Source: a phage. From it: a stretch of 64,000 nucleotides of DNA. A model generated the notes under the pieces. The model ran no database searches. It saw nothing but the letters and a program-made list of their open reading frames with translations, and was not told the origin of the DNA. Every line of letters begins with the position of its first letter. The stretch's first letter is position 1. The DNA lies in sequence record PZ476263.1, one strand, 5' to 3'. A program made the translations under genes and the position numbers. Below, one piece after another: positions 1 through 64,000 of this stretch.

Positions 1-220
1 GTTTATCAATACAACGAACATTTACACGATTAATTCGGTCAATCTGACAAGGCTTATATTCTCCAGTTTCTTCATTAAGAATAGATACTTGGAATCCGAT
101 TAGGTGAAGAACTTTACGAAGCGTTTTATCATCCTTTGGATCAAACTTCATGATTTTTGCACATTCCAGAATGAAATCCAGAGTTACTGCACCGTATTTA
201 ACTTCTTTCTTAAAACCCAT
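1..220 (-). CDS. hypothetical protein (N-terminal part only; gene runs off the window start)
   Basis: ATG at 220 on minus strand preceded by GAGGAG RBS; frame stays open to position 1 (MGFKKEVKYGAVTLDFILECAKIMKFDPKDD...). Confidence 0.4.
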   Translation of the reverse strand, partial: MGFKKEVKYGAVTLDFILECAKIMKFDPKDDKTLRKVLHLIGFQVSILNEETGEYKPCQIDRINRVNVRCIDK

Positions 221-307
221 AATTTTCTCCTCGACAACTCTTTAAAAGAGGGAGCTAATTGCTCCCATTCCTCGTATAATATAAAATTAACTAACCAATG
301 TCAAACA

Positions 308-1345
308 TTATTTTGCAACATTTCCAGGAATTAGTTGTCGATGCTGGACAAAACCTTTCAAGTTACCACTCCAGAAATTACCATCACGATCTACATGGGT
401 AATTCCTTCTTCCCAACTGGCAGGATCCCAAGCCACATTCACCATTGGAACATTAGGGATAAAATCTTCCTCTGTTTCAGCGATCTCTTTAGCTTGGTGT
501 TCAAAAGGAGACGCGTGTACCTTTTTACCACCCACAAGTCGAGAATAAATATCTAAAGCTTTATCTTTTGTACTGTCAAGTCGGCGATAACTTACCTGAC
601 CGCAGCAAGAAGAGGAAATTCGTAAAGCCTCTTCTTCACTAAGCATAACGGGCTTGCCATCCTCATCCTCTACATAATAACCAGAGAATACGAAACAGTC
701 ATCACCACACAATCCAATATTTTCGTAAGCATGTTCAACATATGGAGTATGCCAAACACCCTTTTCCAATTTTTCTGGATGAGAAGCATCATACGCTTCT
801 TTCATTTTCTTTGCAAGAACTTCGATTGTTGGATCTGCATCTGCATCTACACGCAACCAGAAGAAATTTTCAAACTCTGTTGCTGTAACTACCGTCTTCA
901 TCATTTGAAAAGGTTCGATCAGTCGGTTAGCAATTTGCTTATGATATCCTGCCGTTTCAAATCGTTCAGCCCATTCCGATGCAGACTCTGCCGCTTTAAC
1001 CCAAGCTTCTCGGCCTGTACAGAAAAGATTGTGAGCCAGACCATCTTCACCATCAACCCAATCATACCAAACTTTACCGTCGTGTTCCACACCATGATCT
1101 TGCATACCTGGTTTGTTAGCCCCAAATCGAACAGGCATTGCTGTGTTATTACGAACAAGCTCAATCATCTTCTTGATCGGAACTGCACGAGAAGACATTG
1201 CGTTTCGACTAAACAGTCGATGGGTCATCAACTCAGAATGAATAAAACGAGGATACGTCAATTCAAAAGTTGTGATTCGAGAATTTGTTACCGTACCAAT
1301 AGAGTCTGCAATAATTTTAACTTCAATTTGATTCAGCTTGTCCAC
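308..1345 (-). CDS. thyX: ThyX-like flavin-dependent thymidylate synthase (divergent motif THR-x7-S instead of RHR-x7-S)
   Basis: 345 aa ORF; segment FIHSELMTHRLFSRNAMSSRA matches ThyX signature region; GTG start with AGGAG RBS. Confidence 0.5.
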   Translation of the reverse strand: MDKLNQIEVKIIADSIGTVTNSRITTFELTYPRFIHSELMTHRLFSRNAMSSRAVPIKKMIELVRNNTAMPVRFGANKPGMQDHGVEHDGKVWYDWVDGEDGLAHNLFCTGREAWVKAAESASEWAERFETAGYHKQIANRLIEPFQMMKTVVTATEFENFFWLRVDADADPTIEVLAKKMKEAYDASHPEKLEKGVWHTPYVEHAYENIGLCGDDCFVFSGYYVEDEDGKPVMLSEEEALRISSSCCGQVSYRRLDSTKDKALDIYSRLVGGKKVHASPFEHQAKEIAETEEDFIPNVPMVNVAWDPASWEEGITHVDRDGNFWSGNLKGFVQHRQLIPGNVAK

Positions 1346-1348
1346 TTA

Positions 1349-1576
1349 TTACTCCTTATTCTTTTCTTTAAGTACATTCAAATTATATGGTAGATAGCCT
1401 TCTAATTCTAACCAATCACCTTTTTCATTAATATATTCTAAAGATTCAATCTTGTCACCCTTTTTCTTTAGAACATTTAAAACTTGATCAACATCAAGAG
1501 AGTTATCGGAAAGCTGAAGTTTATCATCAACATACATACCTTCCCAATCATACCCTCGGAATATTACAATTTTCAT
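1349..1576 (-). CDS. hypothetical protein
   Basis: 75 aa ORF tightly packed in minus-strand operon. Confidence 0.4.
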   Translation of the reverse strand: MKIVIFRGYDWEGMYVDDKLQLSDNSLDVDQVLNVLKKKGDKIESLEYINEKGDWLELEGYLPYNLNVLKEKNKE

Positions 1577-1758
1577 TTTAATCTCCGTATCTTATAATCA
1601 ACTGTCACATTATGCATGACTTTAAGGTACATGTCAAACACTTCTTTGCACATATCACTTCTTACCCTGAAGGAAGCAAGAATGCTTCCATTTTCAGATG
1701 ATAAGATCTCTACATACTCTCCGTACTTAACAATCCATCTTCCCTTTCCACACTTCAT
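1573..1758 (-). CDS. hypothetical protein
   Basis: 61 aa ORF, 4-nt overlap with neighbours (translational coupling). Confidence 0.35.
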   Translation of the reverse strand: MKCGKGRWIVKYGEYVEILSSENGSILASFRVRSDMCKEVFDMYLKVMHNVTVDYKIRRLK

Positions 1759-2372
1759 TGCCCCTTCCCTAAAATAAAGTCACGAATACGAAGCCAACAC
1801 ATGGTTTCCAAGTCATATTGGCAACGAGGCTCTTCTTTCTGTGTAAAAGGAGTATCGTATTTAATCTTAACAACATGATCACCAAATTGATTCAAGAATT
1901 CATTACGGTCATCGATAATGTAAGAACCTGCAACACCCGCCTTATATTTAGTAGCATAAAAACCACAACCGTCTGTTCCGCCATCAAGGTCCAACAACGG
2001 GAAATGACGTTTTAAGAAACGTACCTTACTGGAGAAGTGACCCTTCTTGCAATAAGAGACGAATCGAATCGGATGACCAGCATTATACAGATCCGTAATC
2101 GCTTGTACAGCATTTTCTATAGGCAGCATCTTATCATATAAGAAAGGATCTTCCCAATAATCATACGGCTGAATCATCTTCTTACATCGGTCAGGGAAAT
2201 AAACAGAAAGGTTATAATCAAAGTACCCCTTCTCTTCAAGATCCTTGTTCATCATCTCAGCATTTGGTTCGGTTCCATAAACCTCCGTCATCCACTTCAT
2301 CCAAGGCCAGCCAGACTCTACGATAGTAAGATCAACATCAATGATGATCGCTGGTTTATTCATAATCGGCAT
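1755..2372 (-). CDS. HAD-family 5'(3')-deoxyribonucleotidase-like phosphatase
   Basis: N-terminal IIIDVDLT (DxDxT HAD motif I); 205 aa; nucleotide-metabolism context. Confidence 0.5.
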   Translation of the reverse strand: MPIMNKPAIIIDVDLTIVESGWPWMKWMTEVYGTEPNAEMMNKDLEEKGYFDYNLSVYFPDRCKKMIQPYDYWEDPFLYDKMLPIENAVQAITDLYNAGHPIRFVSYCKKGHFSSKVRFLKRHFPLLDLDGGTDGCGFYATKYKAGVAGSYIIDDRNEFLNQFGDHVVKIKYDTPFTQKEEPRCQYDLETMCWLRIRDFILGKGQ

Positions 2373-2373
2373 A

Positions 2374-3003
2374 TTATTCCCCTTTGCTGGTCAGTTTAAT
2401 AATTTTACGTGCAGTTCCGCTAAGATCACCATTCACATTTTCAACTTCGAAGTAATTAAACTTCAGAGATGGGTCAAAATCTTCAGGAGAAAGATATCGA
2501 CGGGAATCCCCATCAAAATTCAGATACTCACCAGTCTCTTGATTTTTACGCGTTAGTTTGATCAAGTTAAAATTCCCTTTTGCAGCATTAATAACAGGAA
2601 CCGCTTCATCGGGGAAACCACCATCCGAAATAACAAAAGTAACATTGTAATCCGGCAAAGATTGTTCGATATCTACTAATTTTTTAGATAATGCGTCACC
2701 AAAAACAGATTCACCGAAGACTGGTTTTACTACATCTTCCGAAATGTGGATCAACCAGTTTCGTGCGGAAACTTGTTTACCTGCAACAATAAAATACGGC
2801 TGTGGAACTTCTTTATAATCACGATGATAAAGAGCATTCCAAAGTTCACGATTAATACCTGCTGTACGAATTGCGATATCGAACAACATCTCTTTAAATT
2901 CTACATGAATTCCAATTTCCTTCCCATGGAGATTCAAACAGATTTCTTCTGCTAATGCATCTTTACCAGACATTGCAGGACCGTTCAGATTGATAACTTT
3001 CAT
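2374..3003 (-). CDS. deoxynucleoside monophosphate kinase-like P-loop kinase
   Basis: N-terminal NLNGPAMSGKD Walker A-like loop as in T4-type dNMP kinases; 209 aa. Confidence 0.55.
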   Translation of the reverse strand: MKVINLNGPAMSGKDALAEEICLNLHGKEIGIHVEFKEMLFDIAIRTAGINRELWNALYHRDYKEVPQPYFIVAGKQVSARNWLIHISEDVVKPVFGESVFGDALSKKLVDIEQSLPDYNVTFVISDGGFPDEAVPVINAAKGNFNLIKLTRKNQETGEYLNFDGDSRRYLSPEDFDPSLKFNYFEVENVNGDLSGTARKIIKLTSKGE

Positions 3004-3091
3004 TTCTTCTCTCCTCTCTGTTGTTTAGATAAGACGTATACTACTCACTTTTAATCTTTAAGTCAATATACTTTATTAAATATTTTCACTT

Positions 3092-3118
3092 AAAGAAAAA
3101 CCGCCCCGAAGGGCGGTT
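3092..3118 (-). terminator. intrinsic terminator (UUCG tetraloop hairpin + U-run on minus strand)
   Basis: plus-strand aaagaaaaaCCGCCCcgaaGGGCGG; reverse complement gives CCGCCC-UUCG-GGGCGG followed by UUUUUCUUU; just downstream of the gene ending at 3128. Confidence 0.6.
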
Positions 3119-3127
3119 AAATCATTT

Positions 3128-4174
3128 TTAGCTTACGATATTTGCAAGCAGTTGTGCACGTTTTTCTTTCGGCAACAAGTTGACACGTCCACGGCGCTGC
3201 TGGCCTGTTTTCTTGTTACGATAACGAACGTATTTACCGAGGTTTGTATAATGGAAGCCATCTTCAACCCATTCAGACATGTCCACCAGATCGTCAGTGT
3301 ACAGATCGAAGTTCGGAAGTCGATTGTCCCAAGCCATAAGGATTTCATAAAGCTCCTGGTTAGAAAGAACATCGTACATGTTGTAGTCTTTCATTTCATC
3401 CCAAGCTTCCATATTACCTTTTAAGCATTCTGCCCAAAGCTTATGACCTGCAAACTTACCATGCTTTGATTTCTTATATTTACTACACAGCTTATCTGTC
3501 AGATATTCCAGTTTGTTGGAAGTAAATGCAAATGTTGCTTTTGCAATTTGTAGAGTGTCGATCATTCGATAATTCGAAGGCTTATCATAACCATTCAAAA
3601 TAAATCGTGCATTGATCTTCTTCATATCAAATTTCTTAATGTTGTGACCAACAACCACATCAGCATCGTCTAGCAGCGACCAAAGATCAGGCATTAATGT
3701 TGCATCGCTCTCTGATTCATAATTTTCACGAATATCACGATAGATGATCTCTTCTGAATCTGCCCATTTCGCAACGAAGGACATGATATACCAATCCGAC
3801 TGCAACTGATTAAGGCCAATGTTGTTATTCCAAAGGCTCCAGCAATGACCCAGTAGAGGCGCTGTCTCGATATCAATAAACAAGATTCGGGCACGATTAT
3901 AAGAGAATTTACGATTATGGTCTTGCAGTTTAAAGTCCACAGTGTTCTTAGCTGTGGCTGCAAACGCTTCTTGATCCGCCATGAATCGATCATATTCAGA
4001 AAGAAGATCTTGAACTGAACTTACACCCTGTTTTTCAACTTCTCGACGCAACATATTTCGAACTGTAGATTCTTGAGATTCTTTACCCAACTGTCGGGCA
4101 ACTTCACGTTGAGACATACCGTGCTTCATCAGATCCAGAACTTGCTCAACAGTAAAAGTTACTTTATTAGACAT
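3128..4174 (-). CDS. DEDDy-type 3'-5' exonuclease with N-terminal helix-turn-helix domain
   Basis: Exo motifs FIDIETAP, VVGHNIKKFDMKKI, YNMYDV; N-terminal MSQREVARQLG HTH-like segment. Confidence 0.55.
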   Translation of the reverse strand: MSNKVTFTVEQVLDLMKHGMSQREVARQLGKESQESTVRNMLRREVEKQGVSSVQDLLSEYDRFMADQEAFAATAKNTVDFKLQDHNRKFSYNRARILFIDIETAPLLGHCWSLWNNNIGLNQLQSDWYIMSFVAKWADSEEIIYRDIRENYESESDATLMPDLWSLLDDADVVVGHNIKKFDMKKINARFILNGYDKPSNYRMIDTLQIAKATFAFTSNKLEYLTDKLCSKYKKSKHGKFAGHKLWAECLKGNMEAWDEMKDYNMYDVLSNQELYEILMAWDNRLPNFDLYTDDLVDMSEWVEDGFHYTNLGKYVRYRNKKTGQQRRGRVNLLPKEKRAQLLANIVS

Positions 4175-4184
4175 TTATTACTCC

Positions 4185-4409
4185 TTATTTTGAAAATTCG
4201 ATAATATCTACAACAGCGAAGTCGCGGATTTCTTGTTTGTCTGCATCATATGCACGTAGGAACCACTGAGGACCTTTATGGTAAGGACTTTCCCCGTACC
4301 ACATGGTTGGCGCACCTAAAACTGTGCGATAACCACACTCTCCTTTCCAATTCTTATAAAAGAATCGAATAGCCGGACAATCAATTCCCGACAAAAGTTT
4401 TTCGCTCAT
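4185..4409 (-). CDS. hypothetical protein
   Basis: 74 aa ORF. Confidence 0.35.
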   Translation of the reverse strand: MSEKLLSGIDCPAIRFFYKNWKGECGYRTVLGAPTMWYGESPYHKGPQWFLRAYDADKQEIRDFAVVDIIEFSK

Positions 4410-4971
4410 ACAAATAACTCTCCTCCAGCTCTTTTATGAATGCCTTCACATAAATCTCAATCATTGTGCTCTTATCGAGATTTTCATCAATAACTACGCC
4501 GTATCTTTCTAAACCGTTTCGAGCTATTGTTTCCTTTTTTATCCGCTTAAGATATTTTTTCAAATCTGCGACAATCTCTCCGTGAAATTTATTCAATGAA
4601 TAATCTCTTTCAAGATAATCAGCCATTCTACGCAAGACTTCACTCATTGTCAAGGATGTTTTATCTTCCATGTGCTTAGACCAAAGCTTTTGCACACCAC
4701 CTTCAAAAAGGTTTATTGTGCTCCCGATAACACCCCTGACTTTACCATCAAAGTGGTCATGGTCAAGACAAGGTTTTTCCATAACCTCCCCCAGTATAGC
4801 ACAAACTCCCTGTTGGTCAAGTAAAATTTCATCACGATATTTGGAAATTTCTTTAGAACCACTTACCCAAATTTCCTTATTCAGTTTTACACGTATCGGT
4901 TTAGTTGCCTTATCCTTTGCTACGAATAATGGCTTCTTGGACCGCCTCTTCCTCGATCTGCGTGCTTGCAT
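4381..4971 (-). CDS. endonuclease VII-like Holliday junction resolvase
   Basis: CAILGEVMEKPCLDHDHFDGKVRGVIG matches T4 endo VII zinc/HxDH core (C..C...LDHDH...KVRG). Confidence 0.65.
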   Translation of the reverse strand: MQARRSRKRRSKKPLFVAKDKATKPIRVKLNKEIWVSGSKEISKYRDEILLDQQGVCAILGEVMEKPCLDHDHFDGKVRGVIGSTINLFEGGVQKLWSKHMEDKTSLTMSEVLRRMADYLERDYSLNKFHGEIVADLKKYLKRIKKETIARNGLERYGVVIDENLDKSTMIEIYVKAFIKELEESYLYERKTFVGN

Positions 4972-5572
4972 TAATTCCCTCCAAAGCCAGAGCCATTAAA
5001 AACTCCCCGTGTGTAGGAGCTTCAGGATCATCAAAGTATTGATCCATACCTTTTCGATAAAGACTTACAGGGAAATTTATATTTTCAAACAAACTATGGC
5101 CTGTGTGATCCTTATACTTGCTTGAAACACCCTCTTCAATATCTTCCAAAATGCCTCTTCCAAATTTTGAAGAGTTCAGGGCTATACGGATAAGGAAAGA
5201 ATCCTTACCTTCCTTTTTAACATTGTTCTTTATAATGCCTTCCAATGCGTGCTTATCATTTATTGCTTTTAATCCAAGCCGAGTTACGATCATTTCATCA
5301 AAATATTTTCCTTTGAGATGATTCCAGAATGACCATTGAGAGGTACAGATACTTGAGATAGTAATCTCCTTCCCACCTTGATAATCAAAAACTTTTAAAT
5401 CATACCCACCATAAGCCCTTTCGGCTTCATAACCAATATCTTCAAGAGACTTCTTTAAACGTGGGATGATATGCCCACGCTCAATAGTATTCCAGCAAAT
5501 TATTACTTTATTTACCTTTTTAAGTTTAATATCCGTTTCGCTCAAGATAACACCTCCCGATAAGAAAAGCAT
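4910..5572 (-). CDS. hypothetical protein
   Basis: 220 aa ORF; start may be downstream of the annotated one because of overlap with the next gene. Confidence 0.35.
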   Translation of the reverse strand: MLFLSGGVILSETDIKLKKVNKVIICWNTIERGHIIPRLKKSLEDIGYEAERAYGGYDLKVFDYQGGKEITISSICTSQWSFWNHLKGKYFDEMIVTRLGLKAINDKHALEGIIKNNVKKEGKDSFLIRIALNSSKFGRGILEDIEEGVSSKYKDHTGHSLFENINFPVSLYRKGMDQYFDDPEAPTHGEFLMALALEGINASTQIEEEAVQEAIIRSKG

Positions 5573-6149
5573 CTGCTAAATCTGTCGCACCACCATTCTT
5601 TCCACTTTTGGTATACCCTTTTAGGAAATCTGGTTGAAGACTTTCACAGACCTTCATCATTTCATCTTTGCCCATTTTGATCTTGACCATCTTCGTCCCT
5701 TTATCATTCATGACCTCCTGCTCTTCACCTGGCAACTTATCACGCGCCCAAGATTTAACCGAAGTTGGTGCAACAGTATGTATGTTTTGCATAGTATACC
5801 CAGAACGGAGCAGTGTCAACTGAATACAGAAAAATAATCCTGCGAGATCTCTCGTTGCATTGCCTGCGGATCCGAAACTAAGAGATTCAAGTACAATATG
5901 CTCAACTTCAAATGATACACAAAGTTCAAGGATACGTCCAGAGATATATTCCATCTGCTCAGCTGGATTTTCAAAATACATTTGCCAATCTTTCGCATTG
6001 GACGACCCTGTAGTCTTCATAACTTCCTTAAAGATCGGTTCACCATTATCAAAAATTACACAAGCGCAGGATGCCATACTCTGATCAATCGATAATAGTT
6101 TCATCTTCTTCTCCTTTTGTCTCTTCGTCAAGGTAATGGTATTGATCAA
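5526..6149 (-). CDS. RuvC-like (RNase H fold) nuclease, putative
   Basis: LLSIDQSMAS (N-terminal catalytic Asp), HIVLESLSFG, GGATDLADAFLIG resembling RuvC carboxylate motifs. Confidence 0.4.
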   Translation of the reverse strand: MINTITLTKRQKEKKMKLLSIDQSMASCACVIFDNGEPIFKEVMKTTGSSNAKDWQMYFENPAEQMEYISGRILELCVSFEVEHIVLESLSFGSAGNATRDLAGLFFCIQLTLLRSGYTMQNIHTVAPTSVKSWARDKLPGEEQEVMNDKGTKMVKIKMGKDEMMKVCESLQPDFLKGYTKSGKNGGATDLADAFLIGRCYLERNGY

Positions 6150-6411
6150 TCAGAAAAACATAGTTTTTAATTTCACCATCCATATAGACCATGAAGGTAA
6201 CGTATTTCTCGTCGTAGAATGGATCTCCTACAACATAGACCTGACATACCTTATCGATACGATTATCGTACCATTGCACTCGCCAAGGCTCTTCGATCAT
6301 AGTCCAAGGACCTTCTACCTTGTAAATCTGGCGACCAGCGCCAGTTACGATAGAGGAGCGGATCTTATCCGCTTCCATTACATCATCAAAGCTTTTAGAA
6401 AAATCTGACAT
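6085..6411 (-). CDS. hypothetical protein
   Basis: 108 aa ORF. Confidence 0.35.
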   Translation of the reverse strand: MSDFSKSFDDVMEADKIRSSIVTGAGRQIYKVEGPWTMIEEPWRVQWYDNRIDKVCQVYVVGDPFYDEKYVTFMVYMDGEIKNYVFLIDQYHYLDEETKGEEDETIID

Positions 6412-7520
6412 TAAATCCCCACACGTTTCAGAGTAGATGCTAAAGTTGTCTTATCATTTTCTGTACGCTTCATATACACGCATTGGAAAATAATAGATGC
6501 CCATTGTCCCGCTGAATATTTACGTGGAATACCCATATGATCAACGTATTCAACACCGTCAGGGAACCAAGTTTTATACTGATCAATGATCGCCATCCAC
6601 ATCGATTTTTCATCAACACAAGGAGAAATAACCTGGAAAGCAGAAGTCTCACCAAATCGAATACCCTCAAATGTCTGATAAGGCTTAACGTTATCCGCAG
6701 AATCCCCAAACAACATTTGGTAACCGAAGAATTTTTTACCCCAACCTTTCACTTTTCCTGATTCCATCCAAATATCCCCCATAGAATCATCAATAAGCCA
6801 AAGCTCAGGATGCTTCCAACTACGTTCAGTAGGATCACGCATTGTATTAAAAAGCAGTGACGGAACCTGTACCTGATCCTTATCAAAGGATGCCACAATA
6901 TGACTGAACTTACCAGTCTTTTTGTAATTTAAATATCCCTTGTATCCAAGCATAGAAAGGTAATCATCTGCCTCGATACCATCGATAACGATAGCCCCAT
7001 ACTTTTTCTGCACATATCGTCGAGTTTCTCCAAGCAGCAAAGGACGAAGAGAATCTTCACGGTTACCTTTATAGATCTCCGGTGTAGGCAATGCCAATCG
7101 GAAGTTACCGCTCCCGCCGAGAACACCAAGGCCGTTTGACGATCCAACGTGCTCAAGTAATGCGTTGATCTTTACTTTCAAGAGATGCAGACAGTTCTCT
7201 ACTGGCTCTGGAGTTTGCTTCTCTATAATTTCAAAGTCATCACGGGTCCAAGGTTTAAATTCCTTACCTTTTGCCACGGCTTTCGCTTCCATGTTGATAT
7301 TCTGATCTTTAAGCCAACCACCAACGACATTTTTCTGTCGGCCCCAAAACTCTGTTTTGTTCTTAAATTCCTTTTCTCGTCCCGTACCTTTATGCCGTGC
7401 AATGATCGTTCGTTTTTCTGCACCTGCGGCAGCTACGAAACACGTTTGATCGAGGTCTAAAGCAACAACAACGTTGTCTTCAACAATGCCTGACCAATCT
7501 TCAACTAATGGATAACCCAT
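6411..7520 (-). CDS. 5'-3' exonuclease / flap endonuclease-like protein
   Basis: VIDGIEADDYL and FGDSADNVKP resemble FEN/5'-exonuclease metal-binding motifs. Confidence 0.45.
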   Translation of the reverse strand: MGYPLVEDWSGIVEDNVVVALDLDQTCFVAAAGAEKRTIIARHKGTGREKEFKNKTEFWGRQKNVVGGWLKDQNINMEAKAVAKGKEFKPWTRDDFEIIEKQTPEPVENCLHLLKVKINALLEHVGSSNGLGVLGGSGNFRLALPTPEIYKGNREDSLRPLLLGETRRYVQKKYGAIVIDGIEADDYLSMLGYKGYLNYKKTGKFSHIVASFDKDQVQVPSLLFNTMRDPTERSWKHPELWLIDDSMGDIWMESGKVKGWGKKFFGYQMLFGDSADNVKPYQTFEGIRFGETSAFQVISPCVDEKSMWMAIIDQYKTWFPDGVEYVDHMGIPRKYSAGQWASIIFQCVYMKRTENDKTTLASTLKRVGI

Positions 7521-7699
7521 TTAATCCTCCTTAAGAAATTTTTGCAATACCTTGATAATTTTTTCGCAGCAATCTTTTTCACTAACAATGATCACGTCTG
7601 TTGAATCACCATCATTTTGTAGGATGCTGACATACTTATGACCATTCGGACTTTTTCTTATTTCAATTCGAGTATCACCATAATCTTCATATTCAAACA

Positions 7700-8209
7700 T
7701 TAAAACGCCTCCCCATAATCTTCATCATCTTGTTTAGCCTCTGGACGCTTAAATTTAAAATCCGTCCCCATGTATTCGGCAAGATAATCAATATTTAAAG
7801 ACCACTCTTTTTGACTACGCTCTCGCCATACATCAAATTCAGACTTCAAATATTCAATTGCTTCTTCACGAGTGATCCCATTAACTTTCATAAACTGACG
7901 GATCGCTCGTTCAAGTTTACCGTTCTTTTCAGCAAGACCTGGATGATGGAATTCATGACAAGGTGGACAAAGACACATCAAACCAACAAGCTTAACTTCA
8001 TCATTCTCGAATATCCAATCCTCATGACATTCTACCGGATGTTTACGTCCATTGCCACCCTGACCACCACAAATTTGACAGTGATGGTTGTGCTCTGCAT
8101 AACATTTTCGACGAACCTTGTCCCAACCTGCTTGCGTAAGATAAGAACGAAGGTTAGTATTCCAAGCTGTCTTTGGAATTACACAAATCTTGTGCTTAAT
8201 ATTTTTCAT
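7700..8209 (-). CDS. zinc-binding (HNH-like) protein, putative
   Basis: Cys/His cluster HNHHCQICGG...CHEDW...CLCPPCHEFHH. Confidence 0.3.
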   Translation of the reverse strand: MKNIKHKICVIPKTAWNTNLRSYLTQAGWDKVRRKCYAEHNHHCQICGGQGGNGRKHPVECHEDWIFENDEVKLVGLMCLCPPCHEFHHPGLAEKNGKLERAIRQFMKVNGITREEAIEYLKSEFDVWRERSQKEWSLNIDYLAEYMGTDFKFKRPEAKQDDEDYGEAF

Positions 8210-8421
8210 CAGACTTTACCCTCTTGTTTCTTGAATACGATAATGAATAACCCAAAAAGATAGAACAAAGAAACCACTAAAGACGTTACCATCGTGAATC
8301 CAATAGCATCCCGAGCATCATACCCGATACTTAATAAACTGTCAACCAAAACTGAAGGGAAGTAGTAAAGTGATGTTGTTACTATGAAAATGTAAGCTGT
8401 CATGATTGATAAGAATTTCAT
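8209..8421 (-). CDS. small membrane protein
   Basis: 70 aa, two hydrophobic helices. Confidence 0.4.
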   Translation of the reverse strand: MKFLSIMTAYIFIVTTSLYYFPSVLVDSLLSIGYDARDAIGFTMVTSLVVSLFYLFGLFIIVFKKQEGKV

Positions 8422-8430
8422 TTTATGTCC

Positions 8431-8772
8431 TCACTTGTTAACTATTGCAAGCATGTTACGCGGCATCTTGATAATGCATGAATCTTCCATATTGAACTGA
8501 TCAAGATAGTCAGATAAAACACAGTAGTGATGCCAATCATAATCACCAAAGAAGATTTCAATCTTTGTGATACGATCAATAACAGGATTATCGCCAACAA
8601 CCTTTTCTAAAAGCAACCCTTCAAAAATATATTCCTTATCTTTGTAAAATGTACAAAGCTTTGATGGGATGTTCATTGCCCAGCGATCACGATTTTCTGA
8701 GTTTTCAAATCTGAACAATCCAACATCTTCAACCATATCAACTGCACGAATTTCAAGAATGATTTCTTTCAT
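8431..8772 (-). CDS. hypothetical protein
   Basis: 113 aa ORF. Confidence 0.35.
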   Translation of the reverse strand: MKEIILEIRAVDMVEDVGLFRFENSENRDRWAMNIPSKLCTFYKDKEYIFEGLLLEKVVGDNPVIDRITKIEIFFGDYDWHHYCVLSDYLDQFNMEDSCIIKMPRNMLAIVNK

Positions 8773-9245
8773 TAGTAAAGGTCCTCAGAGTAAAGTTCTT
8801 TCCTGTCCTTAACGACTTCAGGATCGACTTGATTAGCATATGTTGCAATAATCATTGCTTCTTCACGAGTCCAATAATTTGAGTATTGGTCGATAAATCC
8901 TTGGTCGTCACCACAAACATGGCGCGACACAAGTTTACCACTAACTTGATCAATAACTTCAGCCATATCTTTAGAATAATGACGAGCACCAGGAATAACT
9001 AGTGCACCACCATCTTTTAATTTAAAACGATTAGCTGCACAAACAATTATTCGTTGAAACTTCCGATCTTCGTACCAATGAGCGATCTGCCAACAGATTT
9101 CAGGAACATTGTTCAACACATCCTCTTCAGTATATTTAGTAAAATCACCATAAGAATTCAATTTTGCAGCCAAACTTTCTGGAGTCTCGCGTTGCAATGC
9201 TTTATCCAGCAAGGCCAAACGTTCTTCAAATGTTAACTTGGTCAT
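8772..9245 (-). CDS. hypothetical protein
   Basis: 157 aa ORF. Confidence 0.35.
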
Positions 9246-9443
9246 TTAGTTTCTCCAATAGATATTTTTGAATTTTTGCATTTTCCAAAGAACTTCAAAA
9301 TACGGCATTGCATAATAAGATATACCATCTTTTGTATACTCTCCGCAGGTACTAAAGCCTTCGGGATATTTTTTAAAGATGTTACCCTTTCTGATCTCTT
9401 CTTCAAGCCACTCAGGATCCGCCCTCAAAAGTTTAAAGTACAT
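9246..9443 (-). CDS. hypothetical protein
   Basis: 65 aa ORF. Confidence 0.3.
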   Translation of the reverse strand: MYFKLLRADPEWLEEEIRKGNIFKKYPEGFSTCGEYTKDGISYYAMPYFEVLWKMQKFKNIYWRN

Positions 9444-9454
9444 AGTTCGTCTCC

Positions 9455-9658
9455 TTATCGTTTAATATACTTGGAAGGACATGATCCTGCAAGTGATTTT
9501 CTGACTTCTGCGGAATTTCTTCCATCCGAATAAACACATACCTTTTTATTACCGTCACGATACTCATCTTCTAGGCTCAAGGTTTGAGATCCCTTGCAAT
9601 TGCCAACAAAAAACAATGTCATTGTTGAAACCACTAAAGCAGCTGCTATGTTTTTCAT
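9455..9658 (-). CDS. small lipoprotein (signal peptide + lipobox)
   Basis: MKNIAAALVVSTMTLFFVGNCKGS: hydrophobic signal followed by lipobox Cys; 67 aa. Confidence 0.5.
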   Translation of the reverse strand: MKNIAAALVVSTMTLFFVGNCKGSQTLSLEDEYRDGNKKVCVYSDGRNSAEVRKSLAGSCPSKYIKR

Positions 9659-9721
9659 TTACCCTCTCCTCTTTGATTTGATGGATACATCATATTATAA
9701 AACAAACCTCGTGTCAACACA

Positions 9722-9751
9722 TAAAAACAAAAAACCACCCCAAAGGGTGGT
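9722..9751 (-). terminator. intrinsic terminator
   Basis: ACCACCC-caaa-GGGTGGT hairpin; minus strand has a U-rich run after it; lies downstream of the gene ending at 9764. Confidence 0.55.
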
Positions 9752-9763
9752 CTATTTTAAAAA

Positions 9764-10030
9764 TCATTCAGTGTAATTTACGTTCTCTTCGTTATCCTGA
9801 ATGTTATCTTTTCGTGGGTTTGGTGTCAGATCCAAATGTGCCAACTTAGTGCCTTCAGGTAAATCATTTAAGCTGTATTCCACATTAACCAGTTGACCCG
9901 TCAGTTCATCCATTTTGTTAGAGATGTAAGCTGCAATTGAACGGCCTTCAAGAGTCGCCAGGTATTTCAGTTTCTGATAAGTAGTGTCGTTGAAATCAAT
10001 ATGCATTTTTATCCCCTTTATTATTTTCAT
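9764..10030 (-). CDS. hypothetical protein
   Basis: 88 aa ORF. Confidence 0.35.
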   Translation of the reverse strand: MKIIKGIKMHIDFNDTTYQKLKYLATLEGRSIAAYISNKMDELTGQLVNVEYSLNDLPEGTKLAHLDLTPNPRKDNIQDNEENVNYTE

Positions 10031-10064
10031 TATGCCCCTATCTAAAGGGGCTTGTTAACAATTC

Positions 10065-10295
10065 TTAAGCTAAACGAACATCTTCTGGCGTTGTGTAGAA
10101 ACCATCAACAACTTCCGAGGTTTGAGTTGTAAAGTCAACGATCACATCTTCTTGACCATATTCATTTTCCAAACCAACCACGATACCTTTGTCACCGATG
10201 TTAACACCTGCCAAAAAATATTCATTGTAAATATTTTCTACGTCAGTAGGATCGAAAATTACTTCATCACCCAGTTTCAATTCGCTAAATTGCAT
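10065..10295 (-). CDS. small acidic protein
   Basis: 76 aa, strongly acidic. Confidence 0.35.
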   Translation of the reverse strand: MQFSELKLGDEVIFDPTDVENIYNEYFLAGVNIGDKGIVVGLENEYGQEDVIVDFTTQTSEVVDGFYTTPEDVRLA

Positions 10296-10657
10296 TATTC
10301 GTTGTCCTCTTCAACATCATCTTCTTCAAGATTTGCAGGATTGCTACGTCCCATCAGCAGATCAAGTTCATTGAGTTGTTCAATCTTATCTTCCAGTTCA
10401 GCACGTTTCTTCTCGGCTGCATCCTGCTTGTCGTATTCACCATTAATCAGAGTACGCAGATACTTAGGATCAATGTTCAAGTCTTCTTTAGTGATTGCAA
10501 GAATATCTTTCAGGTCTTGAGCTGCATCTTTTTGACGACGAATTGCTTCGACACCTTCTTGAATGATATTAGCCAGGCGTTTACGAGCTTCTACGTCAGA
10601 CGGCAGGGTTTTCAGCAGTTCGATTTTAGATTTAGCCATTTTTAATTTCTCCTTCAT
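10295..10657 (-). CDS. coiled-coil protein with acidic C-terminus
   Basis: 120 aa, heptad-like charged repeats, C-terminal EEDDVEEDNE. Confidence 0.35.
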   Translation of the reverse strand: MKEKLKMAKSKIELLKTLPSDVEARKRLANIIQEGVEAIRRQKDAAQDLKDILAITKEDLNIDPKYLRTLINGEYDKQDAAEKKRAELEDKIEQLNELDLLMGRSNPANLEEDDVEEDNE

Positions 10658-10702
10658 TGATTAATATAAGTTAATTATACAGATTATTTAAAACAAGTCA
10701 AC

Positions 10703-11062
10703 TTAATTTTTAAAAGTTTTTTCGATCAGGGCGATAGCTTCTTTCCAGTTAGTTTCATCAACACGAAGACTCATATAATGCTGTTCCGTGTTGTCAACCA
10801 CTTCTTCAGTAACTTCTTCAAAGAATTTAAATTCTTCAGGAAGGATCTCAAAATAATCACCGCCTCCTGAATATGCCCTTTTTATGCTGCCGTTTGGAAA
10901 AACAACTGAACAAACACTACCGTAATCATCTACTAATTCCAAAACTTCGAATTGACCACCATTGTATGCAATCTTTTGAATAAGATCCTCGTTGTGAACT
11001 GAAGCATTTTTAAAATCACGAATAGTGTCGACCTTAAGTTTATATTTCTTTCCGATTTTCAT
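10703..11062 (-). CDS. hypothetical protein
   Basis: 119 aa ORF. Confidence 0.35.
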   Translation of the reverse strand: MKIGKKYKLKVDTIRDFKNASVHNEDLIQKIAYNGGQFEVLELVDDYGSVCSVVFPNGSIKRAYSGGGDYFEILPEEFKFFEEVTEEVVDNTEQHYMSLRVDETNWKEAIALIEKTFKN

Positions 11063-11130
11063 CTTCGTTTCCTCTCTTGGTTAAGTGAGGCCATTATGCC
11101 TCACTATTGATACCTTGTCAAATCTTTATT

Positions 11131-11463
11131 TTAAAATTCTTTAAACAAGATCTGCAAGATTGGAACTTCCAATCCTAGCTCGTCAAAGTTAATATCTGAC
11201 ATAAATACCGGAATTGTTCGAGTAATGAAAGAATCCCCGCCTGTATGGACTTTGAGTACCAACATCCCTTTGTACCCCGCCTTAAATTCTTGAACAAATG
11301 GACTTAAAGCACTTACGTAGATAACATGTTTCCCATCTGCAAATTTCTTGTAACGAGTACCTTTTGCCAGACCAGAGATCGGAATACCATCAAAAGTGAT
11401 TGTCGTCATTGTTGGATCGTATGCAATAATCGGACTTGGTTTACTTTGTGATTCTGTGCTCAT
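11131..11463 (-). CDS. hypothetical protein
   Basis: 110 aa ORF. Confidence 0.35.
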   Translation of the reverse strand: MSTESQSKPSPIIAYDPTMTTITFDGIPISGLAKGTRYKKFADGKHVIYVSALSPFVQEFKAGYKGMLVLKVHTGGDSFITRTIPVFMSDINFDELGLEVPILQILFKEF

Positions 11464-11476
11464 ATATTATCTCCTC

Positions 11477-11653
11477 TTATCGAACAAACATCTTGCCTTG
11501 GTCACAATAACCATTCTTGATCCCACGCGGCGCACTCAATTCTTTAAGTGCAACACCACCACACTTACAAACTGTACTTTCACGTTCAGATATTTTACGA
11601 TTCTGATCGAACTCTTCACCACACTTAGTGCATTTATAATTATACAGCGGCAT
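11477..11653 (-). CDS. zinc-ribbon protein (CxxC...CxC), FmdB-like
   Basis: 58 aa ORF not in the track: MPLYNYKCTKCGEEFDQ...CKCGG; fills the gap between flanking genes. Confidence 0.4.
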   Translation of the reverse strand: MPLYNYKCTKCGEEFDQNRKISERESTVCKCGGVALKELSAPRGIKNGYCDQGKMFVR

Positions 11654-11656
11654 TAC

Positions 11657-12457
11657 TTAAAAACCTCCCAGCTTTGCTTCAAAATATGTCAGCGGCTTCA
11701 TGATCTTGCCATTGCAATCTTTCCAGACTACACGATTAACACCGTTGACTTTCACAACATTACCTTTAACACCAGTATATCGACCCTTGTTACGTTTTTC
11801 AATAAGATCAGATTCCAGTTGAATCATCTCTTCAAGAGCTACATCATTCTCACTGAAATAGAAGTGCTGCTTGTAAAATTCCTTGTTGAATTCTTCAACT
11901 GTAGGAATCTTAGAATCATTAGAGTCAAGGACTTCTTCAAGTGCATCAATATAATCGAAATTAAATTTACGCATGATCTCAATTGTGTTTCGAACAACGC
12001 CGTTCGCCAGTTGTTGTCCAACATAATAAGTAAGAATGCTTAAGTTGTCAAAGATGTCTGAATTTTTCTCTGTGACGTAAGGAAAAATATCATATGGTCC
12101 ATCTTTATAAGTTTCATGCAAGCTTCGAGTTTGAAAATCTGCATAAACAGAAACAACGAAAAGATCACACAGTGCATCAATGACTTCTTTACGATTATTT
12201 TTACTAATGCCGAGTTCGTAAAGCTCATTATATTCTTCTTCTACAAGCTCCCACTGAAAGAGAAGCTCGGATGTGGATAGGGCGTGTTTACCACGCGCTG
12301 CAAAATTCCAATCAATAACACGCTGTGCACATTGAGAAACTTTTTCATTTTCGTCAATCTTTAACAGACTGCTAACAAATTCTTTCTCTTTAGTGTTCAT
12401 TTCTAGGAAATCAAACATCATACTCTCCTCTTTCTTAAGTGCAGGGCCATTATACAT
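11657..12457 (-). CDS. possible MazG-like all-alpha NTP pyrophosphohydrolase
   Basis: acidic helical motifs WELVEEEYNELYELG and EVIDALCDLFVV; weak. Confidence 0.25.
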   Translation of the reverse strand: MYNGPALKKEESMMFDFLEMNTKEKEFVSSLLKIDENEKVSQCAQRVIDWNFAARGKHALSTSELLFQWELVEEEYNELYELGISKNNRKEVIDALCDLFVVSVYADFQTRSLHETYKDGPYDIFPYVTEKNSDIFDNLSILTYYVGQQLANGVVRNTIEIMRKFNFDYIDALEEVLDSNDSKIPTVEEFNKEFYKQHFYFSENDVALEEMIQLESDLIEKRNKGRYTGVKGNVVKVNGVNRVVWKDCNGKIMKPLTYFEAKLGGF

Positions 12458-12472
12458 GACCCTTTCAATAAA

Positions 12473-12952
12473 TCAATAGTTATTGTAAATATCTTTCGCT
12501 TCTTCTCGTCGAGAATCCATAAGGATCTTTTCTTTAGCCAAAGAATCTTTTTTCAACTTGGCTTTCTTGTCAGATACCTTTTTCTTGATTGCATAGTACA
12601 ATACATCTCTTTCAACGTGGTTCATCCATTCGAGATCACCATTTACAAACAAAGTATCTCTCAAAACACCAGGCCACCTCTCAAAATATGTAACCCTGCT
12701 AGGATTCATAGAATCCACCAAAGTAAATTCCACTTCCCATGTATCAGGTGCATCATCATCTGAGTCTGGATTATCCGTGTAATAACCTGTGTGGATCGTG
12801 AACCAGCCAAGGTCATTGCGAATAGATCCGATTATCTTATCAGCAGGTGCTTTAACCATAATGTACTCGTAAACTTTGCAAATCACAATGTAAATCAGTA
12901 CAAATCCGATAGTAATGAAGATCCCTACAAAATCTGACAAAAACTCAATCAT
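12473..12952 (-). CDS. membrane-anchored protein
   Basis: N-terminal TM helix FVGIFITIGFVLIYIVI; 159 aa. Confidence 0.35.
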   Translation of the reverse strand: MIEFLSDFVGIFITIGFVLIYIVICKVYEYIMVKAPADKIIGSIRNDLGWFTIHTGYYTDNPDSDDDAPDTWEVEFTLVDSMNPSRVTYFERWPGVLRDTLFVNGDLEWMNHVERDVLYYAIKKKVSDKKAKLKKDSLAKEKILMDSRREEAKDIYNNY

Positions 12953-14322
12953 TTCTTAGTCCTCTTAACCAGCGCTCGTAATGTCTCAAGAAGAGAATCG
13001 GCATGTTCAATAACTTCACCAAGGGTATTCGCTTTAGTCTTATCATGACGGATCTCAACGAACTTATAATTTAGTCGTGGTAAAAACAGAGACTTAAGAT
13101 CCTTATTCTCAGCATCTGTAATATCATTTGCCTTGATCGTGATAATCTGACCAATAAAATATTCCGGTGCTTTCTTACGTAAAGCGTCTGTCAGTCCTGA
13201 ACCTACACCAACTTCCAAAAGACCATCTCGTGTACGGCAAACAAGAGAACCGACAAGCGAAGGATCTTTTTTGTGAGGTAAGGTAGCAACAACCTCAAGA
13301 TCCACGTCGAATTCGTTCTTCAGCTTAATACCTTTCTTAGTCTTATTGTCACCCCAAGGCATGTTTGCCTCTTTCAAGACCGTACCTTCCTTCTTCTGTT
13401 GACGCATCTCGATGAAGTGGTCAATAGCCTCTTCAAGACTATCGATCTGACGACCACGGATCATCTTTAAATGAGAAGACTCATCCACATAGTTGACAAT
13501 ATTTTCAACCTGCTTACGGCGGTCTTTATATTTTTTCTTAGACTTACGTGCAATATACTCGTCCATAGAAACAACATCCCAAACAACCAAGCGTACCAAA
13601 TTAGGATCAATATTTTCAGGATCCTGGTTCAGATAGCCGTTACCGATCTCTCGTGGCTGAACTCCGTGTGGATAAGACAGATCAATAACTAAACCTTCCC
13701 CGTGCATAACAAAAGGACCATCAGAATTGGCTTTTTCTTTCAGGTTTTGCTCAAGTGAAGGAATACACCGGAAATTAAGCTCTTTCCCTGATCGTGAACG
13801 ATAAATGATCTGTTCAGGCCAAACCATAATGTCTGCATAAAGTCCGTCCATCTTCTCGTCGGAGAAAGCGCCCTCATAATCAAACTTGATCAACAGATCC
13901 TCTTTAAAAAGCGTATAACTTTGGTAAGGTGGCTCTGTGATCAGACCTTTCCACACCTTGTTTGTAAGAGTGGTCTGTACACCACAGTCGAGATCACGAT
14001 TTATAACTTTTAACAGAGTTTCCGGCTCAGAGCAAAGCTGAACAGTGTTGATCATTTCTTCACGGGCTGCATAGCCTGTAATTTTTCGACCGCAAACAAA
14101 TTTAACCAGATATCGGATCGAGTCAACAAGACTGTTATTGCCTTGGTGGAATGTTGATTCCATGACTTTCAAGCCACGGACATAAAAATTCAACTCTTTG
14201 GAATAGGTGACTTGGAATACATATTCCAGATCTTTATTATCTCGATTTGCGACCAAGATTGCTTCTTTCTCTTTTGTGGATCGGGTTGCTGCCAGTTGAT
14301 TGATAATATCTGTTACTTTCAT
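12949..14322 (-). CDS. ATP-dependent DNA ligase
   Basis: KMDG (KxDG adenylation motif I) plus EGLVIK-like segment; likely true start is ATG at 14322 with AAGGAG RBS (track ORF extends to 14430). Confidence 0.6.
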   Translation of the reverse strand: MKVTDIINQLAATRSTKEKEAILVANRDNKDLEYVFQVTYSKELNFYVRGLKVMESTFHQGNNSLVDSIRYLVKFVCGRKITGYAAREEMINTVQLCSEPETLLKVINRDLDCGVQTTLTNKVWKGLITEPPYQSYTLFKEDLLIKFDYEGAFSDEKMDGLYADIMVWPEQIIYRSRSGKELNFRCIPSLEQNLKEKANSDGPFVMHGEGLVIDLSYPHGVQPREIGNGYLNQDPENIDPNLVRLVVWDVVSMDEYIARKSKKKYKDRRKQVENIVNYVDESSHLKMIRGRQIDSLEEAIDHFIEMRQQKKEGTVLKEANMPWGDNKTKKGIKLKNEFDVDLEVVATLPHKKDPSLVGSLVCRTRDGLLEVGVGSGLTDALRKKAPEYFIGQIITIKANDITDAENKDLKSLFLPRLNYKFVEIRHDKTKANTLGEVIEHADSLLETLRALVKRTKK

Positions 14323-14332
14323 TTTGTCTCCT

Positions 14333-14656
14333 TTATTTTTTAATAACTCGAAGTCTTTTCGCCAACACCCAAGTCCCGCCTTGACTTTCAGGACGATTGA
14401 ACATTTCGATACCTTCCACTTCAACTTCATACCATTTGCGTATTTCTCCCGACTTGAGATTCATACTCAAATGTGGTGCATGAGGTTTCAATGTGCAATG
14501 CCAACCTGGTCTTATTGCAAACCCCCGTGTCGGGTGGTTCTCCGCCTCCATCCAAACATCTGGCTCAATCACCAATTTACGATTGATAAATAATGGTCCT
14601 ATTGTACCATCCTTTCTTACTCGAAACAACTTATATGCTTTGATCTTTTTAATCAT
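14333..14656 (-). CDS. hypothetical protein
   Basis: 107 aa ORF. Confidence 0.35.
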   Translation of the reverse strand: MIKKIKAYKLFRVRKDGTIGPLFINRKLVIEPDVWMEAENHPTRGFAIRPGWHCTLKPHAPHLSMNLKSGEIRKWYEVEVEGIEMFNRPESQGGTWVLAKRLRVIKK

Positions 14657-14881
14657 TTAGTTTTTCCTTTTGAGTTTTCCACACAAAGGGCCTTCTTTAT
14701 AATCAGGATTCTCTTCGAAGAATTCCTCATTCTTTAATAGCATAGCGATCATACTTTTACGCAATGTTGAAGATGCCTTCATACCACGATACCAAGCGTC
14801 AAACCAACTCTTTTTAAGTGGGCTTTTATACATCTTAGTAAAGTATTGAGGATGACTTTCATGACTGATCTTGATTCTCAT
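14657..14881 (-). CDS. hypothetical protein
   Basis: 74 aa ORF. Confidence 0.3.
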   Translation of the reverse strand: MRIKISHESHPQYFTKMYKSPLKKSWFDAWYRGMKASSTLRKSMIAMLLKNEEFFEENPDYKEGPLCGKLKRKN

Positions 14882-15330
14882 TATACATCACCTGTTGACC
14901 AAAGCAAGTAAAATTTTTCAGGGATAAAATAAAAATCTTCCACAGTACCATCCTCTCTGTTTATGTCTTCATGATAACGACACTTAACCGAATAAACACC
15001 AGGTTTCATTGCCTTAAGATCGTGCTTAGTCATACTCTCAAGAAAGTTATTTTCAAGCAAGGAAGGTGCGATATTTGGTTGTTTAATGATGCACGACTCT
15101 CCGCCGATACCTATTGCAACAATAAACTCGGCATTGTAAGGTGAATCATATACAGGTTTATCACTTTTATTTTTAAGGCAATTGATCATTCCTGCATTAA
15201 GCCATGTTTCAGACAGACTTTTTCTTTTTGACGACACGTTTCTTCTCCTTAACCTGTTCAACAGGTTTTCTCTTAGGCTTAGGTTTTGGTTTGTACGGTT
15301 CCTCAGGCTTCTGGTAAAGCCCAAGAACAA
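14881..15330 (-). CDS. hypothetical protein (start probably internal)
   Basis: 149 aa ORF overlapping the upstream gene; likely begins at a downstream Met. Confidence 0.3.
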   Translation of the reverse strand: MFLGFTRSLRNRTNQNLSLRENLLNRLRRRNVSSKRKSLSETWLNAGMINCLKNKSDKPVYDSPYNAEFIVAIGIGGESCIIKQPNIAPSLLENNFLESMTKHDLKAMKPGVYSVKCRYHEDINREDGTVEDFYFIPEKFYLLWSTGDV

Positions 15331-15637
15331 CTCTTTCTATTGCACTCATAGGAACGGTAGTCATCTTACGTCTCTCTGCGTCAGGGAGCTGTAATTCCCA
15401 CACACCCAACCAATAAGTTAAATCATCTATACGTTCCTGAACCCAAGGGTCTGGTTTCGGAATAGTTAAGAGTCTAACCAACTCTTCTTCGCATGTCAAT
15501 AGACATTCTTTAAGTTTTTCAATAGGTGTATTGAAAACAAAAGCAGTCTTATCAAAAGGCTTCTTCTCTTCTACCATTACTCCCCCTTTTCTTCTTCCCA
15601 ACCATATTTTCTCATACGCTCTTTGTATTGAGGCCAC
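15209..15637 (-). CDS. hypothetical protein with Lys/Pro-rich C-terminal tail
   Basis: C-terminal PKPKPKRKPVEQVKEKKRVVKKKK. Confidence 0.35.
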   Translation of the reverse strand: MASIQRAYEKIWLGRRKGGVMVEEKKPFDKTAFVFNTPIEKLKECLLTCEEELVRLLTIPKPDPWVQERIDDLTYWLGVWELQLPDAERRKMTTVPMSAIERVVLGLYQKPEEPYKPKPKPKRKPVEQVKEKKRVVKKKKSV

Positions 15638-15807
15638 TTCTTCTCAATCACAGCCTGTGTAATCTCCGCATCCATAGAGACATGAACGTATTCACTATAA
15701 AGCTCGTCAATGTGCTCTACAAGGTCATCGCGTCCCTCTGAACGCAAGAATGCACGGACAGTTGCAATCTTTCGCCCAAGGAGGCACTCTTTGCACTCAC
15801 AAGTCAT
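15577..15807 (-). CDS. hypothetical protein
   Basis: 76 aa ORF. Confidence 0.3.
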   Translation of the reverse strand: MTCECKECLLGRKIATVRAFLRSEGRDDLVEHIDELYSEYVHVSMDAEITQAVIEKKWPQYKERMRKYGWEEEKGE

Positions 15808-16106
15808 TCCCCCTCCTTATTTAAAATTAACATATGTTTAAATTTATTTTTTCTTGCATAGATCAAGAGACTCATATCCACACAAGCGATCCTGTCCTTA
15901 TCCCCTGCACAAACCAGAATGAAGTTATCACCGTCTTGTTCCACATTCACAACTTCGAGGTCTGTGTCATGCTTCTCAAGGAGCTTTTCAAGCCAATCAA
16001 ACTGATAGTTTAAATCCACAAGCCATTTATAGTACCGAGGCTTGCTCTGTGCCTTATAGATCTCCTCCATCTTCTCAATAACGTTATCACACATAGTCAA
16101 AGACAT
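15804..16106 (-). CDS. hypothetical protein
   Basis: 100 aa ORF. Confidence 0.35.
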   Translation of the reverse strand: MSLTMCDNVIEKMEEIYKAQSKPRYYKWLVDLNYQFDWLEKLLEKHDTDLEVVNVEQDGDNFILVCAGDKDRIACVDMSLLIYARKNKFKHMLILNKEGE

Positions 16107-16280
16107 TTCTTATCTCCCTTTGTTATTTATTGTTCTTACGGTCTTTACCAATATCTTGATTGAGGTATCTCACAAGAGAGCAACCCAACCAAATAACGGA
16201 TACCACAAATCCAATCACACATACAGTGTGAAACTCTACAGAGTTCATCCCAAAAGCCACAATGTCGTTAGTACACTCCA

Positions 16281-16589
16281 TCAGATCATCTCCAAAGTTA
16301 TTAATACATTATCCAAATCATCAGCCACAAGCTGAAGCTCAGGTTTCATAGTATCTTCCACACGATGATAAATCAAACCTTTTTCCACATATTGATTCAT
16401 CACTCCGTGATAGTTCCCCAAAATGGTGTACCAGTCACATTCGTAAACAGTCACTACACATACCTTGAGGCCAGCTTTCGCAGAGTGCCAAGCTTCACGC
16501 ATAGCTTGAAGATGACTTAATTCATTTTCTGATAACTTTTTAGATTTATTATTCAATAACATTATAAGTAATTCTCTCTTTCGTTTCAA
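16281..16589 (-). CDS. hypothetical protein (first gene of leftward early operon)
   Basis: 102 aa ORF immediately downstream of minus-strand promoter. Confidence 0.4.
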   Translation of the reverse strand: MKRKRELLIMLLNNKSKKLSENELSHLQAMREAWHSAKAGLKVCVVTVYECDWYTILGNYHGVMNQYVEKGLIYHRVEDTMKPELQLVADDLDNVLITLEMI

Positions 16590-16597
16590 TGATGTGC

Positions 16598-16626
16598 ACT
16601 ATATCTATGTAAAAATCTCATGTCAA
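16598..16626 (-). promoter_or_regulatory. sigma70-type promoter for leftward genes (-35 TTGACA, 17-bp spacer, -10 TATAGT)
   Basis: plus strand shows ACTATA (16598-16603) and TGTCAA (16621-16626), i.e. consensus hexamers on the minus strand. Confidence 0.55.
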
Positions 16627-16775
16627 TACTTTTAATTAATAAATTTTAAGATAAAATATAAAAGATCTCTAAAGATCTGTTGACTTGATCTATAGATCTA
16701 TGTTAAATATGTTAAATGTTTATAAAGATCTTGTTTTTTTTTAATGTTTTTATTATTTATTGTTTTAATAATAAT

Positions 16776-16826
16776 TATGAATGAAATGAATAATTATTAT
16801 ATAATTTATGAATGAAATGAATAAAT
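16776..16826. repeat. direct repeat pair (TTATGAATGAAATGAATAA x2) in AT-rich control region
   Basis: two near-identical ~20-nt copies separated by ~10 nt. Confidence 0.6.
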
Positions 16827-16908
16827 TATAATGTAAAGGGGTTTGGTGAGCGGCGGCGAGCCAGGGAATTCTAATATAGTATTGTATGCCTAAACGGGCA
16901 TAAAGGGT

Positions 16909-16936
16909 TTGACTTGTTAAGAAGCTCGTGTATGAT
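16909..16936 (+). promoter_or_regulatory. sigma70-type promoter for rightward early genes (-35 TTGACT, 16-bp spacer, -10 TATGAT)
   Basis: TTGACT at 16909-16914, TATGAT at 16931-16936, followed by GAAGGAGG RBS and ATG at 16967. Confidence 0.55.
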
Positions 16937-16966
16937 GGGTAACGAAGACCAGAAGGAGGTGAAGTT

Positions 16967-17353
16967 ATGTTTGATGTAAACACCTCTGTTGGGAAGAAAT
17001 CATTTGAAGATGATACATTCACCATGTTGCCTCTCCGGTGGGTTGTTGAACTCTCTGGGGAGGATTTGAAAAGGATGATACTTTTGAGGTGGAGGTTTTC
17101 ATTCTTTGCAGAGTTTGCTTCCCGACAGGGTGAACCTGTGGCTATGTGTTTTTATGAATCTCAGGTTGCGTTGTGTGAGTTGTTCCAGATGTCCAGTACA
17201 AGTCAAGCTAAGGTAAGCGCATTCCTTAAGAAGATGGAAGCTGGGGGTTACATAAGTATACAAAGAGAGAAGGTTATCATTAACGGAAAGTCGAAACCTC
17301 GGCACTATATCGTTATCAATGACCCAATCCTTAAAGAAAAGTATAACTACTGA
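16967..17353 (+). CDS. hypothetical early protein
   Basis: 128 aa ORF with strong RBS directly after promoter. Confidence 0.45.
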   Translation: MFDVNTSVGKKSFEDDTFTMLPLRWVVELSGEDLKRMILLRWRFSFFAEFASRQGEPVAMCFYESQVALCELFQMSSTSQAKVSAFLKKMEAGGYISIQREKVIINGKSKPRHYIVINDPILKEKYNY

Positions 17354-17363
17354 GGAGAAAACT

Positions 17364-17585
17364 ATGATGTTCGAAAACAATATCGATAAACCAAATTTAA
17401 AGCCTCTAGAAAGCTCTCTAGCTAAAAGAACTGAAGAGGTCGGGTGTTTGCTTACCTTTATGGCTTTTAACGCTCAGAACGTTTCTAAGGAAGTTTATAA
17501 AATTGTTGATGAATCACTGCTCCCAAAGGCAAAGGTTAATCACATGATTGAGCTAAACGAGATGCTTGATTCGTTTGTTCGTTAA
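17364..17585 (+). CDS. hypothetical early protein
   Basis: GAGGAG RBS before ATG at 17364 (track ORF starts at 17319). Confidence 0.4.
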   Translation: MMFENNIDKPNLKPLESSLAKRTEEVGCLLTFMAFNAQNVSKEVYKIVDESLLPKAKVNHMIELNEMLDSFVR

Positions 17586-17641
17586 TTGACTATCGTCCAT
17601 TATCCCAGTAAAATGAAGATATACTCTTACTTAACTGATTA

Positions 17642-17893
17642 ATGGATATGAAAAAATTTAAACTTTACTTAGACTACTGTTCTTCGGACTATACGACTGA
17701 AGAATACGCAAGCCTGACCGACAGCTACGATGAGGCATTTGAAGAAGGTAATGATGTAGCTTTCGATACAACAGGTTTTTCACTTGAGTGTTGGAAAAAG
17801 GTTGACTTTGGTAGAGGAAACAGCATATACTTCTTCTACCCCAACGAGAACGACTACTCAACTCGTTACAAAATGACTTTTATGGAGGATTAA
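17642..17893 (+). CDS. small acidic early protein
   Basis: 83 aa, acidic. Confidence 0.4.
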   Translation: MDMKKFKLYLDYCSSDYTTEEYASLTDSYDEAFEEGNDVAFDTTGFSLECWKKVDFGRGNSIYFFYPNENDYSTRYKMTFMED

Positions 17894-18109
17894 ATGAAAT
17901 TCAGTATCATTATTGATTTTGAAGTAGATGAAACCAATGAGCAGCTTTTAGAAGCACTTAACGACGAGATTCAACGTACTGGTCAAACTATCCAGGAAAA
18001 ATTTGCAACGTTCCCTCAGGCATTTTATGAAACTCTTGTTGACGATATGCAAGGTCAAGATGAAGAGTTCCCTGGTTTGGAAATTAAAGTTCGTATGATG
18101 GAGGAATAA
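17894..18109 (+). CDS. small acidic early protein (paralog of next gene)
   Basis: 71 aa; shares D.D.TN.QL...TG.T...F pattern with 18109..18327. Confidence 0.4.
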   Translation: MKFSIIIDFEVDETNEQLLEALNDEIQRTGQTIQEKFATFPQAFYETLVDDMQGQDEEFPGLEIKVRMMEE

Positions 18110-18327
18110 TGACAACTCAATCTTTAAAGTACACTTTGACACTGGACATCGACTACACAAACCCTCAGCTTGCTGAAATGGTTAAAGAGAAGATGGAAAA
18201 AACAGGTATGACTGTTGAACAGATCAAGACGAATGTTGAAAAGGAAATTTTTACAGGTTTTAACGAGCTGATCGAAAGTGACCTTAAAAACATGCCAGGT
18301 TTTTCTTTCAATGTCGAACGAGGATGA
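18109..18327 (+). CDS. small acidic early protein (paralog of previous gene)
   Basis: 72 aa; ATGA overlap with upstream gene. Confidence 0.4.
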   Translation: MTTQSLKYTLTLDIDYTNPQLAEMVKEKMEKTGMTVEQIKTNVEKEIFTGFNELIESDLKNMPGFSFNVERG

Positions 18328-18440
18328 TTAGAGATGGAAGGCCAGATCTTTTACGAATATGAAGGTTGTGACGAATACGACGGCTTCATTACATGGGGGG
18401 CGGGTTAATGGGAGAAGAAAATTGGGACGTTTAGAAAAAA

Positions 18441-18653
18441 TTGAAGATTGGTTTTACGGCGGGATCTCTGGATGCTTTGAAGATGAACACCCAGACTTCT
18501 AATTATTTTCCTCTGGAAGATAATCCTCGTAATCATGAGTGTAAAGATTACGATTGCCTATGTTATTGCTGCGGTCATCGATTTGCAGGGCCAAAGAGAA
18601 GCATAATGTGTAATCTTTGTCTTAACAAGAAGAAACCTGTTGACAATAGCTGA
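18441..18653 (+). CDS. Cys-rich small protein
   Basis: ECKDYDCLCYCCGH...CNLC. Confidence 0.35.
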   Translation: MKIGFTAGSLDALKMNTQTSNYFPLEDNPRNHECKDYDCLCYCCGHRFAGPKRSIMCNLCLNKKKPVDNS

Positions 18654-18964
18654 TTAAATATGTAAGATTATTTTGTTGCCTGAGAGATTAGTCATCTTGA
18701 AGGCTGGGTGGGCAAATATAAGTTGGAACCATTATACCACCGACGCGATTTACGCTTTTGGTTGACTGTGACTAAATGGGATGCCCAGTCCATCCTTCTT
18801 TAAAACGGGGAGCCGTCGAAGATTGTCTGATTAGTGATTTACGGATCACTATAGTTTTACTACCACGACAATCTTTTACGGTGTACCCCTTGTCATGATG
18901 ACGAGGTTTAAGGTTATCCTGTCGTTAAATATCCAAAACCTGTTACCACCCACAAGAGAATTTA

Positions 18965-19047
18965 GCGCGGGTGTATCTCAACGGTCTTCTAAACCGTCGT
19001 TAATCGAGTAATTGGAGTATGAAGGTTCGAGTCCTTCCTCCCGCGCT
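18965..19047 (+). tRNA. tRNA-like element, atypical (canonical anticodon arm with UCU and T-arm, but no canonical D-arm or encoded CCA)
   Basis: acceptor GCGCGGG/CCCGCGC; ACGGU-CUUCUAA-ACCGU anticodon hairpin; GAAGG-TTCGAGT-CCTTC T-arm. Confidence 0.35.
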
Positions 19048-19064
19048 AAGTTCTTTTAAATGCA

Positions 19065-19140
19065 GGCCCTTTAGCTCAGTGGTTAGAGCAGGCGACTCAT
19101 AATCGCTTGGTCGCTGGTTCAAGTCCGGCAAGGGCCACCA
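19065..19140 (+). tRNA. tRNA with CAT anticodon; anticodon stem and acceptor resemble enterobacterial tRNA-Ile2 (lysidine) rather than elongator Met
   Basis: GGCCCTT acceptor, GCTC/GAGC D-stem, GGCGA-CTCATAA-TCGCT anticodon arm, TTCAAGT T-loop, encoded CCA. Confidence 0.8.
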
Positions 19141-19157
19141 CTCAATAGTTTATTTAC

Positions 19158-19249
19158 AAGATCATTCAGTAATTAAGCGAATGCCGGAAGCAGAACCGGA
19201 TCAACAAATGCGTACGGGTGTCATCGCCACCTAGCAACTGAATGATCTT
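19158..19249 (+). other. long stem-loop RNA element (13-bp perfect inverted repeat flanking 66 nt), followed by U-run; possible terminator or small RNA
   Basis: AAGATCATTCAGT (19158-19170) and ACTGAATGATCTT (19237-19249); internal CCGG-aagcagaa-CCGG hairpin. Confidence 0.45.
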
Positions 19250-19332
19250 TTAAATTCTCTTAACCTCATAAAATCCTTGACATAATAAGAAATTCCTGAT
19301 AACATCTCTATATCGACTTAATTGAGGTGCTT

Positions 19333-19707
19333 ATGCCTAAAGCTGAAATCGTTACTAGAAAACGGGGTCGGCCTACTACAGAGGAAAGTATCGCTATCAA
19401 CACCGAGAAGGCGATTCTTCATGCTCGTTCAGAGTTTGCAAGACTTACTCCTCAGGCGATTAAGACTCTGGAAGGTCTACTCACTTCCGGTACAGAGAAA
19501 GTTAAAGAAACTACTGCGAAGTATATTCTTGAACAGGCTGAAAAAGCTAACAATCTGTACACGATGGAAGATAATGAGGAAGATTTAGCGGGAGGTTCAA
19601 CTTCTGCGGATTCTGATACTCATAAAGGCCCTTCTGATGTATTTAAGGATGCAATTCCTCTTACTACTCAAATCAGAGAGTATAAAATTGCAGAAGGTGA
19701 AAACTAA
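19333..19707 (+). CDS. hypothetical protein with N-terminal basic KRGRPT segment
   Basis: 124 aa from ATG at 19333. Confidence 0.4.
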   Translation: MPKAEIVTRKRGRPTTEESIAINTEKAILHARSEFARLTPQAIKTLEGLLTSGTEKVKETTAKYILEQAEKANNLYTMEDNEEDLAGGSTSADSDTHKGPSDVFKDAIPLTTQIREYKIAEGEN

Positions 19708-19728
19708 AGGCTCTTAGGGGCCTTTTAT
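19707..19728 (+). terminator. putative intrinsic terminator
   Basis: AGGCTC-ttag-GGGCCT hairpin followed by TTTTATT. Confidence 0.4.
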
Positions 19729-19946
19729 TAATAGTTCTTTTTAATGTAGTTGCTTGGTGTAATTTTTCGGCAGATGGCTGCAACCATCCTATCGATAACT
19801 CATAGTTAGTGCTGCAAACACTGGCTACCTTAAAGAGAATTTAACTCGTCGAATAAGGAAGATGCTGATCTCAAAGTGAGGTCACTTACCGCAAGGGGTG
19901 TGCATAGACTCCCGCTTCCGAATAGACTATGTGGCGAGATGTATTT

Positions 19947-20028
19947 GGGGACGTGGCAGAGCGGTCGAATGCGCCTGACTGTAAATCAGGTATCCCACAC
20001 GGTGGTTCGAATCCATCCGGCCCCACCA
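19947..20028 (+). tRNA. tRNA-Tyr (GTA)
   Basis: CCTGA-CTGTAAA-TCAGG anticodon arm, GGTGG-TTCGAAT-CCATC T-arm, acceptor CGGCCCC-A-CCA; overall like enterobacterial tRNA-Tyr. Confidence 0.75.
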
Positions 20029-20282
20029 AATTAAGAAGCAGGGTCGCTACCTGCAAGTCGTCGGACTGAGATTCCCTGAATAAGACCCGACTTTAAGGCG
20101 TACAAATGTTCGGTTTAAAGTCCCTTATCTCACAGTCGAAACGGCGCATCCTATTCAGCCGTGATGTGATGTAATCACTGACCTCTTTGAAGGATCATGG
20201 CATCCTATACAAAAAAAAAACCTGAATAATTTAGGTTTTAATGCCTGGGGGTTCGTAGCCCTATTACTAAGAGGACTTAACT

Positions 20283-20492
20283 ATGTTTACTATTAAAATT
20301 ATTGATATCGATGGAAATGAGACGGGTGTTTCAACAAGGCACTACAGATGGTACTCAAAAATGAATATTTTTGATGTGGAGGGTGGAGAATCTGTTTCTG
20401 TACCACCAAAAAGTCGTGCTTATGTAATGAATGACAAAGGAATAACCATCGGTAGATACACAAATACAGCGGATCAACGCGTTCTTAATTAA
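20283..20492 (+). CDS. hypothetical protein
   Basis: 69 aa ORF between tRNAs. Confidence 0.35.
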   Translation: MFTIKIIDIDGNETGVSTRHYRWYSKMNIFDVEGGESVSVPPKSRAYVMNDKGITIGRYTNTADQRVLN

Positions 20493-20493
20493 A

Positions 20494-20568
<75 letters not shown>

Positions 20569-20667
20569 AACACATATCCATCTGACGCGTTTATGGGGTT
20601 GACCTGATCAATCTTCTCCTAATTTCGTGTGAAGACATCATGATTGTTGGGATGGATAAACTTATTT

Positions 20668-20742
20668 TGGGGATTAGCCAAGCGGTAAGGCATCGGATTT
20701 TGATTCCGACATTCACTGGTTCGAGTCCAGTATCCCCAGCCA
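20668..20742 (+). tRNA. tRNA-Gln (TTG)
   Basis: TGGGGAT...AAGCGGTAAGG...CGGATTTTGATTCCG...GGTTCGAGTCC...CCCCAGCCA; very close to E. coli tRNA-Gln. Confidence 0.85.
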
Positions 20743-20747
20743 ATTAA

Positions 20748-20824
20748 CGGTGTGTAGCGCAGCTTGGTAGCGCATCTGGTTTGGGGCCAGAGGGCCGTTG
20801 GTTCGAATCCAACTACACCGACCA
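20748..20824 (+). tRNA. tRNA-Pro (TGG)
   Basis: CGGTGTG TAGCGCAGCTTGGTAGCGCA TCTGG-TTTGGGG-CCAGA ... GGTTCGAATCC ... CACCGACCA; very close to E. coli tRNA-Pro. Confidence 0.85.
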
Positions 20825-20871
20825 ATTTACCCTCATATAACAATAATAAATATTCTCCTCTCCTTCGCCTC

Positions 20872-20900
20872 GGCTCTCCTTTTTTGGAGGGCCTTTTTTA
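20872..20900 (+). terminator. intrinsic terminator ending the tRNA/early rightward unit
   Basis: GGCTCTCC-tttttt-GGAGGGCC followed by TTTTTTATTT. Confidence 0.6.
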
Positions 20901-20914
20901 TTTGGTCTTTCGGT

Positions 20915-20923
20915 GATAAAATA
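20915..20923 (+). promoter_or_regulatory. late-type promoter element GATAAAATA (extended -10-like TGnTAAAAT)
   Basis: gTGATAAAATAc 17 nt upstream of spanin start; same motif recurs upstream of other late operons. Confidence 0.45.
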
Positions 20924-20939
20924 CTCAAAGGAGGTAATC

Positions 20940-21302
20940 ATGCCAGATTTTAAAAAATATTTATTCATTGCTATATTCATAGTGTTCTTAATTTCATCTG
21001 CTAAGCTTTATCTTAATCATGTTGAATCAGTAGGTTACGAAAAAGGTTTCAATGTTGCTAACTCTGCTTGGGTAAAAAAGGCAGGGGAGTACAAAAAGAA
21101 AATTGACGATACATATGAAGAAAACAAGCGTCTTAACGAGGAGCTTTCCCGATCCAATCAGGAAAAGATAAAGGATGAAAAGGCAAAAGAAGAAAAAATT
21201 ACCGATATGCAGATCGAATACTACAAGTCTGAAAAAGGTAAGGATGTCTTTGACAATAATGAAATAATTGACATATACAACGAATCCTTGGGGGTAAAAT
21301 GA
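20940..21302 (+). CDS. i-spanin-like protein (N-terminal TM helix + periplasmic coiled coil)
   Basis: MPDFKKYLFIAIFIVFLISSAKLYL TM followed by charged coiled-coil; ATG at 20940 after AGGAGG RBS. Confidence 0.5.
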   Translation: MPDFKKYLFIAIFIVFLISSAKLYLNHVESVGYEKGFNVANSAWVKKAGEYKKKIDDTYEENKRLNEELSRSNQEKIKDEKAKEEKITDMQIEYYKSEKGKDVFDNNEIIDIYNESLGVK

Positions 21303-21598
21303 GAAAAATATTTATAGCTTTCTTCTTTTGCTTTTTACTTTCCGGTTGTCAATCAGCAGAAATCTGTGGCCCTACGGAAGAAGTAACTATTGAGAAGATT
21401 CTTCCTAAACCTGATCTTGAACTCCTTGTCAAAGAAAAGGAAAAGAAGCTCATCCAGAAGGGATCTACTAATGCAGACGTTGGAAAGGTCATGAGTGATA
21501 ACAATCTTCGTTCCAATCGTATAGAGCGCCGTTGGGAAGGCTTAAGGACTTACGTTTGCAACAGTTTCAAAAATATCCCTAAAGAATACTGCGATTAA
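21299..21598 (+). CDS. o-spanin-like outer-membrane lipoprotein
   Basis: signal peptide with lipobox FLLSGC; ATGA overlap with upstream i-spanin-like gene. Confidence 0.5.
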   Translation: MRKIFIAFFFCFLLSGCQSAEICGPTEEVTIEKILPKPDLELLVKEKEKKLIQKGSTNADVGKVMSDNNLRSNRIERRWEGLRTYVCNSFKNIPKEYCD

Positions 21599-21606
21599 CA
21601 TTGACA

Positions 21607-21638
21607 GGCCCTTGCTTTTATGCAAGGGCTTTATTTTT
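21607..21638 (+). terminator. intrinsic terminator
   Basis: GGCCCTTGC-ttttat-GCAAGGGCT followed by TTATTTTT. Confidence 0.6.
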
Positions 21639-21650
21639 AGTGCTTTTTGT

Positions 21651-21659
21651 GGTAATATA
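21651..21659 (+). promoter_or_regulatory. late-type promoter element GGTAATATA (variant of GATAAAATA)
   Basis: tgTGGTAATATAcc 37 nt upstream of terminase start. Confidence 0.35.
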
Positions 21660-21695
21660 CCTTTTATCGACAGAAGTCAATAGTTAAGGAGAATT

Positions 21696-22050
21696 ATGTC
21701 TGCTACATTCGCACCTGCGAGTCGCAAGCAACAAATGGTTCTCGAATCTACAGCACAGATTATGGTAATAGGTGGTGCAGCAGGATCAGGTAAATCATAC
21801 CTTTTACAGTTGATGCCTTTGCTTATTGTAAACGACCCTAAAACAGCCTGCATCATGTTTCGTCGTACTGTACCGCAGATTCGTGGACAAGGTGGCTTGT
21901 TTGACAAAGCTAAAGATATTTATAACCAGCTGCCTCCGGTAGTTAAGCCGAAGTTTAAAGAGAACGAGATGACTGCTACATTCCCTAACGGAGCAACCGT
22001 TAAGTGGCAGTCTATGCAACACGTAAGTGATAAATACGACATCCAGGGGT
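21696..22050 (+). CDS. terL: terminase large subunit, exon 1 (Walker A ATPase segment)
   Basis: IGGAAGSGKSY Walker A; frame terminates at TAA 22050-22052 inside predicted intron 1; predicted 5' splice site after U22050. Confidence 0.6.
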
Positions 22051-22960
22051 AAAAATTTCCTGCCCATCGTATCTTAATCGGTGAAACTCTGTTATAATAA
22101 GTACAGACAATACCGAGATCCATTACCTGAAATGACAGTAGGGAGATATGATGAAAAAATTTGAAATTGTTCCAAGCAAACCTGAATTTTCCGTAAGTGA
22201 AGACGGGCTGATTATGTTTACCTCTACAGGTACTATTCTTAAGCCGTATGTTGATAAGGATGGTTACCACAGGGTTAGAAATTTCTCTGCTGGAGGTAAA
22301 TCTCATTACATCGCCGTTCATCGCGCCGTTGCTGAGGTTTTTGTTAAAAACCCTAACCCAAAAGTGTTTAAGATTGTTAATCACTTGGATAATGTTAAGA
22401 GCAACAATCATAAAACCAATTTGGAATGGACAACCGAATCATTAAACCGAGTTCATGCAGTTCATGCCAACGGTACAGCATCTGTTAGAAACAATGTTAA
22501 ATTTACAGAAGGTCAAGTCAGAAAGGTGTGTGAACTTTTGAGCTTGGGCTATCGGATAGTTGATATTGTGAAACTTACAGGCGTTGATAGATTCAATGTG
22601 ATGGCAATTAGAAGCGGAAAATCTTGGGTTCAGATCTCTTGTGAGTTTGAAACTTTAAAAGTAGAAAGAAAAGATACACTGTCTGAAAAGACGATTCTTT
22701 GGATTAAAGACCAAATTAATCGCCAAAGGTCAGATGATGAAATACTTTTAATGTCGGTAAGACTTACAAAAGAAGAGCTTGAAAGAGCAAAGAAGATTAT
22801 TTCATTGATGGATTGTAACGACTAATGCTGATGAGTGTAAGCATGTAGGGCCAAGCGGTCCGAAACGATACGCCAAGGATGGAAGATATAGTCTGAACTA
22901 TATGGTGACATATAGCTGCTTAAGCAGGGTTAAGATTAGCGATCTTAATCGAACACAATG
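22051..22960 (+). mobile_element. group I intron 1 (about 910 nt) with internal HNH homing endonuclease ORF
   Basis: S element AAGATATAGTC at 22883-22893, R-like AACGACTAA at 22818-22825, P9 hairpin CTATATG-GTGA-CATATAG (GNRA loop), candidate IGS GCCC near 5' end, 3' end ...GAACACAATG. Confidence 0.6.
22148..22825 (+). CDS. intron-encoded HNH homing endonuclease
   Basis: DGYHRV...HRAVAEVF...NHLDNVKSNNHKTNLEW HNH core; lies wholly between terminase exons. Confidence 0.65.
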   Translation: MMKKFEIVPSKPEFSVSEDGLIMFTSTGTILKPYVDKDGYHRVRNFSAGGKSHYIAVHRAVAEVFVKNPNPKVFKIVNHLDNVKSNNHKTNLEWTTESLNRVHAVHANGTASVRNNVKFTEGQVRKVCELLSLGYRIVDIVKLTGVDRFNVMAIRSGKSWVQISCEFETLKVERKDTLSEKTILWIKDQINRQRSDDEILLMSVRLTKEELERAKKIISLMDCND

Positions 22961-23014
22961 TGGAATTTACATTTATAGGTGTGGACGAAGGCACTCAGTT
23001 TGAGTGGGAGCAGT
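22961..23014 (+). CDS. terL: terminase large subunit, exon 2 (54-nt micro-exon encoding Walker B-like FTFIGVDEGTQFEWEQ)
   Basis: in-frame segment between two intron cores; hydrophobic stretch + DE typical of terminase Walker B. Confidence 0.5.
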
Positions 23015-23341
23015 TAATCTAGCTGCCTCGTACAGTAATGTACGATGAGAAATTCTTGTGAATTGCTGGAAAATCCTTAGAGCTTGTAAAACTACAACAT
23101 GACCTGCAAAGGTGAGTGTGAATGTTAAAAATTTACAAGATTGGACGATCAGCCTCCAAGCCTCTTTACGAGAGGAAGGTTCAACGACTAGCCGAAAGGC
23201 GTAGATCATAAGCAAATGATGATCGAAGTGCAAGACCCCTACCTTATTGGTAGGGTGAAGATATAGTCTGATCTGCATGGTAACATGCAGCAGTGCTTGA
23301 GTGCACGGCAACGAACTTGCGATCCGTTGCGAACATAACAG
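23015..23341 (+). mobile_element. group I intron 2 (about 327 nt, ORF-less)
   Basis: IGS-like GCTGC pairing with exon GCAGU; R-like GTTCAACGACTAG 23179-23191; S AAGATATAGTC 23258-23268; P9 CTGCATG-GTAA-CATGCAG; 3' end ...GAACATAACAG. Confidence 0.55.
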
Positions 23342-24420
23342 TAGAATACATGATGTCTCGTCTTCGTTCCAGTTCTTCTTACCCTTCACGAATGGTAATT
23401 AGTTGTAACCCTGATCCTGATCATTATCTTCGTAAGATGGTTGATTGGTATCTCGATAAGGATGGTTATCCTGATCCTACAAAGGATGGAGTCATTCGAT
23501 ATTTCGTTCGAGTTGATGACCAATACATGTGGGGCGAATCAGTAGAAGAGCTTAAGAAGCGGTACGGTAAGAAATGTAAGCCTGTTTCTTTTACATTTAT
23601 ATCTTCTACTATTTACGATAACCCACCAATGCTTATTAACAACCCAGACTATCTAGCACAGCTGGAAGGTCTTAATGAGGTTGACAGAGCAAGACTGTTA
23701 CACGGCAACTGGGATGCACGTCCTCAGGGTGCTAACTATTTTAAACGTTCTTTTCTTAAAGAGGTTGATGTTCTTCCTTTAGGTGTAGATAAGGTTAGAT
23801 CATACGATAAAGCAGGAACTGAACGTTCTACAGGTAATAAAACACCTGACTTTACAGCCGGAATCGGTGTGGCGAGAGATCAGGACGGAATTTATTATCT
23901 TTTTGGCGATTATTGTGAAGAGTTTGTTGATGAAGGTGATTGGTCTACTGGCAACCTTGGTAGGTTCTGTAAGAAAGCTGGTGAACGAGATACGATCATT
24001 ATGAAACAAGCAATTCATGACGGTGATGATGTTAGAATAATATTCCCTGTTGACCCTGGTCAAGCGGGTATTGCTGAATTCACTACATCTTCCCGAGAAT
24101 TATTAAATCAAGGATTCATTGTTGAGAAAGACCCAACTCCTGGTAACAAGAAGAAGCTTGTACGCTTCTCTCCGTTTGCTAACCTTGCTCAGAACGGATT
24201 TGTTAGGATTGTTAAAAAGTCTTTCCCTTTGGATACCTATGAAGCATTAATGAAAGAGCTTGAATCTTTCAATGGTGAAAGGTCAACAGGGACACGTAAA
24301 GATGACTGGGTGGATGCTATCTCAACCGGAATAAATTTCCTTGAGAAAACAGAAATAGTCAGGGCTGTTACAATACCACGACCTTCTGCCCCAACACTTT
24401 ATTCGAAGTATCGACGATAA
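23342..24420 (+). CDS. terL: terminase large subunit, exon 3 (nuclease domain)
   Basis: continues ...EYMMSRLRSSSSYPSRMVISCNPDP...; acidic nuclease motifs DQDGIYYLFGDY, DPGQAGIA, DDWVDAISTG. Confidence 0.6.
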
Positions 24421-24429
24421 CCGAGGGGA

Positions 24430-25962
24430 ATGATTTTGAAAAATAAGAAAAGTCGTAAAACTAATGTTCGCAAAGCAACTAGCGAAGAATTAAATGTTTC
24501 TCGTCTTCGTATGAGTGAACAAGGTACTTTTGCACTGGCTAAGGTTCAGATCGAAACTGAACGAATGAAAGCCGAAGAAATTAAATGGCCTCAGCTTATC
24601 GGTACTGTTGAAGCTATGAAGCAAGATGCTACGGTAGCGACTGGCCTTGATATGCTGTATACTTTCGTAGAAAAAGCATTTAAGGATTTTAAAGTTATTC
24701 CTGGTAAATCAAAAGAATCACAGGATGCTGCCGACTTTATCACTTATTGTTTGAAGAATATGGAAGGACAAACTCTTCGCCAGTTTGCTCGTGATGCTGC
24801 AACATTTAATGAATACGGAATCTCCGTAGTAGAAAAAGTTTATACGCAGATCCTTACTGGTGAATATGCTGGCAAGTTTAAAATTAAAAATCTTGCTTTC
24901 CGACCACAAGCGTCTTTAAGTCGTAAAAATCCTCTCGTATATAGCGATGACGGTTCTAGAGTAATTGGCGTTAAACAGACCCTTACTTCTTTCAAGAATT
25001 ACACAAATAGCGTATTGGGCAATAGTTCTGGATTTATTGGTTCTCGCAACGGTGATGATGTTATCATTCCTGCAAACAAGGTTATGATCATGACCACTGG
25101 CGGATCTTCGTCTCAGGCACTAGGCGTTTCACCTCTGGTTGCTTGCTATCGACCTTGGCGTGAAAAGGTTCTGATTGAAAACTTAGAAGTTGTTGGTGCT
25201 ACAAAAGATATGGGCGGTGTTATCGAATTAAAGATACCTTCTTCCATACTTAACAAAGCTGCAATTGACCCATCAAGCTACGAAGCTGAAATGGTTCAGG
25301 GTCTAATGGCTGACGCAGCCAACGCCCACTCTGGTGAGCAATCTTTCTTTATGCTGCCTTCTGACACTAAAGATAACGCTCCTTTATACTCAATGTCTCT
25401 GAAAGGCATTGACGGTATGGGTAAACAGTACAGCACTCGTGACCTTATCAGTGATCGTAAGAAATCAATCCTTGATCGTTTGGGAGCAGGATTCCTTAAC
25501 GTGGGTAATGATGATGCTGGTTCTTATAATCTGTCTGAGTCTAAGCAAACAATCCACACTCAATTTGTACAACGTGTAAATGAAATTATTGCTGAAGCAT
25601 TAAATGAGAATTTACTCCCTCAGCTTCTGGCATTAAATGGTATTCGCCTTGAACAAAAAGAAATGCCTTTCATTAAATTCGGTCAGATTGTTGACACAGA
25701 TATGGAAGGATTCTCCAAAGCTGTACAGCGTATGGGTGCTGTAGGTTATCTGCCTAAGACTCCAGAAGTAATCAATAAGATCCTTGACGTACTTGGAATT
25801 GATTATCAGTTGGCAGAAGATATTTCTCAAGAAGACCTTATGTTGCTTCTTGGAGATAATACCAGTCGTTCAGGTGATGGCTTTGCGCCAGGTTCGACAG
25901 GAAACGGGACTGGAAAGATTAGTGCTTCAAGAGACAATTCAATTTCTAACTTAGAAAATTGA
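24430..25962 (+). CDS. portal protein (putative)
   Basis: 510 aa ORF immediately downstream of terminase; size and position typical of portal. Confidence 0.5.
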   Translation: MILKNKKSRKTNVRKATSEELNVSRLRMSEQGTFALAKVQIETERMKAEEIKWPQLIGTVEAMKQDATVATGLDMLYTFVEKAFKDFKVIPGKSKESQDAADFITYCLKNMEGQTLRQFARDAATFNEYGISVVEKVYTQILTGEYAGKFKIKNLAFRPQASLSRKNPLVYSDDGSRVIGVKQTLTSFKNYTNSVLGNSSGFIGSRNGDDVIIPANKVMIMTTGGSSSQALGVSPLVACYRPWREKVLIENLEVVGATKDMGGVIELKIPSSILNKAAIDPSSYEAEMVQGLMADAANAHSGEQSFFMLPSDTKDNAPLYSMSLKGIDGMGKQYSTRDLISDRKKSILDRLGAGFLNVGNDDAGSYNLSESKQTIHTQFVQRVNEIIAEALNENLLPQLLALNGIRLEQKEMPFIKFGQIVDTDMEGFSKAVQRMGAVGYLPKTPEVINKILDVLGIDYQLAEDISQEDLMLLLGDNTSRSGDGFAPGSTGNGTGKISASRDNSISNLEN

Positions 25963-25983
25963 TCTTTGCTTTAAATCAATCTC

Positions 25984-26601
25984 TTGCAAAACGTATCGTT
26001 CAGTGTTAAAATAAATATCACGGGAGCAATGATGGAAAACATTACTATCTCCGACCTTCCTTCACATACCTATCTGTCTCGAATTCAAAAGAGTCGGGCT
26101 GTGAAAAAGGCCAATGAGCTACTTGAAAAGGGCTTCAATAAGGAAGCCTCTATATCAGGAGCCATTGGCTCCGTTCTTATTCAAAAATCCAATCAGCAAG
26201 AAGAAATGATTTCTTATGAAATTATTTACGAACCTGATACTCCTGACCTGCATGGTCAGTGGATGAGTAAAGAAACATTAGTTAAGGCGCAACAGGATTT
26301 CAAAAAGGCTCAAGAAATAGGGGCCGTAACTGAAAACCTTTATCACTTGGTTGATACCGAAGCATTCAAGATCGTAGATCATTGGATTCAGCCAGAATTT
26401 GATGTAACTGTCGCTGCGACAGGTGAAGTCATTAAAGCAGGATCTTGGGTAGCAAAAGTTCAATATACACCTGAAGCATGGGAATTGAAAAAGGCTGGCA
26501 TCGTCGGCGGATTATCTCTTCAATGTGGCGGGATGTTGAATGAAGAAACAAATGAGCTATCCGATCTTGATTTCAGTATCGCATTGGAAGAGGAAGAATA
26601 A
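25984..26601 (+). CDS. head maturation protein (possible prohead protease); start probably at 26029
   Basis: position between portal and scaffold; GGGAG RBS before ATGATG at 26029. Confidence 0.3.
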   Translation: MQNVSFSVKINITGAMMENITISDLPSHTYLSRIQKSRAVKKANELLEKGFNKEASISGAIGSVLIQKSNQQEEMISYEIIYEPDTPDLHGQWMSKETLVKAQQDFKKAQEIGAVTENLYHLVDTEAFKIVDHWIQPEFDVTVAATGEVIKAGSWVAKVQYTPEAWELKKAGIVGGLSLQCGGMLNEETNELSDLDFSIALEEEE

Positions 26602-27686
26602 TGATTAAGACGTTGATAGAGAAAGGACGCAAGATTAAATCTCGCGGAATTGCTCTAACTCACAAAGACCAAGGTTACAGTGCTAATAATCGTCCTGTAA
26701 GCCTTCTCACCAAATCTGATATTGACCCGAATAAATTGACGGTTGATATTATCAAAACTTTAGAGCAAGTTCAGGTAACCCTGAGCATGGAAGAATTTCT
26801 TCGTAGATTCTTCGGTCTGTGGTCAGACGATGCTGAATTACTCGCAAAGATTCTGGGTTTTAAAACTGAATTTGAAGAGTATGTAGAAAATACAGACGAT
26901 CCTGATACATACGAAGAAGCTTATATTAAGCGTCATCAAGAATATATTGAAGAAAAGCTTACCACACTTTCAATTATCAACAAAGCAAAAGAAGGTGCTG
27001 ACCTTTCACTGTTGGAACGCTACGAACTAATTAAGACTCGTAAGCAATTCGAAGAAGGTTGTGCTGAACTGAATCTTGATTTTGGTGATACATCAACCTT
27101 ACGCAAGCCAGAAATTGATAAGGTAGAGAAATCTGCTGAATCTAAACCTGCAAGCTCCGCTGGAGCTACCACAACCATTAAGGAGACTCCTGTGGAAAAA
27201 GAAGTAGACGTGACTAAGTCTAAGCAATTCATTGACCTTATGAAAGCCAATGAAGCGCTGATGGCACAAGTACAGGGTATGCAAGAGACTTTCCTTGCTG
27301 CTCAAGATATCGTTAAAGCTCAAGCTGTTGCTAAACGTGAAATTGCAATCAACAAAGCTGCAAGCTTTGCATTTGTTGCTGAAGAACAGCGTGAAGCAGT
27401 TGCTGATCTGATTGAAGACCCAGCTAAAGCTACTGTTGTTGCTGTACTGGAAAAAGCCGCCGCCTCCCTGAAAGAAAAAGATGAAGCACTGGCAGCTAAA
27501 GACGCAGAAATCGAAGAGATCAAAAAATCCTTCGCTAATGGTGAAGAAACTGGTGCTGATGGTCAACTGACTGAAGTTGCTAAAGGTGCTGAAGATGCTC
27601 AAGCTCGCTTGAATCGTATTATCGCAGACCGCGCTGCTGAAATTGCTAAAGCTGCAAGTGGCACTTCTGAATTTATTAACGTCTAA
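26601..27686 (+). CDS. scaffolding protein
   Basis: 361 aa, acidic, Ala/Glu/Lys-rich predicted helical protein (AKAQAVAKREIAINKAASFAFVAEEQREAVADLIEDPAKA). Confidence 0.55.
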   Translation: MIKTLIEKGRKIKSRGIALTHKDQGYSANNRPVSLLTKSDIDPNKLTVDIIKTLEQVQVTLSMEEFLRRFFGLWSDDAELLAKILGFKTEFEEYVENTDDPDTYEEAYIKRHQEYIEEKLTTLSIINKAKEGADLSLLERYELIKTRKQFEEGCAELNLDFGDTSTLRKPEIDKVEKSAESKPASSAGATTTIKETPVEKEVDVTKSKQFIDLMKANEALMAQVQGMQETFLAAQDIVKAQAVAKREIAINKAASFAFVAEEQREAVADLIEDPAKATVVAVLEKAAASLKEKDEALAAKDAEIEEIKKSFANGEETGADGQLTEVAKGAEDAQARLNRIIADRAAEIAKAASGTSEFINV

Positions 27687-27706
27687 TTATCGAGGAAACA
27701 AATAGA

Positions 27707-28132
27707 ATGGCTAAAGCACACGTTGTAACTCTTGAAGGGAACTATTCCGATATCGTACTGGGCCGTGTTGTTGCATTTGGTGACACGGGTTGGAACTTTG
27801 AAGAAGTAGATATGGCATACACCGCTGACCTAGTGGCTGGCCTGCTGGTAGCTGCCGATGGTACTCCGGCTGCGGCTGCTGCTGATGTATACGGTGTTCT
27901 GGTTGACCGTAAAGTCCTGCCTGGTGTTACTAAGCATGATGGTGCAACCCCTATGGCTGGTGAAACCCTGCCTATGACTATCGCTGTTCGTGGTCTGACC
28001 CTGAACGCAACTAAACTGGTTTACGCTGATGGTAGCCCAATTGACGACGCTGGTAAGCTGGCTCTGTCTAAAGCTGGTAACCAAGTAACTGATCGTGTAG
28101 TAGCTACCGAATTCCTCGGCGCTATCCTGTAA
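27707..28132 (+). CDS. head decoration protein (lambda gpD-like position)
   Basis: 141 aa gene directly upstream of major capsid gene; shares its strong codon bias. Confidence 0.45.
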   Translation: MAKAHVVTLEGNYSDIVLGRVVAFGDTGWNFEEVDMAYTADLVAGLLVAADGTPAAAAADVYGVLVDRKVLPGVTKHDGATPMAGETLPMTIAVRGLTLNATKLVYADGSPIDDAGKLALSKAGNQVTDRVVATEFLGAIL

Positions 28133-28155
28133 TTATTTCGAAGGAGACATTTTAA

Positions 28156-29151
28156 ATGCAAAACGGTGATTTTCAAATTCTGGATTATACTGGCCTGATT
28201 CAAACCCTGCCGCGTGTTGATACCCTGCTGCAAAGCATGAATCTGTTCACTGAGAACTTTGGTCGTACTACTATCGCTAAAATCGAACGTCGTGATGACG
28301 GTGCTGGTCAGATCAATGCTGTTCAGCGTGGTAGCGTTCGTCAGCACCTGGGTAATGATCGTAAAAAGATCGCAAACCTGAACATCCCGTTCTTCCCTCT
28401 GGACCGTTCTATTGACCGTGCTGATATCCAGAACTTCCGTGAATTCGGTACGGATAATGCTCCGGCAACCGTAGAAGCTGAAGTTGCTCGTCACCTGGCT
28501 CGTATTCGTCGTAGCCATGCGGCACTGAAATCCAAAGCAATGTATGCTGCACTGAAGGGTACTTCTTGGTCCCCGAACGATCCGGTTTGTGATTACGACT
28601 ACTACGATGTTTGGGGTGTTACCCAGCAGACCGCCGATATCGACTTCACCGCTCTGGCGGTTGACCCGATTGAAGTTATCGAAGCTGAAGCTCGTGCTCA
28701 CATCATCGATTACGCTGGCGACAGTGGTGACAACTACGAAATCGTAGTTATGGCATCCCGTCAGTGGTTCTCTGCACTGATCGCTCACCCGCAGGTAACT
28801 GGTGCTTACTCTCAGTATCCGTCTACTCAGGAAGTTCTGCGTCGTCGTCTGGGTGGCAATGCTAACAACCGTATCTTCGAACACAAGAACGTGCTGTTCA
28901 TCGAAGATATTTCCGGTAACATCCCAGCTGGTGAAGCTTATATCTTCCCTCGTGGCATCGACCGTATGTTTGAAATCTACTACGCGCCGAGCGACACTCT
29001 GGAAGGTGCTAACCAAGTTGCACAGGAACTGTATGTATTCTTCAAAGAATCTCAGTACCTGCGTGAAGCTAAGATCGAATCTGAAACTTCCTTCCTGACA
29101 GTTAACAACCGCCCTGAGCTGGTAGTTAAGTCAACTGGTAAGTTTGAATAA
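28156..29151 (+). CDS. major capsid protein (lambda gpE-like)
   Basis: 331 aa; highly biased codon usage (CTG, CGT, GGT) typical of abundant virion protein; strong RBS; followed by terminator. Confidence 0.6.
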   Translation: MQNGDFQILDYTGLIQTLPRVDTLLQSMNLFTENFGRTTIAKIERRDDGAGQINAVQRGSVRQHLGNDRKKIANLNIPFFPLDRSIDRADIQNFREFGTDNAPATVEAEVARHLARIRRSHAALKSKAMYAALKGTSWSPNDPVCDYDYYDVWGVTQQTADIDFTALAVDPIEVIEAEARAHIIDYAGDSGDNYEIVVMASRQWFSALIAHPQVTGAYSQYPSTQEVLRRRLGGNANNRIFEHKNVLFIEDISGNIPAGEAYIFPRGIDRMFEIYYAPSDTLEGANQVAQELYVFFKESQYLREAKIESETSFLTVNNRPELVVKSTGKFE

Positions 29152-29168
29152 TTTTAATAACTATCTTA

Positions 29169-29196
29169 AAGGTCACCTTCGGGTGGCCTTTTTTAT
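29169..29196 (+). terminator. intrinsic terminator (UUCG tetraloop)
   Basis: AGGTCACC-ttcg-GGTGGCCT followed by TTTTTTATT. Confidence 0.65.
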
Positions 29197-29213
29197 TATG
29201 CCTGTACATTTTG

Positions 29214-29222
29214 GATAAAATA
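29214..29222 (+). promoter_or_regulatory. late-type promoter element GATAAAATA
   Basis: ttTGGATAAAATAgtg directly after capsid terminator. Confidence 0.4.
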
Positions 29223-29275
29223 GTGTACTATTATAAGATAGGCCCTTAATATAATCAATGACGAAGGAGTTATTA

Positions 29276-29887
29276 ATGTCTAAATCAACTCACTTAGAAA
29301 TCTTTCGAAGTGAATATCACATGCTCAAATTCTTTGGGGAATATCTTGAAAAGTTAGATGTTAATACATCTGCTCGATTGGGAGCTTTCCTTTATAGTTA
29401 TGACGGAAACTTAGTTCTGGCCCGTGGCCTTTATGATTTTCTTTCTCAAATGGAAAAAATGACTGCCTTGGGTATTGATGTTAAATCATCTACTCAGAAA
29501 GGTACTAGCTTCTTGGTATTTTTTAAAGAAAAACCAAAAGCCCCTGAAAAATTCCGTCAAGATGTTAAAAAGATTGAAGCTTTGAAAGAAGCAATTGTAG
29601 TAGCTACTCCAGCTAAAACTATGGAGGAGACTATCCTTGTTTCTACGAAAGTAGAAGAAGAGGGTAAATCTGAAGAGACTGTGGAAGTAGAAGAAAAAGT
29701 TGTTAAGTCTTCTCGTAGTCAAGAAGAAAAAGCAGAGATCTTAGCAAAAGCGGAAGAACTTCGTGATGACAGTAAGAAAGCTGCTGCAAAAGCTGCACTC
29801 GAAGCTTTCGGTATGGAACACGGTGTTTCTCTGAGCAAAGGTAAAACCTTTGATGCGATGTTGGAAGATTTAGCTGCTGCACTTTAA
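29276..29887 (+). CDS. hypothetical structural-region protein
   Basis: AAGGAG RBS before ATG at 29276; charged Lys/Glu/Ala-rich C-terminal half. Confidence 0.4.
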   Translation: MSKSTHLEIFRSEYHMLKFFGEYLEKLDVNTSARLGAFLYSYDGNLVLARGLYDFLSQMEKMTALGIDVKSSTQKGTSFLVFFKEKPKAPEKFRQDVKKIEALKEAIVVATPAKTMEETILVSTKVEEEGKSEETVEVEEKVVKSSRSQEEKAEILAKAEELRDDSKKAAAKAALEAFGMEHGVSLSKGKTFDAMLEDLAAAL

Positions 29888-29940
29888 TCCCGCCTCAAGC
29901 CCCTACTCTGGGGCTTAAATTCCTAGGAGAAATTTAATAA

Positions 29941-32900
29941 ATGTCTGAATACAATGATAAGGTCGTAGAGGCTTTTGTTACTGCCCCAGATCCTGTCGTT
30001 ACTACCAGTGGTGGTGGAGTTATTTTTAACGGTATTGAAACTCGTGATACCGTTTCTACCACTTTGGTTGGTGATGGTACTGTAACTGCGCCTCTTCAAG
30101 CACAAATTCGTGTTTCTCGTCGAGCAGGTAACGCCCTTCAGGTAGTTCAAACTGAAAGTGAACAAGGTCTGTTTGCATCGGCAGGCGAAGCTAAAGTTTC
30201 CGTATCTGCTGTCAACGTTGCAAAATATGTTACAGCTGAAGAAGCTGCAAGTCAAGGTGATGCTGCACTGGAAGGTGTTTTAGTAGAACCTGTTCACTTA
30301 ACCACCACAGCAGCAACATCTGGATTACAGATCAGTGCAGATCCTCTGACTGGTAAAAAATCTCGAATCGGTCTTGTTGTTTCACCTGCTGCCACTAACG
30401 CACTGTCTTTAGAAGAAGATGGTTTGTCTGTTAAAGTGTCTCCAGCTATTGATAACAACATTCAAGTTCGTGAAGGTGCTCTGTATGTTCCTCCGAGCAA
30501 TGCAGAAGTATCTCCTGATTCCGACAACAAGCTTGAATTACGTTCCAATGGTCTTTATGTTGCCACTGTAAAAGGTGACAAAGGCGACCAGGGTGAACAA
30601 GGCCCAGCGGGTCCTCAAGGTGAAGTAGGTCCAGAAGGTCCGCAAGGTCCGGCTGGAGAGAAGGGTGACCAAGGTGAACAAGGACCTCAAGGTGACAAAG
30701 GGGATCAGGGCGTAGCTGGTCCAGCAGGTCCACAAGGTGCTCGTGGTCCAGAAGGTCCTCGTGGTGAAACTGGCTTGGGCATTAATGTTCTGAGTTCTTT
30801 AGACTCGGAAGATCAGTTGCCTTCTGTTGTTGATTTACAGAATGGTGATACCTATGTAATCGGACAAAACTTCTTTACTGTCATCACTGAAGGTGGTGTA
30901 AAACAGTGGAGAAATATTGGTAACTTCGCAGGCCCAGAAGGTCAATCTGCATTTGAAGTTGCTGAGACTGCTGGATTTGTTGGTACTGTAGATGATTGGT
31001 TAGCAAGTCTTCGCGGTGCTGATGGTATCGGTCTTCAGCTTCTTGGCGCTCTGCGTCGTGTGGAAGACTTACCGGAAGAAGGCAACCGACAAGGCGATGC
31101 TTATATCATTCAGGAACAAATGTATGTTTGGACTGGTGATGTAGATCGTTGGCAGATTGTAGGTCAGATTGGCCCAGAAGGTCGTTCTGCTTATCAGGTT
31201 TGGTTGGCGAATGGCAATACTGGATCACAAGTTGACTTCCTTAACTCACTCAAGGGTGAAAAGGGAGATACGGGTGAGCAAGGTCCTCAGGGGGAAAGGG
31301 GCGAAGACGGTAAAAACGCAAACGCAATCAACATCCTTGGTAGTGTAGCTGATGAAGCTTCTCTTCCAGAAGGCGCTGATGCAGGTGATGCCTACCTTAT
31401 TGGGACTAACGTCTTTGTATCAGACGGCGCTGGTAACTGGGAAAATTTGGGATCTTTCCAAGGCCCACAAGGTGATCAGGGTGTTAAAGGTGACAAAGGC
31501 GATAAGGGAGACAAGGGCGATAAAGGTGATAAAGGTGATGACAACTACACCATTGCTGTTGCTAACGGTTTCGTCGGATCTGTAACTGAATACCTTGCGT
31601 CCATTAAGGGTGAGAAAGGTGATGTAGGTGCAACTGGTCCCCGTGGTCTTACTGGTCCACAGGGTGAACAGGGTCCCGTCGGTGCTGGTCTGAATATTCT
31701 CGGATCTTTCGAGGATGAGTCTGAACTGCCAACTTCTGGAATTACCGAAGGTGATGCCTACCTGATCCAAGGATTCCTTTATATCTTTACTGGAGGTTCT
31801 TTTAAGAACGTTGGTGAAGTTAAGGGTCCTAAAGGAGATCAGGGCGATGTAGGACCTGCGGGTCCACAGGGTGAGCAGGGTATTGCGGGACCACAAGGCC
31901 AGCAAGGTTTAGTTGGACCTGCGGGTCCTCAAGGCGAGACTGGTCCACAAGGCCCAGAAGGTCCAGAAGGTCCTCAAGGTCCTCAAGGAGCGCAGGGTGA
32001 AAAAGGCGATATTGGTAGTGGCCTTATTGCTCGTGGAACTGTTGAAACATCTGTGCAATTGCCTAGTGACGCTGCAATCGGTGATTTTTACGTTGTAACT
32101 TCCGAAGGTATTGGCTATGCTTGGGACGGTTCTGATTGGGTAGCCACAGGATTAGCACAAGGACCTATAGGTCCTGCTGGAGCTGATGGTGCCAAGGGTG
32201 AAAAAGGCGACAAAGGAGATCAAGGAGAAAAAGGCGACGCTGGTACAGGTCTGACTCCGAAAGGTCTTGTTGACACATCTTCTGACTTACCTTCTTCTGC
32301 TGAAGTTGGTGATTTCTACGTAGCTGCTGACACTGGTATTGGTTATGCTTGGGACGGCACTTCTTTTGTAGAGTCCGGCACTGTACGTGGACCACAAGGT
32401 GAAGCGGGTCCTCAGGGCGAAGCAGGTCCAGAAGGTCCGCAAGGCCCTCAGGGTGGAATAGGTCCCGTTGGACCAGAAGGTCCGCAAGGTATCGCTGGCC
32501 CTAAAGGGGATAAAGGTGACGTTGGTAGTGGTTTAATCCCTCGTGGAACAATCCCGACTATGGCAGACCTTCCTTTGACTGGTGAAGTTGGTGACTTTTA
32601 CGTAGCCAATGATACGGGAATCGGCTATGCCTTTAACGGGACTGCTTTTATAGAGTCTGGGGTTGCTCGCGGCCCTCAGGGCGAGAAGGGTGAAACTGGT
32701 GCAGTTGGACCGCAGGGTCCGGTTGGTGCTACTGGTGCAATTGGACCGCAGGGTCCTCAGGGTGCTCAAGGTGAACAGGGCATTCAAGGTGAACGAGGAG
32801 AAATCGGTCCTCAGGGTGAGAAAGGTGACACTGGAGAGCAGGGTCCTCAAGGGGATATCGGTCCAGGGGTTGAGATCATCGGTAAATTCGATAACTCTTC

Positions 32901-33729
32901 CGAACTTCCTTCTACTGGTCAATTAGGTCAAGGTTATCTGATCCAAGGTGATTTCTGGGGATGGACAGGTACTGCTTATGAAAACTTAGGTCGTATTCAA
33001 GGTCCTGTAGGCCCTGTAGGTCCGACTGGTAACCAAGGTCCACAAGGTCCTGTCGGTGTTAAAGGGGATAAAGGTGACCAAGGTACTTTGTGGATTGTAT
33101 TCGCAAGGGATCCTTTGGTAAGTGATGGTCGTGTCAACGACTTCTTCCTGAACTCTTCTACTTTGGAATACTTCCGTAAAACGTCTGCAACTAACTGGGC
33201 TTCCCTCGGATACTTGGGTGGTGGTAACGTTTATGATGCACCTGGGGATGGTAAAGCTTACGTCCGTCAAGATCAGGGCTGGTCTGAATTAACTTACCCT
33301 GTCAATGAAGCACCTACCGATGGCGGTGATTATGTTCGTAAGAATGGTACTTGGAGCACTCTGGTTATTCCGGTAACGGAAGCTCCGCTGGAAGGTGGAT
33401 TCTACGTCCGTGAAAACGGTGAGTGGGTGAAACTCGACAAATACGACTTGCGTGTAATTGCTTCTACTGGTGTGGTTGATGCATCTCAGGCCAACAGCTG
33501 GACTTTGGACGGAACAACCAGTAAGTCCTTGGTGATTAATAACCTTCCCGAAGGCCGAGCAATGACTCTTGTACTGAGATTCACTGGTAACGGTGGAAAC
33601 ATTACTTGGGACTCTAAGATCGCATGGTCTAATGGTACAGCACCTGTGCTGGGAGTTACCCGTACTATCCTGACTCTGTTCTGGGATGGTGAGTTCCTTA
33701 CTGGTACTCAAGCAATGACTGTTGGTTAA
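29941..33729 (+). CDS. collagen-like repeat fiber protein (1262 aa)
   Basis: multiple G-X-Y runs ([25 protein letters not shown]...) alternating with eight ~35-aa modules (LP..G..GD.Y.....G..W); C-terminal triple YVR.NG.W repeats. Confidence 0.7.
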   Translation: MSEYNDKVVEAFVTAPDPVVTTSGGGVIFNGIETRDTVSTTLVGDGTVTAPLQAQIRVSRRAGNALQVVQTESEQGLFASAGEAKVSVSAVNVAKYVTAEEAASQGDAALEGVLVEPVHLTTTAATSGLQISADPLTGKKSRIGLVVSPAATNALSLEEDGLSVKVSPAIDNNIQVREGALYVPPSNAEVSPDSDNKLELRSNGLYVATVKGDKGDQGEQGPAGPQGEVGPEGPQGPAGEKGDQGEQGPQGDKGDQGVAGPAGPQGARGPEGPRGETGLGINVLSSLDSEDQLPSVVDLQNGDTYVIGQNFFTVITEGGVKQWRNIGNFAGPEGQSAFEVAETAGFVGTVDDWLASLRGADGIGLQLLGALRRVEDLPEEGNRQGDAYIIQEQMYVWTGDVDRWQIVGQIGPEGRSAYQVWLANGNTGSQVDFLNSLKGEKGDTGEQGPQGERGEDGKNANAINILGSVADEASLPEGADAGDAYLIGTNVFVSDGAGNWENLGSFQGPQGDQGVKGDKGDKGDKGDKGDKGDDNYTIAVANGFVGSVTEYLASIKGEKGDVGATGPRGLTGPQGEQGPVGAGLNILGSFEDESELPTSGITEGDAYLIQGFLYIFTGGSFKNVGEVKGPKGDQGDVGPAGPQGEQGIAGPQGQQGLVGPAGPQGETGPQGPEGPEGPQGPQGAQGEKGDIGSGLIARGTVETSVQLPSDAAIGDFYVVTSEGIGYAWDGSDWVATGLAQGPIGPAGADGAKGEKGDKGDQGEKGDAGTGLTPKGLVDTSSDLPSSAEVGDFYVAADTGIGYAWDGTSFVESGTVRGPQGEAGPQGEAGPEGPQGPQGGIGPVGPEGPQGIAGPKGDKGDVGSGLIPRGTIPTMADLPLTGEVGDFYVANDTGIGYAFNGTAFIESGVARGPQGEKGETGAVGPQGPVGATGAIGPQGPQGAQGEQGIQGERGEIGPQGEKGDTGEQGPQGDIGPGVEIIGKFDNSSELPSTGQLGQGYLIQGDFWGWTGTAYENLGRIQGPVGPVGPTGNQGPQGPVGVKGDKGDQGTLWIVFARDPLVSDGRVNDFFLNSSTLEYFRKTSATNWASLGYLGGGNVYDAPGDGKAYVRQDQGWSELTYPVNEAPTDGGDYVRKNGTWSTLVIPVTEAPLEGGFYVRENGEWVKLDKYDLRVIASTGVVDASQANSWTLDGTTSKSLVINNLPEGRAMTLVLRFTGNGGNITWDSKIAWSNGTAPVLGVTRTILTLFWDGEFLTGTQAMTVG

Positions 33730-33739
33730 TTTTCAATAA

Positions 33740-33760
33740 GGGGGCTTCGGCCCCCATTTT
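33740..33760 (+). terminator. UUCG-tetraloop hairpin, possible terminator/attenuator
   Basis: GGGGGC-ttcg-GCCCCC followed by ATTTT then AAGGAG RBS. Confidence 0.4.
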
Positions 33761-33771
33761 AAGGAGAAGTA

Positions 33772-34407
33772 ATGAGTATTAAAATTTATGGCTGGGTTCC
33801 AATGATTCGTATGTCCGACATGCGTTATCCTGTTTACCTTTCCGACTTTAAAGCTGAATATACCAACGTATCTACCGGAAGCTTCGTCTATGAAGAGGGT
33901 ATGGCTGAATTTGGTTATTACCCTGTTCTTGATGTTGATATTCCGCAAGGTGATGTAGTTACCGAAGGAGCACCAGTTCAAGGTGAGGATGGCAAATGGT
34001 ATAAATCTTGGAACTCTCGTGACTACACCGAAGAAGAGATCGCTGATAACCTTCGTCGTCAAAAAGAACAATTAATCTACTCTGCCAAATCTAATTTCGA
34101 AAATGAAAACATGGGGGGTGTAGAAGTTGATGGTAGTTTCTATTCTGTAGATTCAAATTCACTCTCTCTTTATCATTCTATTCTCTCTGTTGCAGAAATG
34201 TCTGAAGACGACAAATTGTTCAGTCTGTTAACTTACGACAATAAGGTTATCGAACATCTCCGTTTAGATGCAATCGAACTTATTGAAGAAATAATTTCCG
34301 TGTATGTAGAAAGCTACAATAATATGACGGCTTTCATTAAAGAAGTGAATGTTGCAAAAAATATGGAAGAATTACCTTCCGTACCTGAGTCTTTCCGCAT
34401 TGCTTAA
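33772..34407 (+). CDS. hypothetical protein between fiber genes (possible fiber assembly factor)
   Basis: 211 aa ORF, acidic C-terminal half. Confidence 0.35.
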   Translation: MSIKIYGWVPMIRMSDMRYPVYLSDFKAEYTNVSTGSFVYEEGMAEFGYYPVLDVDIPQGDVVTEGAPVQGEDGKWYKSWNSRDYTEEEIADNLRRQKEQLIYSAKSNFENENMGGVEVDGSFYSVDSNSLSLYHSILSVAEMSEDDKLFSLLTYDNKVIEHLRLDAIELIEEIISVYVESYNNMTAFIKEVNVAKNMEELPSVPESFRIA

Positions 34408-34419
34408 TCGAGGTAATAT

Positions 34420-36036
<1,617 letters not shown>

Positions 36037-36074
36037 TTTAATTATAATTCACAGGGACGTGATTAGGAGATAAT

Positions 36075-37658
36075 ATGACGAATTCTGTAGTAGGTATGGC
36101 AGGTCACAATAATGGTGTATTTTATGGATACTCTCTTTATGACTTGGAGCAAAAAAGAAAGATAGCCTTTAAAGATTTAACTAAGGGTGACTCAGGGGCG
36201 AAGGGCGATAAGGGTGATCCTGGTCCAGAAGGTCCACAAGGTGATAAAGGAGATACCGGAGAGCAAGGCCCTGTAGGACCTCAAGGTCCTGCTGGTGCAC
36301 CAGGGCAACAAGGTGTGCCTGGTGAAAGAGGACCTCAAGGTCCCGAAGGCCCACAAGGCCCTCAAGGCCCAATTGGTCCCGAAGGACCAGTAGGACCAAT
36401 CGGCTCCCAAGGTCCCGAAGGTCCTAAAGGAGAGCAAGGTGAACAAGGCCCTTCTGGATCTCAAGGTCCTCAAGGATTAAAAGGGGATACAGGGGCACAA
36501 GGACCTCAAGGTCCCGTTGGACCCAGAGGAGAGACAGGTGCAACAGGACCTGTTGGACCTAAAGGGGACACAGGCCCAACAGGTCCAAAAGGAGAAACGG
36601 GTGAACAGGGACCCATTGGTCCGCAAGGACCTAAGGGTGATACAGGTCCCGTGGGTCCTGCAAGCTTAACCTTCAGAGGTTTCTATGAACCTCTTGAAGA
36701 ATACAACGAAAAGGATACAGTAGCTTATAATGGTTCTACTTATTTTGCGTTAAGAACCAGTACAGGAGCAACACCGGATATTTCTCCCGATGACTGGGCA
36801 TTACTTGCAGCTGAAGGTGCAGTTGGACCACAAGGACCTATGGGACCAGAGGGTCCGCAAGGTATCGCTGGTGCTCAAGGTCAGGAAGGCCCTATAGGAC
36901 CGCAAGGTGAACAGGGTCCGGTTGGACCTGTTGGCCCACAAGGCCCACAAGGTCCTGCGGGTCAGGAAGGAATAGAAGGCCCTCAGGGACCTCAAGGAGA
37001 AGAAGGCCCTATGGGACCTCAGGGACCACAAGGGATTGTAGGACCAACAGGTCCACAAGGCCCTCAAGGCCCCAAAGGGGACACTGGTGCAGTTGGACCA
37101 CAAGGTCCTCAAGGCCAACAAGGTCTTGATGGTCCACAAGGCCCTGCTGGTCCGCAAGGCGAAAGAGGTGTTACTGGACTAACCGGACCCCAAGGTCCCA
37201 AGGGTGATATCGGCCCTGTGGGTCCGGCTGGCCCTCAAGGTAAGGATGGTAATTCTTACACTATCTACAACTGGGGCAACATATCAACGGGCTATGGTGA
37301 GATGGTAATACCTGGTGTTACTAACACAGTATTCAGAGTGAGACGAGTAGGAACCACATTAGAATACAGTGTACTTAGTAAAGGTGGTGCGAATAGATAC
37401 CTTGACTTCCATACCATAATTCCAGCCCCCTCTACAGGGGGCGCTGTAATTATCCAATCAGGAAATACAACATTGACATCCTCCAGCTCTTTAAATGTTG
37501 TTACATCTGCACCTCCTGGTCTTGGTTTTCGACCAATATTCATCTCTTTAAAAGAGTGGGGAGATAGGGCAATAGTAACCATAGAGGTTTTCCACACAGG
37601 TAGAAGTGGAGATTCCAGTTACCCAATACATGTTCGTATGCTAACGACGAAGTATTGA
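36075..37658 (+). CDS. collagen-like fiber protein, paralog B (527 aa)
   Basis: N-terminal [25 protein letters not shown] runs, central [12 protein letters not shown] module, different C-terminal domain. Confidence 0.65.
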
Positions 37659-37662
37659 CATG

Positions 37663-37690
37663 AAAGCCACCTTCGGGTGGCTTTATTTTT
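37663..37690 (+). terminator. intrinsic terminator (UUCG tetraloop)
   Basis: AAAGCCACC-ttcg-GGTGGCTTT followed by ATTTTTAT. Confidence 0.65.
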
Positions 37691-37748
37691 ATACAAATGA
37701 CTTTCTTTTAATTTTGTGATAACATGTTTTAATACACTGGAGGATAAT

Positions 37749-38273
37749 ATGACTGATGCAGAAGTAGTACAGCTTGTTCGTAACTTTTTAGGCGGACTTA
37801 CTGAAGATGAAATGCCTGATAGCATGATTCTGTTTTTCTATAATAAATGGAAGGTTTGTTACGACTTAGAAAACAGGCCAGATCAATTTTCAATTATTCT
37901 GTACAATACCGTGCTTGATTGCGTACGTTGGCTTATTGTTCAGGAAGTTTCAAGTGGAGCTTCTGCAATTCGTGAACGATTCGAAAAAGTCGGTGATGAA
38001 ACCATATCCGTTAAATACGGGTCTAACTCTGGAAACTGGCAAGACTTCCTCGACTGGTTGACCGAACATCCTGAATATATTGATCCCTGCCTTAAGGATA
38101 ATGCCGTAGGTTCTGGGCTTGGTCTAATTATTATCGGTGGAACAAGAAAGGGGGAATTTGCAAGAGTTAAAAGAAATCGTGATTCTTTCAATGGCTTTAT
38201 GGAACCAGGTATTTTCCCTGCTGCGGGTACAAGAACTGGTGTCAAAAAGCGTAATCCTTGGATGGTCAACTAA
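37749..38273 (+). CDS. head-tail joining / neck protein (putative)
   Basis: ATG at 37749 after GGAGG RBS; position between fiber and tail genes. Confidence 0.3.
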   Translation: MTDAEVVQLVRNFLGGLTEDEMPDSMILFFYNKWKVCYDLENRPDQFSIILYNTVLDCVRWLIVQEVSSGASAIRERFEKVGDETISVKYGSNSGNWQDFLDWLTEHPEYIDPCLKDNAVGSGLGLIIIGGTRKGEFARVKRNRDSFNGFMEPGIFPAAGTRTGVKKRNPWMVN

Positions 38274-38335
38274 AGCTTTGACTTTGTTGCTTTTGCTCAT
38301 CTATTGTGGTAAAATAACTTTCATGGAGAATAACC

Positions 38336-38797
38336 GTGAAGAAAGTATCAACAATTGATTTTTCCGTCATGGACCACTATTACGACCAAATAACTGAATT
38401 GGAAGGCAAAGAAATAGAAGTAGGATTCTTTGACGAGCCTCACTATTCAGGTCTTAATATGGCAACTCTCGCCGCTATTCATGAAAACGGCTGGCACAAT
38501 CTCCCTGAACGTAATTTCATGCTTTCTACCGCTGTTCATTACAGGGGTGGACTCTATAAGAATCTTGCAAAACTTCATTCGGATATTCTCAAGCGTAAAC
38601 CTTATACTGTCGCTCTTAATAAGATCGGCAAGGATTATGCAGATAGTATCCGATTCACTATCGACCAAGGGACATTTACCAATAACCGAGTATCCTCGGA
38701 ATGGGCCAGTGTTAAGGGTTTCAGTGATGCAATGATTCACTACGGAGATCTTTACAGTTCAGCGAAGTTTAAGATTGTTGCACTAACGAAAGACTAA
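38336..38797 (+). CDS. head-tail joining / neck protein (putative)
   Basis: 153 aa, synteny. Confidence 0.3.
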   Translation: MKKVSTIDFSVMDHYYDQITELEGKEIEVGFFDEPHYSGLNMATLAAIHENGWHNLPERNFMLSTAVHYRGGLYKNLAKLHSDILKRKPYTVALNKIGKDYADSIRFTIDQGTFTNNRVSSEWASVKGFSDAMIHYGDLYSSAKFKIVALTKD

Positions 38798-38806
38798 GGG
38801 GGCTGA

Positions 38807-39247
38807 ATGTCTCGCGGATATGCATTGCTGAGGGGACGTAACCAGCTTATTCCTCGTATAGAGGTTGAAGGTCGTCGCCGTACATATAAAAAAGTAGATT
38901 TAGATGACCCGTTCGACAATGGTGGTGTGGAAATTGAATACACACCAATAACCGCTGTAGAATGTGTCATCCAACCAATCAGGGGTAAGGCTTTACGTGA
39001 TCAAAACAACCAGCTAACTGCTGCGGGTGAAGAAGATTACGATTCTTACACTGTTTATTCAGAAACTGTGCTTTATCGAGCACAGGAAGGTACGGATAAA
39101 TTATCTGATCAGTTATGGCTTCCTAACTCTGTTGGGGAGCATAGTTGGTTTACCGTTATGAAAGCTGACCCTTATCCGAGTTCAGGTACGATGCGTTATC
39201 GCTACTATCTGATTGCTGTTCCTGTAGGAACGGAGGGTGGATTATAA
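38807..39247 (+). CDS. head-tail joining / neck protein (putative)
   Basis: 146 aa, synteny. Confidence 0.3.
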   Translation: MSRGYALLRGRNQLIPRIEVEGRRRTYKKVDLDDPFDNGGVEIEYTPITAVECVIQPIRGKALRDQNNQLTAAGEEDYDSYTVYSETVLYRAQEGTDKLSDQLWLPNSVGEHSWFTVMKADPYPSSGTMRYRYYLIAVPVGTEGGL

Positions 39248-39897
39248 TGGATCAACTTCCTAATGAGTTTACCAACTCCGACGAGATTATGGGTAATCTT
39301 ACAAAGACCATCGGTCGTCTATTGAAAGACGTAACCACCTATCGTGTGGTTGAAGCTAATGAAACAATCCCTAAAGTTGAGGGACCTTTCATTCTCGTAG
39401 ATCTTACAGATTTGACCCCTCTCGATTGGGAAACAAATAGTATTGTTGAAGATGGTGTTACCCACACTGTTCACAACTACACCGCAACATATAACCTTAC
39501 GGCATATCGTGGAAAACCTCACTGGGCGTTAACTCGATTCCATCAAGCGTTAAGTTTGGCTTGGATAAGAGATAAATACTTTCCAGTTGGTTCTCCTTTT
39601 GCCTATTCGTCATCTTCATCTATTGCAAGATTAAGAATACCTCTTAATGAACAATATTATGAAAACAGGGCGAGACTGCTTGTTACATTTAACGTTACGT
39701 TCGTTGAAAGTGACTTCGGTCAGTTTGAGGACATTGAAACTATCATCATTAGCACAACGACTGACCCTGAGGGGATCGAGAACGATGCGGTTGTTGATAT
39801 CAATTTTCCACCTGGAGGTGATGTCCCTATGTTGCCACCACAACCTGAACACGAATTAACTTACATCGACACTATCGTCACTGTCAATGAAAAGTAA
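39247..39897 (+). CDS. tail completion / sheath terminator protein (putative)
   Basis: 216 aa, ATGA-type overlap with upstream gene; synteny. Confidence 0.3.
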   Translation: MDQLPNEFTNSDEIMGNLTKTIGRLLKDVTTYRVVEANETIPKVEGPFILVDLTDLTPLDWETNSIVEDGVTHTVHNYTATYNLTAYRGKPHWALTRFHQALSLAWIRDKYFPVGSPFAYSSSSSIARLRIPLNEQYYENRARLLVTFNVTFVESDFGQFEDIETIIISTTTDPEGIENDAVVDINFPPGGDVPMLPPQPEHELTYIDTIVTVNEK

Positions 39898-40007
39898 ATC
39901 CGGTTATTGATAGGCACTTGCTTATCAGTGACAAATGAGGGGCTTCGGCCCCTAATCAATTGGCACTTCCGTGCTAGTCAATAATCGTCTAGAAGCAGAG
40001 GATAAAC

Positions 40008-41423
40008 ATGGCTTATGAAGATAAGGTAGTTGACGTCGAGGTAACTCTTGGTACTCAGCCTATTGATACCGTAGGGTTCGAAACCCCGATGTTCTTAGCA
40101 GTTCATAATAACTTCCCAGAACGTGTACGTTTTTATGGATCATTGGAAAGTCTGGTAGGTGATGGTTTTGCAGTTGGTTCAGCTGCTTATCAGTTTGCCT
40201 CGAACGTATTTGCAGGTTCTTTTGCTGCAAGTCTGGTAGGTATCGGACGTATGTCTCTGGCAAGTTCTCGTGTAGATTTTACCGGAACAGTCAATGAAGA
40301 ACGCGTCGTTGTAAATATTACCATCAATGGTACTATTAAAGCAGTAACTATTTCGCTGCAAGTTGGAAACACCCCAGGTCAAGTTGCTACCGCTCTTGCA
40401 ACTGGTATTAATGATGATGTAGACCTCGCAGGTCGAGTTGTTGCTACTGTAGAAAACAGCACTGTTGTAGTGATCCAGTCTGCTGAGAAAGTTAGCATCG
40501 GGAAAGGTGAGGGCACTTATAAGATCGTAAACACCTCTGCTGAAACTGTTGCTACTGTATTGCCTCAGGTTCTGGCTGAAAACCACAACTGGTACTTCCT
40601 GTCCCATGAACAGCGTTCTGATGCAGATATCGTTGCTGCTGCCGAATTTGCTCAGGCAAACTACAAACTGCACGTTTATAACTCCAGCGATTCTGATGCA
40701 CTGGCGGCTGCTAACCAAAGCACCTCTGTCTTTGACACGCTGAAATCTTTGGGTTATAACTCCCTCGGGACCTACGACAAAGATGCAGATGTGGAATATA
40801 CCGAAGGTTCTGTAATCGGTGCAATGGCTGCAAACGATCCTTCTTACGGTGACTCTATCCACCTGAAGACAATGCCTGGTATGGCTCCTTCTACCATCTC
40901 TGAAACTCAGCGTATGAACGCATGGGGACGTAACGCAAACATTTATCGTGCAATGTACGGTACTAACAGCTATATCGAAGGTCGTACTTCCAGCGGTCAG
41001 TATGTTGACGTTATTCGCTTCTCCCACTGGCTGAAGTTCCGTATGGAAGAATCTGTATTTGGTTACATGAAGCGTCGTTCTGATCAAGGTCAGTCCATGA
41101 AGATGAGTGATGAAGATCTTCCGGTTCTGCGTTCTATCCTGTTTAACAACCCAATCAACATCGGTATTCGTAACGGTGGTATCTTGACGGGTTATGACAG
41201 TGTGAACCGTGTAAGCTACGATCCGATTATCACCATCCCACGTCGTGCTGAAATCCCGACTAACGATTTAGCTAACCGTATCCTGCGTGATGTTAAAGTT
41301 GAAGTAGTTTACAACAACTCTCTGCATTACGTCAAAATCCGCGCTGCTGTGGTTCTTGATCGTCCGGCAAATACGACTCAGAGCACCCAAGCTCCTTTCT
41401 CTAACTCTTCTGTAGGGGTGTAA
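40008..41423 (+). CDS. tail sheath protein (putative, P2 FI-like position)
   Basis: 471 aa gene followed by 160-aa tube-size gene, frameshifted chaperone pair and tape measure. Confidence 0.5.
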   Translation: MAYEDKVVDVEVTLGTQPIDTVGFETPMFLAVHNNFPERVRFYGSLESLVGDGFAVGSAAYQFASNVFAGSFAASLVGIGRMSLASSRVDFTGTVNEERVVVNITINGTIKAVTISLQVGNTPGQVATALATGINDDVDLAGRVVATVENSTVVVIQSAEKVSIGKGEGTYKIVNTSAETVATVLPQVLAENHNWYFLSHEQRSDADIVAAAEFAQANYKLHVYNSSDSDALAAANQSTSVFDTLKSLGYNSLGTYDKDADVEYTEGSVIGAMAANDPSYGDSIHLKTMPGMAPSTISETQRMNAWGRNANIYRAMYGTNSYIEGRTSSGQYVDVIRFSHWLKFRMEESVFGYMKRRSDQGQSMKMSDEDLPVLRSILFNNPINIGIRNGGILTGYDSVNRVSYDPIITIPRRAEIPTNDLANRILRDVKVEVVYNNSLHYVKIRAAVVLDRPANTTQSTQAPFSNSSVGV

Positions 41424-41426
41424 TAA

Positions 41427-41909
41427 ATGGCTTCGAATCCTAAGTTAATTAGTCTCCAGGCGTATGACCCAGCGAAAGTTCTGATCTTTATTGGTGGACA
41501 ACGTGTTTCTGGATTTGCTGCCGATACCAAGGTCGTAATTTCTCGTAACAACGACAACATCACTCCGCTGTCTGGTGTGGATGGGGAGATCAGTTCTGCA
41601 ATTGTTCGTGATAACTCTGGTGTCGTAACTATTTCTCTCCAGAACACTTCCGTTTGGAATGGTTATCTGGCACAATGGCAGTTGCAAGCTCGTGTCACCG
41701 GACTCGTGTACTTCCCAATCCAGATTGAAGGTTCTCAGGGTCTGTCTCTGAACACCTTTGGATGGGTACAACGTCAACCGGACTTGACATATGGCTCAGA
41801 AGTTGGTCAAATGGACTGGGAAATCGGTGTTGTCGATGCTCAACTGTCCGCTGATCAGATTCAGGGAGTTGCAGCTGGCATTACTGGTATTCTTGGTTTA
41901 GATCAGTAA
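41427..41909 (+). CDS. tail tube protein (putative, P2 FII-like position)
   Basis: 160 aa, immediately after sheath-size gene. Confidence 0.5.
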   Translation: MASNPKLISLQAYDPAKVLIFIGGQRVSGFAADTKVVISRNNDNITPLSGVDGEISSAIVRDNSGVVTISLQNTSVWNGYLAQWQLQARVTGLVYFPIQIEGSQGLSLNTFGWVQRQPDLTYGSEVGQMDWEIGVVDAQLSADQIQGVAAGITGILGLDQ

Positions 41910-41984
41910 TTACGTGAGCCTCAGGGATGAGGCCCTTATTCACGGTATGGAAAATATTAACTAAGTGGACACAGGAGTGTAAAC

Positions 41985-42458
41985 GTGCAAGGTTTTAAAA
42001 TTAAAAAGAGTACAGATATTATCCTTTGCGGTGGTAAACGATTCACTATTTATCATTGGTCACCTACTCAAGTGATCCGTAACATGCCTAAGATTGGTAA
42101 ACTTGTTGCTGTTCCTCTGGGAACTATGGCAGGCTCTGCAATCTCTGGTGGGCAAGATTTTCAAGACGCTGTACCAACAGCAATCCTTTACATTCTGGAT
42201 CGTATCGATGAAGGCGGTCTGGATATAATCAACCTTCTTTTAGATGGTGTTGAAGTAGATAGTATGGGTGGCCCAATCGATATCGATGAAGTGTTCGATG
42301 GTCACGTTGAAGATTTGTTTAAATTACTGGCTGAAATTATTCAAGTGAACTACGGCTGTTTTTTCGGGAAGAGCGGTTTCGGGACAATCGAAAATCTCCT
42401 TCAGAAATTTGGTCTGGTTCGGAAGGTGAACGAGCTGGATCAGACGGAAGAAGCCTGA
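41985..42458 (+). CDS. tail assembly chaperone (short form)
   Basis: 157 aa upstream of tape measure; contains slippery T_TTT_TTC near its 3' end. Confidence 0.5.
   Translation: MQGFKIKKSTDIILCGGKRFTIYHWSPTQVIRNMPKIGKLVAVPLGTMAGSAISGGQDFQDAVPTAILYILDRIDEGGLDIINLLLDGVEVDSMGGPIDIDEVFDGHVEDLFKLLAEIIQVNYGCFFGKSGFGTIENLLQKFGLVRKVNELDQTEEA
42359..42365 (+). other. candidate -1 programmed ribosomal frameshift site (T_TTT_TTC)
   Basis: heptamer in zero frame X_XXY_YYZ; -1 frame is open from here through 42727. Confidence 0.45.
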
Positions 42459-42484
42459 GGCCGCTTAGTACCGTAGAGAGGGCT

Positions 42485-42727
42485 TTGGACTACGCCAGAA
42501 GAAATTCCAGCTTGAAATGGTATGACTATCTTTATTTCCGTGTCATGGAACGCTTTAAGGGCGTTAATGAGTTATCTATCGAAAGTGGTGACATGGAGGA
42601 TCTTCTTAAAAAGAATGAATATCTTGATATTCAGGATTATCTGGAAGGTGCACAAGAGAAAGAGAAGGAATACGAGCGGCAACGTCAAGAACAAGAAGCC
42701 CTGTTAAAACGGAGAAGAGGTAAATAA
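42485..42727 (+). CDS. tail assembly chaperone frameshift extension (E+E'/GT-like) or independent small ORF
   Basis: -1 frame relative to upstream chaperone; no ATG start (TTG); continuous with the -1 frame back to the slippery site. Confidence 0.4.
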   Translation: MDYARRNSSLKWYDYLYFRVMERFKGVNELSIESGDMEDLLKKNEYLDIQDYLEGAQEKEKEYERQRQEQEALLKRRRGK

Positions 42728-42780
42728 AAAGGGCTGGGGTCGAGAGACTCCGGCCTTTATTTTTATTATGAGGAGTTAAA

Positions 42781-45213
42781 ATGGCTGTAGAAGTAATTGC
42801 TACAACAAAGAACCGTGTCATATTTGAAACTGACAAAGGGTCTTATAAAAAGGCTCGTGATGAGATAAAGAAACTCTCTAACGAGTGGAAGAAGGCATCT
42901 ACGGAAGCCACCACCACATCTAGAAACTCTCCATCTGAGGTTTACAAGAAGTCTGCAAGAGAGATGCGACTTGTAAGTAAAAGATTGGCGGAGACTAGAA
43001 AACGGGAAGAGAAGCGAGAATCGGATTACAGGATCGCACTTGCCAAAAAGGAAGCGAAAGCAAAAGAGGCGGTAGCCAAAATATCTGCTTCGAGAATAAA
43101 ACAGCAGGTAAAAAGCTTAACTGCTGCAAGCCCTGGTTCAGCAGAGATGAGAAGATTCTACCAGCAGCAAGAAAAGGCTGCAAGAGCTGCATCGCGTTCT
43201 GCAAATAGGGCTGCTACGCCATTGCCACCTTTTAATGTTCAACGTGTGGAAGCTGCAAACCAGTTACTTTCCCGTGGACAACAACAGGCAGGTTCTGGTA
43301 TTGTTGGAGATCCAAATAGTCGTTTCCGCCCTGAACTGATTGCTGCACAGAACCGAGCTATGCAACAAAGTTCTCGTAATCAGGAAAAGTTACGTAAACA
43401 GCAAACAAGGGAAGAAGAAAGGCAGAAGATCAATGCTGCAAGGGCTGCTGCAAGGGTAGATGATGTTTCTGCACAACAGCGTATTCGATTAAGTTCTAAA
43501 TATGGAAGAGGCTACGCAGGTGCTTTGGGTAAAGATTCCGAAGGAAGGGGGATTGAGGATCTTAACAGACAATTCCGCGCTGGGACATTAACATCGGGTC
43601 AATACAGACAGAGCATCCAAGCATTAGAAAGACAGTTTAGAAGTGCCCAAGCAAGTGCAGGATCGTTTTCCTCTACTTTGGGGGATATTCGTTCTGGTCT
43701 TGTAAGTGCAACAGCAGCATATAGCGTATTCGCCGCAGGTGCTTCTGTTACTAGACAAGGACAATTCTTTGAAGGTATAAACGCCACCAGTTTACTTATT
43801 TCTGACTCTGCGGAAGAAGCAGGTCAAAGGGTTAAATTTGTAAGAGAAGAAGCTTATCGTTTAGGTCTTAACTTAAAAGAGGCATCTCAAGGCTTCACTC
43901 AGTTAGCGATTTCTGCCGAAGGTCAGATTTCAAAATCTGAAACCAATGAATTGTTCAGTGCATTCTCCGAATACTCAACGGCCTTGCAGGTTGATCCTGT
44001 TAGATATCAACGTGGTATTACAGCTATCCAACAGATCCTTGGTAAAGGCCAGGTAATGGCTGAAGAACTTAAAGGTCAGTTGTCGGAAGCGATACCTGGT
44101 TCTCTTCAGGTATTCTTAAAAGCAACTCAAGAGGCTTTTAATGATTCCTCTATAGATGTTGCTAAATTCCTGAAGTTAATGGAAGATGGTGAATTAAAAG
44201 CTTCTAAAATTATACCTCTTGTTGGTAAATATTATGCTGAGGCTGCTAGAAGGGGCGGTGCTCTTGATAAAGCTCTTGAAAGCAACCGAGTAGCTTATCA
44301 ACGTCTAAACCAGACTTTTGCAGAGTTCCAGAACAGAATATTCCAGGGTGGATTTGGAGAACAATTAACCCGAGTTTTCAACAATTTAGCCACTATTTTG
44401 TCAAGTAACGGTAATGTTGCAACAACTATCGGAAGATTCTTTGGTAATGTAATCGAAGGTTTTACCGACATGGTTCTCGAAGTCCATGACAACCTGGTTC
44501 TTCTTGATCGTGTCGTTACTTACTACTTCAAGAAGATTGGTGTAGAAGGTGATACCTTGAGACAGGTTTTCGACTGGGGTTCTTATCTACTCGGTATCGG
44601 CCTGTTTATCGGGGGTCTGACTAAGGTGTTTAACATCTTAGCGAAGATCGCAGGATTGAAAGGGGCCTTAAAAGAAATCCGTGGAACTCTCGGTGGTGAC
44701 CTTGCTACTGGTGGGAAAACCGGAACAGGTGCTAACACAACGGCTTCCGGCGGCGCAGGTACTGGTGGTACTACAGGAAAAACCAGTGTCGCAGGTAGAT
44801 TCAGCCAGTTGGGCAAACTCGGTAAGTTATTTGGCCTTGGTACGCTTTATTCCGCAGGATCAGAGATTAATGACCGCTTTATTCAGAGTGGTGAAAATCG
44901 TCTTGCAAATGCTGGGGTTGATACAGAAGCTTTCAAAAACACCTATGGCGTGACTCCGCAACCTGTAGGGCTTACGGATGTATTCAGAGAACTATTTGGC
45001 GGTTCTAAGAATATCACTGTAGATACTAATGCGATAAGCACCCCATCGGGAATAAGACCTTCTGGATTCCCTCTGACCGCTCCGCAAGAGCCACCTGAAG
45101 GTAAGATCACTGTTGAGATTAAGGCTGGCGAAATTCGTCAGTACATCAAAGCAGTTGTTGATGAAGAAAATAGATTCAATATCAACTTACTTACTCAGGG
45201 CGGTAACCAATAA
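42781..45213 (+). CDS. tail tape measure protein
   Basis: 810 aa, Ala/Gln/Arg-rich helical N-terminal half, Gly-rich hydrophobic segment, position after chaperones. Confidence 0.6.
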   Translation: MAVEVIATTKNRVIFETDKGSYKKARDEIKKLSNEWKKASTEATTTSRNSPSEVYKKSAREMRLVSKRLAETRKREEKRESDYRIALAKKEAKAKEAVAKISASRIKQQVKSLTAASPGSAEMRRFYQQQEKAARAASRSANRAATPLPPFNVQRVEAANQLLSRGQQQAGSGIVGDPNSRFRPELIAAQNRAMQQSSRNQEKLRKQQTREEERQKINAARAAARVDDVSAQQRIRLSSKYGRGYAGALGKDSEGRGIEDLNRQFRAGTLTSGQYRQSIQALERQFRSAQASAGSFSSTLGDIRSGLVSATAAYSVFAAGASVTRQGQFFEGINATSLLISDSAEEAGQRVKFVREEAYRLGLNLKEASQGFTQLAISAEGQISKSETNELFSAFSEYSTALQVDPVRYQRGITAIQQILGKGQVMAEELKGQLSEAIPGSLQVFLKATQEAFNDSSIDVAKFLKLMEDGELKASKIIPLVGKYYAEAARRGGALDKALESNRVAYQRLNQTFAEFQNRIFQGGFGEQLTRVFNNLATILSSNGNVATTIGRFFGNVIEGFTDMVLEVHDNLVLLDRVVTYYFKKIGVEGDTLRQVFDWGSYLLGIGLFIGGLTKVFNILAKIAGLKGALKEIRGTLGGDLATGGKTGTGANTTASGGAGTGGTTGKTSVAGRFSQLGKLGKLFGLGTLYSAGSEINDRFIQSGENRLANAGVDTEAFKNTYGVTPQPVGLTDVFRELFGGSKNITVDTNAISTPSGIRPSGFPLTAPQEPPEGKITVEIKAGEIRQYIKAVVDEENRFNINLLTQGGNQ

Positions 45214-45217
45214 TTCA

Positions 45218-45241
45218 AGAGGGCTTCGGCCCTCTTTTTTA
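45218..45241 (+). terminator. intrinsic terminator (UUCG tetraloop)
   Basis: AGAGGGC-ttcg-GCCCTCT followed by TTTTTTA. Confidence 0.65.
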
Positions 45242-45255
45242 TTGCTCGTATTCGT

Positions 45256-45264
45256 GTTAAAATA
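45256..45264 (+). promoter_or_regulatory. late-type promoter element GTTAAAATA
   Basis: cgTGTTAAAATActg 18 nt upstream of ATG at 45282. Confidence 0.4.
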
Positions 45265-45281
45265 CTGAAAGGAGGAAACTT

Positions 45282-46157
45282 ATGGCTACTGATTTAAAAC
45301 CTGGTACGTATCAAATGGGGACATTCTCCCCTCAGCAAATTGAAGCGATAGATAAAGCTTATCGCGAAACTCAGGCCGAAGAGGCAAGACAGAAGCAAAC
45401 TGTTGATAATGCCAAACTAAGGGGTGATGTACAGTATACTCTTTTCGCTTCGGGATTGAATACCGGAAGAGCTTCTTTGCTCGAAGGTAAAAATCAGACA
45501 AACGACATTGCAGTTTTGTTTGACGTTGTGACGAGACACACCTATACAAAGGATTATAACAAAACCAGTTATGCAGTTGAGTCAAAGGCGAAAGCTTCTG
45601 ATCATGTTGTAACTCAAGACGGTAAGTTTAGCTTCTCTGCAATCATAACTGATTCTCCTCTTGTCATCAATGAGAGAAACTATATTGATGCGGATACGGA
45701 CAAAGATGCTCCTCTCCAATCCAAGCGTCCAGCAAAGGCTGTTGAAATTCTCCGTCAGATGGCAGACAATCATCAATTGGTAACTCTGGTAACGGAAGAA
45801 GACATTCTCACAAACTATGTGATAACAAACTTTACTGTTGTTCGTGAGACTGGTCAAGGGGGCAGTGTTGCAATAGATATGAGCTTAGAAGAATTCCGCT
45901 TCAAGAATATATCTAAAACAGTCCTCGGAAGAACAACCGCAGATCCTAAGAAAGCGAAGAACGTTAACTCTGGTACGAAGCAGACTGCTGAAAACGGTGC
46001 TGTATCTGATAACGCACAAGGAAAGAGACAAACACCTTACCTCGGTAAGAATGCCGCTGCAAAGGAACGTATAGAGAATGCCTTGACGGGAACTACAGAT
46101 TTCTCTGGAGAAGCAGGCAAGAAATATGAATTCGATCCTTCATCTCTGAAGAGGTAA
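45282..46157 (+). CDS. tail protein (P2 gpU-like position), putative
   Basis: 291 aa after tape measure. Confidence 0.3.
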   Translation: MATDLKPGTYQMGTFSPQQIEAIDKAYRETQAEEARQKQTVDNAKLRGDVQYTLFASGLNTGRASLLEGKNQTNDIAVLFDVVTRHTYTKDYNKTSYAVESKAKASDHVVTQDGKFSFSAIITDSPLVINERNYIDADTDKDAPLQSKRPAKAVEILRQMADNHQLVTLVTEEDILTNYVITNFTVVRETGQGGSVAIDMSLEEFRFKNISKTVLGRTTADPKKAKNVNSGTKQTAENGAVSDNAQGKRQTPYLGKNAAAKERIENALTGTTDFSGEAGKKYEFDPSSLKR

Positions 46158-46159
46158 AA

Positions 46160-46528
46160 ATGATTGACTTAGATAAGAAATACGTTAGAACTTTCGATTT
46201 TGAATTGAGTGGTTACCCTGACGAAACATTCCGTGTGGTATTGGACTCTGTAACATATGAAGTGAGATTTACTTGGAATGAAAGGGATGAATCTTGGTTC
46301 TTCTCTCTTGGAGATATCGGTGTCCCACCGACAATAACAACTAAACTCACATGTTATTCCGATATCATAGGCCCTTATCGTTATTTAGATAATGTGCCTG
46401 ATGGTAACCTTTACCTCTTTCCACTGAGAAACATTGAAACTCGTGTGGGAAGGTATAATGTTGGCCCACTTGCGGGTGTTCAAATGATCTATGCCTCGCA
46501 AGAAGAAGATGTGGAGACTATATTCTAA
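46160..46528 (+). CDS. tail/baseplate protein, putative
   Basis: 122 aa, synteny. Confidence 0.3.
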   Translation: MIDLDKKYVRTFDFELSGYPDETFRVVLDSVTYEVRFTWNERDESWFFSLGDIGVPPTITTKLTCYSDIIGPYRYLDNVPDGNLYLFPLRNIETRVGRYNVGPLAGVQMIYASQEEDVETIF

Positions 46529-47484
46529 TGAGAGCATTGGAAAGGACATATACTTTAGTTATCGGAAGACCTGTTTACATTGGTGAAAAGCCCGTCAATA
46601 TCGAGAGATATGCGAGTAACACTAACCAAGGTGAGGCATACAAGATTACAGATCTTCATATGACCTTTGAGTTGAAAAAAGATAACTCGAAGGAACCGAA
46701 TAAGGGATTTGTTAGTGTATTCAACCTTTCCGATGAAGTAGTTAACTACCTGTCTATCAACCAAAGAGAATCCTTGGCGGTTCTCTTATACGCAGGCTAC
46801 AATGGGGATGAGAAATTAATATTCTCGGGAACTATTGAATGGGTTCAAGATACCTTCAAAGACGAGACACGAGAAACAAAATTCATATTTGGAGATGGAA
46901 CTTTAAATTTAACTACTGCAACAACTGCCCGTTCTTATCGTAAAGGTACACCGACAAATCAGGTATTAAATGATCTTATTTCAGACCTGAAATTACCAAA
47001 AGGTAGAGTGGTAGATTTCGGTAATCAAACTATTCAAAACTCTATGGCTTTTACAGGATCTGCGTCTCAAAATCTTGATAACCTGGCAAAGAATACCGGA
47101 TCTACTTTCTCTGTTCAAGATGGGGCTGTGTACTGGACGAAAGAAGGCTCTCGATTCGCTAATGTAATGTTTGAAATATCTGAAGACGGTGGAATGGTTG
47201 GTGTCCCAACATTAAAACAGCCTGCGGTTTCTAAAAAGAAGAAGAAAAAGGATACTAAAGAGTCCGCGAAGACAAAAGAGAAGAATGTTAAAGAGGATGT
47301 TGGTCTTACGGTAACCACATTACTTAACGGTGCAATTCTTCCTGAGTCAACTGTGTACTTAAATACAAAGTACATAAAAGGATTTTATAAGGTGATTGAG
47401 TTAACCCATCGCGGAGGTTATGAGGGCGGCGACTGGACAACTGAATTAGGATTGGCAGAAACACGAGGGGAGTTGATAAGATAA
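46528..47484 (+). CDS. baseplate hub protein (P2 gpD-like position), putative
   Basis: 318 aa; contains internal poly-Lys tract KKKKKKDTKESAKTKEK. Confidence 0.3.
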   Translation: MRALERTYTLVIGRPVYIGEKPVNIERYASNTNQGEAYKITDLHMTFELKKDNSKEPNKGFVSVFNLSDEVVNYLSINQRESLAVLLYAGYNGDEKLIFSGTIEWVQDTFKDETRETKFIFGDGTLNLTTATTARSYRKGTPTNQVLNDLISDLKLPKGRVVDFGNQTIQNSMAFTGSASQNLDNLAKNTGSTFSVQDGAVYWTKEGSRFANVMFEISEDGGMVGVPTLKQPAVSKKKKKKDTKESAKTKEKNVKEDVGLTVTTLLNGAILPESTVYLNTKYIKGFYKVIELTHRGGYEGGDWTTELGLAETRGELIR

Positions 47485-47487
47485 ATT

Positions 47488-48228
47488 ATGGCTTATGTAG
47501 ATCGCTACGATGCTGCACTTTCTGTATTCTTTTCCAGACATATGAGAAACGTGCATACAAATATCCGAGGGAGAGTTGTAGGCGTTAACTATGCAGTACC
47601 TTCCGTAGATGTTCAACCTATGGCACAAACTCAATTTGAGAATGGTACTGTGGATAAATTCCCTGTTCTTTATGATGTGCCTATAAACTTTCCTTCAGGT
47701 GCGGGTGGAAAGGCAAGATTGACTATGCCGATCAAAGTGGGGGATATGGTCGGCGTATCTTTTTCAGAAAGAAATGAATCAGATTTTAATGATGTTACCA
47801 CCCATCAATTATTCCCAGGGTGGGCAGTCACCCAAATATTTACAGACGGAAACTCTAAGGCTTCTCACCCAGACAACGTTGTGCTTGAAAATGATAAAGG
47901 ATCATTAACTTTCACGCCCGAGGGTAAAACAACATTGAAAAACGATGTTGCTACTTTTGACGTTTCTGAAACAGGTAAGCTTAACTATACAAATGGTCCC
48001 GCCAATCTTGAAATAGACGAATCGGGAAAAATGACATTCAGCAATGGGTCTGCGAACATAATAGCAAACCCTGGTGGATTGGTAACTGTAAACGGTTGTC
48101 AAATAACCCCTTCGGGGAACGTGATAACTGCATCCGGTATTGACTTAGAGCAATTCTACAGCGAATACAGAATCCATAAACACGGTGGTGTCGAAAGAGG
48201 TGGTGATATTAGTGGAGAACCAGTATAA
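47488..48228 (+). CDS. baseplate spike protein (gpV-like), putative
   Basis: 246 aa; C-terminal repetitive Asn/Gly/Thr-rich segment (ANLEIDESGKMTFSNGSANIIANPGG); first in V-W-J-I-H-G-like series. Confidence 0.35.
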   Translation: MAYVDRYDAALSVFFSRHMRNVHTNIRGRVVGVNYAVPSVDVQPMAQTQFENGTVDKFPVLYDVPINFPSGAGGKARLTMPIKVGDMVGVSFSERNESDFNDVTTHQLFPGWAVTQIFTDGNSKASHPDNVVLENDKGSLTFTPEGKTTLKNDVATFDVSETGKLNYTNGPANLEIDESGKMTFSNGSANIIANPGGLVTVNGCQITPSGNVITASGIDLEQFYSEYRIHKHGGVERGGDISGEPV

Positions 48229-48752
48229 TGGCAACAGTATTTAAAGATTTTCTTTTAAATCCGACAACTGGGGATCTTGATTTTAGTTCTCGAACCCTTG
48301 AGGTTGTCACATCTAACCAGATGAGCTTAAGACAAAGGCTTTATATCCGTTTTGGTATCTGGCAAGGAACTTGGTATTTCGATGAAGGTATTGGATTTCC
48401 TTACGGAATGTTTATCGCTAAGAAAACCTCTAAAACAGTTCTGGACAACAGGATAAAACAAGAAGTAAGACAAGAGCCAGATGTTATCGCAATAGAAGGC
48501 TTTACTTCTTCAATTGACGTGACTAGCAGAAGTTACAAATGCTTTTTTACGGTTGTTACTTCAGAAGGGGAAGAAATAAACTTTGCATTCTTAGGGGAGG
48601 ATGCTTTCGAATACCCTACCCCGCCAGAAGGTAACGTTGAATTGTGTGGTGATGTTGGTTCATTAATCGAATTTAAGAACAAGCTTTACTATCTTATCAA
48701 CTTCAGATTACCTAAATATGGTGATTCCACTTGGGTAAATAACTGGAAATAA
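48228..48752 (+). CDS. baseplate wedge protein (gpW/gp25-like position), putative
   Basis: 174 aa; ATGG overlap with spike gene. Confidence 0.3.
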   Translation: MATVFKDFLLNPTTGDLDFSSRTLEVVTSNQMSLRQRLYIRFGIWQGTWYFDEGIGFPYGMFIAKKTSKTVLDNRIKQEVRQEPDVIAIEGFTSSIDVTSRSYKCFFTVVTSEGEEINFAFLGEDAFEYPTPPEGNVELCGDVGSLIEFKNKLYYLINFRLPKYGDSTWVNNWK

Positions 48753-48757
48753 CACAA

Positions 48758-48787
48758 GGGAGCCTAGCGCTCCCTTTTCTTTTAATT
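48758..48787 (+). terminator. intrinsic terminator
   Basis: GGGAGC-ctagc-GCTCCC followed by TTTTCTTTTAATT. Confidence 0.6.
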
Positions 48788-48800
48788 CTCGGAATATTAT

Positions 48801-48809
48801 GATAAAATA
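48801..48809 (+). promoter_or_regulatory. late-type promoter element GATAAAATA
   Basis: ttATGATAAAATAcgc 33 nt upstream of ATG at 48843. Confidence 0.4.
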
Positions 48810-48842
48810 CGCTTATCGTCTAATTTTGGAGCAGGAGGAACA

Positions 48843-50327
48843 ATGGCGTCCAATTACGGTCTAACGGGTAGTGGATTTAACCTCCCGCCGATGGAAGACT
48901 TAGTTCAGGAAACGAAGAAAACCTTTAAGAATGAATTTGGTGAGGACTTCAATACTGAAAGCAACTCCGTCGCAGACAAACTAATTTCTATTTTCAACGA
49001 ACGTGAATACCAACTTTGGCTTTTGATGGGTTCTGTATATTACGCTCAGACAATGCAAGGTGCGGAAGGTATTTACCTTGATGATCTTCTATCTAAACGC
49101 GGTATCTATCGTAACGGCAAGACTCGAAGCACAGGTCAGGTACAAATGACCATTGGGTCAACTGTTCCTTACAATATGATCTATTCCGCGACGGCTTATA
49201 CCATTGACAATGATTATCGTCTTTCTAACGATGTACAGGTAGCAGGGAACATCTTTGCTCAAGTCATTAAAGGAACTGATCTTTCTGTTGGTAGTTATCG
49301 TCTACAGATCCAGAATATTAATGATCAATCCATAAAGGTCATGACTTATCAACTAACAGCCACTTCCGGTGCGCCTGTTATCGCATTCTTCTCAGCAATC
49401 AAAGAATTTATCGTCGAAAACACGATCCTTTCCAATACGGATAAGATCATCATCGACTCTGTGGAAAATGCAATCTACATTGGTTATGATACTAACAAGA
49501 ATCTTACAGGGTTGTCAAGTCGTATCGACTTCAGAACTCAACCCATTGCAGGTAACCGAACGATAACTTTAGATGTTCGTGCAACAGAGCCTGGTCCAAT
49601 ATCTCGTGATGCTTACAGTGTACGAGGTATAAGTCCTGTCCCTGCCGACTTCCTCGATCTTACAAACCTTGTGGCGTTCACGCCTGGTTCAGATGTAGAA
49701 TCTGATAACGAATATCGACTTCGTGCAATCGATGCAGTTAATACCGGAAAGGCAACAAGAACCGCGATCTTGGCTGCATTGCTGAACAAGGTTGAAGGTA
49801 TTGAAAAGGTAAGGATCTTCGCAAACAACACTGACAAGACTAATGCACTTGGTGTCCCTCCTTACTCGTTTATGCCAGTTGTTTATGGTGGTAACACCGC
49901 AGAGATTAGTCAAGTCCTTTACGACACAATCGCAGGTTCCAATAACACTTCGGGAACTACCTTCTACAACATCACGACTGAAGATGACCAGGTGGAAACT
50001 ATTTGGCATACAAAAGCTCAGGCAAGAAGATTGAGCTTACGTATCAGCTATCGTGGAAGACCTCTTTCTGTTGTTGAAGAAACAACGATATCAAATAGCT
50101 TGATTACTGCGATAAATGGAACTATGATAGCCGGAACACTGTATAACGTACAGCTCGTGGGTACTGTTATCAGTTCTACCGCATCCTCCCGCTTTACTCA
50201 AGTTTTTGTAGAGATAAAGAACGTAGAAGAACCTGAATCTTCCTACGTGGGAACGGATGTGTCTGCGGCAGTGACAGAAGTTTTTGCATTGTCGGCAGAA
50301 AATATTGAATTCCGTCAAATAGTTTAA
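48843..50327 (+). CDS. baseplate J-like protein, putative
   Basis: 494 aa, position after gpW-like gene. Confidence 0.35.
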   Translation: MASNYGLTGSGFNLPPMEDLVQETKKTFKNEFGEDFNTESNSVADKLISIFNEREYQLWLLMGSVYYAQTMQGAEGIYLDDLLSKRGIYRNGKTRSTGQVQMTIGSTVPYNMIYSATAYTIDNDYRLSNDVQVAGNIFAQVIKGTDLSVGSYRLQIQNINDQSIKVMTYQLTATSGAPVIAFFSAIKEFIVENTILSNTDKIIIDSVENAIYIGYDTNKNLTGLSSRIDFRTQPIAGNRTITLDVRATEPGPISRDAYSVRGISPVPADFLDLTNLVAFTPGSDVESDNEYRLRAIDAVNTGKATRTAILAALLNKVEGIEKVRIFANNTDKTNALGVPPYSFMPVVYGGNTAEISQVLYDTIAGSNNTSGTTFYNITTEDDQVETIWHTKAQARRLSLRISYRGRPLSVVEETTISNSLITAINGTMIAGTLYNVQLVGTVISSTASSRFTQVFVEIKNVEEPESSYVGTDVSAAVTEVFALSAENIEFRQIV

Positions 50328-50337
50328 GGAGTTAATT

Positions 50338-50979
50338 GTGGCAGAGAACGTAGAGAAAAAAGATGTTAACCACATCCATCCTCTGCCCGATTTCGTAAAA
50401 GGCGGTATAGATTACTTACCGCCCGAGATCTTTGAAAACAAAGATAACTTGCAGAAGGTCCTTGAGATCTTTCTGAAACGTCTTGAACTCATTGATCAAA
50501 AAGCTGTTGAACTTGCAGAGATGAGAACAATAATCAATGCGGAAGGTGAGACGCTTGACGAGATCGGAAGACAAAATGGGATATTCCGTAATGGACTCAA
50601 TGACCCTGAATATCGCGCGGTAATCATCATCCTAACGGGTGTTGGTTCTAAGAGCGGCACAAGGTCAGAAATAATATCCACACTGAAGCAGCTTTTCGGT
50701 GACGAAGGTGTTACTACCTATAAGGGTAAGAACTACCGAATGGATATTAACATATTTAACACATGTGTTGAAGTTGAACTTATTCTTGACCAGATCCTCG
50801 ATATGCTTCCTTTGGTTACTCACTTGAGACTTGTGGAGCATCAAGGGTATCCCTTTGGATTTGAGGGTGACCAACAAGCTTTCGGGTGGGCATCTGTCTA
50901 TGACAGTGAAAGAACTGGTGCAGGTGGATTATCAACTTTAGTTTATGTATCTGACGAAGAAGACCCTTGGAGCTTCTAA
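50338..50979 (+). CDS. baseplate/tail protein (gpI-like position), putative
   Basis: 213 aa, synteny. Confidence 0.3.
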   Translation: MAENVEKKDVNHIHPLPDFVKGGIDYLPPEIFENKDNLQKVLEIFLKRLELIDQKAVELAEMRTIINAEGETLDEIGRQNGIFRNGLNDPEYRAVIIILTGVGSKSGTRSEIISTLKQLFGDEGVTTYKGKNYRMDINIFNTCVEVELILDQILDMLPLVTHLRLVEHQGYPFGFEGDQQAFGWASVYDSERTGAGGLSTLVYVSDEEDPWSF

Positions 50980-50991
50980 TAGGAGAATTTA

Positions 50992-52626
50992 ATGGCTATA
51001 CCAACTACGCCGATTGTTGTTTTTGCGGCACAAGATGTTAACCTTCCTGGTACTGGAAGACCAAACAAATCAAAACCTATTGATGATCTGTTGGCGAAAG
51101 GTTATGACAAGGGCCAGAAACCTGCGGCGGAAGAATTTAACTATATCCTCCACCAATCTGGAGCTTGGCTTTCTTATATCATCAATGAGAAGTTCCCCGA
51201 GGTAGAAGAGGAATATCGCAGACTAATCAACGAGCTTGAAAATCGTATTAACGAACAGATCACTATTATTCGTCAAGACGTTGCTGCGGTAAGGCAAAAC
51301 GTAATTGAATTACGTCAATACTTGGATCAACAGGTGGCGAATCTTCGTCGTGAGATTACTGCGGTTGACCAACGGGTTACTCGTTTATCTCAAGACTTGG
51401 ATGCGGCTGTTGCTAACCTTACTTCACGTATAGATGCATTGGAGCCTCGTTTAGTTCCAATTGGTGCAATCCTTACATGGGCAGGACAAACCCCGCCTGC
51501 GGGTTATTTAGAGTGTAATGGTCAGGTATACAATACGAACCAAAACCCGAAACTCTATCAAGTTTTAGGAAGAAACGTAGTTCCTGATTATCGTGGTTTG
51601 TTCCTTCGTGGATGGGCGCATGGGTCTAACGCATACGATCCTGATTCTGGTCGTGCATTGGGATCTATTCAGGGCGATGCAATCCGAAACATTACGGGCG
51701 CAATGGGATATGAAAGTATCCGTACTGACCACGGTTATCGTGAAACTGGTGCACTTTATACTCAGTACAATTCCAACAGTGGTCCAGACCATGACCGTAA
51801 AAACCCTGCGGGTGATGTACGGTTTGATGCGAGCCGTGTAGTTCCTACCGCTCCTGAGAACAGACCAAAAAACGCCGCAGTTATGTATATCATAAAAACT
51901 GATCAGGCTCAGGGTACGGGAAGTCTTTCTCCTACGTCCTTGATTACTACACCTGATACGATAACTAACCGTGTTGGATTTACTCAAGGGATTAGTGCTC
52001 AAGTTCTTCCTGCAAACTTAGCTAGTCAGTATCCGGTAACTTGGACATCACAAAACGGTAATGTTGCAACCGTGGATAGTGCAGGTAACGTAAGATTGAC
52101 CGGACCTGGTGAGACGAATATTATTGCCTCTATATCTACGGGATTGTCGGCGCAGGTTAGAATTGTATCCTATACCGCACTAACAAGTATTAGTATTGGC
52201 ACTATTCCAACCATAGAAGTTAACGGGTCTGAAGTTGTACCTATTAACAGAGTACCTGCAAACTCCAATGAACCTCTGGTTTATTCAACCAGTAATGCAA
52301 ACGTGGCAGTAGTTACCCAAGGTGGTTATGTTTCAGGTGTTGCTCCAGGGACAGCTGTTATTACTGTGCGTGGCTCTATTTCTGGCGCTCAAGCTACAAG
52401 ACAGGTAACTGTAATTCCTGCGACTGTTGTTCAAACTATCGAAGATGTTCGTTTAGGTATTGAACAGCAAACCACTATGAACGGTGACAACTACACGAGT
52501 CCAGTTCGTGCTCCGGCAGGTTGTGTTATCACAGGTGTTGTTTCTGCGGGTCTTGGTCTTAACCAAGGTTATTATAAACCAATCCAGAAGCTTATGTCCG
52601 GCGTTTGGGTGACAGTTCAAGGATAA
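50992..52626 (+). CDS. tail fiber protein with coiled-coil stalk, tail-collar-like domain and Ig-like repeats
   Basis: heptad region (RINEQITIIRQDVAAVRQNV...), PIGAILTWAG...YLECNGQ...LYQVLG...PDYRGLFLRG collar-like motif, two Big_2-like segments. Confidence 0.55.
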   Translation: MAIPTTPIVVFAAQDVNLPGTGRPNKSKPIDDLLAKGYDKGQKPAAEEFNYILHQSGAWLSYIINEKFPEVEEEYRRLINELENRINEQITIIRQDVAAVRQNVIELRQYLDQQVANLRREITAVDQRVTRLSQDLDAAVANLTSRIDALEPRLVPIGAILTWAGQTPPAGYLECNGQVYNTNQNPKLYQVLGRNVVPDYRGLFLRGWAHGSNAYDPDSGRALGSIQGDAIRNITGAMGYESIRTDHGYRETGALYTQYNSNSGPDHDRKNPAGDVRFDASRVVPTAPENRPKNAAVMYIIKTDQAQGTGSLSPTSLITTPDTITNRVGFTQGISAQVLPANLASQYPVTWTSQNGNVATVDSAGNVRLTGPGETNIIASISTGLSAQVRIVSYTALTSISIGTIPTIEVNGSEVVPINRVPANSNEPLVYSTSNANVAVVTQGGYVSGVAPGTAVITVRGSISGAQATRQVTVIPATVVQTIEDVRLGIEQQTTMNGDNYTSPVRAPAGCVITGVVSAGLGLNQGYYKPIQKLMSGVWVTVQG

Positions 52627-52631
52627 TAATC

Positions 52632-53144
52632 ATGAGAATGAATAATTTTAAAGTATACTCGCCAGAGGTTAAAGCTTTTGGTGAAGGAGTTCAATATTTT
52701 CAAGATGAAAAGGGAAGGGACTTCTATGAATCTCGTGGACTATTCAAAAAGAAATATGTAGTTTTCTTTGATGAGCACAATATAGTTCGTGGATGGGCAA
52801 AAAGTGAAGAAGTTACCCGTCTTCACCCAGGTGGTTTATCCGTTGTCGACCTGAATACCTTGCCGAAAGAATTTTCTTTACAGGATGGTGTGTGGTCATT
52901 CAATGGGAAACAGGTCGTTAAAGCCGACTATGATCCGGTATTTACCACGGAAGTAAGAAAGGCAGGTATTTTGCAAGTAATTGGGTCTGTTATCGCCCCA
53001 CTTCAAGATGCTGTTGAATTAGGAGAGGCTACGGAAGAAGAGACTGAAAAATACAATCATCTCCGCAGGATGAGAGTTAAAGTCATGCGTATTCCAGATA
53101 GCACTTGCCCCGCCGATATAGACTGGTCAGAGTTTACTGTCTAA
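52632..53144 (+). CDS. tail fiber assembly protein (gpG/Tfa-like), putative
   Basis: immediately after fiber gene; ~170 aa; C-terminal DIDWSEF. Confidence 0.4.
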   Translation: MRMNNFKVYSPEVKAFGEGVQYFQDEKGRDFYESRGLFKKKYVVFFDEHNIVRGWAKSEEVTRLHPGGLSVVDLNTLPKEFSLQDGVWSFNGKQVVKADYDPVFTTEVRKAGILQVIGSVIAPLQDAVELGEATEEETEKYNHLRRMRVKVMRIPDSTCPADIDWSEFTV

Positions 53145-53186
53145 TCTTACATTTATGTCGGGCTTCGGCCCGACTGTGGAGAATCT

Positions 53187-53519
53187 ATGATTGTTGATTT
53201 AATGGCAGTATTAAAAGCACTATGGGGCCTATTAACATTCATTCTTTTAGGTGCACTTAAGATATTTTATTCCGACTTCAAAAAATTGGAGTCCCGTCAA
53301 AGTGAACTTGAAAAGGATGTTCTGCGACTTAAAGAATCTGCGGTCACTAAGGATAGTATTGATGCGATCCTTGACCGAAAAATAAAACATATTACTGATA
53401 CCATTCAAGATATCCGCGAAGATATCACCGACATGAGAAGGGAGGCTAAGGAAGAGAACCATGCTCTTCAGCGTGATATTCGCGAATTGTTGAATAAGAT
53501 CATAGAGGGTCGTAAATGA
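53187..53519 (+). CDS. membrane-anchored coiled-coil protein
   Basis: N-terminal TM (LMAVLKALWGLLTFILLGAL) then charged coiled coil; 110 aa. Confidence 0.4.
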   Translation: MIVDLMAVLKALWGLLTFILLGALKIFYSDFKKLESRQSELEKDVLRLKESAVTKDSIDAILDRKIKHITDTIQDIREDITDMRREAKEENHALQRDIRELLNKIIEGRK

Positions 53520-53974
53520 TTACAGCCATAATATATGGCCTTTGTTTTGTAATCCTTGCAACCCGAAAAGAGAGTGGCACGAAGATGGTGGCGGGGATTT
53601 GCCTCGCCTACCTGATTATCGAAAATATAATTTTGTATTATTTCAGCGGTATGATCGTCTTTGACATTTCTCTTTATTTTAATGTCCTCTGGGCATTGGA
53701 TTCGATACTGCTTTTCACTTTAGGTTGCACAGTGAAAGGATTAAGACAAAAGCTAATAGTCGGACTCAGTATACCTTTTATGCTTGTCCAAGTGTTTGCA
53801 ATCCAATACCCAGAACTTTTCCCTCTTTGGGTGTATGAATTCGCTTTCAAGGATGCCCACAAATATTTCATAGAGGTATTTGTGTTTGTATTTTCTTGGA
53901 AGGATAATACAGTCCCTGAGTGGATCAGAACAGCCATAGTAATATTTCTGGTCTTGATTGCTCATTTGGTCTGA
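53516..53974 (+). CDS. polytopic small membrane protein
   Basis: 152 aa, 4-5 hydrophobic helices; ATGA overlap with upstream gene. Confidence 0.4.
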   Translation: MITAIIYGLCFVILATRKESGTKMVAGICLAYLIIENIILYYFSGMIVFDISLYFNVLWALDSILLFTLGCTVKGLRQKLIVGLSIPFMLVQVFAIQYPELFPLWVYEFAFKDAHKYFIEVFVFVFSWKDNTVPEWIRTAIVIFLVLIAHLV

Positions 53975-53996
53975 ACATTGATAATGAAGGTGATCC

Positions 53997-54257
53997 ATGT
54001 TAAAATTTCTGAAAGACCTAGTAACCTCCGCAATAGAACCAGATAAGGCTTCACATACGAAGTTTTGGTCCAATGTGGGTATGGCAGCTATGACTGCTGT
54101 CTTTTTATGGTATGGGTTTAATAATACATTACCAGAGTGGTACGTTTGGTTGTATGCCCCAACCGTGGTTGCTCCGCACCTGTTGAGTGACCTAATTAAC
54201 CTTCGCTGGGGATTATCTCTTAAAAAGGATAAAGACCCTTCAGACGAAAACAAGTAA
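53997..54257 (+). CDS. holin-like small membrane protein
   Basis: 86 aa, two hydrophobic segments, charged C-terminus KKDKDPSDENK. Confidence 0.35.
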   Translation: MLKFLKDLVTSAIEPDKASHTKFWSNVGMAAMTAVFLWYGFNNTLPEWYVWLYAPTVVAPHLLSDLINLRWGLSLKKDKDPSDENK

Positions 54258-54269
54258 GAGGAGACAACT

Positions 54270-57200
54270 GTGTCGTCTAATACCGATATTTTAGCTTTGC
54301 TTAATACGGAAGCGGATCAAGCTGTGGACCAAATCATTGAAGACTCTAGAAGACTTCACTTGGTGGTCAATGGTACAGGAACAGAACAAGTAGTTACTGA
54401 AGATGGTAGCCTGATTCCTACAATCCGTAAAGCAATTATTGATAATTTTTATTTCAAAACTCCACCTTTACCTTGGAGAAATGGAGGATCGGTTGTTGAG
54501 TTTAACCAACTGTATGCTTTCACCGATCTGAATGGGAATGTATCTTGGTGGTATGCTCCTGGTGCGACGAGTGCTTCTCCTGTTGTGATGAGAGATAGCC
54601 CAATCAATGATGGTAAGTTTAGACCATTCTTTGATAAAGGTAATATTCAAGACACTTACGCTCCGCTTCTTTCTCCGGCTTTCCGTGGAAACCCTACAGT
54701 ACCACTCCCTCCTGAGGGAGATTCTTCCTTTACCATTGCACCAACTGCATGGGTATCTCGCGAAATTGAAAAGGTCCGTGGTGAAATAGTTGAAGAATCT
54801 CGCGGTGAATTTCAAAACATTATTGTAAGGGACGATGCATCTCTTAAAGACCTCTACGTAAGTGGGGAAGCGATCTTTACAAGTGAGAGAATTGCTGCAT
54901 TGGATTCCGAGCTGTCGCTTAAGCGCTTAAGAATGGCAGGTCCACAAGCGGAGATGGCTTTTGAGCAAAATGGATCCTCCCCTGCTGCGGGACTTACCAA
55001 AAAGACAAATATAAAGCCTTATGAAATAACCACTGGCAGGTTCATTTCCAATACTGTGCAGGCTGACGAGATTAAAGTTGGTGATACCTCTCGTTCAGTA
55101 AACAGTTTGGATGTTGAAGGTTACATGCAGGCTGATTATTTACATCTGGAAGGTAATGCCAATAACGATGCGGAAAGACCTCAGTTAATTGTTGACGGCA
55201 TCGCAGAGATTAAAACTCTTCGCGTTATAGATACAATTGAAGGGTTGAAAGCTGACGTTGAAGGTCTAGATATTAACCCCAATAGTGTCGTAGTTGAAAG
55301 AACTTCAAGGGTAAAAGGTGCAGCAACTTTTGATTCTACCGTAAATGTATCCGGCACAACGACTTTAAATAATGTGGTTATTGAAGGTACGCTAACGGGC
55401 GCAGGGATCGGTGTTGACGGAAAAGATATTGCTCCTCGTTCAGTAAATGCGACTTCTGTAACTGTTGCACAAAATCTTAACGTAACTGGTGAGACTTTTG
55501 CAGCTGGGGATATGACTGTAAATAACCTTAGGGTTAACGGTGCACTCATCGCAGATATCGATATTGAGGGAAGTGATCTTAACTTCACCAACATTAACGT
55601 CTCAGAAAAAGCCACAATAAAAGACCTTGAAGTGACAGGAACTGTAACCGGATTTACTGTAAGTGTTGACGGAGAGGATATTTCTCCTGCAACGGTAACA
55701 ACCTCCGGCAATGTAACTGTTGGAAATAACCTTCGTGTCTCTGGCGATCTTACTGTAGATGGTGAACTGGCAATACCTGCCTTAGATACAGGAGAGATCA
55801 CTGCGGGAGATATTTCAGGTAATTCTTTAACCCTCGACGGCGATCTTACCACAGGTCCAGAGTCTACCACTCGTCTTCATAATCTCGTTGTCACAGGAAC
55901 GACCACAGGCCTCACTGTAACAGCGAATGTAGATGGACAAGACATTCTCCCATCCAGTGTCGCTACAGGCAATCTGGATGCATCTGGAGAGGTTTCAGCG
56001 GCATCTCTGTCGGTTACTGGGGCAACGCAAGTAAAAGACCTGAATATTACAGGGACTGTTACCGGATTACAGATCGATCTTTCTGACGAGGCGGTATCTG
56101 TTGATTCAATAACGGCAAGAAGAACTTCCAACTTCGCAGATATTAGTACGACAAATATCACAAATGCTGAAAAGATTACAACTCAGGATTTACAAATCCT
56201 CGGTGATCTTACAGATGCTGACGGTAACCCATTCTATGCCAATGTGACTGGTCAAGACATCTTACCTAACAGTGTTCAATCTGCAACATCTGTCCGAACT
56301 AAAACTTTACGTGTTGAAGAAACATCTCTTCTTGAAGGAACAGTTACTTTAAATAACGGATTGATTGTTACTGACGGGGACATAACTTCAACGCAAGGTA
56401 TTGCAAAGTTTAACGATGTTCAGATATTTGGTTCTTTAACAGATGCGAATGGTAATGGTATTGGCACTGTTGAAAGTATCCAAGGAAGAGATATTGCCCC
56501 TCGAAGTGTTGTGGCTCAAGTTGATGTTCAGGCCGCAGCCTTAGAAATAACAGGGCAGGCACATGTAGGTTCTTTGATTGTTGATGGAGAAACTACAACG
56601 AGCAGCATAAACATTTCAGGTATTGCAACTGCTAATGAAGTTATTGTTGACACGGTAAGGTCTGGTCAGATAACTTCAGGAAACGTAGTAATAACAAGAA
56701 CTGTAGGCTCTTCTGATCCGGCACTTGAAGTACGTGGCCCAGGGCAGATTCAAGGCGATCTCAGTGTTACTGGAACAATCTCTGGAAACATTGACCTGTC
56801 TGCCAAAGATATCAGTGTAAACTCTTTAACCTCAGCAGGAGCTATAACCGGAATATCTGTTTCTTCCAGCACTTCTGTAACTGGATTGTCTGCTACTTTT
56901 GGTGAAGATTACCCTGAAGCACCTGCCTACGGGATTACATCTTTATCTGGTGCAAACATTAATAAAAACCTTCGTGTTGGTGGTAATTTAACTGTTGTTG
57001 GGAACATCTCTGGAAACATTGATCTTAGTGGGAAGACTATCTCTCCGCAAGAGGTTGATGCAACCACGATTGGAGCTACAAATGCCAATCTGACCAACCT
57101 TACAGTTACCGGAAACCTGACTTTACCTTCAGTACCTTTGACTTCTCAAAGTCTTACGGCGGAGGGTCTTGTTAGTGCAGCTAAGTTTAGCACAACTCCA

Positions 57201-57503
57201 AAAGAAAATACAACCAGTTCTTCTACCTACATCCCTGACGGAACTACAAGCGTTTATAACGTTAACGTAGTAAACGATGTGGAAGTAAGAGCACCGTTGA
57301 ATTTGCTTACAAGTGCTAAAGGAGAATCAATTTTCCTGTTCTTCGAACAAGACTCCATCGGAGGTCATGCTGTAACCTTCGGTTCTGATTTTGTTATTCA
57401 TGGAAGTGAAACCATCAACACGGATCCTAGTTCAATAACTGTGGTAAACATGGTTTATCGTGGTAAAGGTCCTTTGATTGACGTTTTCATCACCCGTCGC
57501 TAA
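54270..57503 (+). CDS. long repetitive tail fiber protein (1077 aa)
   Basis: more than 12 tandem ~40-50 aa modules of the form G.DI.P.SV......L.V.G; Thr/Gly/Val-rich. Confidence 0.55.
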   Translation: MSSNTDILALLNTEADQAVDQIIEDSRRLHLVVNGTGTEQVVTEDGSLIPTIRKAIIDNFYFKTPPLPWRNGGSVVEFNQLYAFTDLNGNVSWWYAPGATSASPVVMRDSPINDGKFRPFFDKGNIQDTYAPLLSPAFRGNPTVPLPPEGDSSFTIAPTAWVSREIEKVRGEIVEESRGEFQNIIVRDDASLKDLYVSGEAIFTSERIAALDSELSLKRLRMAGPQAEMAFEQNGSSPAAGLTKKTNIKPYEITTGRFISNTVQADEIKVGDTSRSVNSLDVEGYMQADYLHLEGNANNDAERPQLIVDGIAEIKTLRVIDTIEGLKADVEGLDINPNSVVVERTSRVKGAATFDSTVNVSGTTTLNNVVIEGTLTGAGIGVDGKDIAPRSVNATSVTVAQNLNVTGETFAAGDMTVNNLRVNGALIADIDIEGSDLNFTNINVSEKATIKDLEVTGTVTGFTVSVDGEDISPATVTTSGNVTVGNNLRVSGDLTVDGELAIPALDTGEITAGDISGNSLTLDGDLTTGPESTTRLHNLVVTGTTTGLTVTANVDGQDILPSSVATGNLDASGEVSAASLSVTGATQVKDLNITGTVTGLQIDLSDEAVSVDSITARRTSNFADISTTNITNAEKITTQDLQILGDLTDADGNPFYANVTGQDILPNSVQSATSVRTKTLRVEETSLLEGTVTLNNGLIVTDGDITSTQGIAKFNDVQIFGSLTDANGNGIGTVESIQGRDIAPRSVVAQVDVQAAALEITGQAHVGSLIVDGETTTSSINISGIATANEVIVDTVRSGQITSGNVVITRTVGSSDPALEVRGPGQIQGDLSVTGTISGNIDLSAKDISVNSLTSAGAITGISVSSSTSVTGLSATFGEDYPEAPAYGITSLSGANINKNLRVGGNLTVVGNISGNIDLSGKTISPQEVDATTIGATNANLTNLTVTGNLTLPSVPLTSQSLTAEGLVSAAKFSTTPKENTTSSSTYIPDGTTSVYNVNVVNDVEVRAPLNLLTSAKGESIFLFFEQDSIGGHAVTFGSDFVIHGSETINTDPSSITVVNMVYRGKGPLIDVFITRR

Positions 57504-57505
57504 TA

Positions 57506-57530
57506 AAGGCCCTTCGGGGCCTTTTCTTTT
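57506..57530 (+). terminator. intrinsic terminator (UUCG tetraloop)
   Basis: AAGGCCC-ttcg-GGGCCTT followed by TTCTTTT. Confidence 0.55.
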
Positions 57531-57541
57531 AAGGAGATAAC

Positions 57542-58774
57542 ATGATCCCTTTTCCAATTATAAACTTCGGTGCAGGACCTGTAATTCCGGCTGGGGTGAA
57601 AATTAAAAATATTCTTAATAATGTTTCTGGCGGAATCTATCTTTTGCTAACAAATGGTGATCTCTATGTTGTTGGTAATCAGGGCGGAAACGGTCTAGGA
57701 AAGAACGGAACAGCAAATATATTACCTTCTGGGTGGACCCTTACAAACACAGGTGTTGAGGAAGTCTATCCTGCAAGTATTACATATGGTTCTGGTGTGT
57801 GGGTTAAGAAGAATAATAATCTTTATGAGTATACGTCATCTTCAGTATTCCCTGCCGTAGCTACTGAACTAAATAACTCCTGGAACGTATTGCCTGCATC
57901 TTATTACACAATAGGAGGGGTTAATATACTGTCCTCCGCTGTCCAGATAACTAAAAACTACGCTATTCAACCTGACGGCACAGTTTACCAATTCAAAGCC
58001 ACAGGTCCTGAAGTGGCATGGCCCGAGAAGACTAAATACATTTTCGAAAATACCTTTAACCAAGTAAGGGTTGATGTTGACGGAAGTTTAAGATACAACG
58101 GTCCCAACGGGTACGACAGGATAGATGGCACTGTTTCTGGGGCAACTACCACATTGACTTGGAAAACAATAGGCGATTCCACAGTAAGATACGTGAAGGC
58201 AAAATGTTCGAGAGGTCAAATAAGAGATCCTTCCGGCGGGACTGGTGCGGTCCCTATAGTTGCTGTCTTTGCTCAAAGAGAAGATGGAGTTTGGGAAGGA
58301 TGCGGATCTACAGGTAGAGCAGGTTCCTCGCTTGGCAATTTACAAGGACCTACCTTGGGTGTAATGACCGACGTACCTGTGGGTAGTGACCTCTATACAG
58401 GTCAGGTATCCAGTTACAGAGAGGCGAGCTTAGGTGTGAGGACTGCCCTTCAAACATATATTGTAGATAGGGTTACCAATACGTACCTTTCCTCTGGCGG
58501 ACAAGGTGGTGAAACATACTCCCTGTACAGAAACTTACCTATCGCCACAAACTCTACCACTTATGCATCTATGGATCAACAGATAATTGATGATGGTGGT
58601 GTTCTGACGATTGCGGAAGGATTTGGAGATACCTTTGGACTACTTGCTACAAATAATGGGAGTCTTTATTGGGTTGGTAAGGGTTACAGTGGTACTAACT
58701 GGCCTTCTGACTTTAATAACACCTCTACTTATTTAAGTAAGTTCAATCTTGAAGGGATAGTGATTCCTGAATAA
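57542..58774 (+). CDS. putative receptor-binding / tail protein with beta-propeller-like repeats
   Basis: 410 aa, Gly/Thr/Asn-rich, repeated G.LY.VG motifs; last gene of late unit. Confidence 0.35.
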   Translation: MIPFPIINFGAGPVIPAGVKIKNILNNVSGGIYLLLTNGDLYVVGNQGGNGLGKNGTANILPSGWTLTNTGVEEVYPASITYGSGVWVKKNNNLYEYTSSSVFPAVATELNNSWNVLPASYYTIGGVNILSSAVQITKNYAIQPDGTVYQFKATGPEVAWPEKTKYIFENTFNQVRVDVDGSLRYNGPNGYDRIDGTVSGATTTLTWKTIGDSTVRYVKAKCSRGQIRDPSGGTGAVPIVAVFAQREDGVWEGCGSTGRAGSSLGNLQGPTLGVMTDVPVGSDLYTGQVSSYREASLGVRTALQTYIVDRVTNTYLSSGGQGGETYSLYRNLPIATNSTTYASMDQQIIDDGGVLTIAEGFGDTFGLLATNNGSLYWVGKGYSGTNWPSDFNNTSTYLSKFNLEGIVIPE

Positions 58775-58778
58775 TAAA

Positions 58779-58809
58779 AAAGGCTCCCAAAAGGGAGCCT
58801 TTATTTTTA
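58779..58809. terminator. bidirectional intrinsic terminator between convergent transcription units
   Basis: AGGCTCCC-aaaa-GGGAGCCT flanked by A-run upstream and T-run downstream. Confidence 0.65.
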
Positions 58810-58819
58810 TCCTTGAATA

Positions 58820-59977
58820 TTAGAATGGAATTTCATCATCGAAATCCATCATTCCGTCTGCAACCGACATATCGATGTGACCATCTGAAATCGTAGATTG
58901 AGGAGCATCTTCTTCACTAGGCTTCAGATCCTGCTGTTTTACAGGATCCTCTACCTTGCCACCATTTCGAATCTTATCTTCCAGAGAATTAATGAATCGG
59001 AATGTTTCTTCTGTTTTCTGAATAAATGCATCAATACTTTCATTTCCCCAACGAGCAGAAAGAATACCGGACTGACCTAAACGTGCACCAAATGCATAAT
59101 CATCTAAAGATTTAAATTCATCACGTAGCTTGGCTTTAACAGAATCCATAGCTTGAAGGATCTGTTCTACGATAACACCTTTTTCCAAAACTGATTGTTC
59201 AGGGAACATAGCTTCAGAAATTGAAAGGGCATTTCCGAGGCGAATAGGTAGATCATCTTTCTTACTGCCGCCGGACTTATTGCCTGTTGAGCCGCCTGAA
59301 TTTTTAGGACCATACGCTTTAAAGTTAGTTACTTTACCTTCACCATCCCGCAGACCTGCAATTCGACCATCTTTAGCAATTTGAGCCAACTGATCATTAG
59401 AAAGAACGACAAAAACTTCTTCACCACTTTCCACTTTCACAACCACACGATTCCCATCTACCGATGTAATATCACCATAGATTTTAGTTGCCGTTGCAGA
59501 AGACGTTTGCTGGCCTTGCTGTGCTGACTGTTGGCGAGCCTCTCGTGCACCGGAAGCGTCCGTAACCTTAATCTTAGATTTCTTACCTTCAATTGATTCA
59601 CCTTGCTCACCATTAGCACGAGTAAAGACTTTCTTTGAAACAGGTAGACGAATCTTCATACCCTCTTTCAGATCAACGTAGCCACCTTCAGGATTCTTAA
59701 TCTGGAACTGATTTTCATACTTCAGATTCTTAACTTCACCTTCACCAAAAGAAATCCAAGCCTGATCTTCACCTTCTTTCAACAGAACAGAATATCGATG
59801 AGTATTGTTAATGCTCTTTTGTTGGCCTGTGCTCTTATCCTTGAATGTCGTAACTCGTGGACTGCCGTCTTCATTAATACGTTTGATAACGATTCGCTCA
59901 ATAGTACCCGCAGCGATAGAAACAGTAACATCGTTAACAGCATCGTATACAGAATTAATAACTTTAACTTCAGACAT
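58820..59977 (-). CDS. SSB-like ssDNA-binding protein (long form) with acidic C-terminal tail
   Basis: C-terminus DGMMDFDDEIPF mirrors bacterial SSB tail DFDDDIPF; Gly/Ser/Gln-rich linker. Confidence 0.45.
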   Translation of the reverse strand: MSEVKVINSVYDAVNDVTVSIAAGTIERIVIKRINEDGSPRVTTFKDKSTGQQKSINNTHRYSVLLKEGEDQAWISFGEGEVKNLKYENQFQIKNPEGGYVDLKEGMKIRLPVSKKVFTRANGEQGESIEGKKSKIKVTDASGAREARQQSAQQGQQTSSATATKIYGDITSVDGNRVVVKVESGEEVFVVLSNDQLAQIAKDGRIAGLRDGEGKVTNFKAYGPKNSGGSTGNKSGGSKKDDLPIRLGNALSISEAMFPEQSVLEKGVIVEQILQAMDSVKAKLRDEFKSLDDYAFGARLGQSGILSARWGNESIDAFIQKTEETFRFINSLEDKIRNGGKVEDPVKQQDLKPSEEDAPQSTISDGHIDMSVADGMMDFDDEIPF

Positions 59978-60055
59978 TCAAACTCTCCTTTATTGATTAC
60001 CCTTTCGGGAACAGAAACTATATTACTACTTCAAAACTTCAATTGCAACTACTTT

Positions 60056-60442
60056 TTACAAATAAACACGTTTAGTTTTAGAATCCACACCCTCAAAAAG
60101 TTCATTGATAATGTTTAAATCTTTGATAAAGCGAACAGTAAAGTCCTCATCTTTCAATGCTCGTAAACGGTCACGTTTTACAATCTTAGGTTCACCGTCA
60201 TCATAATTCAAAACATCAGTTAGATCAAAGAGAGTGATCGTAATTTTTGCGTAAGTTTCCTTATCTATTTTTTGGTTCTTGTCAATCCCATAGACTGACG
60301 CAATTTCAAGTTCGTCTGTATCTTTACTGTATACAATGTTGGTATTCATTGCATACTCTACATCAGTCCATTTTGTGATATTACGAGTTGCAGATTTAAT
60401 TTTCCAACTATCGTCTAATTCGTATTTATCAAAAACGCTCAT
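60056..60442 (-). CDS. hypothetical protein
   Basis: 128 aa ORF. Confidence 0.35.
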   Translation of the reverse strand: MSVFDKYELDDSWKIKSATRNITKWTDVEYAMNTNIVYSKDTDELEIASVYGIDKNQKIDKETYAKITITLFDLTDVLNYDDGEPKIVKRDRLRALKDEDFTVRFIKDLNIINELFEGVDSKTKRVYL

Positions 60443-60498
60443 CTTTATCTCCTTCGTTTAGGTTGAGGTAATCATCTTACCCCAACCTTTATTACCTG

Positions 60499-60942
60499 TC
60501 AATACTCTGCGCGAGGTTTAACTACACCAGCTTTAGAAATTGGAAGCTCATCTGCATCTTTACCACGAAGACTATTGATCCATTCCCGTTCTGTCATGAC
60601 ATATTCGTGGTTGTCCTCTTTTGCTAGGCGAACATAAATTTCATAAGCTGACTCTCCGACGGGTCCCATATTACCTCGATCACCTTGTGGACCAGATAAA
60701 ATCTTTTCTACCTGTGCTTTTTCAACGACAGGTTTTGATTTGTATAGCGACCAAATCAGCAGGCCAGTCCAAATAGCCAGACCCGCAAAAGGGTAAATCG
60801 ACAATACAAGTCCCAACAAAGAAAGGATTAAAATAATGTGTTTGTTAAGATGGTCCCGCTTATAAGCGATAACTACAGGAACAAACCAGATCGCCAATAC
60901 AATTAAAGACAGAAAAAGAAAAATTACTATTGCAACATCCAT
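60499..60942 (-). CDS. membrane-anchored protein carrying a short collagen-like/fiber motif
   Basis: two N-terminal TM helices then GPQGDRGNMGPVGESAYEIYV...WINSLRG, the same motif found in the 1262-aa fiber. Confidence 0.45.
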   Translation of the reverse strand: MDVAIVIFLFLSLIVLAIWFVPVVIAYKRDHLNKHIILILSLLGLVLSIYPFAGLAIWTGLLIWSLYKSKPVVEKAQVEKILSGPQGDRGNMGPVGESAYEIYVRLAKEDNHEYVMTEREWINSLRGKDADELPISKAGVVKPRAEY

Positions 60943-60957
60943 AATGACCTCCTCAGA

Positions 60958-61161
60958 TTAATCGCTTAAAGTAACAGTATCGAAAAACACATCCCGCATC
61001 CACTCTTCAGCGGGACGAATGTAATAACCAGTTTTACCTAGAGATTGGTAATATTTTAAAATCTCTTTGGCAATATCTTTAGTCAAACCTGCCGCTACAA
61101 TACAGCCACCAGGTCCAGAGACTACATGTGTTTTGTATTTATCATTTTTGTTTTTGCTCAT
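60958..61161 (-). CDS. hypothetical protein
   Basis: 67 aa ORF. Confidence 0.3.
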   Translation of the reverse strand: MSKNKNDKYKTHVVSGPGGCIVAAGLTKDIAKEILKYYQSLGKTGYYIRPAEEWMRDVFFDTVTLSD

Positions 61162-61450
61162 TATTCTCTCCCTCTAATTTTTGTTTAAGTTTTTCTGCAT
61201 CCCAACTGTATGAGCTTGGAAGCCCCATTTTAACGTCACTATCTGTAAATGTACATAAAACACCTTTTGCGTCCTGACCCCGTTTAATTATAGAACTATT
61301 ATTATAGTTCGGTTGACTTTTACAAAATTTGTGCAGACTAATAATTTCACTTGGGGTTAAGGATGGTAATTTAGAATAAGAATCTGGTTTTTCATCTTTT
61401 AAATCACAACCTGCAAGAAGAAAAATAAAAGCAACGATTAATTTTTTCAA
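61142..61450 (-). CDS. lipoprotein
   Basis: signal peptide with lipobox LLAGC; 102 aa. Confidence 0.5.
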   Translation of the reverse strand: MKKLIVAFIFLLAGCDLKDEKPDSYSKLPSLTPSEIISLHKFCKSQPNYNNSSIIKRGQDAKGVLCTFTDSDVKMGLPSSYSWDAEKLKQKLEGENNEQKQK

Positions 61451-61597
61451 TTCACGATCCTCCCCAATACTTAAACAATTCTACACATGCGATTGTTGAC
61501 AGTATGAACCATATGGCACTTACAACATTTACATACAGGAATCTACAACCTGCCATAGAAACCATTATAAAGAGGCAGACAAAAGTTTTATAATCAA

Positions 61598-62002
61598 TCA
61601 TTTCTTACTCTCCTTTTTTGATTTTTCGTCTGCATCTACCTGATCTTCCGCCAGACTAATTATCTGATAAACTGTTTCAGGGTTTTGAAGAAACTCTGTA
61701 TATTTCTTGATCCGAACTACGAGTTTTGAACGAACTTTTCTTTCTCTTTCTACTTGCTTGAAGTAATGACCCTTCTGAGTATAAGTCCACGCATAGTAAA
61801 CTGTTTTTGCACGATGGCGGGTTGATTTTAATTTCTCCGCCAGCTCCGTATACGGGTCATTATCTGTGGGACCAAAAAGAAAAATTTGTGCAAAATTCTC
61901 TTTCATAATTTGAGATTCTTCAGGTGTCAGTCGTGGACACTCTTCGGAACCGTACTTAGGACCTTTTACCATTGGTTTTTTAGGATAAACTTTACTATTC
62001 AT
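61598..62002 (-). CDS. hypothetical protein
   Basis: 134 aa ORF. Confidence 0.35.
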   Translation of the reverse strand: MNSKVYPKKPMVKGPKYGSEECPRLTPEESQIMKENFAQIFLFGPTDNDPYTELAEKLKSTRHRAKTVYYAWTYTQKGHYFKQVERERKVRSKLVVRIKKYTEFLQNPETVYQIISLAEDQVDADEKSKKESKK

Positions 62003-62077
62003 ATTAATACCTCACTCCCGTTATGTTACTTTTACTCCGATGTAAGAGGGGTATTATAACCCCTCTCGATTTATTTA

Positions 62078-62707
62078 TCAATCACAACTTGAAGAACTTG
62101 AACCGCTATCATAAGAGCTACTGTCATAAGAGCTGGATGAACTCTCATAAGATGATGAAGAAGAACTTGAAGAACAAGATCGACTAGGTTCATCGCTCGC
62201 CATAACAGCGGCATACGTTCCAATACCTCCTAAAACACCTGCTGTTAATGGTACGTCATTGTTGCTGTTGACTTGAGTTGTTCCAGATCGAGATGTCGAA
62301 TTATGGGCCTCTTTAATAAATTTACGTTTAGCCTTTGGCGGCAGTTTCTTACCTTGTGCATAAACAGGAAGGTCAACTTCTTTCAATTTCTCATCTAAAG
62401 GTTTAGCCTTTTTAGGTGGAACTTTTTCAAGCTTAGAAACTTTAACAGTTTTCTTGTCGATGTTAACTCCAACGACGACTTCATTTTCTTCCAGATCGGT
62501 TTCAAATTTTTGAATCTTCGGCTTAGTGAAACGAACACTTTCAGACTTAACATTTAAACCAACAGCTTCAACATATTCTTTTACCTTTTGGGGAGCCTGA
62601 ACATTGTTCACATACTTCCGAGAATTAATATACTCATCAACTTTTGAAGTTTCGATCTTGACAGGTACAAAAATAGATTTCACCCAAGAAAATAATTTTT
62701 TAAACAT
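62078..62707 (-). CDS. hypothetical protein with Ser-rich C-terminal tail
   Basis: C-terminal SSSSSSSSYESSSSSYDSSSYDSGSSSSS. Confidence 0.4.
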   Translation of the reverse strand: MFKKLFSWVKSIFVPVKIETSKVDEYINSRKYVNNVQAPQKVKEYVEAVGLNVKSESVRFTKPKIQKFETDLEENEVVVGVNIDKKTVKVSKLEKVPPKKAKPLDEKLKEVDLPVYAQGKKLPPKAKRKFIKEAHNSTSRSGTTQVNSNNDVPLTAGVLGGIGTYAAVMASDEPSRSCSSSSSSSSYESSSSSYDSSSYDSGSSSSSCD

Positions 62708-62739
62708 AACTTCCTCCTTTCAATTTTTAATTCGAGGCT

Positions 62740-62768
62740 ATTGTAATTCAATAGCCTTTGCTTGTCAA
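62740..62768 (-). promoter_or_regulatory. sigma70-type promoter on minus strand (-35 TTGACA, 17 bp, -10 TACAAT)
   Basis: plus strand ATTGTA (62740-62745) and TGTCAA (62763-62768); upstream of gene starting at 62707. Confidence 0.4.
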
Positions 62769-62774
62769 TAAAAT

Positions 62775-63077
62775 TTAAATACCTTCTTCATCTTTTGGTC
62801 GACATTTCTTTTCCATAGCTTTTAGATTCTTATCAGTTTCTTCTGCGAGATCACGAAGTTTTTTAGCAAGAGGTTCACCAACAACGAACCATTTCTTTAC
62901 CGCAATCTTTGTCAACTTCGATAACCAATCGGCGAAATCTTCCATACGCCAAGCTACCCAACTGATAATCGCTGCAAAAATGTTTACAAACATCAACATA
63001 AATCGATGTGGGTTAATAATGCAAAGAATAACGATAAGGGAAAACATTTTTACAAAGTTAAATACAATTTTACTCAT
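62775..63077 (-). CDS. small membrane protein
   Basis: 100 aa, two hydrophobic helices. Confidence 0.35.
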   Translation of the reverse strand: MSKIVFNFVKMFSLIVILCIINPHRFMLMFVNIFAAIISWVAWRMEDFADWLSKLTKIAVKKWFVVGEPLAKKLRDLAEETDKNLKAMEKKCRPKDEEGI

Positions 63078-63481
63078 TTATTAATAGTCTCCTTAACAGT
63101 GTTTTGAATATTCTCATCCCATATTTCAAGGTCAAAGAATTCTAAAGGGCAATCGCCAATATCGTATGAGTTTGCAGTGCAAGGTGAAACCCAATAGCCT
63201 TCAGCAACTATTGATTGTACGCCTTCTGAACTAACAACATACTCAGTTATATAGGGAACCAAGATCGGTTCTACATCACCACAACCACATCCACAACAAA
63301 AATATTGACCATTTTTCAACTCATAGAGTTTATGTGGTGGTTTGATTATCACCTCTGCTAAAGGATATTCAGAGATGATTGCATCATTATACTGTTGGCC
63401 TCGGAACTTTGCAATAAATTTTAAAAAGTTTTGCGTATGTTTTTCTTGAGCTTCGTATTTACGTAAATTATCAATATTCAT
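63074..63481 (-). CDS. Cys-rich hypothetical protein
   Basis: contains CCGCGCGD and additional Cys. Confidence 0.35.
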   Translation of the reverse strand: MNIDNLRKYEAQEKHTQNFLKFIAKFRGQQYNDAIISEYPLAEVIIKPPHKLYELKNGQYFCCGCGCGDVEPILVPYITEYVVSSEGVQSIVAEGYWVSPCTANSYDIGDCPLEFFDLEIWDENIQNTVKETINK

Positions 63482-63783
63482 TTTTCTTCCTCTTTCCCTC
63501 CAAAGATACTAAAAGCTTTACTGTAGTCAATATGACCATCCACATAATGCTGTTCTTTCAACAGGCATTTCTTGCAAATACGGGATACTCTTGTCATATT
63601 GTCGGGATCATCTATGTACCGTCCTCTTATCGTGGTGTGCATATTTTCTGTTATGACCCACTCATGATTGCAAATAGTTTGAGGGTGTTCTTTTTTCTTT
63701 TTAAAAGGCCACATGTTATTTTCCTTTCTTTGTAATGATGAGTTTAAATTTACCATACACTGAATCAGAAAACAAGACATCAA
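63478..63783 (-). CDS. Cys/His-containing hypothetical protein
   Basis: 101 aa; CNHEW...CKKC. Confidence 0.3.
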   Translation of the reverse strand: MMSCFLIQCMVNLNSSLQRKENNMWPFKKKKEHPQTICNHEWVITENMHTTIRGRYIDDPDNMTRVSRICKKCLLKEQHYVDGHIDYSKAFSIFGGKEEEK

Positions 63784-63913
63784 CTAAAGAATTATCGTCC
63801 GCTTTAACTTTAAGAAAGTTGCGATTGCCACATTGATTAATGACTTCATACTCCTTACCTTCACTAAAAAGACCCCAACCCTTAAAATTACTTTTCTCAC
63901 AGAGTAGCTTCAT
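63716..63913 (-). CDS. hypothetical protein
   Basis: 65 aa ORF. Confidence 0.3.
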   Translation of the reverse strand: MKLLCEKSNFKGWGLFSEGKEYEVINQCGNRNFLKVKADDNSLVDVLFSDSVYGKFKLIITKKGK

Positions 63914-64000
63914 ATTTTATCCCCTTCTCGTCATTTGATGTAGAGATTATAGTTCATAAAGTATGGACCTGTCAACATATTTATATAAATAAAAAGGCCA

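Follow-up and report, generated by a model that had tools for sequence, protein, structure and literature searches.

The 327-nt element at positions 23015–23341 is very probably a group I intron that has no ORF, falls into subgroup IA with an architecture like that of T4 td, interrupts codon Leu137 of the gene for the large terminase subunit (TerL) and belongs to a lineage separate from that of the other group I intron in the same gene (intron 1). The stretch that was analysed, referred to as the window, comprises 64 kb of phage DNA (record PZ476263.1). It comes from a new Vequintavirinae-like phage that is ∼81–84% identical at the nucleotide level to Escherichia Vequintavirinae phages (A5-4 and others) and is not in the INPHARED set, and its TerL is encoded in three pieces (21696–24420, + strand). 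The gene is organized as follows:

21696–22050, + strand: TerL exon 1 (355 nt; codons 1–118 and the first base of Leu119), ending ...CAGGGGU, placed from the ORF list and colinearity with A5-4
22051–22960, + strand: intron 1 (910 nt), group I, subgroup IA, td-like, without P2, with an HNH gene in the P6 loop
22148–22825, + strand: ORF of intron 1 (225 aa), putative I-HmuI-like HNH homing endonuclease with a match to PDB 1U3E
22961–23014, + strand: TerL exon 2 (54 nt), encoding (L)EFTFIGVDEGTQFEWEQ, which includes the Walker B motif
23015–23341, + strand: intron 2 (327 nt), ORF-less, group I (IA), phase 1 within codon Leu137
23342–24420, + strand: TerL exon 3 (1079 nt), from the remainder of Leu137 through the stop codon

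The boundaries were obtained by alignment to the uninterrupted 1488-nt TerL gene of Escherichia phage A5-4 (Vequintavirinae), which revealed two insertions, and by enumeration of the in-frame splice combinations, each of which had to have U as the last exon base at the 5′ splice site and G as the last base of the intron. A single enumerated solution matched the homologue (...DIQG-LEFTFIGVDEGTQFEWEQ-LEYMMSRLRS...) and restored the junction ...EWEQ|LEYMM. Because it is the sole in-frame solution that restores the intronless TerL sequence, the coordinates of intron 2 are exact; they are those of the original prediction, with U at position −1 and G as the last intron base. Precise removal of both introns yields an uninterrupted TerL of 495 amino acids that is colinear with intronless homologues, as expected for the excision of group I introns, and 92.9% identical over its full length to the intronless TerL of A5-4, UPEC06, LTH01, A73 and W70. 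Translation from exon 2 into intron 2 would meet an in-frame stop two codons in, and none of the three frames is open. Exon 2 also contributes to the structures of both introns: its first bases take part in P10 of intron 1, and the five bases at its 3′ end take part in P1 of intron 2.

The Rfam model RF00028 matched intron 2 with 78.7 bits (gathering score 50; E = 2.5e-18) over model positions 1–253 of 253, the match extending from 22986 to 23290. The elements of its predicted structure, all on the + strand, are:

23010–23026, + strand: P1, in which exon GCAGU and the first intron base (GCAGUU, 23010–23015) pair with the guide sequence (IGS) AGCUGC (23021–23026)
23018–23021/23342–23345, + strand: P10, UCUA paired with exon-3 UAGA
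23029–23044, + strand: P2, hairpin CGUAC-AGUAAU-GUACG, in which one pair differs from the orthologue L115 (described below) by a compensatory change and another by a wobble change
23054–23179, + strand: P4–P6 domain with the P3 5′ strand (complementarity; covariation in 11 introns)
23054–23060/23229–23235, + strand: P3, 5′ and 3′ strands (complementarity)
23065–23069/23149–23153, + strand: P4
23074–23076/23143–23145, + strand: P5
23083–23090/23132–23139, + strand: P5a
23097–23099/23117–23119, + strand: P5b
23102–23113, + strand: P5c, with a GCAA loop
23156–23179, + strand: P6/P6a, a closed 24-nt hairpin with no ORF remnant
23181–23235, + strand: R element and P7 5′ strand through the P3 3′ strand, with the R/P7 sequence UCAACGACUA (Rfam, complementarity, pairs in L115)
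23186–23190/23264–23268, + strand: P7
23191–23200, + strand: P7.1, GCC-GAAA-GGC
23204–23209/23219–23224, + strand: P7.2
23237–23255, + strand: P8, hairpin CCCUACC-UUAUU-GGUAGGG
23258–23271, + strand: S block, comprising J8/7 and the P7 3′ strand
23273–23290, + strand: P9, CUGCAUG-GUAA-CAUGCAG, stem identical to that of T4 td
23293–23296/23303–23306, + strand: P9.1
23308–23313/23325–23330, + strand: P9.2, the loop of which contains UUGCGAUC
up to 23341, + strand: 3′ tail GAACAUAACAG, with the terminal G (omega G) at 23341

Helices P1, P2, P3, P4, P5, P5a–c, P6, P6a, P7, P7.1, P7.2, P8, P9, P9.1, P9.2 and P10 are all fully complementary, a U·G wobble is located at the 5′ splice site (U23014·G23022), and the minimum free energy fold reproduced most of the helices (z = −3.5). 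In the Michel–Westhof classification, subgroup IA of the td type (IA2) is recognized by two additional helices, P7.1 and P7.2, inserted between P7 and the P3 3′ strand, and by P9.1/P9.2. Both the P7.1/P7.2 insertion and the P9.1/P9.2 tail are present in the predicted structure of intron 2 and its 3′ part aligns with td, which places it in subgroup IA as a T4-td-like intron. A 25-mer that spans P7 and P7.1 was found, without any change, in 54 IMG/VR contigs. Intron 2 contains no endonuclease ORF, and the only + strand ORF of at least 30 aa is a GTG ORF of 30 aa. The description of the element as an ORF-less intron in the original prediction is borne out by the Rfam match, the stops in all frames and the restoration of TerL upon exact excision.

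Further support for the structure came from comparative analysis. Contigs with related TerL genes were retrieved through Logan homologues of the HNH protein of intron 1, and it was owing to this protein homology search that the informative contigs were found. One of them, Logan assembly SRR21707705_1055 (L115), carries an orthologue of intron 2 at about 4156–4475 with the identical insertion point (GAGCAGU|UAAC...AAG|UAGAG) and 78.75% identity over 320 nt (257 bits). The two introns have the same guide sequence and architecture, and the flanking exon bases are also conserved, but P8 of the L115 intron is 2 bp shorter and its L9 loop is GAAA instead of GUAA. In the pairwise alignment, for which the crossing helices P3 and P7 were written in separate brackets, 98.2% of the cells pair, and 18 pairs distributed over 11 of the 17 helices are changed on both sides, including one in P9 (G-C to A-U). 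Slid controls gave 0–2 such pairs, and none of 500 shuffles reached the observed values. P3, P4 and P7 are uninformative in this comparison because they are invariant. These 18 compensatory changes show continued selection on the structure of intron 2.

L115 contains the only orthologue of intron 2 that was found; none was present in INPHARED, IMG/VR, the JGI metagenomes or the GTDB genomes. A gapped pattern from the guide sequence of intron 2 to P7 had zero matches in the JGI metagenomes and GTDB genomes, and a pattern conserved between the window and L115 had zero matches in IMG/VR and the GTDB genomes. The junction pattern CARTTAATCTAGCTGCC gave 14 matches in IMG/VR, all of which were chance occurrences in unrelated coding sequence. 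Relatives of intron 2 with a conserved 5′ domain, including P5a–b–c, and with the same P7.1 are spread over phages of Staphylococcus, Enterococcus, Aeromonas and Vibrio, and the 5′ domain is also conserved in IMG/VR contigs. Covariation in such wider sets was analysed with MAFFT alignments and explicit structures. For the P4–P6 domain (11 introns from these phages and contigs), 95.2% of the cells pair, 22 of the 33 pairs show changes on both sides, with P5, P5a–c and P6 covarying, and none of 500 shuffles was as good. For P9, 38 distinct family members were compared, which had been pre-selected as 7-4-7 hairpins with at least six of seven pairs, so the percentage of paired cells (99.6%) is inflated, although the number of pair types is not (22 extra pair types, compared with 11.6 in shuffles). 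Six of the seven P9 pairs show changes on both sides, and again none of 500 shuffles was as good.

Splicing of intron 2 is predicted on the grounds that it has this structure and that the TerL gene is essential. The intron would excise itself after transcription in the standard two-step, guanosine-initiated reaction, in which exon GCAGU would pair with the guide sequence to form P1 with the U·G wobble at the cleavage site, exon-3 UAGA would pair with UCUA to form P10, and G23341, the last base of the intron, would be the leaving group. Ligation would then produce ...EWEQ-LEYMM... in the ATPase domain of TerL, just past the Walker B motif. The alternative that intron 2 is a decayed, splicing-dead relic, with TerL either a pseudogene or expressed in pieces, is in our view very unlikely. 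In its favour, not every phage HNH intron splices, as is illustrated by the one in the nicotinamide phosphoribosyl transferase gene of phage CB7 (PMC7344957). However, intron 2 has kept all core helices, the U·G pair and terminal G, P10 and the conserved junctions, the compensatory changes relative to the L115 intron point to continued structural selection, and all exons are intact and as similar to a functional TerL as given above (92.9%). Moreover, the 18-aa exon 2, which bears the Walker B motif, could not work as a separate peptide. A coding role for the 327 nt, as a TerL insertion domain in which the blocks shared with intron 1 occur by chance, has its location within a gene in its favour and nothing else. 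It is refuted by the stop two codons into the region and the stops in all three frames, by the strong covariance-model match and by the S block, which would be expected 0.02 times, and it retains practically no probability. Translation of the region within a continuous terminase of related phages, named in the original prediction as a refutation, was not seen: the continuous TerL of all close homologues lacks these 327 nt altogether.

Intron 1, in which all helices are complementary and P10 is formed by UUCC and exon-2 GGAA, gave only a partial Rfam match (23.6 bits) because its ORF interrupts the RNA. P3, P4, P5, P7.1, P8, P9 and P9.2 covary with the orthologues in L107 and L104X, and the orthologues in L114–L117 are 70–94% identical; the 3′ domain had no match in complete E. 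coli genomes. The HNH protein matched I-HmuI (PDB 1U3E; E = 3.6e-12) over residues 13–114, and the Pfam families HNH_3 (16.6 bits) and NUMOD4 (18.8 bits) were detected, both with scores under the curated cut-offs. The protein can be regarded as a putative I-HmuI-like nickase. It has 66 homologues, the best of which is 96% identical, and an exact-sequence look-up of the protein returned no record. The ORF ends within P7 of intron 1, its stop codon being part of the 5′ strand of that helix.

The two introns share several motifs. A search of both strands of the 64 kb with up to one mismatch allowed gave exactly two copies of the S block (AAGATATAGTCTGA), at 22883–22896 and 23258–23271, and shuffled sequences lead to an expectation of 0.02 occurrences. 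One nucleotide (A or T) separates each copy from a downstream hairpin that has seven perfect base pairs and a GNRA loop. The intron-1 counterpart of the elements listed above is:

22883–22915, + strand: S block (22883–22896) and P9 (CUAUAUG-GUGA-CAUAUAG, 22898–22915) of intron 1

The two P9 stems differ at two stacked pairs, A-U/U-A in intron 1 and G-C/C-G in intron 2, and both differences are compensatory. These blocks and the pair-preserving differences between the hairpins were thus correctly located in the original prediction, and the proposal that the hairpin is a conserved RNA structure proved right in that it corresponds to P9, which covaries in the 38 family members. The CTGCC/GCCC segments near the 5′ ends, proposed to be IGS-like (CCTGCCC at positions 9–15 of intron 1, 22059–22065; GCTGCC at positions 8–13 of intron 2, 23022–23027), contain the real guide sequences. 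In intron 1, GCCC (22062–22065) pairs with exon GGGU, and in intron 2, AGCUGC pairs with exon GCAGU and the first intron base. The similarity is far above chance, the S block being observed twice for 0.02 expected occurrences. However, introns at 23 further loci that were fetched also contain its exact 14-mer, and gAAGAUAUAGUCu...GAAA hairpin is the reading of the Rfam consensus. Likewise, the P9 stem of intron 1 (CUAUAUG) recurs in the TerL intron of phiTE and in at least six IMG/VR introns, and that of intron 2 (CUGCAUG) in T4 td, both TerL introns of RudolfGeigy, a W70 intron and many others. Judging from these comparisons, the shared R and S blocks, the GNRA-looped P9 and the P9.1/P9.2 tail represent the consensus of a phage intron family and indicate no special relationship between introns 1 and 2.

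The term ‘paralog of intron 1’, which had been proposed for intron 2, is valid only at the level of this family, because P2, the P5 extension and P7.1 differ and because td and the orthologues of each intron are closer. In a blastn comparison of the two introns, only two segments were aligned, the 8-nt R core and 45 nt at 80% identity (39 bits) that include the 15-mer of the S block; matches of intron 2 to introns of other phages in INPHARED reached 205 bits. The 3′ domains of introns 1 and 2 are 60% identical, and each ranks 18th of 24 for the other. The 3′ domains nearest to that of intron 1 are from L116 (98%), L114 (84%), L117 (79%) and L115 (78%), followed by the introns of the 127/128 site and T4 td (66–68%). 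For intron 2 they are from L115 (81%), Aeromonas phage PhAER-4 (75%) and intron A of RudolfGeigy (68%), with T4 td at 64%. In another panel of 50 members, introns 1 and 2 rank 22 and 38 of 49 for each other. A pairwise structural comparison, which had been suggested as a check on paralogy, argued against a close relation: intron 2 has P2, a P5a–b–c extension and a P7.1 of the GCC-GAAA-GGC type common to the 54 IMG/VR introns, whereas intron 1 has no P2, a simple P5, a P6 loop that contains the ORF and a P7.1 capped by GAUGAGUGUA (the same in L104X and one base off in L107), the stems of which covary (UGCU/AGCA, GGGU/GCCC, UCUCC/GGAGA). The 5′ halves show no similarity. In the seed alignment of nine 3′ tails, P9.1 of intron 1 was shifted by one column, so that this alignment did not enter the pair counts.

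The introns also occur independently of each other. The TerL genes that carry an orthologue of intron 1 have the following intron content:

Window: intron at 136/137 present (intron 2); none besides introns 1 and 2
L115: intron at 136/137 present; besides intron 1, one at 127/128
L114: intron at 136/137 absent; besides intron 1, one at 127/128
L117: intron at 136/137 absent; none besides intron 1
L107: intron at 136/137 absent; besides intron 1, one near aa 458
L118: intron at 136/137 absent; besides intron 1, one near aa 255

It might be supposed that intron 2 is a recent within-genome duplicate of intron 1 that has lost the HNH ORF. The two introns lie in one gene with 54 nt between them, share the exact 15-mer GAAGATATAGTCTGA, are 80% identical along 45 nt that extend through P9, and have the same general 3′ architecture with P9, P9.1, P9.2 and a GAACAnAA(n)G tail. 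However, the shared blocks belong to the Rfam consensus and are found at the 23 other loci, and the 60% identity of the 3′ domains, with rank 18 of 24 in both directions, is below that to T4 td. The absence of similarity between the 5′ halves, the unlike architecture of P2, P5 and P7.1, the closer orthologues of each intron in other phages and their independent occurrence also speak against duplication, as does P6 of intron 2, a tight 24-nt hairpin in which no ORF remnant is left. This reading is already largely refuted, and we give it very little credence. Intron 2 is, on the basis of these comparisons, a lineage separate from intron 1.

The known introns closest in type to intron 2 are found in T4 td and in TerL genes. 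The T4 td intron (group I, IA2, carrying I-TevI) shares with intron 2 the S block, the P7.1/P7.2 insertion between P7 and the P3 3′ strand and the P9–P9.1–P9.2 tail ending in GAACAUAAUG; in addition to the identical P9 stem (CUGCAUG/CAUGCAG), 36 nt align at 92% identity (blastn), and the 3′ domain is 64% identical. The similarity is confined to the 3′ part, and the P5a–b–c extension of intron 2 was not seen in the comparison with td. In contrast to intron 2, which has no ORF, td is located in the thymidylate synthase gene and has a GIY-YIG ORF in P6a. The TerL intron of CB7 and phiTE (Pectobacterium phages; Vequintavirinae, Certrevirus) is a group I intron that agrees with intron 2 in gene, phage subfamily, td-like family and GNRA-capped P9, but it is inserted between Asp127 and Glu128 (nine codons upstream), is 969 nt long and contains an HNH ORF. 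It shares only 61% identity with intron 2 in the 3′ domain and has a P9 stem of the intron-1 type. This HNH intron in the CB7 TerL gene was shown by RT-PCR to splice in vivo (PMC7344957) and provides the only precedent for the predicted splicing of intron 2. Escherichia phage RudolfGeigy (Bas52; Vequintavirus) has two ORF-less group I introns in TerL with the P9 stem of intron 2 and 3′ domains that are 66–68% identical; they differ from intron 2 in their sites (129/130 and 227/228, placed relative to A5-4 with tblastn) and in having no HNH-carrying neighbour. The TerL coding sequence in the GenBank record of RudolfGeigy is a three-part join. Multi-intron TerL genes are also known from the Bastillevirinae, in which the gene is split by two or three group I introns with short exons between them and skipping of exons has been reported (PMC11878797). 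These genes and Twort orf142 (PMC11878797) belong to Herelleviridae that infect Gram-positive hosts, and their sites and intron lineages are different.

Within the clade, TerL introns are located at 118/119, 127/128 (phiTE/CB7, L114, L115), 129/130 (RudolfGeigy, L104), 136/137 (window, L115) and 227/228 (RudolfGeigy), and further sites lie near aa 31, aa 255 and aa 458. The TerL gene of L115 contains three introns (118/119, 127/128 and 136/137). Mini-exons of 26–54 nt recur between introns (33 nt in L104; 26 and 28 nt in L115).

The distribution of intron 2 may reflect exchange between related phages. The spliced TerL coding sequences of the window and L114 are 97.3% identical at the nucleotide level (40 mismatches) and differ in intron content, and their copies of intron 1 are 76% identical. 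Twelve of the 40 mismatches are located at nt 300–450 of the coding sequence, the region of the intron sites (355, 381 and 409), and none at nt 451–960. Synonymous bases at nt 399, 408 and 411 co-segregate with intron 2: its carriers (the window and L115) have GAG..CAG U|UA, and non-carriers (L114 and A5-4) have GAA..CAA U|UG. This pattern suggests, at the sequence level, that the whole intron region has been exchanged by gene conversion. General mosaic recombination could also explain the clustering of mismatches, because a second cluster is present at nt 961–1440, and selection for P1/P10 pairing, instead of co-conversion, might account for the three co-segregating exon bases.

With somewhat less certainty, intron 2, which has no endonuclease of its own, probably spreads or persists by gene conversion that is started in trans. 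The most likely trigger would be the putative I-HmuI-like nickase encoded 54 bp away in intron 1, with intron 2 carried in the co-conversion tract, and the exchange pattern seen between the window and L114 is consistent with such trans-mobilization. There is a precedent in the T4 nrdB intron, which has no working endonuclease and homes in trans through the neighboring HNH nickase MobE (PMC2790892). The gene for MobE is free-standing and outside the intron, whereas the candidate nickase is here encoded inside the neighboring intron. Trans-homing of intron 2 by the nickase of intron 1 is weakly supported. The two introns are separable, because L114, L117, L107 and L118 carry orthologues of intron 1 without intron 2. 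It is conceivable, though rather unlikely, that introns 1 and 2 form a composite mobile cassette and that an isoform of TerL arises by skipping of exon 2. Because both introns are in phase 1 within Leu codons and exon 2 corresponds to 18 codons, joining of 22050 to 23342 would give an in-frame TerL without Walker B. Such a product could be a regulated or dominant-negative isoform, comparable to the exon skipping reported for TerL of SIOphi. If real, the cassette, in which gene conversion started by the nickase would bring intron 2 into related phages, would account for both the scattered occurrence of intron 2 and the exon polymorphisms found together with it.

For the TerL gene itself, gene callers report two fragments, of 118 aa and 356–375 aa, with an HNH gene between them (Logan gene calls); once both introns are recognized, one 495-aa terminase is restored in the annotation. 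There are earlier descriptions of group I introns in phage TerL genes, of genes with several introns, of mini-exons and of trans-homing, and the current understanding of these is unchanged. Codon 136/137 is a new insertion site, and at least four sites (118/119, 127/128, 129/130 and 136/137) are located within 55 nt around Walker B in TerL of the Vequintavirinae type. The window phage and L114, with TerL coding sequences that are 97% identical, would form a convenient natural system for studies of intron gain and loss, co-conversion and trans-mobilization of ORF-less introns.

The two introns of the large terminase gene (TerL, window 21696-24420, + strand) differ in the sequence of the L9 loop and in the P5 helix. 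In intron 1 (22051-22960), the loop is GUGA (22905-22908) and P5 contains a 5'-CU:AG (22089-22090/22105-22106), and in intron 2 (23015-23341) the loop is GUAA (23280-23283) and P5 contains a 5'-CC:GG (23075-23076/23143-23144). Both combinations agree with the published preferences of GNRA loops for helix receptors in the L9-P5 contact. If these preferences apply here, the GUGA/GUAA difference may itself covary with P5. The loop of the P9.2 helix carries a conserved motif, (U)(A/U)GCGAnC, which was found in all nine of the aligned 3' tails (eight TerL introns from several insertion sites and the W70 primase/helicase intron), with covarying stems. The motif may be a tertiary-contact element. Besides the window, the loci concerned are L002, L003, L015, L104, and L107, and its positions in the window are as follows.

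P9.2 loop motif in the window
22936-22944, in intron 1
23317-23324, in intron 2

Locus L104 contains an ORF-less homologue of intron 1 (L104 3265-3509), in which GCCC of the intron guide sequence pairs with GGGU, as in the window. Based on codon alignment, the insertion point in L104 lies 1 nt upstream of that in the window (GGU^UUG in L104 vs GGG U^UG in the window), and the position of the L104 intron tracks the shifted GGGU motif. This 1-nt offset could reflect either IGS-guided insertion by reverse splicing or drift of the splice site.

The region upstream of TerL contains the following features.

Genes upstream of TerL
18967-20824, tRNA cluster 5' of the spanin genes and TerL, in which ARAGORN calls Met(cat), Tyr(gta), Gly(tcc), Gln(ttg), and Pro(tgg)
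18967-19045, weak tRNA match in Rfam (35.8 bits), with no ARAGORN call
20941-21598, two small overlapping ORFs immediately upstream of TerL (ORF list)

The second small ORF (21299-21598) contains a lipobox-like LSGC, and in phage RudolfGeigy genes annotated as i-spanin and o-spanin occupy the position matching that of the two ORFs. TerL itself was compared with that of L114 (1168-3830), a near-identical phage locus with intron 1 and without intron 2. The coding sequences are 97.3% identical, with mismatches concentrated at nt 300-450, the region of the intron sites, and at nt 961-1440, and none at nt 451-960. The presence of intron 2 co-segregates with three synonymous exon bases flanking its insertion site (136/137), and the identity between the two copies of intron 1 is only 76%.

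Both window introns are in phase 1 and lie within Leu codons, U|UG (22050|22961) and U|UA (23014|23342), and the length of exon 2 is exactly 54 nt, so skipping this exon would preserve the reading frame and remove the Walker B motif. The P10 guide of intron 1 (UUCC) could still pair partially with UAGAA of exon 3 if exon 2 were skipped. Exon skipping has been reported for the TerL of another phage (PMC11878797).

Closely spaced tandem group I introns also occur in the W70 primase/helicase gene (L003), Aeromonas PhAER-4 (L110), and Enterococcus EF1 (L111), and in each the 5' part of a second such intron lies downstream of the 3' part of an intron-2-like intron, within about 75-620 nt of it. At the W70 locus, one intron matches the 5' half of intron 2 (80%) and the other its 3' tail (77%), and this split match suggests modular mosaicism.

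Follow-up and report, generated by a model that had tools for sequence, protein, structure and literature searches.

Abundant head proteins of phages have been known since the 1980s to use the codons that their hosts prefer. Elevated CAI for host codons, with amino acids and GC3 controlled, has been published as holding generally for the head genes of phages (Lucks et al. 2008, PMC2266997). Scored against the E. coli reference set used here, the highest-CAI late genes of lambda are E with 0.55 and D with 0.51, and that of T7 is gene 10A with 0.64, which is directly followed by the T-phi terminator. Sequence homologues of the head genes considered here, in the same gene order, occur in phiTE (PDB 9cul/9mjn) and in phi92 (gp123 and gp124), whose T=13 heads combine an HK97-fold major capsid protein (MCP) with a trimeric beta-tulip decoration protein (Dec) in a 1:1 ratio, the reported stoichiometry being 13+13 per asymmetric unit, or 775+780 copies. 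The proteins of the phiTE virion follow the order MCP, DEC, sheath and tube by MS abundance (PMC11972413), and phi92 contains 775 copies of MCP, 780 of the cement protein and 144 of the sheath (PMC13450770).

The window analysed here, a stretch of 64,000 nucleotides from a phage (PZ476263.1), derives from a virulent Vequintavirinae myophage of ~140 kb whose nearest relatives form the Septuagintavirus/UPEC06 group, with an AT-rich (41% GC), tRNA-encoding genome. The identities that the preliminary description had assigned to its decoration and major capsid genes (Table 1) are correct. MCP matches Pfam PF03864 Phage_cap_E over residues 12-327 of 331 (E = 8e-39, 134 bits, cut-off 22.9), the phiTE MCP (PDB 9cul_G, E = 1e-202) and the phi92 MCP gp124 (1e-70). 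Dec matches the phiTE DEC (PDB 9cul_e, E = 2e-52) and phi92 gp123 (5e-11), belongs to PHROG 2680 'head decoration' and has no Pfam family at E < 0.01; by homology to phiTE DEC and phi92 gp123, it is predicted to join the trimeric beta-tulip decoration proteins. Identity to Certrevirus is about 60-65% for Dec and 88-89% for MCP, falling to 34% and 41%, respectively, for phi92-like phages. Compared with lambda and T7, codon adaptation is stronger here (0.78 and 0.70, the level of E. coli ribosomal proteins), the genome is AT-rich, so that the two genes stand out from their neighbours unusually sharply, and the adapted block begins inside an ORF.

Table 1. Features in and around the codon-adapted block, with their positions in the window
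Feature	Position	Strand	Basis
Protease, Peptidase_S78_2	25984..26601	+	E = 2e-15
Upstream ORF, 361 aa, scaffold-like or capsid-associated	26601..27686	+	PHROG 2970, E = 2e-88
Candidate internal ribosome-binding signal AAGGAG (27180-27185), 6-nt spacer, GTG (27192-27194), in frame	27180..27194	+	Sequence
Proposed nested in-frame gene, GTG at codon 198, 164 aa	27192..27686	+	Codon step and conserved start
Shine-Dalgarno GAGGA, 10 nt upstream of Dec ATG	27692..27696	+	Read from sequence
Dec, head decoration (cement) protein gene, 141 aa	27707..28132	+	PDB, PHROG homology
Shine-Dalgarno AAGGAG, 9 nt upstream of MCP ATG	28141..28146	+	Read from sequence
MCP, major capsid protein gene, 331 aa, HK97 fold, Phage_cap_E	28156..29151	+	Pfam, PDB homology
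Intrinsic-terminator-like hairpin, 10-bp stem, UUCG loop, T-run	29168..29197	+	Sequence
Tail sheath gene	40008..41423	+	PHROG 205; PDB 9cb9_A, E = 6e-227

The preliminary description had reported a codon-usage island over Dec and MCP, an observation that is partly confirmed as a whole. The island itself is real: MCP leads the window in codon adaptation (CAI 0.783, rank 1 of 87 ORFs) and Dec is second (0.704), against a mean of 0.391 (SD 0.094) for the 65 genes that encode 100 aa or more, and the same two genes have the lowest Nc values (32.9 for MCP and 33.9 for Dec; median 46.1). CAI was calculated against the ribosomal-protein, EF-Tu, EF-G and RpoA genes of E. coli, which was chosen as a proxy host because the nearest relatives infect it, and the true host may prefer other codons. 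On this scale, both genes show the high CAI of E. coli highly expressed genes expected under translational selection, comparable to that of rplB, rpsC and fusA (0.77-0.80), and best codons account for a fraction of 0.73 in MCP and 0.66 in Dec, versus 0.43 in the remaining genes; the E. coli reference set itself reaches 0.66. When synonymous codons were resampled from genome-wide usage with the amino acids fixed, z was 17.9 for MCP and 9.2 for Dec; when the GC3 class of each codon was kept as well, z was 11.6 and 6.5 (p < 5e-5), and the bias is explained neither by amino acids nor by GC3, again as expected under translational selection. CAI descends from MCP and Dec to the sheath (0.60, rank 3), the PHROG 2970 ORF (0.53) and the tube (0.48). 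The sheath gene (z = 11.3 with amino acids kept, 7.6 with GC3 also kept) is the second tier of the same gradient.

At the level of single codons, all 22 Leu residues of MCP are encoded by CTG, 23 of 24 Arg by CGT, all 20 Gly by GGT or GGC, 20 of 22 Glu by GAA and 19 of 25 Ile by ATC, and the codons ATA, AGA, AGG, CGA, GGA, TTA and TTG are absent. The near-exclusive use of optimal codons described earlier therefore applies to CTG, CGT, GGT and GAA, but not to AAA, which encodes 5 of 11 Lys and so is used without preference, nor to ACC, which with 6 of 18 Thr is the minority beside ACT (10 of 18), both being optimal. The neighbours were rightly characterized as rich in AUA, AGA and UUA: outside the island, ATA makes up 17% of Ile, AGA 22% of Arg, and TTA and CTG 20% and 16% of Leu. 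Within Dec and MCP, the initial 25-30 codons have a CAI of about 0.6 and the remainder of about 0.8.

MCP and Dec are indeed richer in GC (0.509 and 0.487) than their immediate neighbours (0.41 and 0.375), but the codon effect explains this excess only partly. GC3 is raised in MCP (0.467), where it contributes ~60% of the excess, and reaches just 0.38 in Dec against a background of 0.336; ~85% of the Dec excess lies at codon positions 1 and 2 (GC1 0.70) and is mostly a matter of amino-acid composition. The bias is directed at optimal codons, including the T-ending GGT, CGT, GCT, GTT and ACT, and not at G+C. The collagen-repeat genes downstream (29941-37658) are equally GC-rich (0.49-0.51), yet show mild or no codon adaptation (CAI 0.48 for 29941-33729 and 0.27 for 36075-37658), so GC alone cannot define the island.

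Dec and MCP are also the two top-CAI genes (0.63-0.78) in seven relatives, UPEC06, W70, KaOmega, CB7, GEC_vB_MG, JLBYU08 and BME3, over a background GC3 of about 0.25 to about 0.60; the GC-rich Certrevirus genomes keep the CAI island but have no GC3 island. In UPEC06, where an antisense shadow ORF overlies the two genes, they were called by homology guidance. Synonymous divergence from UPEC06 is 0.37 in Dec, 0.40 in MCP and 0.77 in the sheath gene, and 1.2-1.5 in terL, the portal gene, the gene downstream of MCP and the collagen gene. The dS of Dec and MCP is thus 3-4 times below that of neighbouring genes, a pattern that repeats against KaOmega and CB7, and a synonymous rate lower than in weakly biased genes is what translational selection predicts. 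The protease gene, however, has a somewhat low dS (0.57) without high CAI, and codon selection alone therefore leaves local variation in dS unexplained.

Protein abundance points in the same direction, on data from the relative W70. In MS of its virions, the three highest values of spectra per kDa belong to Dec (54.6), MCP (43.1) and the PHROG 2970 ORF (22.8), and these three most abundant virion proteins correspond to the three genes of the island. CAI scales with spectra per kDa, the correlation being moderate (Spearman rho 0.53-0.56, p = 0.003-0.006, n = 25). Exceptions are the sheath gene, whose CAI lies above the value expected from its spectral count in W70, and two collagen-like proteins that are abundant but low in CAI.

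The host-directed and lineage-wide bias, the low dS and the correlation with abundance together argue for translational selection rather than gene transfer, and the island is very probably the product of selection for host-preferred codons. Of the two origins offered by the preliminary description, translational selection on the proteins most abundant in the virion or transfer, the former is supported by all tests run, and the interpretation overall is partly supported. By analogy with phiTE and phi92, a T=13 head would be built from ~775 subunits of the capsid protein and ~780 of the decoration protein, numbers well above the demand for any other protein. Selection has very probably driven the synonymous sites of Dec, MCP and the C-terminal part of the preceding ORF to codons read by major host tRNAs (CTG, CGT, GGT, ATC, CCG, GCT, GTT, ACT/ACC and GAA), and away from A-ending or rare codons that are common elsewhere in the genome (ATA, AGA, GGA, TTA, CAA and CCA). 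Three of these avoided codons, GGA, CAA and CCA, are read by phage-encoded tRNAs. The benefit would presumably be that translation late in infection is faster, cheaper or more accurate, although sequence data do not allow selection on speed, on accuracy and on mRNA stability to be told apart.

Transfer would mean that Dec and MCP form a lambda-like cassette from a GC-richer phage or prophage, with codon usage that reflects the donor. The GC contrast with the immediate neighbours would fit this origin, as would the membership of MCP in the family of lambda gpE and an order of protease, scaffold-like, decoration and MCP genes that recalls lambda C-Nu3-D-E. The term 'lambda-like' holds for the Phage_cap_E family, the beta-tulip fold of the homologues and gene order only, and does not extend to detectable BLASTP similarity, as neither the match of MCP to lambda gpE (E = 0.057) nor that of Dec to gpD (E = 0.13) is significant; any relationship between Dec and gpD would lie at the level of the fold. 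The order terL-portal-protease-PHROG 2970-Dec-MCP is kept through to phi92-like phages and is identical in all 11 relatives inspected, with neither patchiness nor a synteny break. The comparison of the capsid phylogeny with those of other genes, made as distance matrices, revealed congruence between MCP and terL, portal, sheath, tube and two more genes (Pearson r 0.91-0.98, 21 pairs). MCP homologues were found in 837 phage records, those listed being large myoviruses graded from 97% to ~30% identity, with weaker, scattered matches below ~30%, and lambda is not among the matches listed. A blastn search with 27200-29260 gave no match in 5,426 E. coli genomes, which argues against a prophage donor there. 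Moreover, the low GC3 of Dec, the favoured T-ending optimal codons of the island and the survival of the bias under the GC3-preserving null do not suit a GC-richer donor, and the CAI island persists in relatives that lack the GC contrast. Transfer of a cassette is accordingly rejected as highly improbable, given synteny, divergence congruent with the neighbours and no significant match to gpE or gpD.

Even less probable, to the point of being negligible, is a composition artefact, in which a content rich in Ala, Gly, Val and Asp shifts GC1 and GC2 while synonymous sites are unselected. The concentration of the Dec excess at codon positions 1 and 2 is of this kind, and the collagen-like genes reach their GC purely by Gly and Pro codons; however, CAI and Nc are calculated within synonymous families, the amino-acid-fixed randomisation leaves both genes far outside the null, and the GC-high collagen genes show little adaptation. 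Somewhat less remote, though still unlikely, is selection at the mRNA level (stability, structure, or avoidance of nucleases or defence), or a low dS produced by recent homogenising recombination among related phages. A conserved terminator or stabiliser hairpin lies 3' of MCP, recombination could equally yield low dS, and the weaker adaptation at the starts of Dec and MCP is of a type usually ascribed to mRNA-level constraints. Against this, codon preference specifically matches the ribosomal-protein and elongation-factor set of E. coli, dS is low at every divergence level, including Certrevirus with its other base composition, and amino-acid distances are congruent with those of the neighbours; a model of mRNA-level selection alone does not predict the correlation between CAI and protein abundance.

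With translational selection as the preferred explanation, the extent of the adapted block can be considered. The shift in codon usage had been described as sharp at the gene boundaries, which is accurate for the 3' edge, where the gene downstream of MCP begins with z about -1.5, but not for the 5' edge: adaptation does not start at 27707 but already begins ~500 nt upstream, inside the preceding ORF. This ORF, whose start overlaps the protease stop codon via ATGA, has no Pfam match and no match in a PDB sequence search, and its N-terminal 197 aa have no family assignment beyond PHROG 2970. Its CAI is 0.43 over codons 2-197, 0.68 over codons 199-361 and 0.68-0.71 over the last 130-165 codons (z = 2.6 for the initial 197 codons and 5.4 for the adapted 3' part), and only the 3' part belongs to the island. 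In seven phages aligned on the GTG at 27192, pooled z is -2.1 just before this codon and +3.0 to +5.4 after it; the step coincides with this potential start, and 27192-27686 forms the true 5' part of the block.

The GTG is preceded by an in-frame ribosome-binding signal of a kind rarely found inside genes of this DNA. Only four interior in-frame combinations of Shine-Dalgarno sequence and start codon occur among 14,102 codons of the window (0.28 per 1000), and this is the sole one in the middle of an ORF. Two others lie near ORF 5' ends (codons 32 and 37) and may be true starts. Of 11 phages, 10 carry a Shine-Dalgarno sequence and start codon at the homologous position, and the rare codons GAG and GTG of the signal are retained although synonymous divergence is saturated. 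The internal ATGs at 27241, 27261 and 27279 lack a Shine-Dalgarno sequence and are not conserved, and GTG 27192 fits better as a nested start. On balance, it appears somewhat probable that the codon step marks an unannotated gene-within-gene common to Vequintavirinae, phi92-like phages and related Aeromonas and Vibrio myophages, in which the internal start would drive high-level synthesis of an abundant scaffold or internal head protein of ~164 aa, corresponding to the Ala/Glu/Lys-rich C-terminal part of the ORF. The full-length form would then be made at a lower level, via coupling to the protease stop codon, and would bring an additional N-terminal domain to the prohead.

A similar arrangement is found in lambda C/Nu3, where an in-frame internal start likewise lies between the protease function and the decoration and MCP genes, and where the C-terminal product, like the candidate here, is about 140-200 aa long. 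The intragenic step in CAI from the N-terminal part of C (0.37) to Nu3 (0.49) is matched here by one from 0.43 to 0.68. In contrast to lambda, the protease is encoded by a separate ORF, which means that the long form does not fuse a protease to a scaffold, and the candidate start codon is GTG. The I/Z genes of Mu provide another nested in-frame scaffold gene. Unlike a classical, discarded scaffold, the W70 homologue of the long ORF is abundant in mature virions. No database record that was inspected annotates the short form, a literature search on internal or nested starts of scaffold genes in Vequintavirinae returned nothing relevant, and the main text of the phiTE paper (PMC11972413) mentions neither a PHROG 2970 homologue nor a scaffold.

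At its other end, the island is delimited by the terminator-like hairpin, which sits 17 nt past the MCP stop codon and marks the 3' edge. A hairpin with a T-run occupies the same place in all seven relatives that were checked; in the more distant of these, the sequence of the stem is unrelated. A scan of 26400-30100 for sigma-70 promoters yielded 8 sites versus 5.9 expected, none convincingly placed. The motif CTGTACAnTTT, located 3' of the terminator and conserved in close relatives, was considered as a late promoter and dismissed, as it occurs 8 times in the window versus 6.5 expected. With its strong Shine-Dalgarno sites, the putative nested start at 27192 and the predicted terminator at 29168, the block appears to constitute a high-expression unit.

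The phenomenon is already known, and the present case is a very clean and unusually strong example of it. Codon adaptation ranks the late genes of this phage by their likely expression level, and the codon pattern points to a host from the Enterobacterales whose optimal codons resemble those of E. coli. As a caution, a local 'island' of GC or codon usage in a phage is not necessarily a sign of transferred genes. A codon step within an ORF, checked against relatives, can expose nested genes missed by annotation pipelines, and the candidate internal start described here is conserved across a group of therapeutic-candidate myophages.

This large virulent myophage carries the genes for its decoration protein (Dec) and major capsid protein (MCP), both correctly identified in the preliminary description, in a head-morphogenesis module. 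The MCP matches Phage_cap_E with 134 bits (cut-off 22.9) and the phiTE MCP in PDB 9cul with E = 1e-202, and Certrevirus MCPs are 88-89% identical to it, while Dec is homologous to the phiTE 'head stabilization/decoration protein' (9cul_e, E = 2e-52) and to phi92 gp123 (E = 5e-11). Phage phiTE DEC and phi92 gp123 are trimeric beta-tulip cement proteins of T=13 heads (PMC11972413; PMC13450770), with 13 MCP and 13 DEC in the phiTE asymmetric unit (PMC11972413) and 775 MCP and 780 cement copies in phi92 (PMC13450770). Megablast of 26000-31000 matched only Vequintavirinae-type phages, the best at 83-86% nucleotide identity being Escherichia phages LTH01 and UPEC06 and the Septuagintavirus isolates A7_1, A5-4, A73 and W70, followed at 76-80% by Certrevirus phages of Pectobacterium, Cronobacter, Klebsiella and Enterobacter.

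Features of the head module and neighbouring regions, with their coordinates
Feature	Position	Strand	Details
Five-tRNA cluster	19065-20824		Met-CAT, Tyr-GTA, Gly-TCC, Gln-TTG, Pro-TGG
Terminase large subunit gene (terL)	21696-24420	+	First in gene order, before portal
TerL piece 1	21696-22058		W70 TerL aa 1-121
terL intron 1	22148-22825		HNH endonuclease ORF (coordinates of the ORF)
TerL piece 2	22960-23016		W70 TerL aa 119-137, 19-codon mini-exon
terL intron 2	22986-23290		Without ORF; Rfam group I intron RF00028, 78.7 bits (cut-off 50; coordinates of the match)
TerL piece 3	23341-24417		W70 TerL aa 137-495
Portal	24430-25962	+	
Prohead protease	25984-26601	+	Peptidase_S78_2
361-aa ORF	26601-27686	+	PHROG 2970
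Internal SD and candidate start	27180-27185; 27192-27194	+	AAGGAG, 6-nt spacer, in-frame GTG, inside the 361-aa ORF
Dec SD	27692-27696	+	GAGGA
Dec	27707-28132	+	141 aa; matches phiTE 9cul_e and phi92 gp123
MCP SD	28141-28146	+	AAGGAG
MCP	28156-29151	+	331 aa; Phage_cap_E
Terminator-like hairpin	29168-29197	+	10-bp GC-rich stem, UUCG loop, T-run; 17 nt past MCP stop
Collagen-triple-helix-repeat protein 1	29941-33729		1262 aa, Fibritin_C-like end
Collagen-triple-helix-repeat protein 2	34420-36036		Weak CBM_5_12 match
Collagen-triple-helix-repeat protein 3	36075-37658		

The terL gene is split into three pieces when aligned to the intact W70 TerL. Phages CB7 and phiTE carry a single HNH intron in terL, with splicing proven by RT-PCR, whereas W70 and UPEC06 have terL without introns. 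GC skew and gene orientation switch together at ~16.6-17 kb and ~58.8-59 kb, where divergently transcribed modules meet: from 1 to 16.6 kb and beyond 58.8 kb the skew is negative and genes lie on the minus strand, and in between the skew is positive and genes lie on the plus strand. The leftward gene block (probably early/middle) includes a minus-strand 108-aa ORF at 6085-6411, which has no Pfam family and the highest codon adaptation index (CAI) outside the structural module (0.54); its product may be a small protein made in large amounts early in infection.

To score codon adaptation, relative adaptiveness values were derived from the 5,222 codons of 31 E. coli K-12 genes (ribosomal proteins, tufA, fusA, rpoA), with E. 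coli serving as a proxy for the phage's own host. MCP (0.783) and Dec (0.704) rank first and second of 87 ORFs, against a mean of 0.391 (standard deviation 0.094) for the 65 window genes that encode 100 aa or more. By this measure, E. coli rplB, rpsC and fusA reach 0.77-0.80 and T7 gene 10A 0.64. Their effective codon numbers (Nc), which need no reference set, are the two lowest (MCP 32.9, Dec 33.9; median 46.1). MCP uses CTG for 22 of 22 Leu and CGT for 23 of 24 Arg codons, with zero ATA, AGA, AGG, CGA, GGA, TTA and TTG, whereas in other genes CTG makes up 16% of Leu, and ATA (17% of Ile), AGA (22% of Arg) and TTA (20% of Leu) are frequent, as previously described. Synonymous resampling from genome-wide usage gave z = 17.9 (MCP) and 9.2 (Dec), and a more stringent null that follows Lucks et al. 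and also holds the third base of each codon as G/C or A/T gave z = 11.6 and 6.5, the observed value being reached in 0 of 20,000 replicates. CAI, Nc, codon counts and both nulls thus confirm, well beyond chance, the near-exclusive use of host-optimal codons in these genes. Among the codons originally listed as preferred, CTG, CGT, GGT and GAA hold, but AAA does not (5 of 11 in MCP), nor does ACC as the main Thr codon; ACT leads here, both being optimal in E. coli. A 331-aa minus-strand ORF at 28021-29016, in register with the MCP codons, is a shadow ORF, because MCP has no TTA or CTA and one TCA, leaving the complementary frame stop-free.

The GC excess described for the island is present, but codon choice accounts for only part of it: GC1 is 0.70 and GC3 0.38 in Dec, and GC3 is 0.467 in MCP, against a background GC3 of 0.336. 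The third-position shift is chiefly a fall in A (0.27 to 0.14) and a rise in C (0.17 to 0.27), with T the same or higher, and many preferred codons end in T (GGT, CGT, GCT, GTT, ACT). The collagen-repeat genes at 29941-37658 reach equal GC (0.49-0.51) via Gly/Pro codons, with low GC3 (0.27-0.31). The window's tRNA genes, reported likewise as five in Septuagintavirus, include tRNA-Gly(TCC), tRNA-Gln(TTG) and tRNA-Pro(TGG) for GGA, CAA and CCA. These codons hold 23%, 62% and 28% of their families outside Dec and MCP and 0 of 35, 6 of 18 and 2 of 18 within them. The top virion genes lean on the host's major tRNAs, and the bulk of the genome uses phage-supplemented codons.

Two origins had been proposed for the island: translational selection on the most abundant virion proteins, or horizontal acquisition of a lambda-like capsid cassette. 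Five lines of evidence (conservation across the lineage, low dS, congruent distances, lack of a donor and correlation with abundance) favour translational selection, which is the correct reading. Dec and MCP are the top two genes by CAI (0.63-0.78), with sheath third (0.50-0.65), in UPEC06, KaOmega, CB7, W70, the Salmonella phage GEC_vB_MG (Seunavirus), the rV5-like JLBYU08 and the phi92-like BME3, across genomes whose background GC3 runs from ~0.25 to ~0.60; in GC-rich Certrevirus genomes, Dec GC3 lies below that of its neighbours and the CAI peak is still present. Nei-Gojobori dS against UPEC06 is 0.37 for Dec and 0.40 for MCP, compared with 0.77 for sheath and 1.2-1.5 for terL, portal, the downstream gene and the collagen gene, with identical ordering against KaOmega and CB7. 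Falling dS with rising bias is reportedly a classical signature in enterobacterial genes, attributed to Sharp and Li in 1987. The protease gene also has a lowered dS against UPEC06 (0.57) with no raised CAI (0.36), which codon selection does not explain.

The cassette reading, under which Dec and MCP would have been gained together by transfer, is wrong. MCP protein p-distances correlate with those of terL, portal, Dec, sheath, tube and two other genes (r = 0.91-0.98, seven phages), and the module is syntenic in 11 of 11 relatives inspected. In tblastn, 837 phage records carry an MCP homologue; the matches listed are large myoviruses graded from 97% to ~30% identity, with scattered weaker ones below, and lambda is absent among them. 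Neither lambda gpE (E = 0.057) nor gpD (E = 0.13) gave a significant BLASTP match, and a blastn search of 5,426 complete E. coli genomes with 27200-29260 yielded no hits. For translational selection, virion abundance correlates with CAI (rho = 0.53-0.56, p = 0.003-0.006; 25 virion proteins, W70 abundances). The top three W70 virion proteins by spectra/kDa are Dec (54.6), MCP (43.1) and the PHROG 2970 ORF (22.8) (PMC11370258), precisely the three adjacent genes that the island reaches. W70_131 and W70_129, homologues of collagen proteins 1 and 3, are abundant in virions, and CAI here is just 0.48 and 0.27. Similar, weaker patterns occur in lambda, where CAI among late genes peaks at E (0.55) and D (0.51), and in T7, where 10A (0.64) is the highest of the class III genes examined; head-gene codon adaptation is a general phage property (Lucks et al. 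2008, PMC2266997).

The island had been described as starting and stopping sharply at gene boundaries, which holds at the 3' edge but not at the 5' edge. In each of the seven relatives checked, a terminator-like hairpin with T-run likewise follows MCP at the corresponding site; its stem sequences differ between genera and are unrelated in more distant relatives, which argues for conservation of position and function, not sequence. The first 25-30 codons of Dec and MCP are less adapted (~0.6) than the remainder (~0.8). Upstream of Dec, the last ~130 codons of the PHROG 2970 ORF are already adapted, with CAI of 0.67-0.83 against an expected 0.38-0.55 in in-frame 30-codon windows. Around codon 198, this ORF reads ATT AAG GAG ACT CCT GTG, forming an interior in-frame SD and start, a combination found at 4 of 14,102 interior codons in the window, two of them near ORF 5' ends and possibly true starts. 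CAI of this ORF is 0.43 before the GTG and 0.68 after it (z = 2.6 and 5.4 with amino-acid and GC3 control), resembling the step in lambda from the N-terminal part of C (0.37) to nested Nu3 (0.49).

The motif (A/G)AGGAG-N6-GTG also occurs in UPEC06, W70, KaOmega, CB7, GEC_vB_MG, Mydo and JLBYU08, with the rare codons GAG and GTG kept despite saturated synonymous sites between lineages. In BME3, one Aeromonas phage and one Vibrio phage, an SD with TTG or ATG occupies the equivalent position, where ICP1 has no SD and start, giving 10 of 11 related phages. Pooling seven phages aligned at this codon gives an observed-minus-expected adaptation of z = -2.1 for the 15 codons immediately preceding it and about +1.4 on average upstream, and z ranges from +3.0 to +5.4 in almost all of the 15-codon bins that follow, the last two being weaker. 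This pattern suggests a candidate nested gene starting at the GTG at 27192, whose 164-aa C-terminal product would be translated more strongly. The W70 virion proteome contains a band compatible with a 40-kDa form of the PHROG 2970 homologue (PMC11370258), the CB7 homologue was detected at a mere 14% coverage, and a PDB sequence search with the ORF found no solved structure containing the protein.

Collectively, the island is real and highly significant, with its 5' boundary shifted, and represents a new, very clean case of a long-known phenomenon, the conserved putative internal start revealed by the codon step being the sole mildly novel element.

What the first reader, a model, noticed from the sequence alone, without database searches (positions are those of the whole stretch)
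29169..57530. A family of C(UUCG)G tetraloop hairpins punctuates the late region
At least seven intergenic hairpins use the ultra-stable UUCG loop on GC-rich 6-9 bp stems (29169, 33740, 37663, 39938, 45218, 53157, 57506). A minus-strand example is at 3092. Some are followed by U-runs (terminators); others (39938, 53157) are not and sit directly before an RBS, suggesting roles as mRNA stabilisers, processing sites or attenuators rather than full terminators.
Basis: seen in the sequence. Interest (0 to 1): 0.45.

Follow-up and report, generated by a model that had tools for sequence, protein, structure and literature searches.

The report
UUCG-capped terminators and intercistronic hairpins
The late-gene block of this rV5-like (Vequintavirinae) phage is punctuated by very stable UUCG-capped RNA hairpins; most look like ordinary leaky transcription terminators and two or three look like conserved hairpins inside operons, a pattern known in phages since the 1988 work on T4.

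Summary
Eight intergenic C(UUCG)G hairpins are present, all in the sense orientation. Stem-6-or-longer versions number 10 in the window against 0.16 in shuffles.

The window is a new Vequintavirinae myophage, about 79-86% identical in DNA to E. coli phages A7_1, UPEC06 and LTH01.

Five hairpins (29168, 37663, 45217, 57505 and minus-strand 3099) have a U-tract and score as canonical intrinsic terminators. 33740 is borderline. 39938 and 53157 have no U-tract. This split is stable across genera.

The hairpins keep their positions in all relatives and are more conserved than the flanking genes. Stems change by compensation. The loop swaps among UUCG, CUCG, UCCG, GNRA and U-rich loops, so stability is what is selected, not UUCG itself.

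Candidate late promoters (TGnTAAAATA, as published for rV5) follow only some terminators. The genes after 37663 and 57505, and the tape-measure gene after the non-UUCG terminator 42729, therefore need read-through, which makes these terminators leaky attenuators.

39938 is not next to an RBS. It is the middle hairpin of a conserved three-hairpin leader of the tail-sheath gene.

Verdict: a new member of a known kind, of low interest. The sheath leader is the only mildly novel part.

The parts
29168..29191 (+). C(UUCG)G hairpin plus U-tract (UUUUUUAUUAU): intrinsic terminator 16 nt after the major capsid gene (28156-29151). It is followed by candidate late promoter TGGATAAAATA at 29212.
   Evidence: d-score +32.7; Phage_cap_E. 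Identical in A7_1, UPEC06, LTH01, W70 and phiTE. Annotated as a terminator in phiTE.
33740..33755 (+). C(UUCG)G hairpin 10 nt after the collagen-like fibre gene (29941-33729). It is followed by AUUUUAAGGAG, with the ATG 16 nt downstream. Borderline terminator or intercistronic hairpin.
   Evidence: d-score -5.2. Orthologues carry UUAG or UUCG loops. The U-tract is present or weak in the E. coli group and absent in Certrevirus and Seunavirus (cauaaggag, cuaaaggag).
37663..37684 (+). C(UUCG)G hairpin plus U-tract: intrinsic terminator 4 nt after fibre gene 36075-37658. There is no promoter motif before the next gene (37716), so read-through is required.
   Evidence: (d +23.2). Loop is CUCG in W70 and UCCG in phiTE/PBES02, with a compensated stem. 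Homology breakpoint to UPEC06 and LTH01 lies here.
39903..39932 (+). IR1: a 13-bp A/U-rich hairpin with invariant U.G wobbles. First hairpin of the tail-sheath leader.
   Evidence: All 16 one-sided changes keep pairing. The wobble pairs make it specific to the sense RNA strand.
39938..39953 (+). C(UUCG)G hairpin without a U-tract. Middle hairpin of the three-hairpin sheath leader, 54 nt upstream of ATG 40008.
   Evidence: d -27. Orthologues: UUUUA (A7_1/W70), GUAA (phiTE, L025), GCAA (PVP-SE1-size contig L026), AUA (L011), UUCG (EC152, Hena1), with compensatory stem changes.
39960..39977 (+). Third leader hairpin, TTGGCAC-TTCC-GTGCTAG. A look-alike of a sigma-54 -24/-12 element, which was rejected.
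   Evidence: Outer pairs change G.U to A-U or G-C. The GG is lost in EC152, L011 and Av-05, and the spacing varies.
39978..39987 (+). Invariant single-stranded element UCAAUAAUCG, complementary to the 5' arm of IR1 (39901-39910). Unexplained.
   Evidence: 10/10 pairs in all 14 versions; alternative fold -35.3 against -42.8 kcal/mol.
45217..45236 (+). C(UUCG)G hairpin plus U-tract: intrinsic terminator 3 nt after the tape-measure gene (42781-45213). Followed by candidate late promoter TGTTAAAATA at 45255.
   Evidence: d +36.8; TMP_3. GGGGC-UUCG-GCCCC is kept in 10 of 11 lineages; the rV5-like phage has UCCG.
53157..53174 (+). C(UUCG)G hairpin without a U-tract, 12 nt after stop 53144 and 3 nt before SD GGAG (53178). 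ATG at 53187. Internal to a transcription unit.
   Evidence: d -19.7. Certrevirus orthologues are GGCCGGG-UAUUUU-CCCGGCC, GGCCGGGU-AUUU-GCCCGGCC and GGCCGGGC-GUUUU-GCCCGGCC. None has a U-tract and all lie 2-3 nt before the SD.
57505..57524 (+). C(UUCG)G hairpin plus U-tract: intrinsic terminator 1 nt after fibre gene 54270-57503. The RBS of the next gene follows directly with no promoter motif, so read-through is required.
   Evidence: (d +27.7). UUCG is kept with changed stems in phiTE, PBES02 and EC152.
3099..3118 (-). C(UUCG)G hairpin plus U-tract: intrinsic terminator after minus-strand gene 3128-4174.
   Evidence: d +39.1. A near-identical hairpin (AGCCGCCC-UUCG-GGGCGGUU) is annotated as a terminator in phiTE, but after a different gene; orthology was not established.
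42729..42758 (+). Non-UUCG (GAGA loop) terminator between the tail-chaperone genes and the tape-measure gene. Same punctuation system; read-through is needed for the tape-measure gene.
   Evidence: d +27.7. GAAA, GUAA or UUUC loops in relatives.
48756..48776 (+). Non-UUCG (CUAGC loop) terminator, followed by candidate late promoter TGATAAAATA at 48800.
   Evidence: (d +21.3).
29897..29916 (+). Non-UUCG, U-less intercistronic hairpin (AAGCCCC-UACUCU-GGGGCUU), 24 nt before fibre gene 29941.
   Evidence: d -19.2. Conserved position with different stems and loops in relatives.
58779..58802 (.). Bidirectional terminator (AAAA/UUUU loop) at the convergent end of the late block.
   Evidence: d +34.3 on + and +51.2 on -.

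Best explanation
The eight C(UUCG)G hairpins are RNA-level punctuation of the phage's operons. They are not copies of one repeat element.

Five of them (29168, 37663, 45217, 57505 and minus-strand 3099) are canonical Rho-independent terminators for the host RNA polymerase. Each has a G+C stem capped by the extra-stable cUUCGg tetraloop and followed by a U-tract. They lie just after the major capsid gene, two fibre genes, the tape-measure gene and one minus-strand gene with an RNase_H-superfamily match.

Together with three non-UUCG terminators and the candidate late promoters TGnTAAAATA, they divide the late block into transcription units. Where no promoter follows (after 37663 and 57505, and after the GAGA-loop 42729), the terminator must be leaky. 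It then works as an attenuator that lowers the dose of the downstream gene; the clearest case is the tape measure after the sheath and tube genes.

33740 is a weak or borderline terminator.

39938 and 53157 have no U-tract and lie inside transcription units. They most likely act as intercistronic stability or processing determinants: a barrier to 3'-exonucleases for the upstream mRNA segment and/or a protective 5' hairpin for the downstream segment after endonucleolytic cleavage. 39938 does this as the middle hairpin of a conserved three-hairpin leader of the highly expressed sheath and tube genes.

Shown here: the sequence anatomy, statistical enrichment, strand bias, positional conservation, compensatory changes and promoter-motif layout.

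Inferred: termination, partial read-through and the stabiliser or processing role.
For: - Enrichment and exclusive sense orientation (8 of 8).
- Hairpin energies of -11 to -15 kcal/mol. The d'Aubenton-Carafa-type score is positive for 29168, 37663, 45217, 57505 and 3099. It is negative for 39938 and 53157 and about zero for 33740.
- Hairpins lie 1-16 nt after stop codons.
- Orthologous hairpins occur at the same gene junctions in A7_1, UPEC06, LTH01, W70, phiTE, PBES02, EC152, KpS11, Hena1, an rV5-like phage and IMG/VR contigs. U-tract status is constant per site.
- phiTE depositors annotated these sites as terminators. The rV5 and CB7 papers predicted 20 and 27 Rho-independent terminators and found no phage RNA polymerase gene (PMC3606486, PMC7344957).
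- Hairpins are more conserved than flanking genes (0.85-1.0 against 0.45-0.92).
- Stems change by compensation and loops swap among UUCG, CUCG, UCCG, UUAG, GNRA and U-rich.
- TGnTAAAATA motifs occur only on the plus strand and only in intergenic DNA. They are positionally conserved and match the published rV5 late motif TggTAaAAtA (PMC3606486). None lies between 33740, 37663, 42729, 53157 or 57505 and the next gene.
- The sheath leader folds into three hairpins (z = -4.6). A covariance model finds it once per genome, always upstream of the sheath gene.
- Precedent: CUUCGG hairpins are abundant in T4 intergenic regions, and a 5' hairpin stabilises gene 32 mRNA (Tuerk 1988, as summarised in PMC8948821).
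Against: - There are no transcript data. Termination efficiency, read-through and processing are all inferred.
- The d-score was computed with modern energy parameters, so its threshold is approximate.
- The late-promoter motif is only predicted. An unrecognised promoter could lie after a terminator, which would remove the need for read-through.
- For the U-less hairpins nothing distinguishes a stabiliser role from a translational role or a pause or non-canonical termination role.
- Much of the comparative support is conservation rather than independent covariation. The E. coli group is closely related, and IR1 and hairpin 3 are nearly invariant.
Confidence: 0.7

Rival explanations
1. All the hairpins, including 39938 and 53157, are transcription terminators or pause sites. 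Those without U-tracts would work non-canonically, as factor-assisted (NusA/NusG), Rho-coupled or modified-polymerase termination.
For: The same stem and loop design is used at U-tract and U-less sites. 33740 shows that a site can gain or lose U-richness between lineages. The polymerase may be modified late in infection (Srd-like protein suggested for rV5, PMC3606486).
Against: The absence of a U-tract at the 39938 and 53157 sites is conserved across genera, while true terminator sites always keep theirs. Both lie just upstream of genes that must be expressed and have no promoter of their own. d-scores are -27 and -20.
Confidence: 0.12
2. The U-less hairpins act on translation rather than mRNA decay. 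A rigid hairpin 2-9 nt upstream of the Shine-Dalgarno would insulate the ribosome-binding site from upstream sequence or provide a standby platform, setting the translation rate of the downstream gene.
For: 53157, 33740 and 29897 and all their orthologues end 2-9 nt before an (A)GGAG. The SD is left unpaired in the predicted structures.
Against: 39938 is 40 nt from its SD with another hairpin in between. There is no direct evidence. This rival is not exclusive of the stabiliser model.
Confidence: 0.15
3. The hairpins are DNA-level elements: conserved microhomologies or cruciforms that serve as recombination junctions for swapping tail-fibre and other modules.
For: At 37663 the homology to UPEC06 and LTH01 jumps from about 0.45-0.5 upstream (an unrelated fibre gene) to at least 0.88 from the hairpin onward. 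Hairpins are more conserved than flanking DNA.
Against: Strict sense-strand orientation of UUCG (8 of 8), U-tracts on one side only, G.U wobbles that would be A.C mismatches on the other strand, and compensatory stem changes all point to selection on RNA. Module boundaries coincide with gene ends anyway. At most this is a side effect.
Confidence: 0.03
4. The hairpins are copies of a dispersed repeat (REP- or MITE-like) or a chance pattern.
For: Four stems share GGGC-UUCG-GCCC.
Against: Only CTTCGG is invariant when the eight sites plus or minus 30 nt are aligned, and the flanks are unrelated. Each site has its own positional orthologue in other genera. Shuffles give 0.16 such hairpins against 10 observed.
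Confidence: 0.01

Closest known systems
C(UUCG)G intercistronic hairpins of phage T4 (Tuerk et al. 1988 PNAS 85:1364; summarised in PMC8948821)
   Same: Same motif: (X)n-CUUCGG-(Y)n with a C-G closing pair. It is concentrated in intergenic regions of a large lytic coliphage that relies on host RNA polymerase. Some sites are terminators and others are non-terminating stability elements.
   Different: A different phage lineage (Vequintavirinae, not Tevenvirinae), so this is convergent use and not homology. The T4 numbers were not recounted here. I rely on the cited summary and on my own knowledge of the 1988 paper, which the library does not hold.
Predicted Rho-independent terminators of Vequintavirinae genomes (phiTE GenBank annotation; rV5, PMC3606486; CB7, PMC7344957)
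   Same: The hairpins after the capsid, tape-measure and 54270-type fibre genes are orthologous and occupy the same gene junctions; the one after fibre gene 36075-37658 matches a positionally equivalent phiTE terminator although the upstream gene differs. The hairpin after the capsid gene is identical in sequence to the one in phiTE. The late motif TGnTAAAATA is the same.
   Different: Those papers list terminators from ARNold or TransTerm-type scans. They do not comment on the UUCG cap, on the U-less conserved hairpins (the 39938 and 53157 sites are not annotated in phiTE), or on the sheath leader.
Leaky terminator T-phi after the major capsid gene 10 of phage T7
   Same: A hairpin terminator placed right after the most abundant structural gene, with partial read-through supplying the downstream genes (T7 hairpin 'adapted to be inefficient', abstract of PMC9157156).
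   Different: T-phi acts on T7 RNA polymerase. Here the polymerase is the host enzyme, and read-through is only inferred from the absence of promoters.
Intercistronic mRNA-stabilising hairpins (REP in malE-malF, the puf operon hairpin, the T4 gene 32 5' leader)
   Same: Stable, U-tract-less hairpins inside polycistronic units, between genes needed in different amounts. In those systems they act as barriers to 3' exonucleases or as 5' protectors (own knowledge; gene 32 as cited in PMC8948821).
   Different: No decay or processing data exist here. These are single short hairpins, not REP repeats. The 39938 case is embedded in a larger three-hairpin leader with a possible alternative pairing.

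Membership tests
cUUCGg (UNCG) tetraloop hairpin | Four-nucleotide loop UUCG closed by a C-G pair on a Watson-Crick stem | tested here: met
   All 8 intergenic sites read C-TTCG-G with 6-10 bp stems. ViennaRNA energies are -11.2 to -14.6 kcal/mol.
cUUCGg (UNCG) tetraloop hairpin | The motif is on the transcribed (RNA) strand | tested here: met
   8 of 8 are in the sense orientation relative to flanking genes.
Intrinsic (Rho-independent) terminator | G+C-rich stem-loop immediately followed by a U-tract (at least 5 U in 8 nt) | tested here: met
   Met for 29168, 37663, 45217, 57505 and 3099 (5-6 T in 8; d-score +23 to +39).
Intrinsic (Rho-independent) terminator | U-tract after the hairpin, at sites 39938 and 53157 | tested here: not met
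   The tails are UAAUCAAU and UGUGGAGA (d -27 and -19.7). A U-tract is also absent in every orthologue. 33740 is borderline (AUUUUAAG, d -5.2).
Intrinsic (Rho-independent) terminator | Located downstream of a stop codon at the end of a transcription unit, on the sense strand | tested here: met
   1-16 nt after stops of the capsid, fibre and tape-measure genes. The orthologous or positionally equivalent sites after the capsid, tape-measure, 54270-type fibre and phiTE_217 genes are annotated as terminators in phiTE.
Intrinsic (Rho-independent) terminator | RNA 3' ends map to the U-tract, with a measurable termination efficiency | not testable with these tools
   No transcriptome or Term-seq data for any Vequintavirinae phage were found.
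Intercistronic mRNA stabiliser or processing hairpin (REP, puf or gene-32-leader type) | Stable hairpin without a U-tract, inside a polycistronic unit, conserved by compensatory change | tested here: met
   39938 and 53157: no promoter motif between the hairpin and the next gene. Compensatory stem changes across genera.
Intercistronic mRNA stabiliser or processing hairpin (REP, puf or gene-32-leader type) | Alters the half-life of, or generates processed ends in, flanking mRNA segments | not testable with these tools
   Requires Northern blots, 5'/3' end mapping and decay measurements in wild-type, rne and rnc hosts.
Dispersed repeat element (REP- or MITE-like) | Copies share sequence beyond the hairpin core | tested here: not met
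   Only CTTCGG is invariant across the eight sites plus or minus 30 nt.
Sigma-54 promoter (for TGGCAC-N5-TGC at 39961-39975) | Invariant -24 GG and -12 GC with fixed spacing | tested here: not met
   Spacing differs by 1 nt between the window or phiTE and A7_1 or UPEC06. The GG is replaced (CAGCAC, TAGCAC) in EC152, Av-05 and L011. The changes fit an RNA stem instead.
Any Rfam family | Covariance-model match at or near the gathering score | tested here: not met
   The window-wide scan gives only tRNAs and a group I intron. The sheath leader gives nothing with E below 9.

The most novel reading that the evidence does not exclude
The 110-nt intergenic region before the tail-sheath gene (39898-40007) may be an undescribed cis-regulatory RNA of Vequintavirinae. 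It consists of three hairpins (IR1 with invariant G.U wobbles, the UUCG or GNRA-capped clamp 39938, and hairpin 3) plus an invariant single-stranded element that can pair instead with the 5' arm of IR1. On this reading it is a processing or refolding switch that uncouples sheath and tube expression from the low-copy genes upstream.
Probability: 0.25. Interest if true: 0.5.

Novelty: new member of a known kind. Interest (0 to 1): 0.22.

Why it matters
The main value is for annotation. It gives a reasoned transcription-unit map (promoters, full and leaky terminators, internal hairpins) for a group of therapeutic-candidate coliphages that has no transcriptome data. It also shows that what is conserved at these sites is a stable cap and not UUCG as such. 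The terminator and read-through layout offers a testable account of how gene dosage is set between sheath and tube and the tape measure, and between the capsid protein and the downstream fibres. The conserved U-less hairpins and the sheath leader are compact natural parts that could be tested as mRNA stabilisers or insulators. None of this changes current understanding.

Tried and rejected
- Chance: rejected by shuffles.
- Dispersed repeat: rejected, because the flanks are unrelated.
- Known RNA family: none found.
- Sigma-54 promoter reading of TGGCAC-N5-TGC next to 39938: rejected on spacing and on loss of the GG in relatives.
- Sigma-70 promoter inside the sheath leader: none found in the scan. 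TCAATAAT fits the late motif poorly.
- IR1 as a DNA palindrome or operator: disfavoured, because four or five positions pair only as G.U on the sense strand. The TTATTGA/TCAATAA half-site idea is left open.
- Minus-strand TTCG hairpins at 35223 and 36374: dismissed as antisense of collagen-like coding repeats.
- Late-region specificity of UUCG (7 of 13 late against 1 of 10 early hairpins): only suggestive (Fisher P = 0.07).
- Literature: no Vequintavirinae Term-seq or RNA-seq bearing on terminators was found. Tuerk 1988 and the T4 genome review are not held.
- More orthologues of the 53157 site from IMG/VR: only one useful locus was found.
- Pfam on the genes downstream of the hairpins: no information beyond capsid and tape measure.

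Full report
**What the window is.**
- Megablast and tblastn place it in Vequintavirinae, the rV5-like myophages of about 140 kb.
- The closest records are E. coli phages A7_1, A5-4, W70, A73, LTH01 and UPEC06, at about 79-86% nucleotide identity over part of the region.
- Certrevirus phages such as phiTE follow at about 73%.
- Gene order from terminase to the last tail fibre is colinear with those genomes.
- Pfam confirms the major capsid protein (28156-29151) and the tape measure (42781-45213).
- The late block is on the plus strand from about 21.6 to 58.8 kb. It is flanked by minus-strand early regions.

**Checking the observation.**
- A direct scan finds C-TTCG-G hairpins with 6-10 bp stems at 29168, 33740, 37663, 39938, 45217, 53157 and 57505 on the plus strand, and at 3099 on the minus strand.
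- All are intergenic and all carry UUCG on the sense strand.
- CTTCGG is over-represented in the window: 38 against 22.4 +/- 5.
- Hairpins of this type with a stem of at least 6 bp number 10, against a mean of 0.155 in 200 dinucleotide shuffles.
- Seven of the 14 plus-strand CTTCGG in the late block fall in the 3.3% that is intergenic (P about 1e-7).
- Two extra minus-strand hits, at 35223 and 36374, are the antisense of collagen-like coding repeats and are unrelated to the set.
- A census of all strong hairpins (dG of -9.5 or lower) shows 13 intergenic sense hairpins in the late block. Seven use UUCG. The others use GAGA (42729), CUAGC (48756), UUUUAU (21606), UACUCU (29897), ACUU (39903) and AAAA (58779, bidirectional).
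- Aligning the eight sites with 30-nt flanks leaves only CTTCGG invariant. They are therefore not copies of a repeat.

**Terminators versus the rest.**
- I treated A-U closing pairs as part of the tail and applied a d'Aubenton-Carafa-type discriminant. Modern energies were used, so the threshold is approximate.
- 29168, 37663, 45217, 57505 and 3099 score +23 to +39, like the non-UUCG terminators 21606, 42729, 48756 and 58779.
- 33740 scores -5. 39938 scores -27 and 53157 scores -20.
- The consensus scan independently lists 29168, 37663, 45217 and 57505 as terminator-like.
- These lie 1-16 nt after the stops of the capsid gene, two fibre genes and the tape-measure gene.

**Comparative evidence.**
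- I fetched the late blocks of A7_1, UPEC06, LTH01, W70, phiTE, PBES02, EC152 (Seunavirus), KpS11 (Mydovirus), Hena1 (Henunavirus) and an rV5-like phage, plus IMG/VR contigs.
- Every hairpin has a positional counterpart at the same gene junction.
- phiTE's depositors annotated the sites after the capsid, tape-measure and 54270-type fibre genes, and the equivalents of 37663, 42729 and 48756, as terminators.
- The hairpins are more conserved than the flanking genes: identity 0.85-1.0 against 0.45-0.92.
- The capsid-gene terminator is identical from E. coli phages to phiTE.
- The cap itself is interchangeable:
  - After the capsid gene the loop is UUCG, CUCG, UUCU, UUAU, UUAAU or GAAA.
  - At the 37663 site it is UUCG, CUCG or UCCG.
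  - At the 33740 site it is UUCG or UUAG.
  - After the tape measure, GGGGC-UUCG-GCCCC persists in 10 of 11 lineages and is UCCG in the rV5-like phage.
- Stems differ by compensatory changes. Examples are AAGAGGGC/GCCCTCTT against AGGGGGC/GCCCCCT, and AAAGGCCC/GGGCCTTT against AGCCGCC/GGCGGCT.
- U-tract status is constant per site. It is always present at the 29168, 37663, 45217 and 57505 sites, never present at the 39938 and 53157 sites, and variable at 33740.
- This pattern indicates selection for a stable RNA hairpin of a given functional class, not for the UUCG sequence.

**Operon layout and the attenuator inference.**
- The motif TGnTA(A/T)AATA occurs six times in the window. All copies are on the plus strand and intergenic (or intronic): 20914, 22090, 26004, 38307, 45255 and 48800.
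- Two variants are at 21650 and 29212.
- The motif is positionally conserved in every relative and essentially absent from the other strand.
- It equals the late-gene motif TggTAaAAtA reported for rV5 (PMC3606486).
- Such motifs follow terminators 21606, 29168, 45217 and 48756. None follows 33740, 37663, 42729, 53157 or 57505, where the next RBS comes 3-31 nt after the hairpin.
- The conserved genes 37716-38273, the tape-measure gene and 57542-58774 can therefore only be transcribed by read-through. This makes 37663, 42729 and 57505 partial terminators.
- The layout fits virion stoichiometry: few tape-measure copies after many sheath and tube copies.
- It resembles the deliberately inefficient T-phi after T7 gene 10 (abstract of PMC9157156).
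- This step is an inference. No transcript data for the subfamily were found.

**The two U-less UUCG hairpins.**

53157:
- It lies 12 nt after a stop and 3 nt before GGAG.
- Its orthologues in Certrevirus are GGCCGGG-UAUUUU-CCCGGCC, GGCCGGGU-AUUU-GCCCGGCC and GGCCGGGC-GUUUU-GCCCGGCC.
- All of these lie 2-3 nt before the SD and none has a U-tract.
- Seunavirus, Mydovirus and Henunavirus have only about a 10-nt spacer there and no hairpin.

39938:
- It is not adjacent to an RBS.
- The 110-nt region folds into three hairpins (MFE -43.2 kcal/mol; z = -4.6):
  - IR1 (39903-39932; 13 bp, with invariant U.G wobbles that make it specific to the sense strand).
  - The UUCG hairpin.
  - Hairpin 3 (39960-39977).
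- These are followed by an invariant UCAAUAAUCG and then the RBS.
- A pattern search and a covariance model recover the element once per genome, always before the sheath gene. It is found in the window's group, Certrevirus, Seunavirus (including the PVP-SE1-size contig), Henunavirus and Av-05. It is not found in the rV5-like or Mydovirus genomes.
- The middle hairpin carries UUCG, UUUUA, GUAA, GCAA, AUA or UUUUU on compensated stems, and is missing in one lineage.
- All one-sided changes in IR1 and hairpin 3 preserve pairing.
- The resemblance of hairpin 3 to a sigma-54 -24/-12 element fails on spacing and on loss of the GG.
- The invariant downstream element is fully complementary to the 5' arm of IR1 in all 14 versions. 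The alternative fold is about 7.5 kcal/mol less stable in the window sequence. I leave this unexplained.

**Mechanism.**
- For the U-tract hairpins the mechanism is standard intrinsic termination by the host polymerase. No phage polymerase gene is known in the subfamily (PMC7344957).
- The cUUCGg cap speeds and stabilises hairpin folding.
- For 39938 and 53157, and perhaps 33740 and the non-UUCG 29897, the best-supported reading is intercistronic stability or processing determinants. This matches the T4 CUUCGG hairpins and gene 32 leader (Tuerk 1988, via PMC8948821) and, from my own knowledge, REP and puf-type hairpins.
- A translational insulator or standby role is a live alternative for those that abut an SD.
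- Non-canonical termination is less likely, given the conserved lack of U-tracts just upstream of promoter-less essential genes.

**Novelty.**
- C(UUCG)G hairpins concentrated in phage intergenic regions, some of them terminators and some not, were described in 1988.
- The terminators of this subfamily have been predicted and, in phiTE, annotated.
- This window adds a new genome showing the same design, hence 'new member of a known kind'.
- The modest additions are three:
  - The cap is interchangeable while the hairpin class is conserved.
  - Several terminators appear to be attenuators.
  - The sheath-gene leader is a conserved multi-hairpin element with no Rfam family.

Noticed in passing
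window 21696-24420 (+): The large terminase gene is split into three coding pieces by two insertions. A7_1 TerL residues 70-121 map to 21903-22058, residues 119-137 to 22960-23016, and residues 155-496 to 23395-24420. Insertion 1 carries a 225-aa ORF (22148-22825, no Pfam hit) preceded by its own TGTTATAATA motif at 22090. Insertion 2 holds an Rfam group I intron hit (22986-23290, 78.7 bits). TerL is uninterrupted in A7_1, UPEC06 and LTH01, and is split by an HNH gene in phiTE.
   Followed up: partly
window 20914, 21650, 26004, 29212, 38307, 45255, 48800 (+): Candidate late promoters TGnTAAAATA. They are plus-strand only, intergenic, and positionally conserved across six genera. The motif is the same as the one published for rV5.
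   Followed up: yes
window 39898-40007 (+): Conserved three-hairpin leader of the tail-sheath gene. Its invariant element UCAAUAAUCG (39978-39987) is complementary to the 5' arm of the first hairpin (39901-910), giving a possible alternative pairing. No Rfam family matches.
   Followed up: partly
window 37663-37684 and upstream fibre gene 36075-37658: Mosaic boundary. Similarity to UPEC06 and LTH01 is at background level (about 0.45-0.5) in the 200 nt upstream, where the fibre gene is unrelated. It resumes at 0.88 or higher exactly at the terminator hairpin.
   Followed up: partly
window 35223-35238 and 36374-36389 (-); CCGAAG on + at 36343/36379/36415: TTCG 'hairpins' on the antisense strand of collagen-like Gly-X-Y coding repeats with 36-nt periodicity. 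These are a coding by-product and not part of the hairpin set.
   Followed up: no
window 18967-20824 (+): tRNA cluster (Met, Tyr, Gly, Gln, Pro), plus a weak tRNA-like Rfam hit at 18967-19045 (35.8 bits) that ARAGORN does not call.
   Followed up: no
window 58779-58802: Symmetric AAAGGCTCCC-AAAA-GGGAGCCTTT hairpin with U-tracts on both strands. It is a bidirectional terminator where the late block meets a convergent minus-strand block.
   Followed up: partly
window 29897-29916 (+): Another conserved U-less intercistronic hairpin (loop UACUCU), 24 nt before the collagen-like fibre gene. Relatives have differently sequenced hairpins at the same place.
   Followed up: partly
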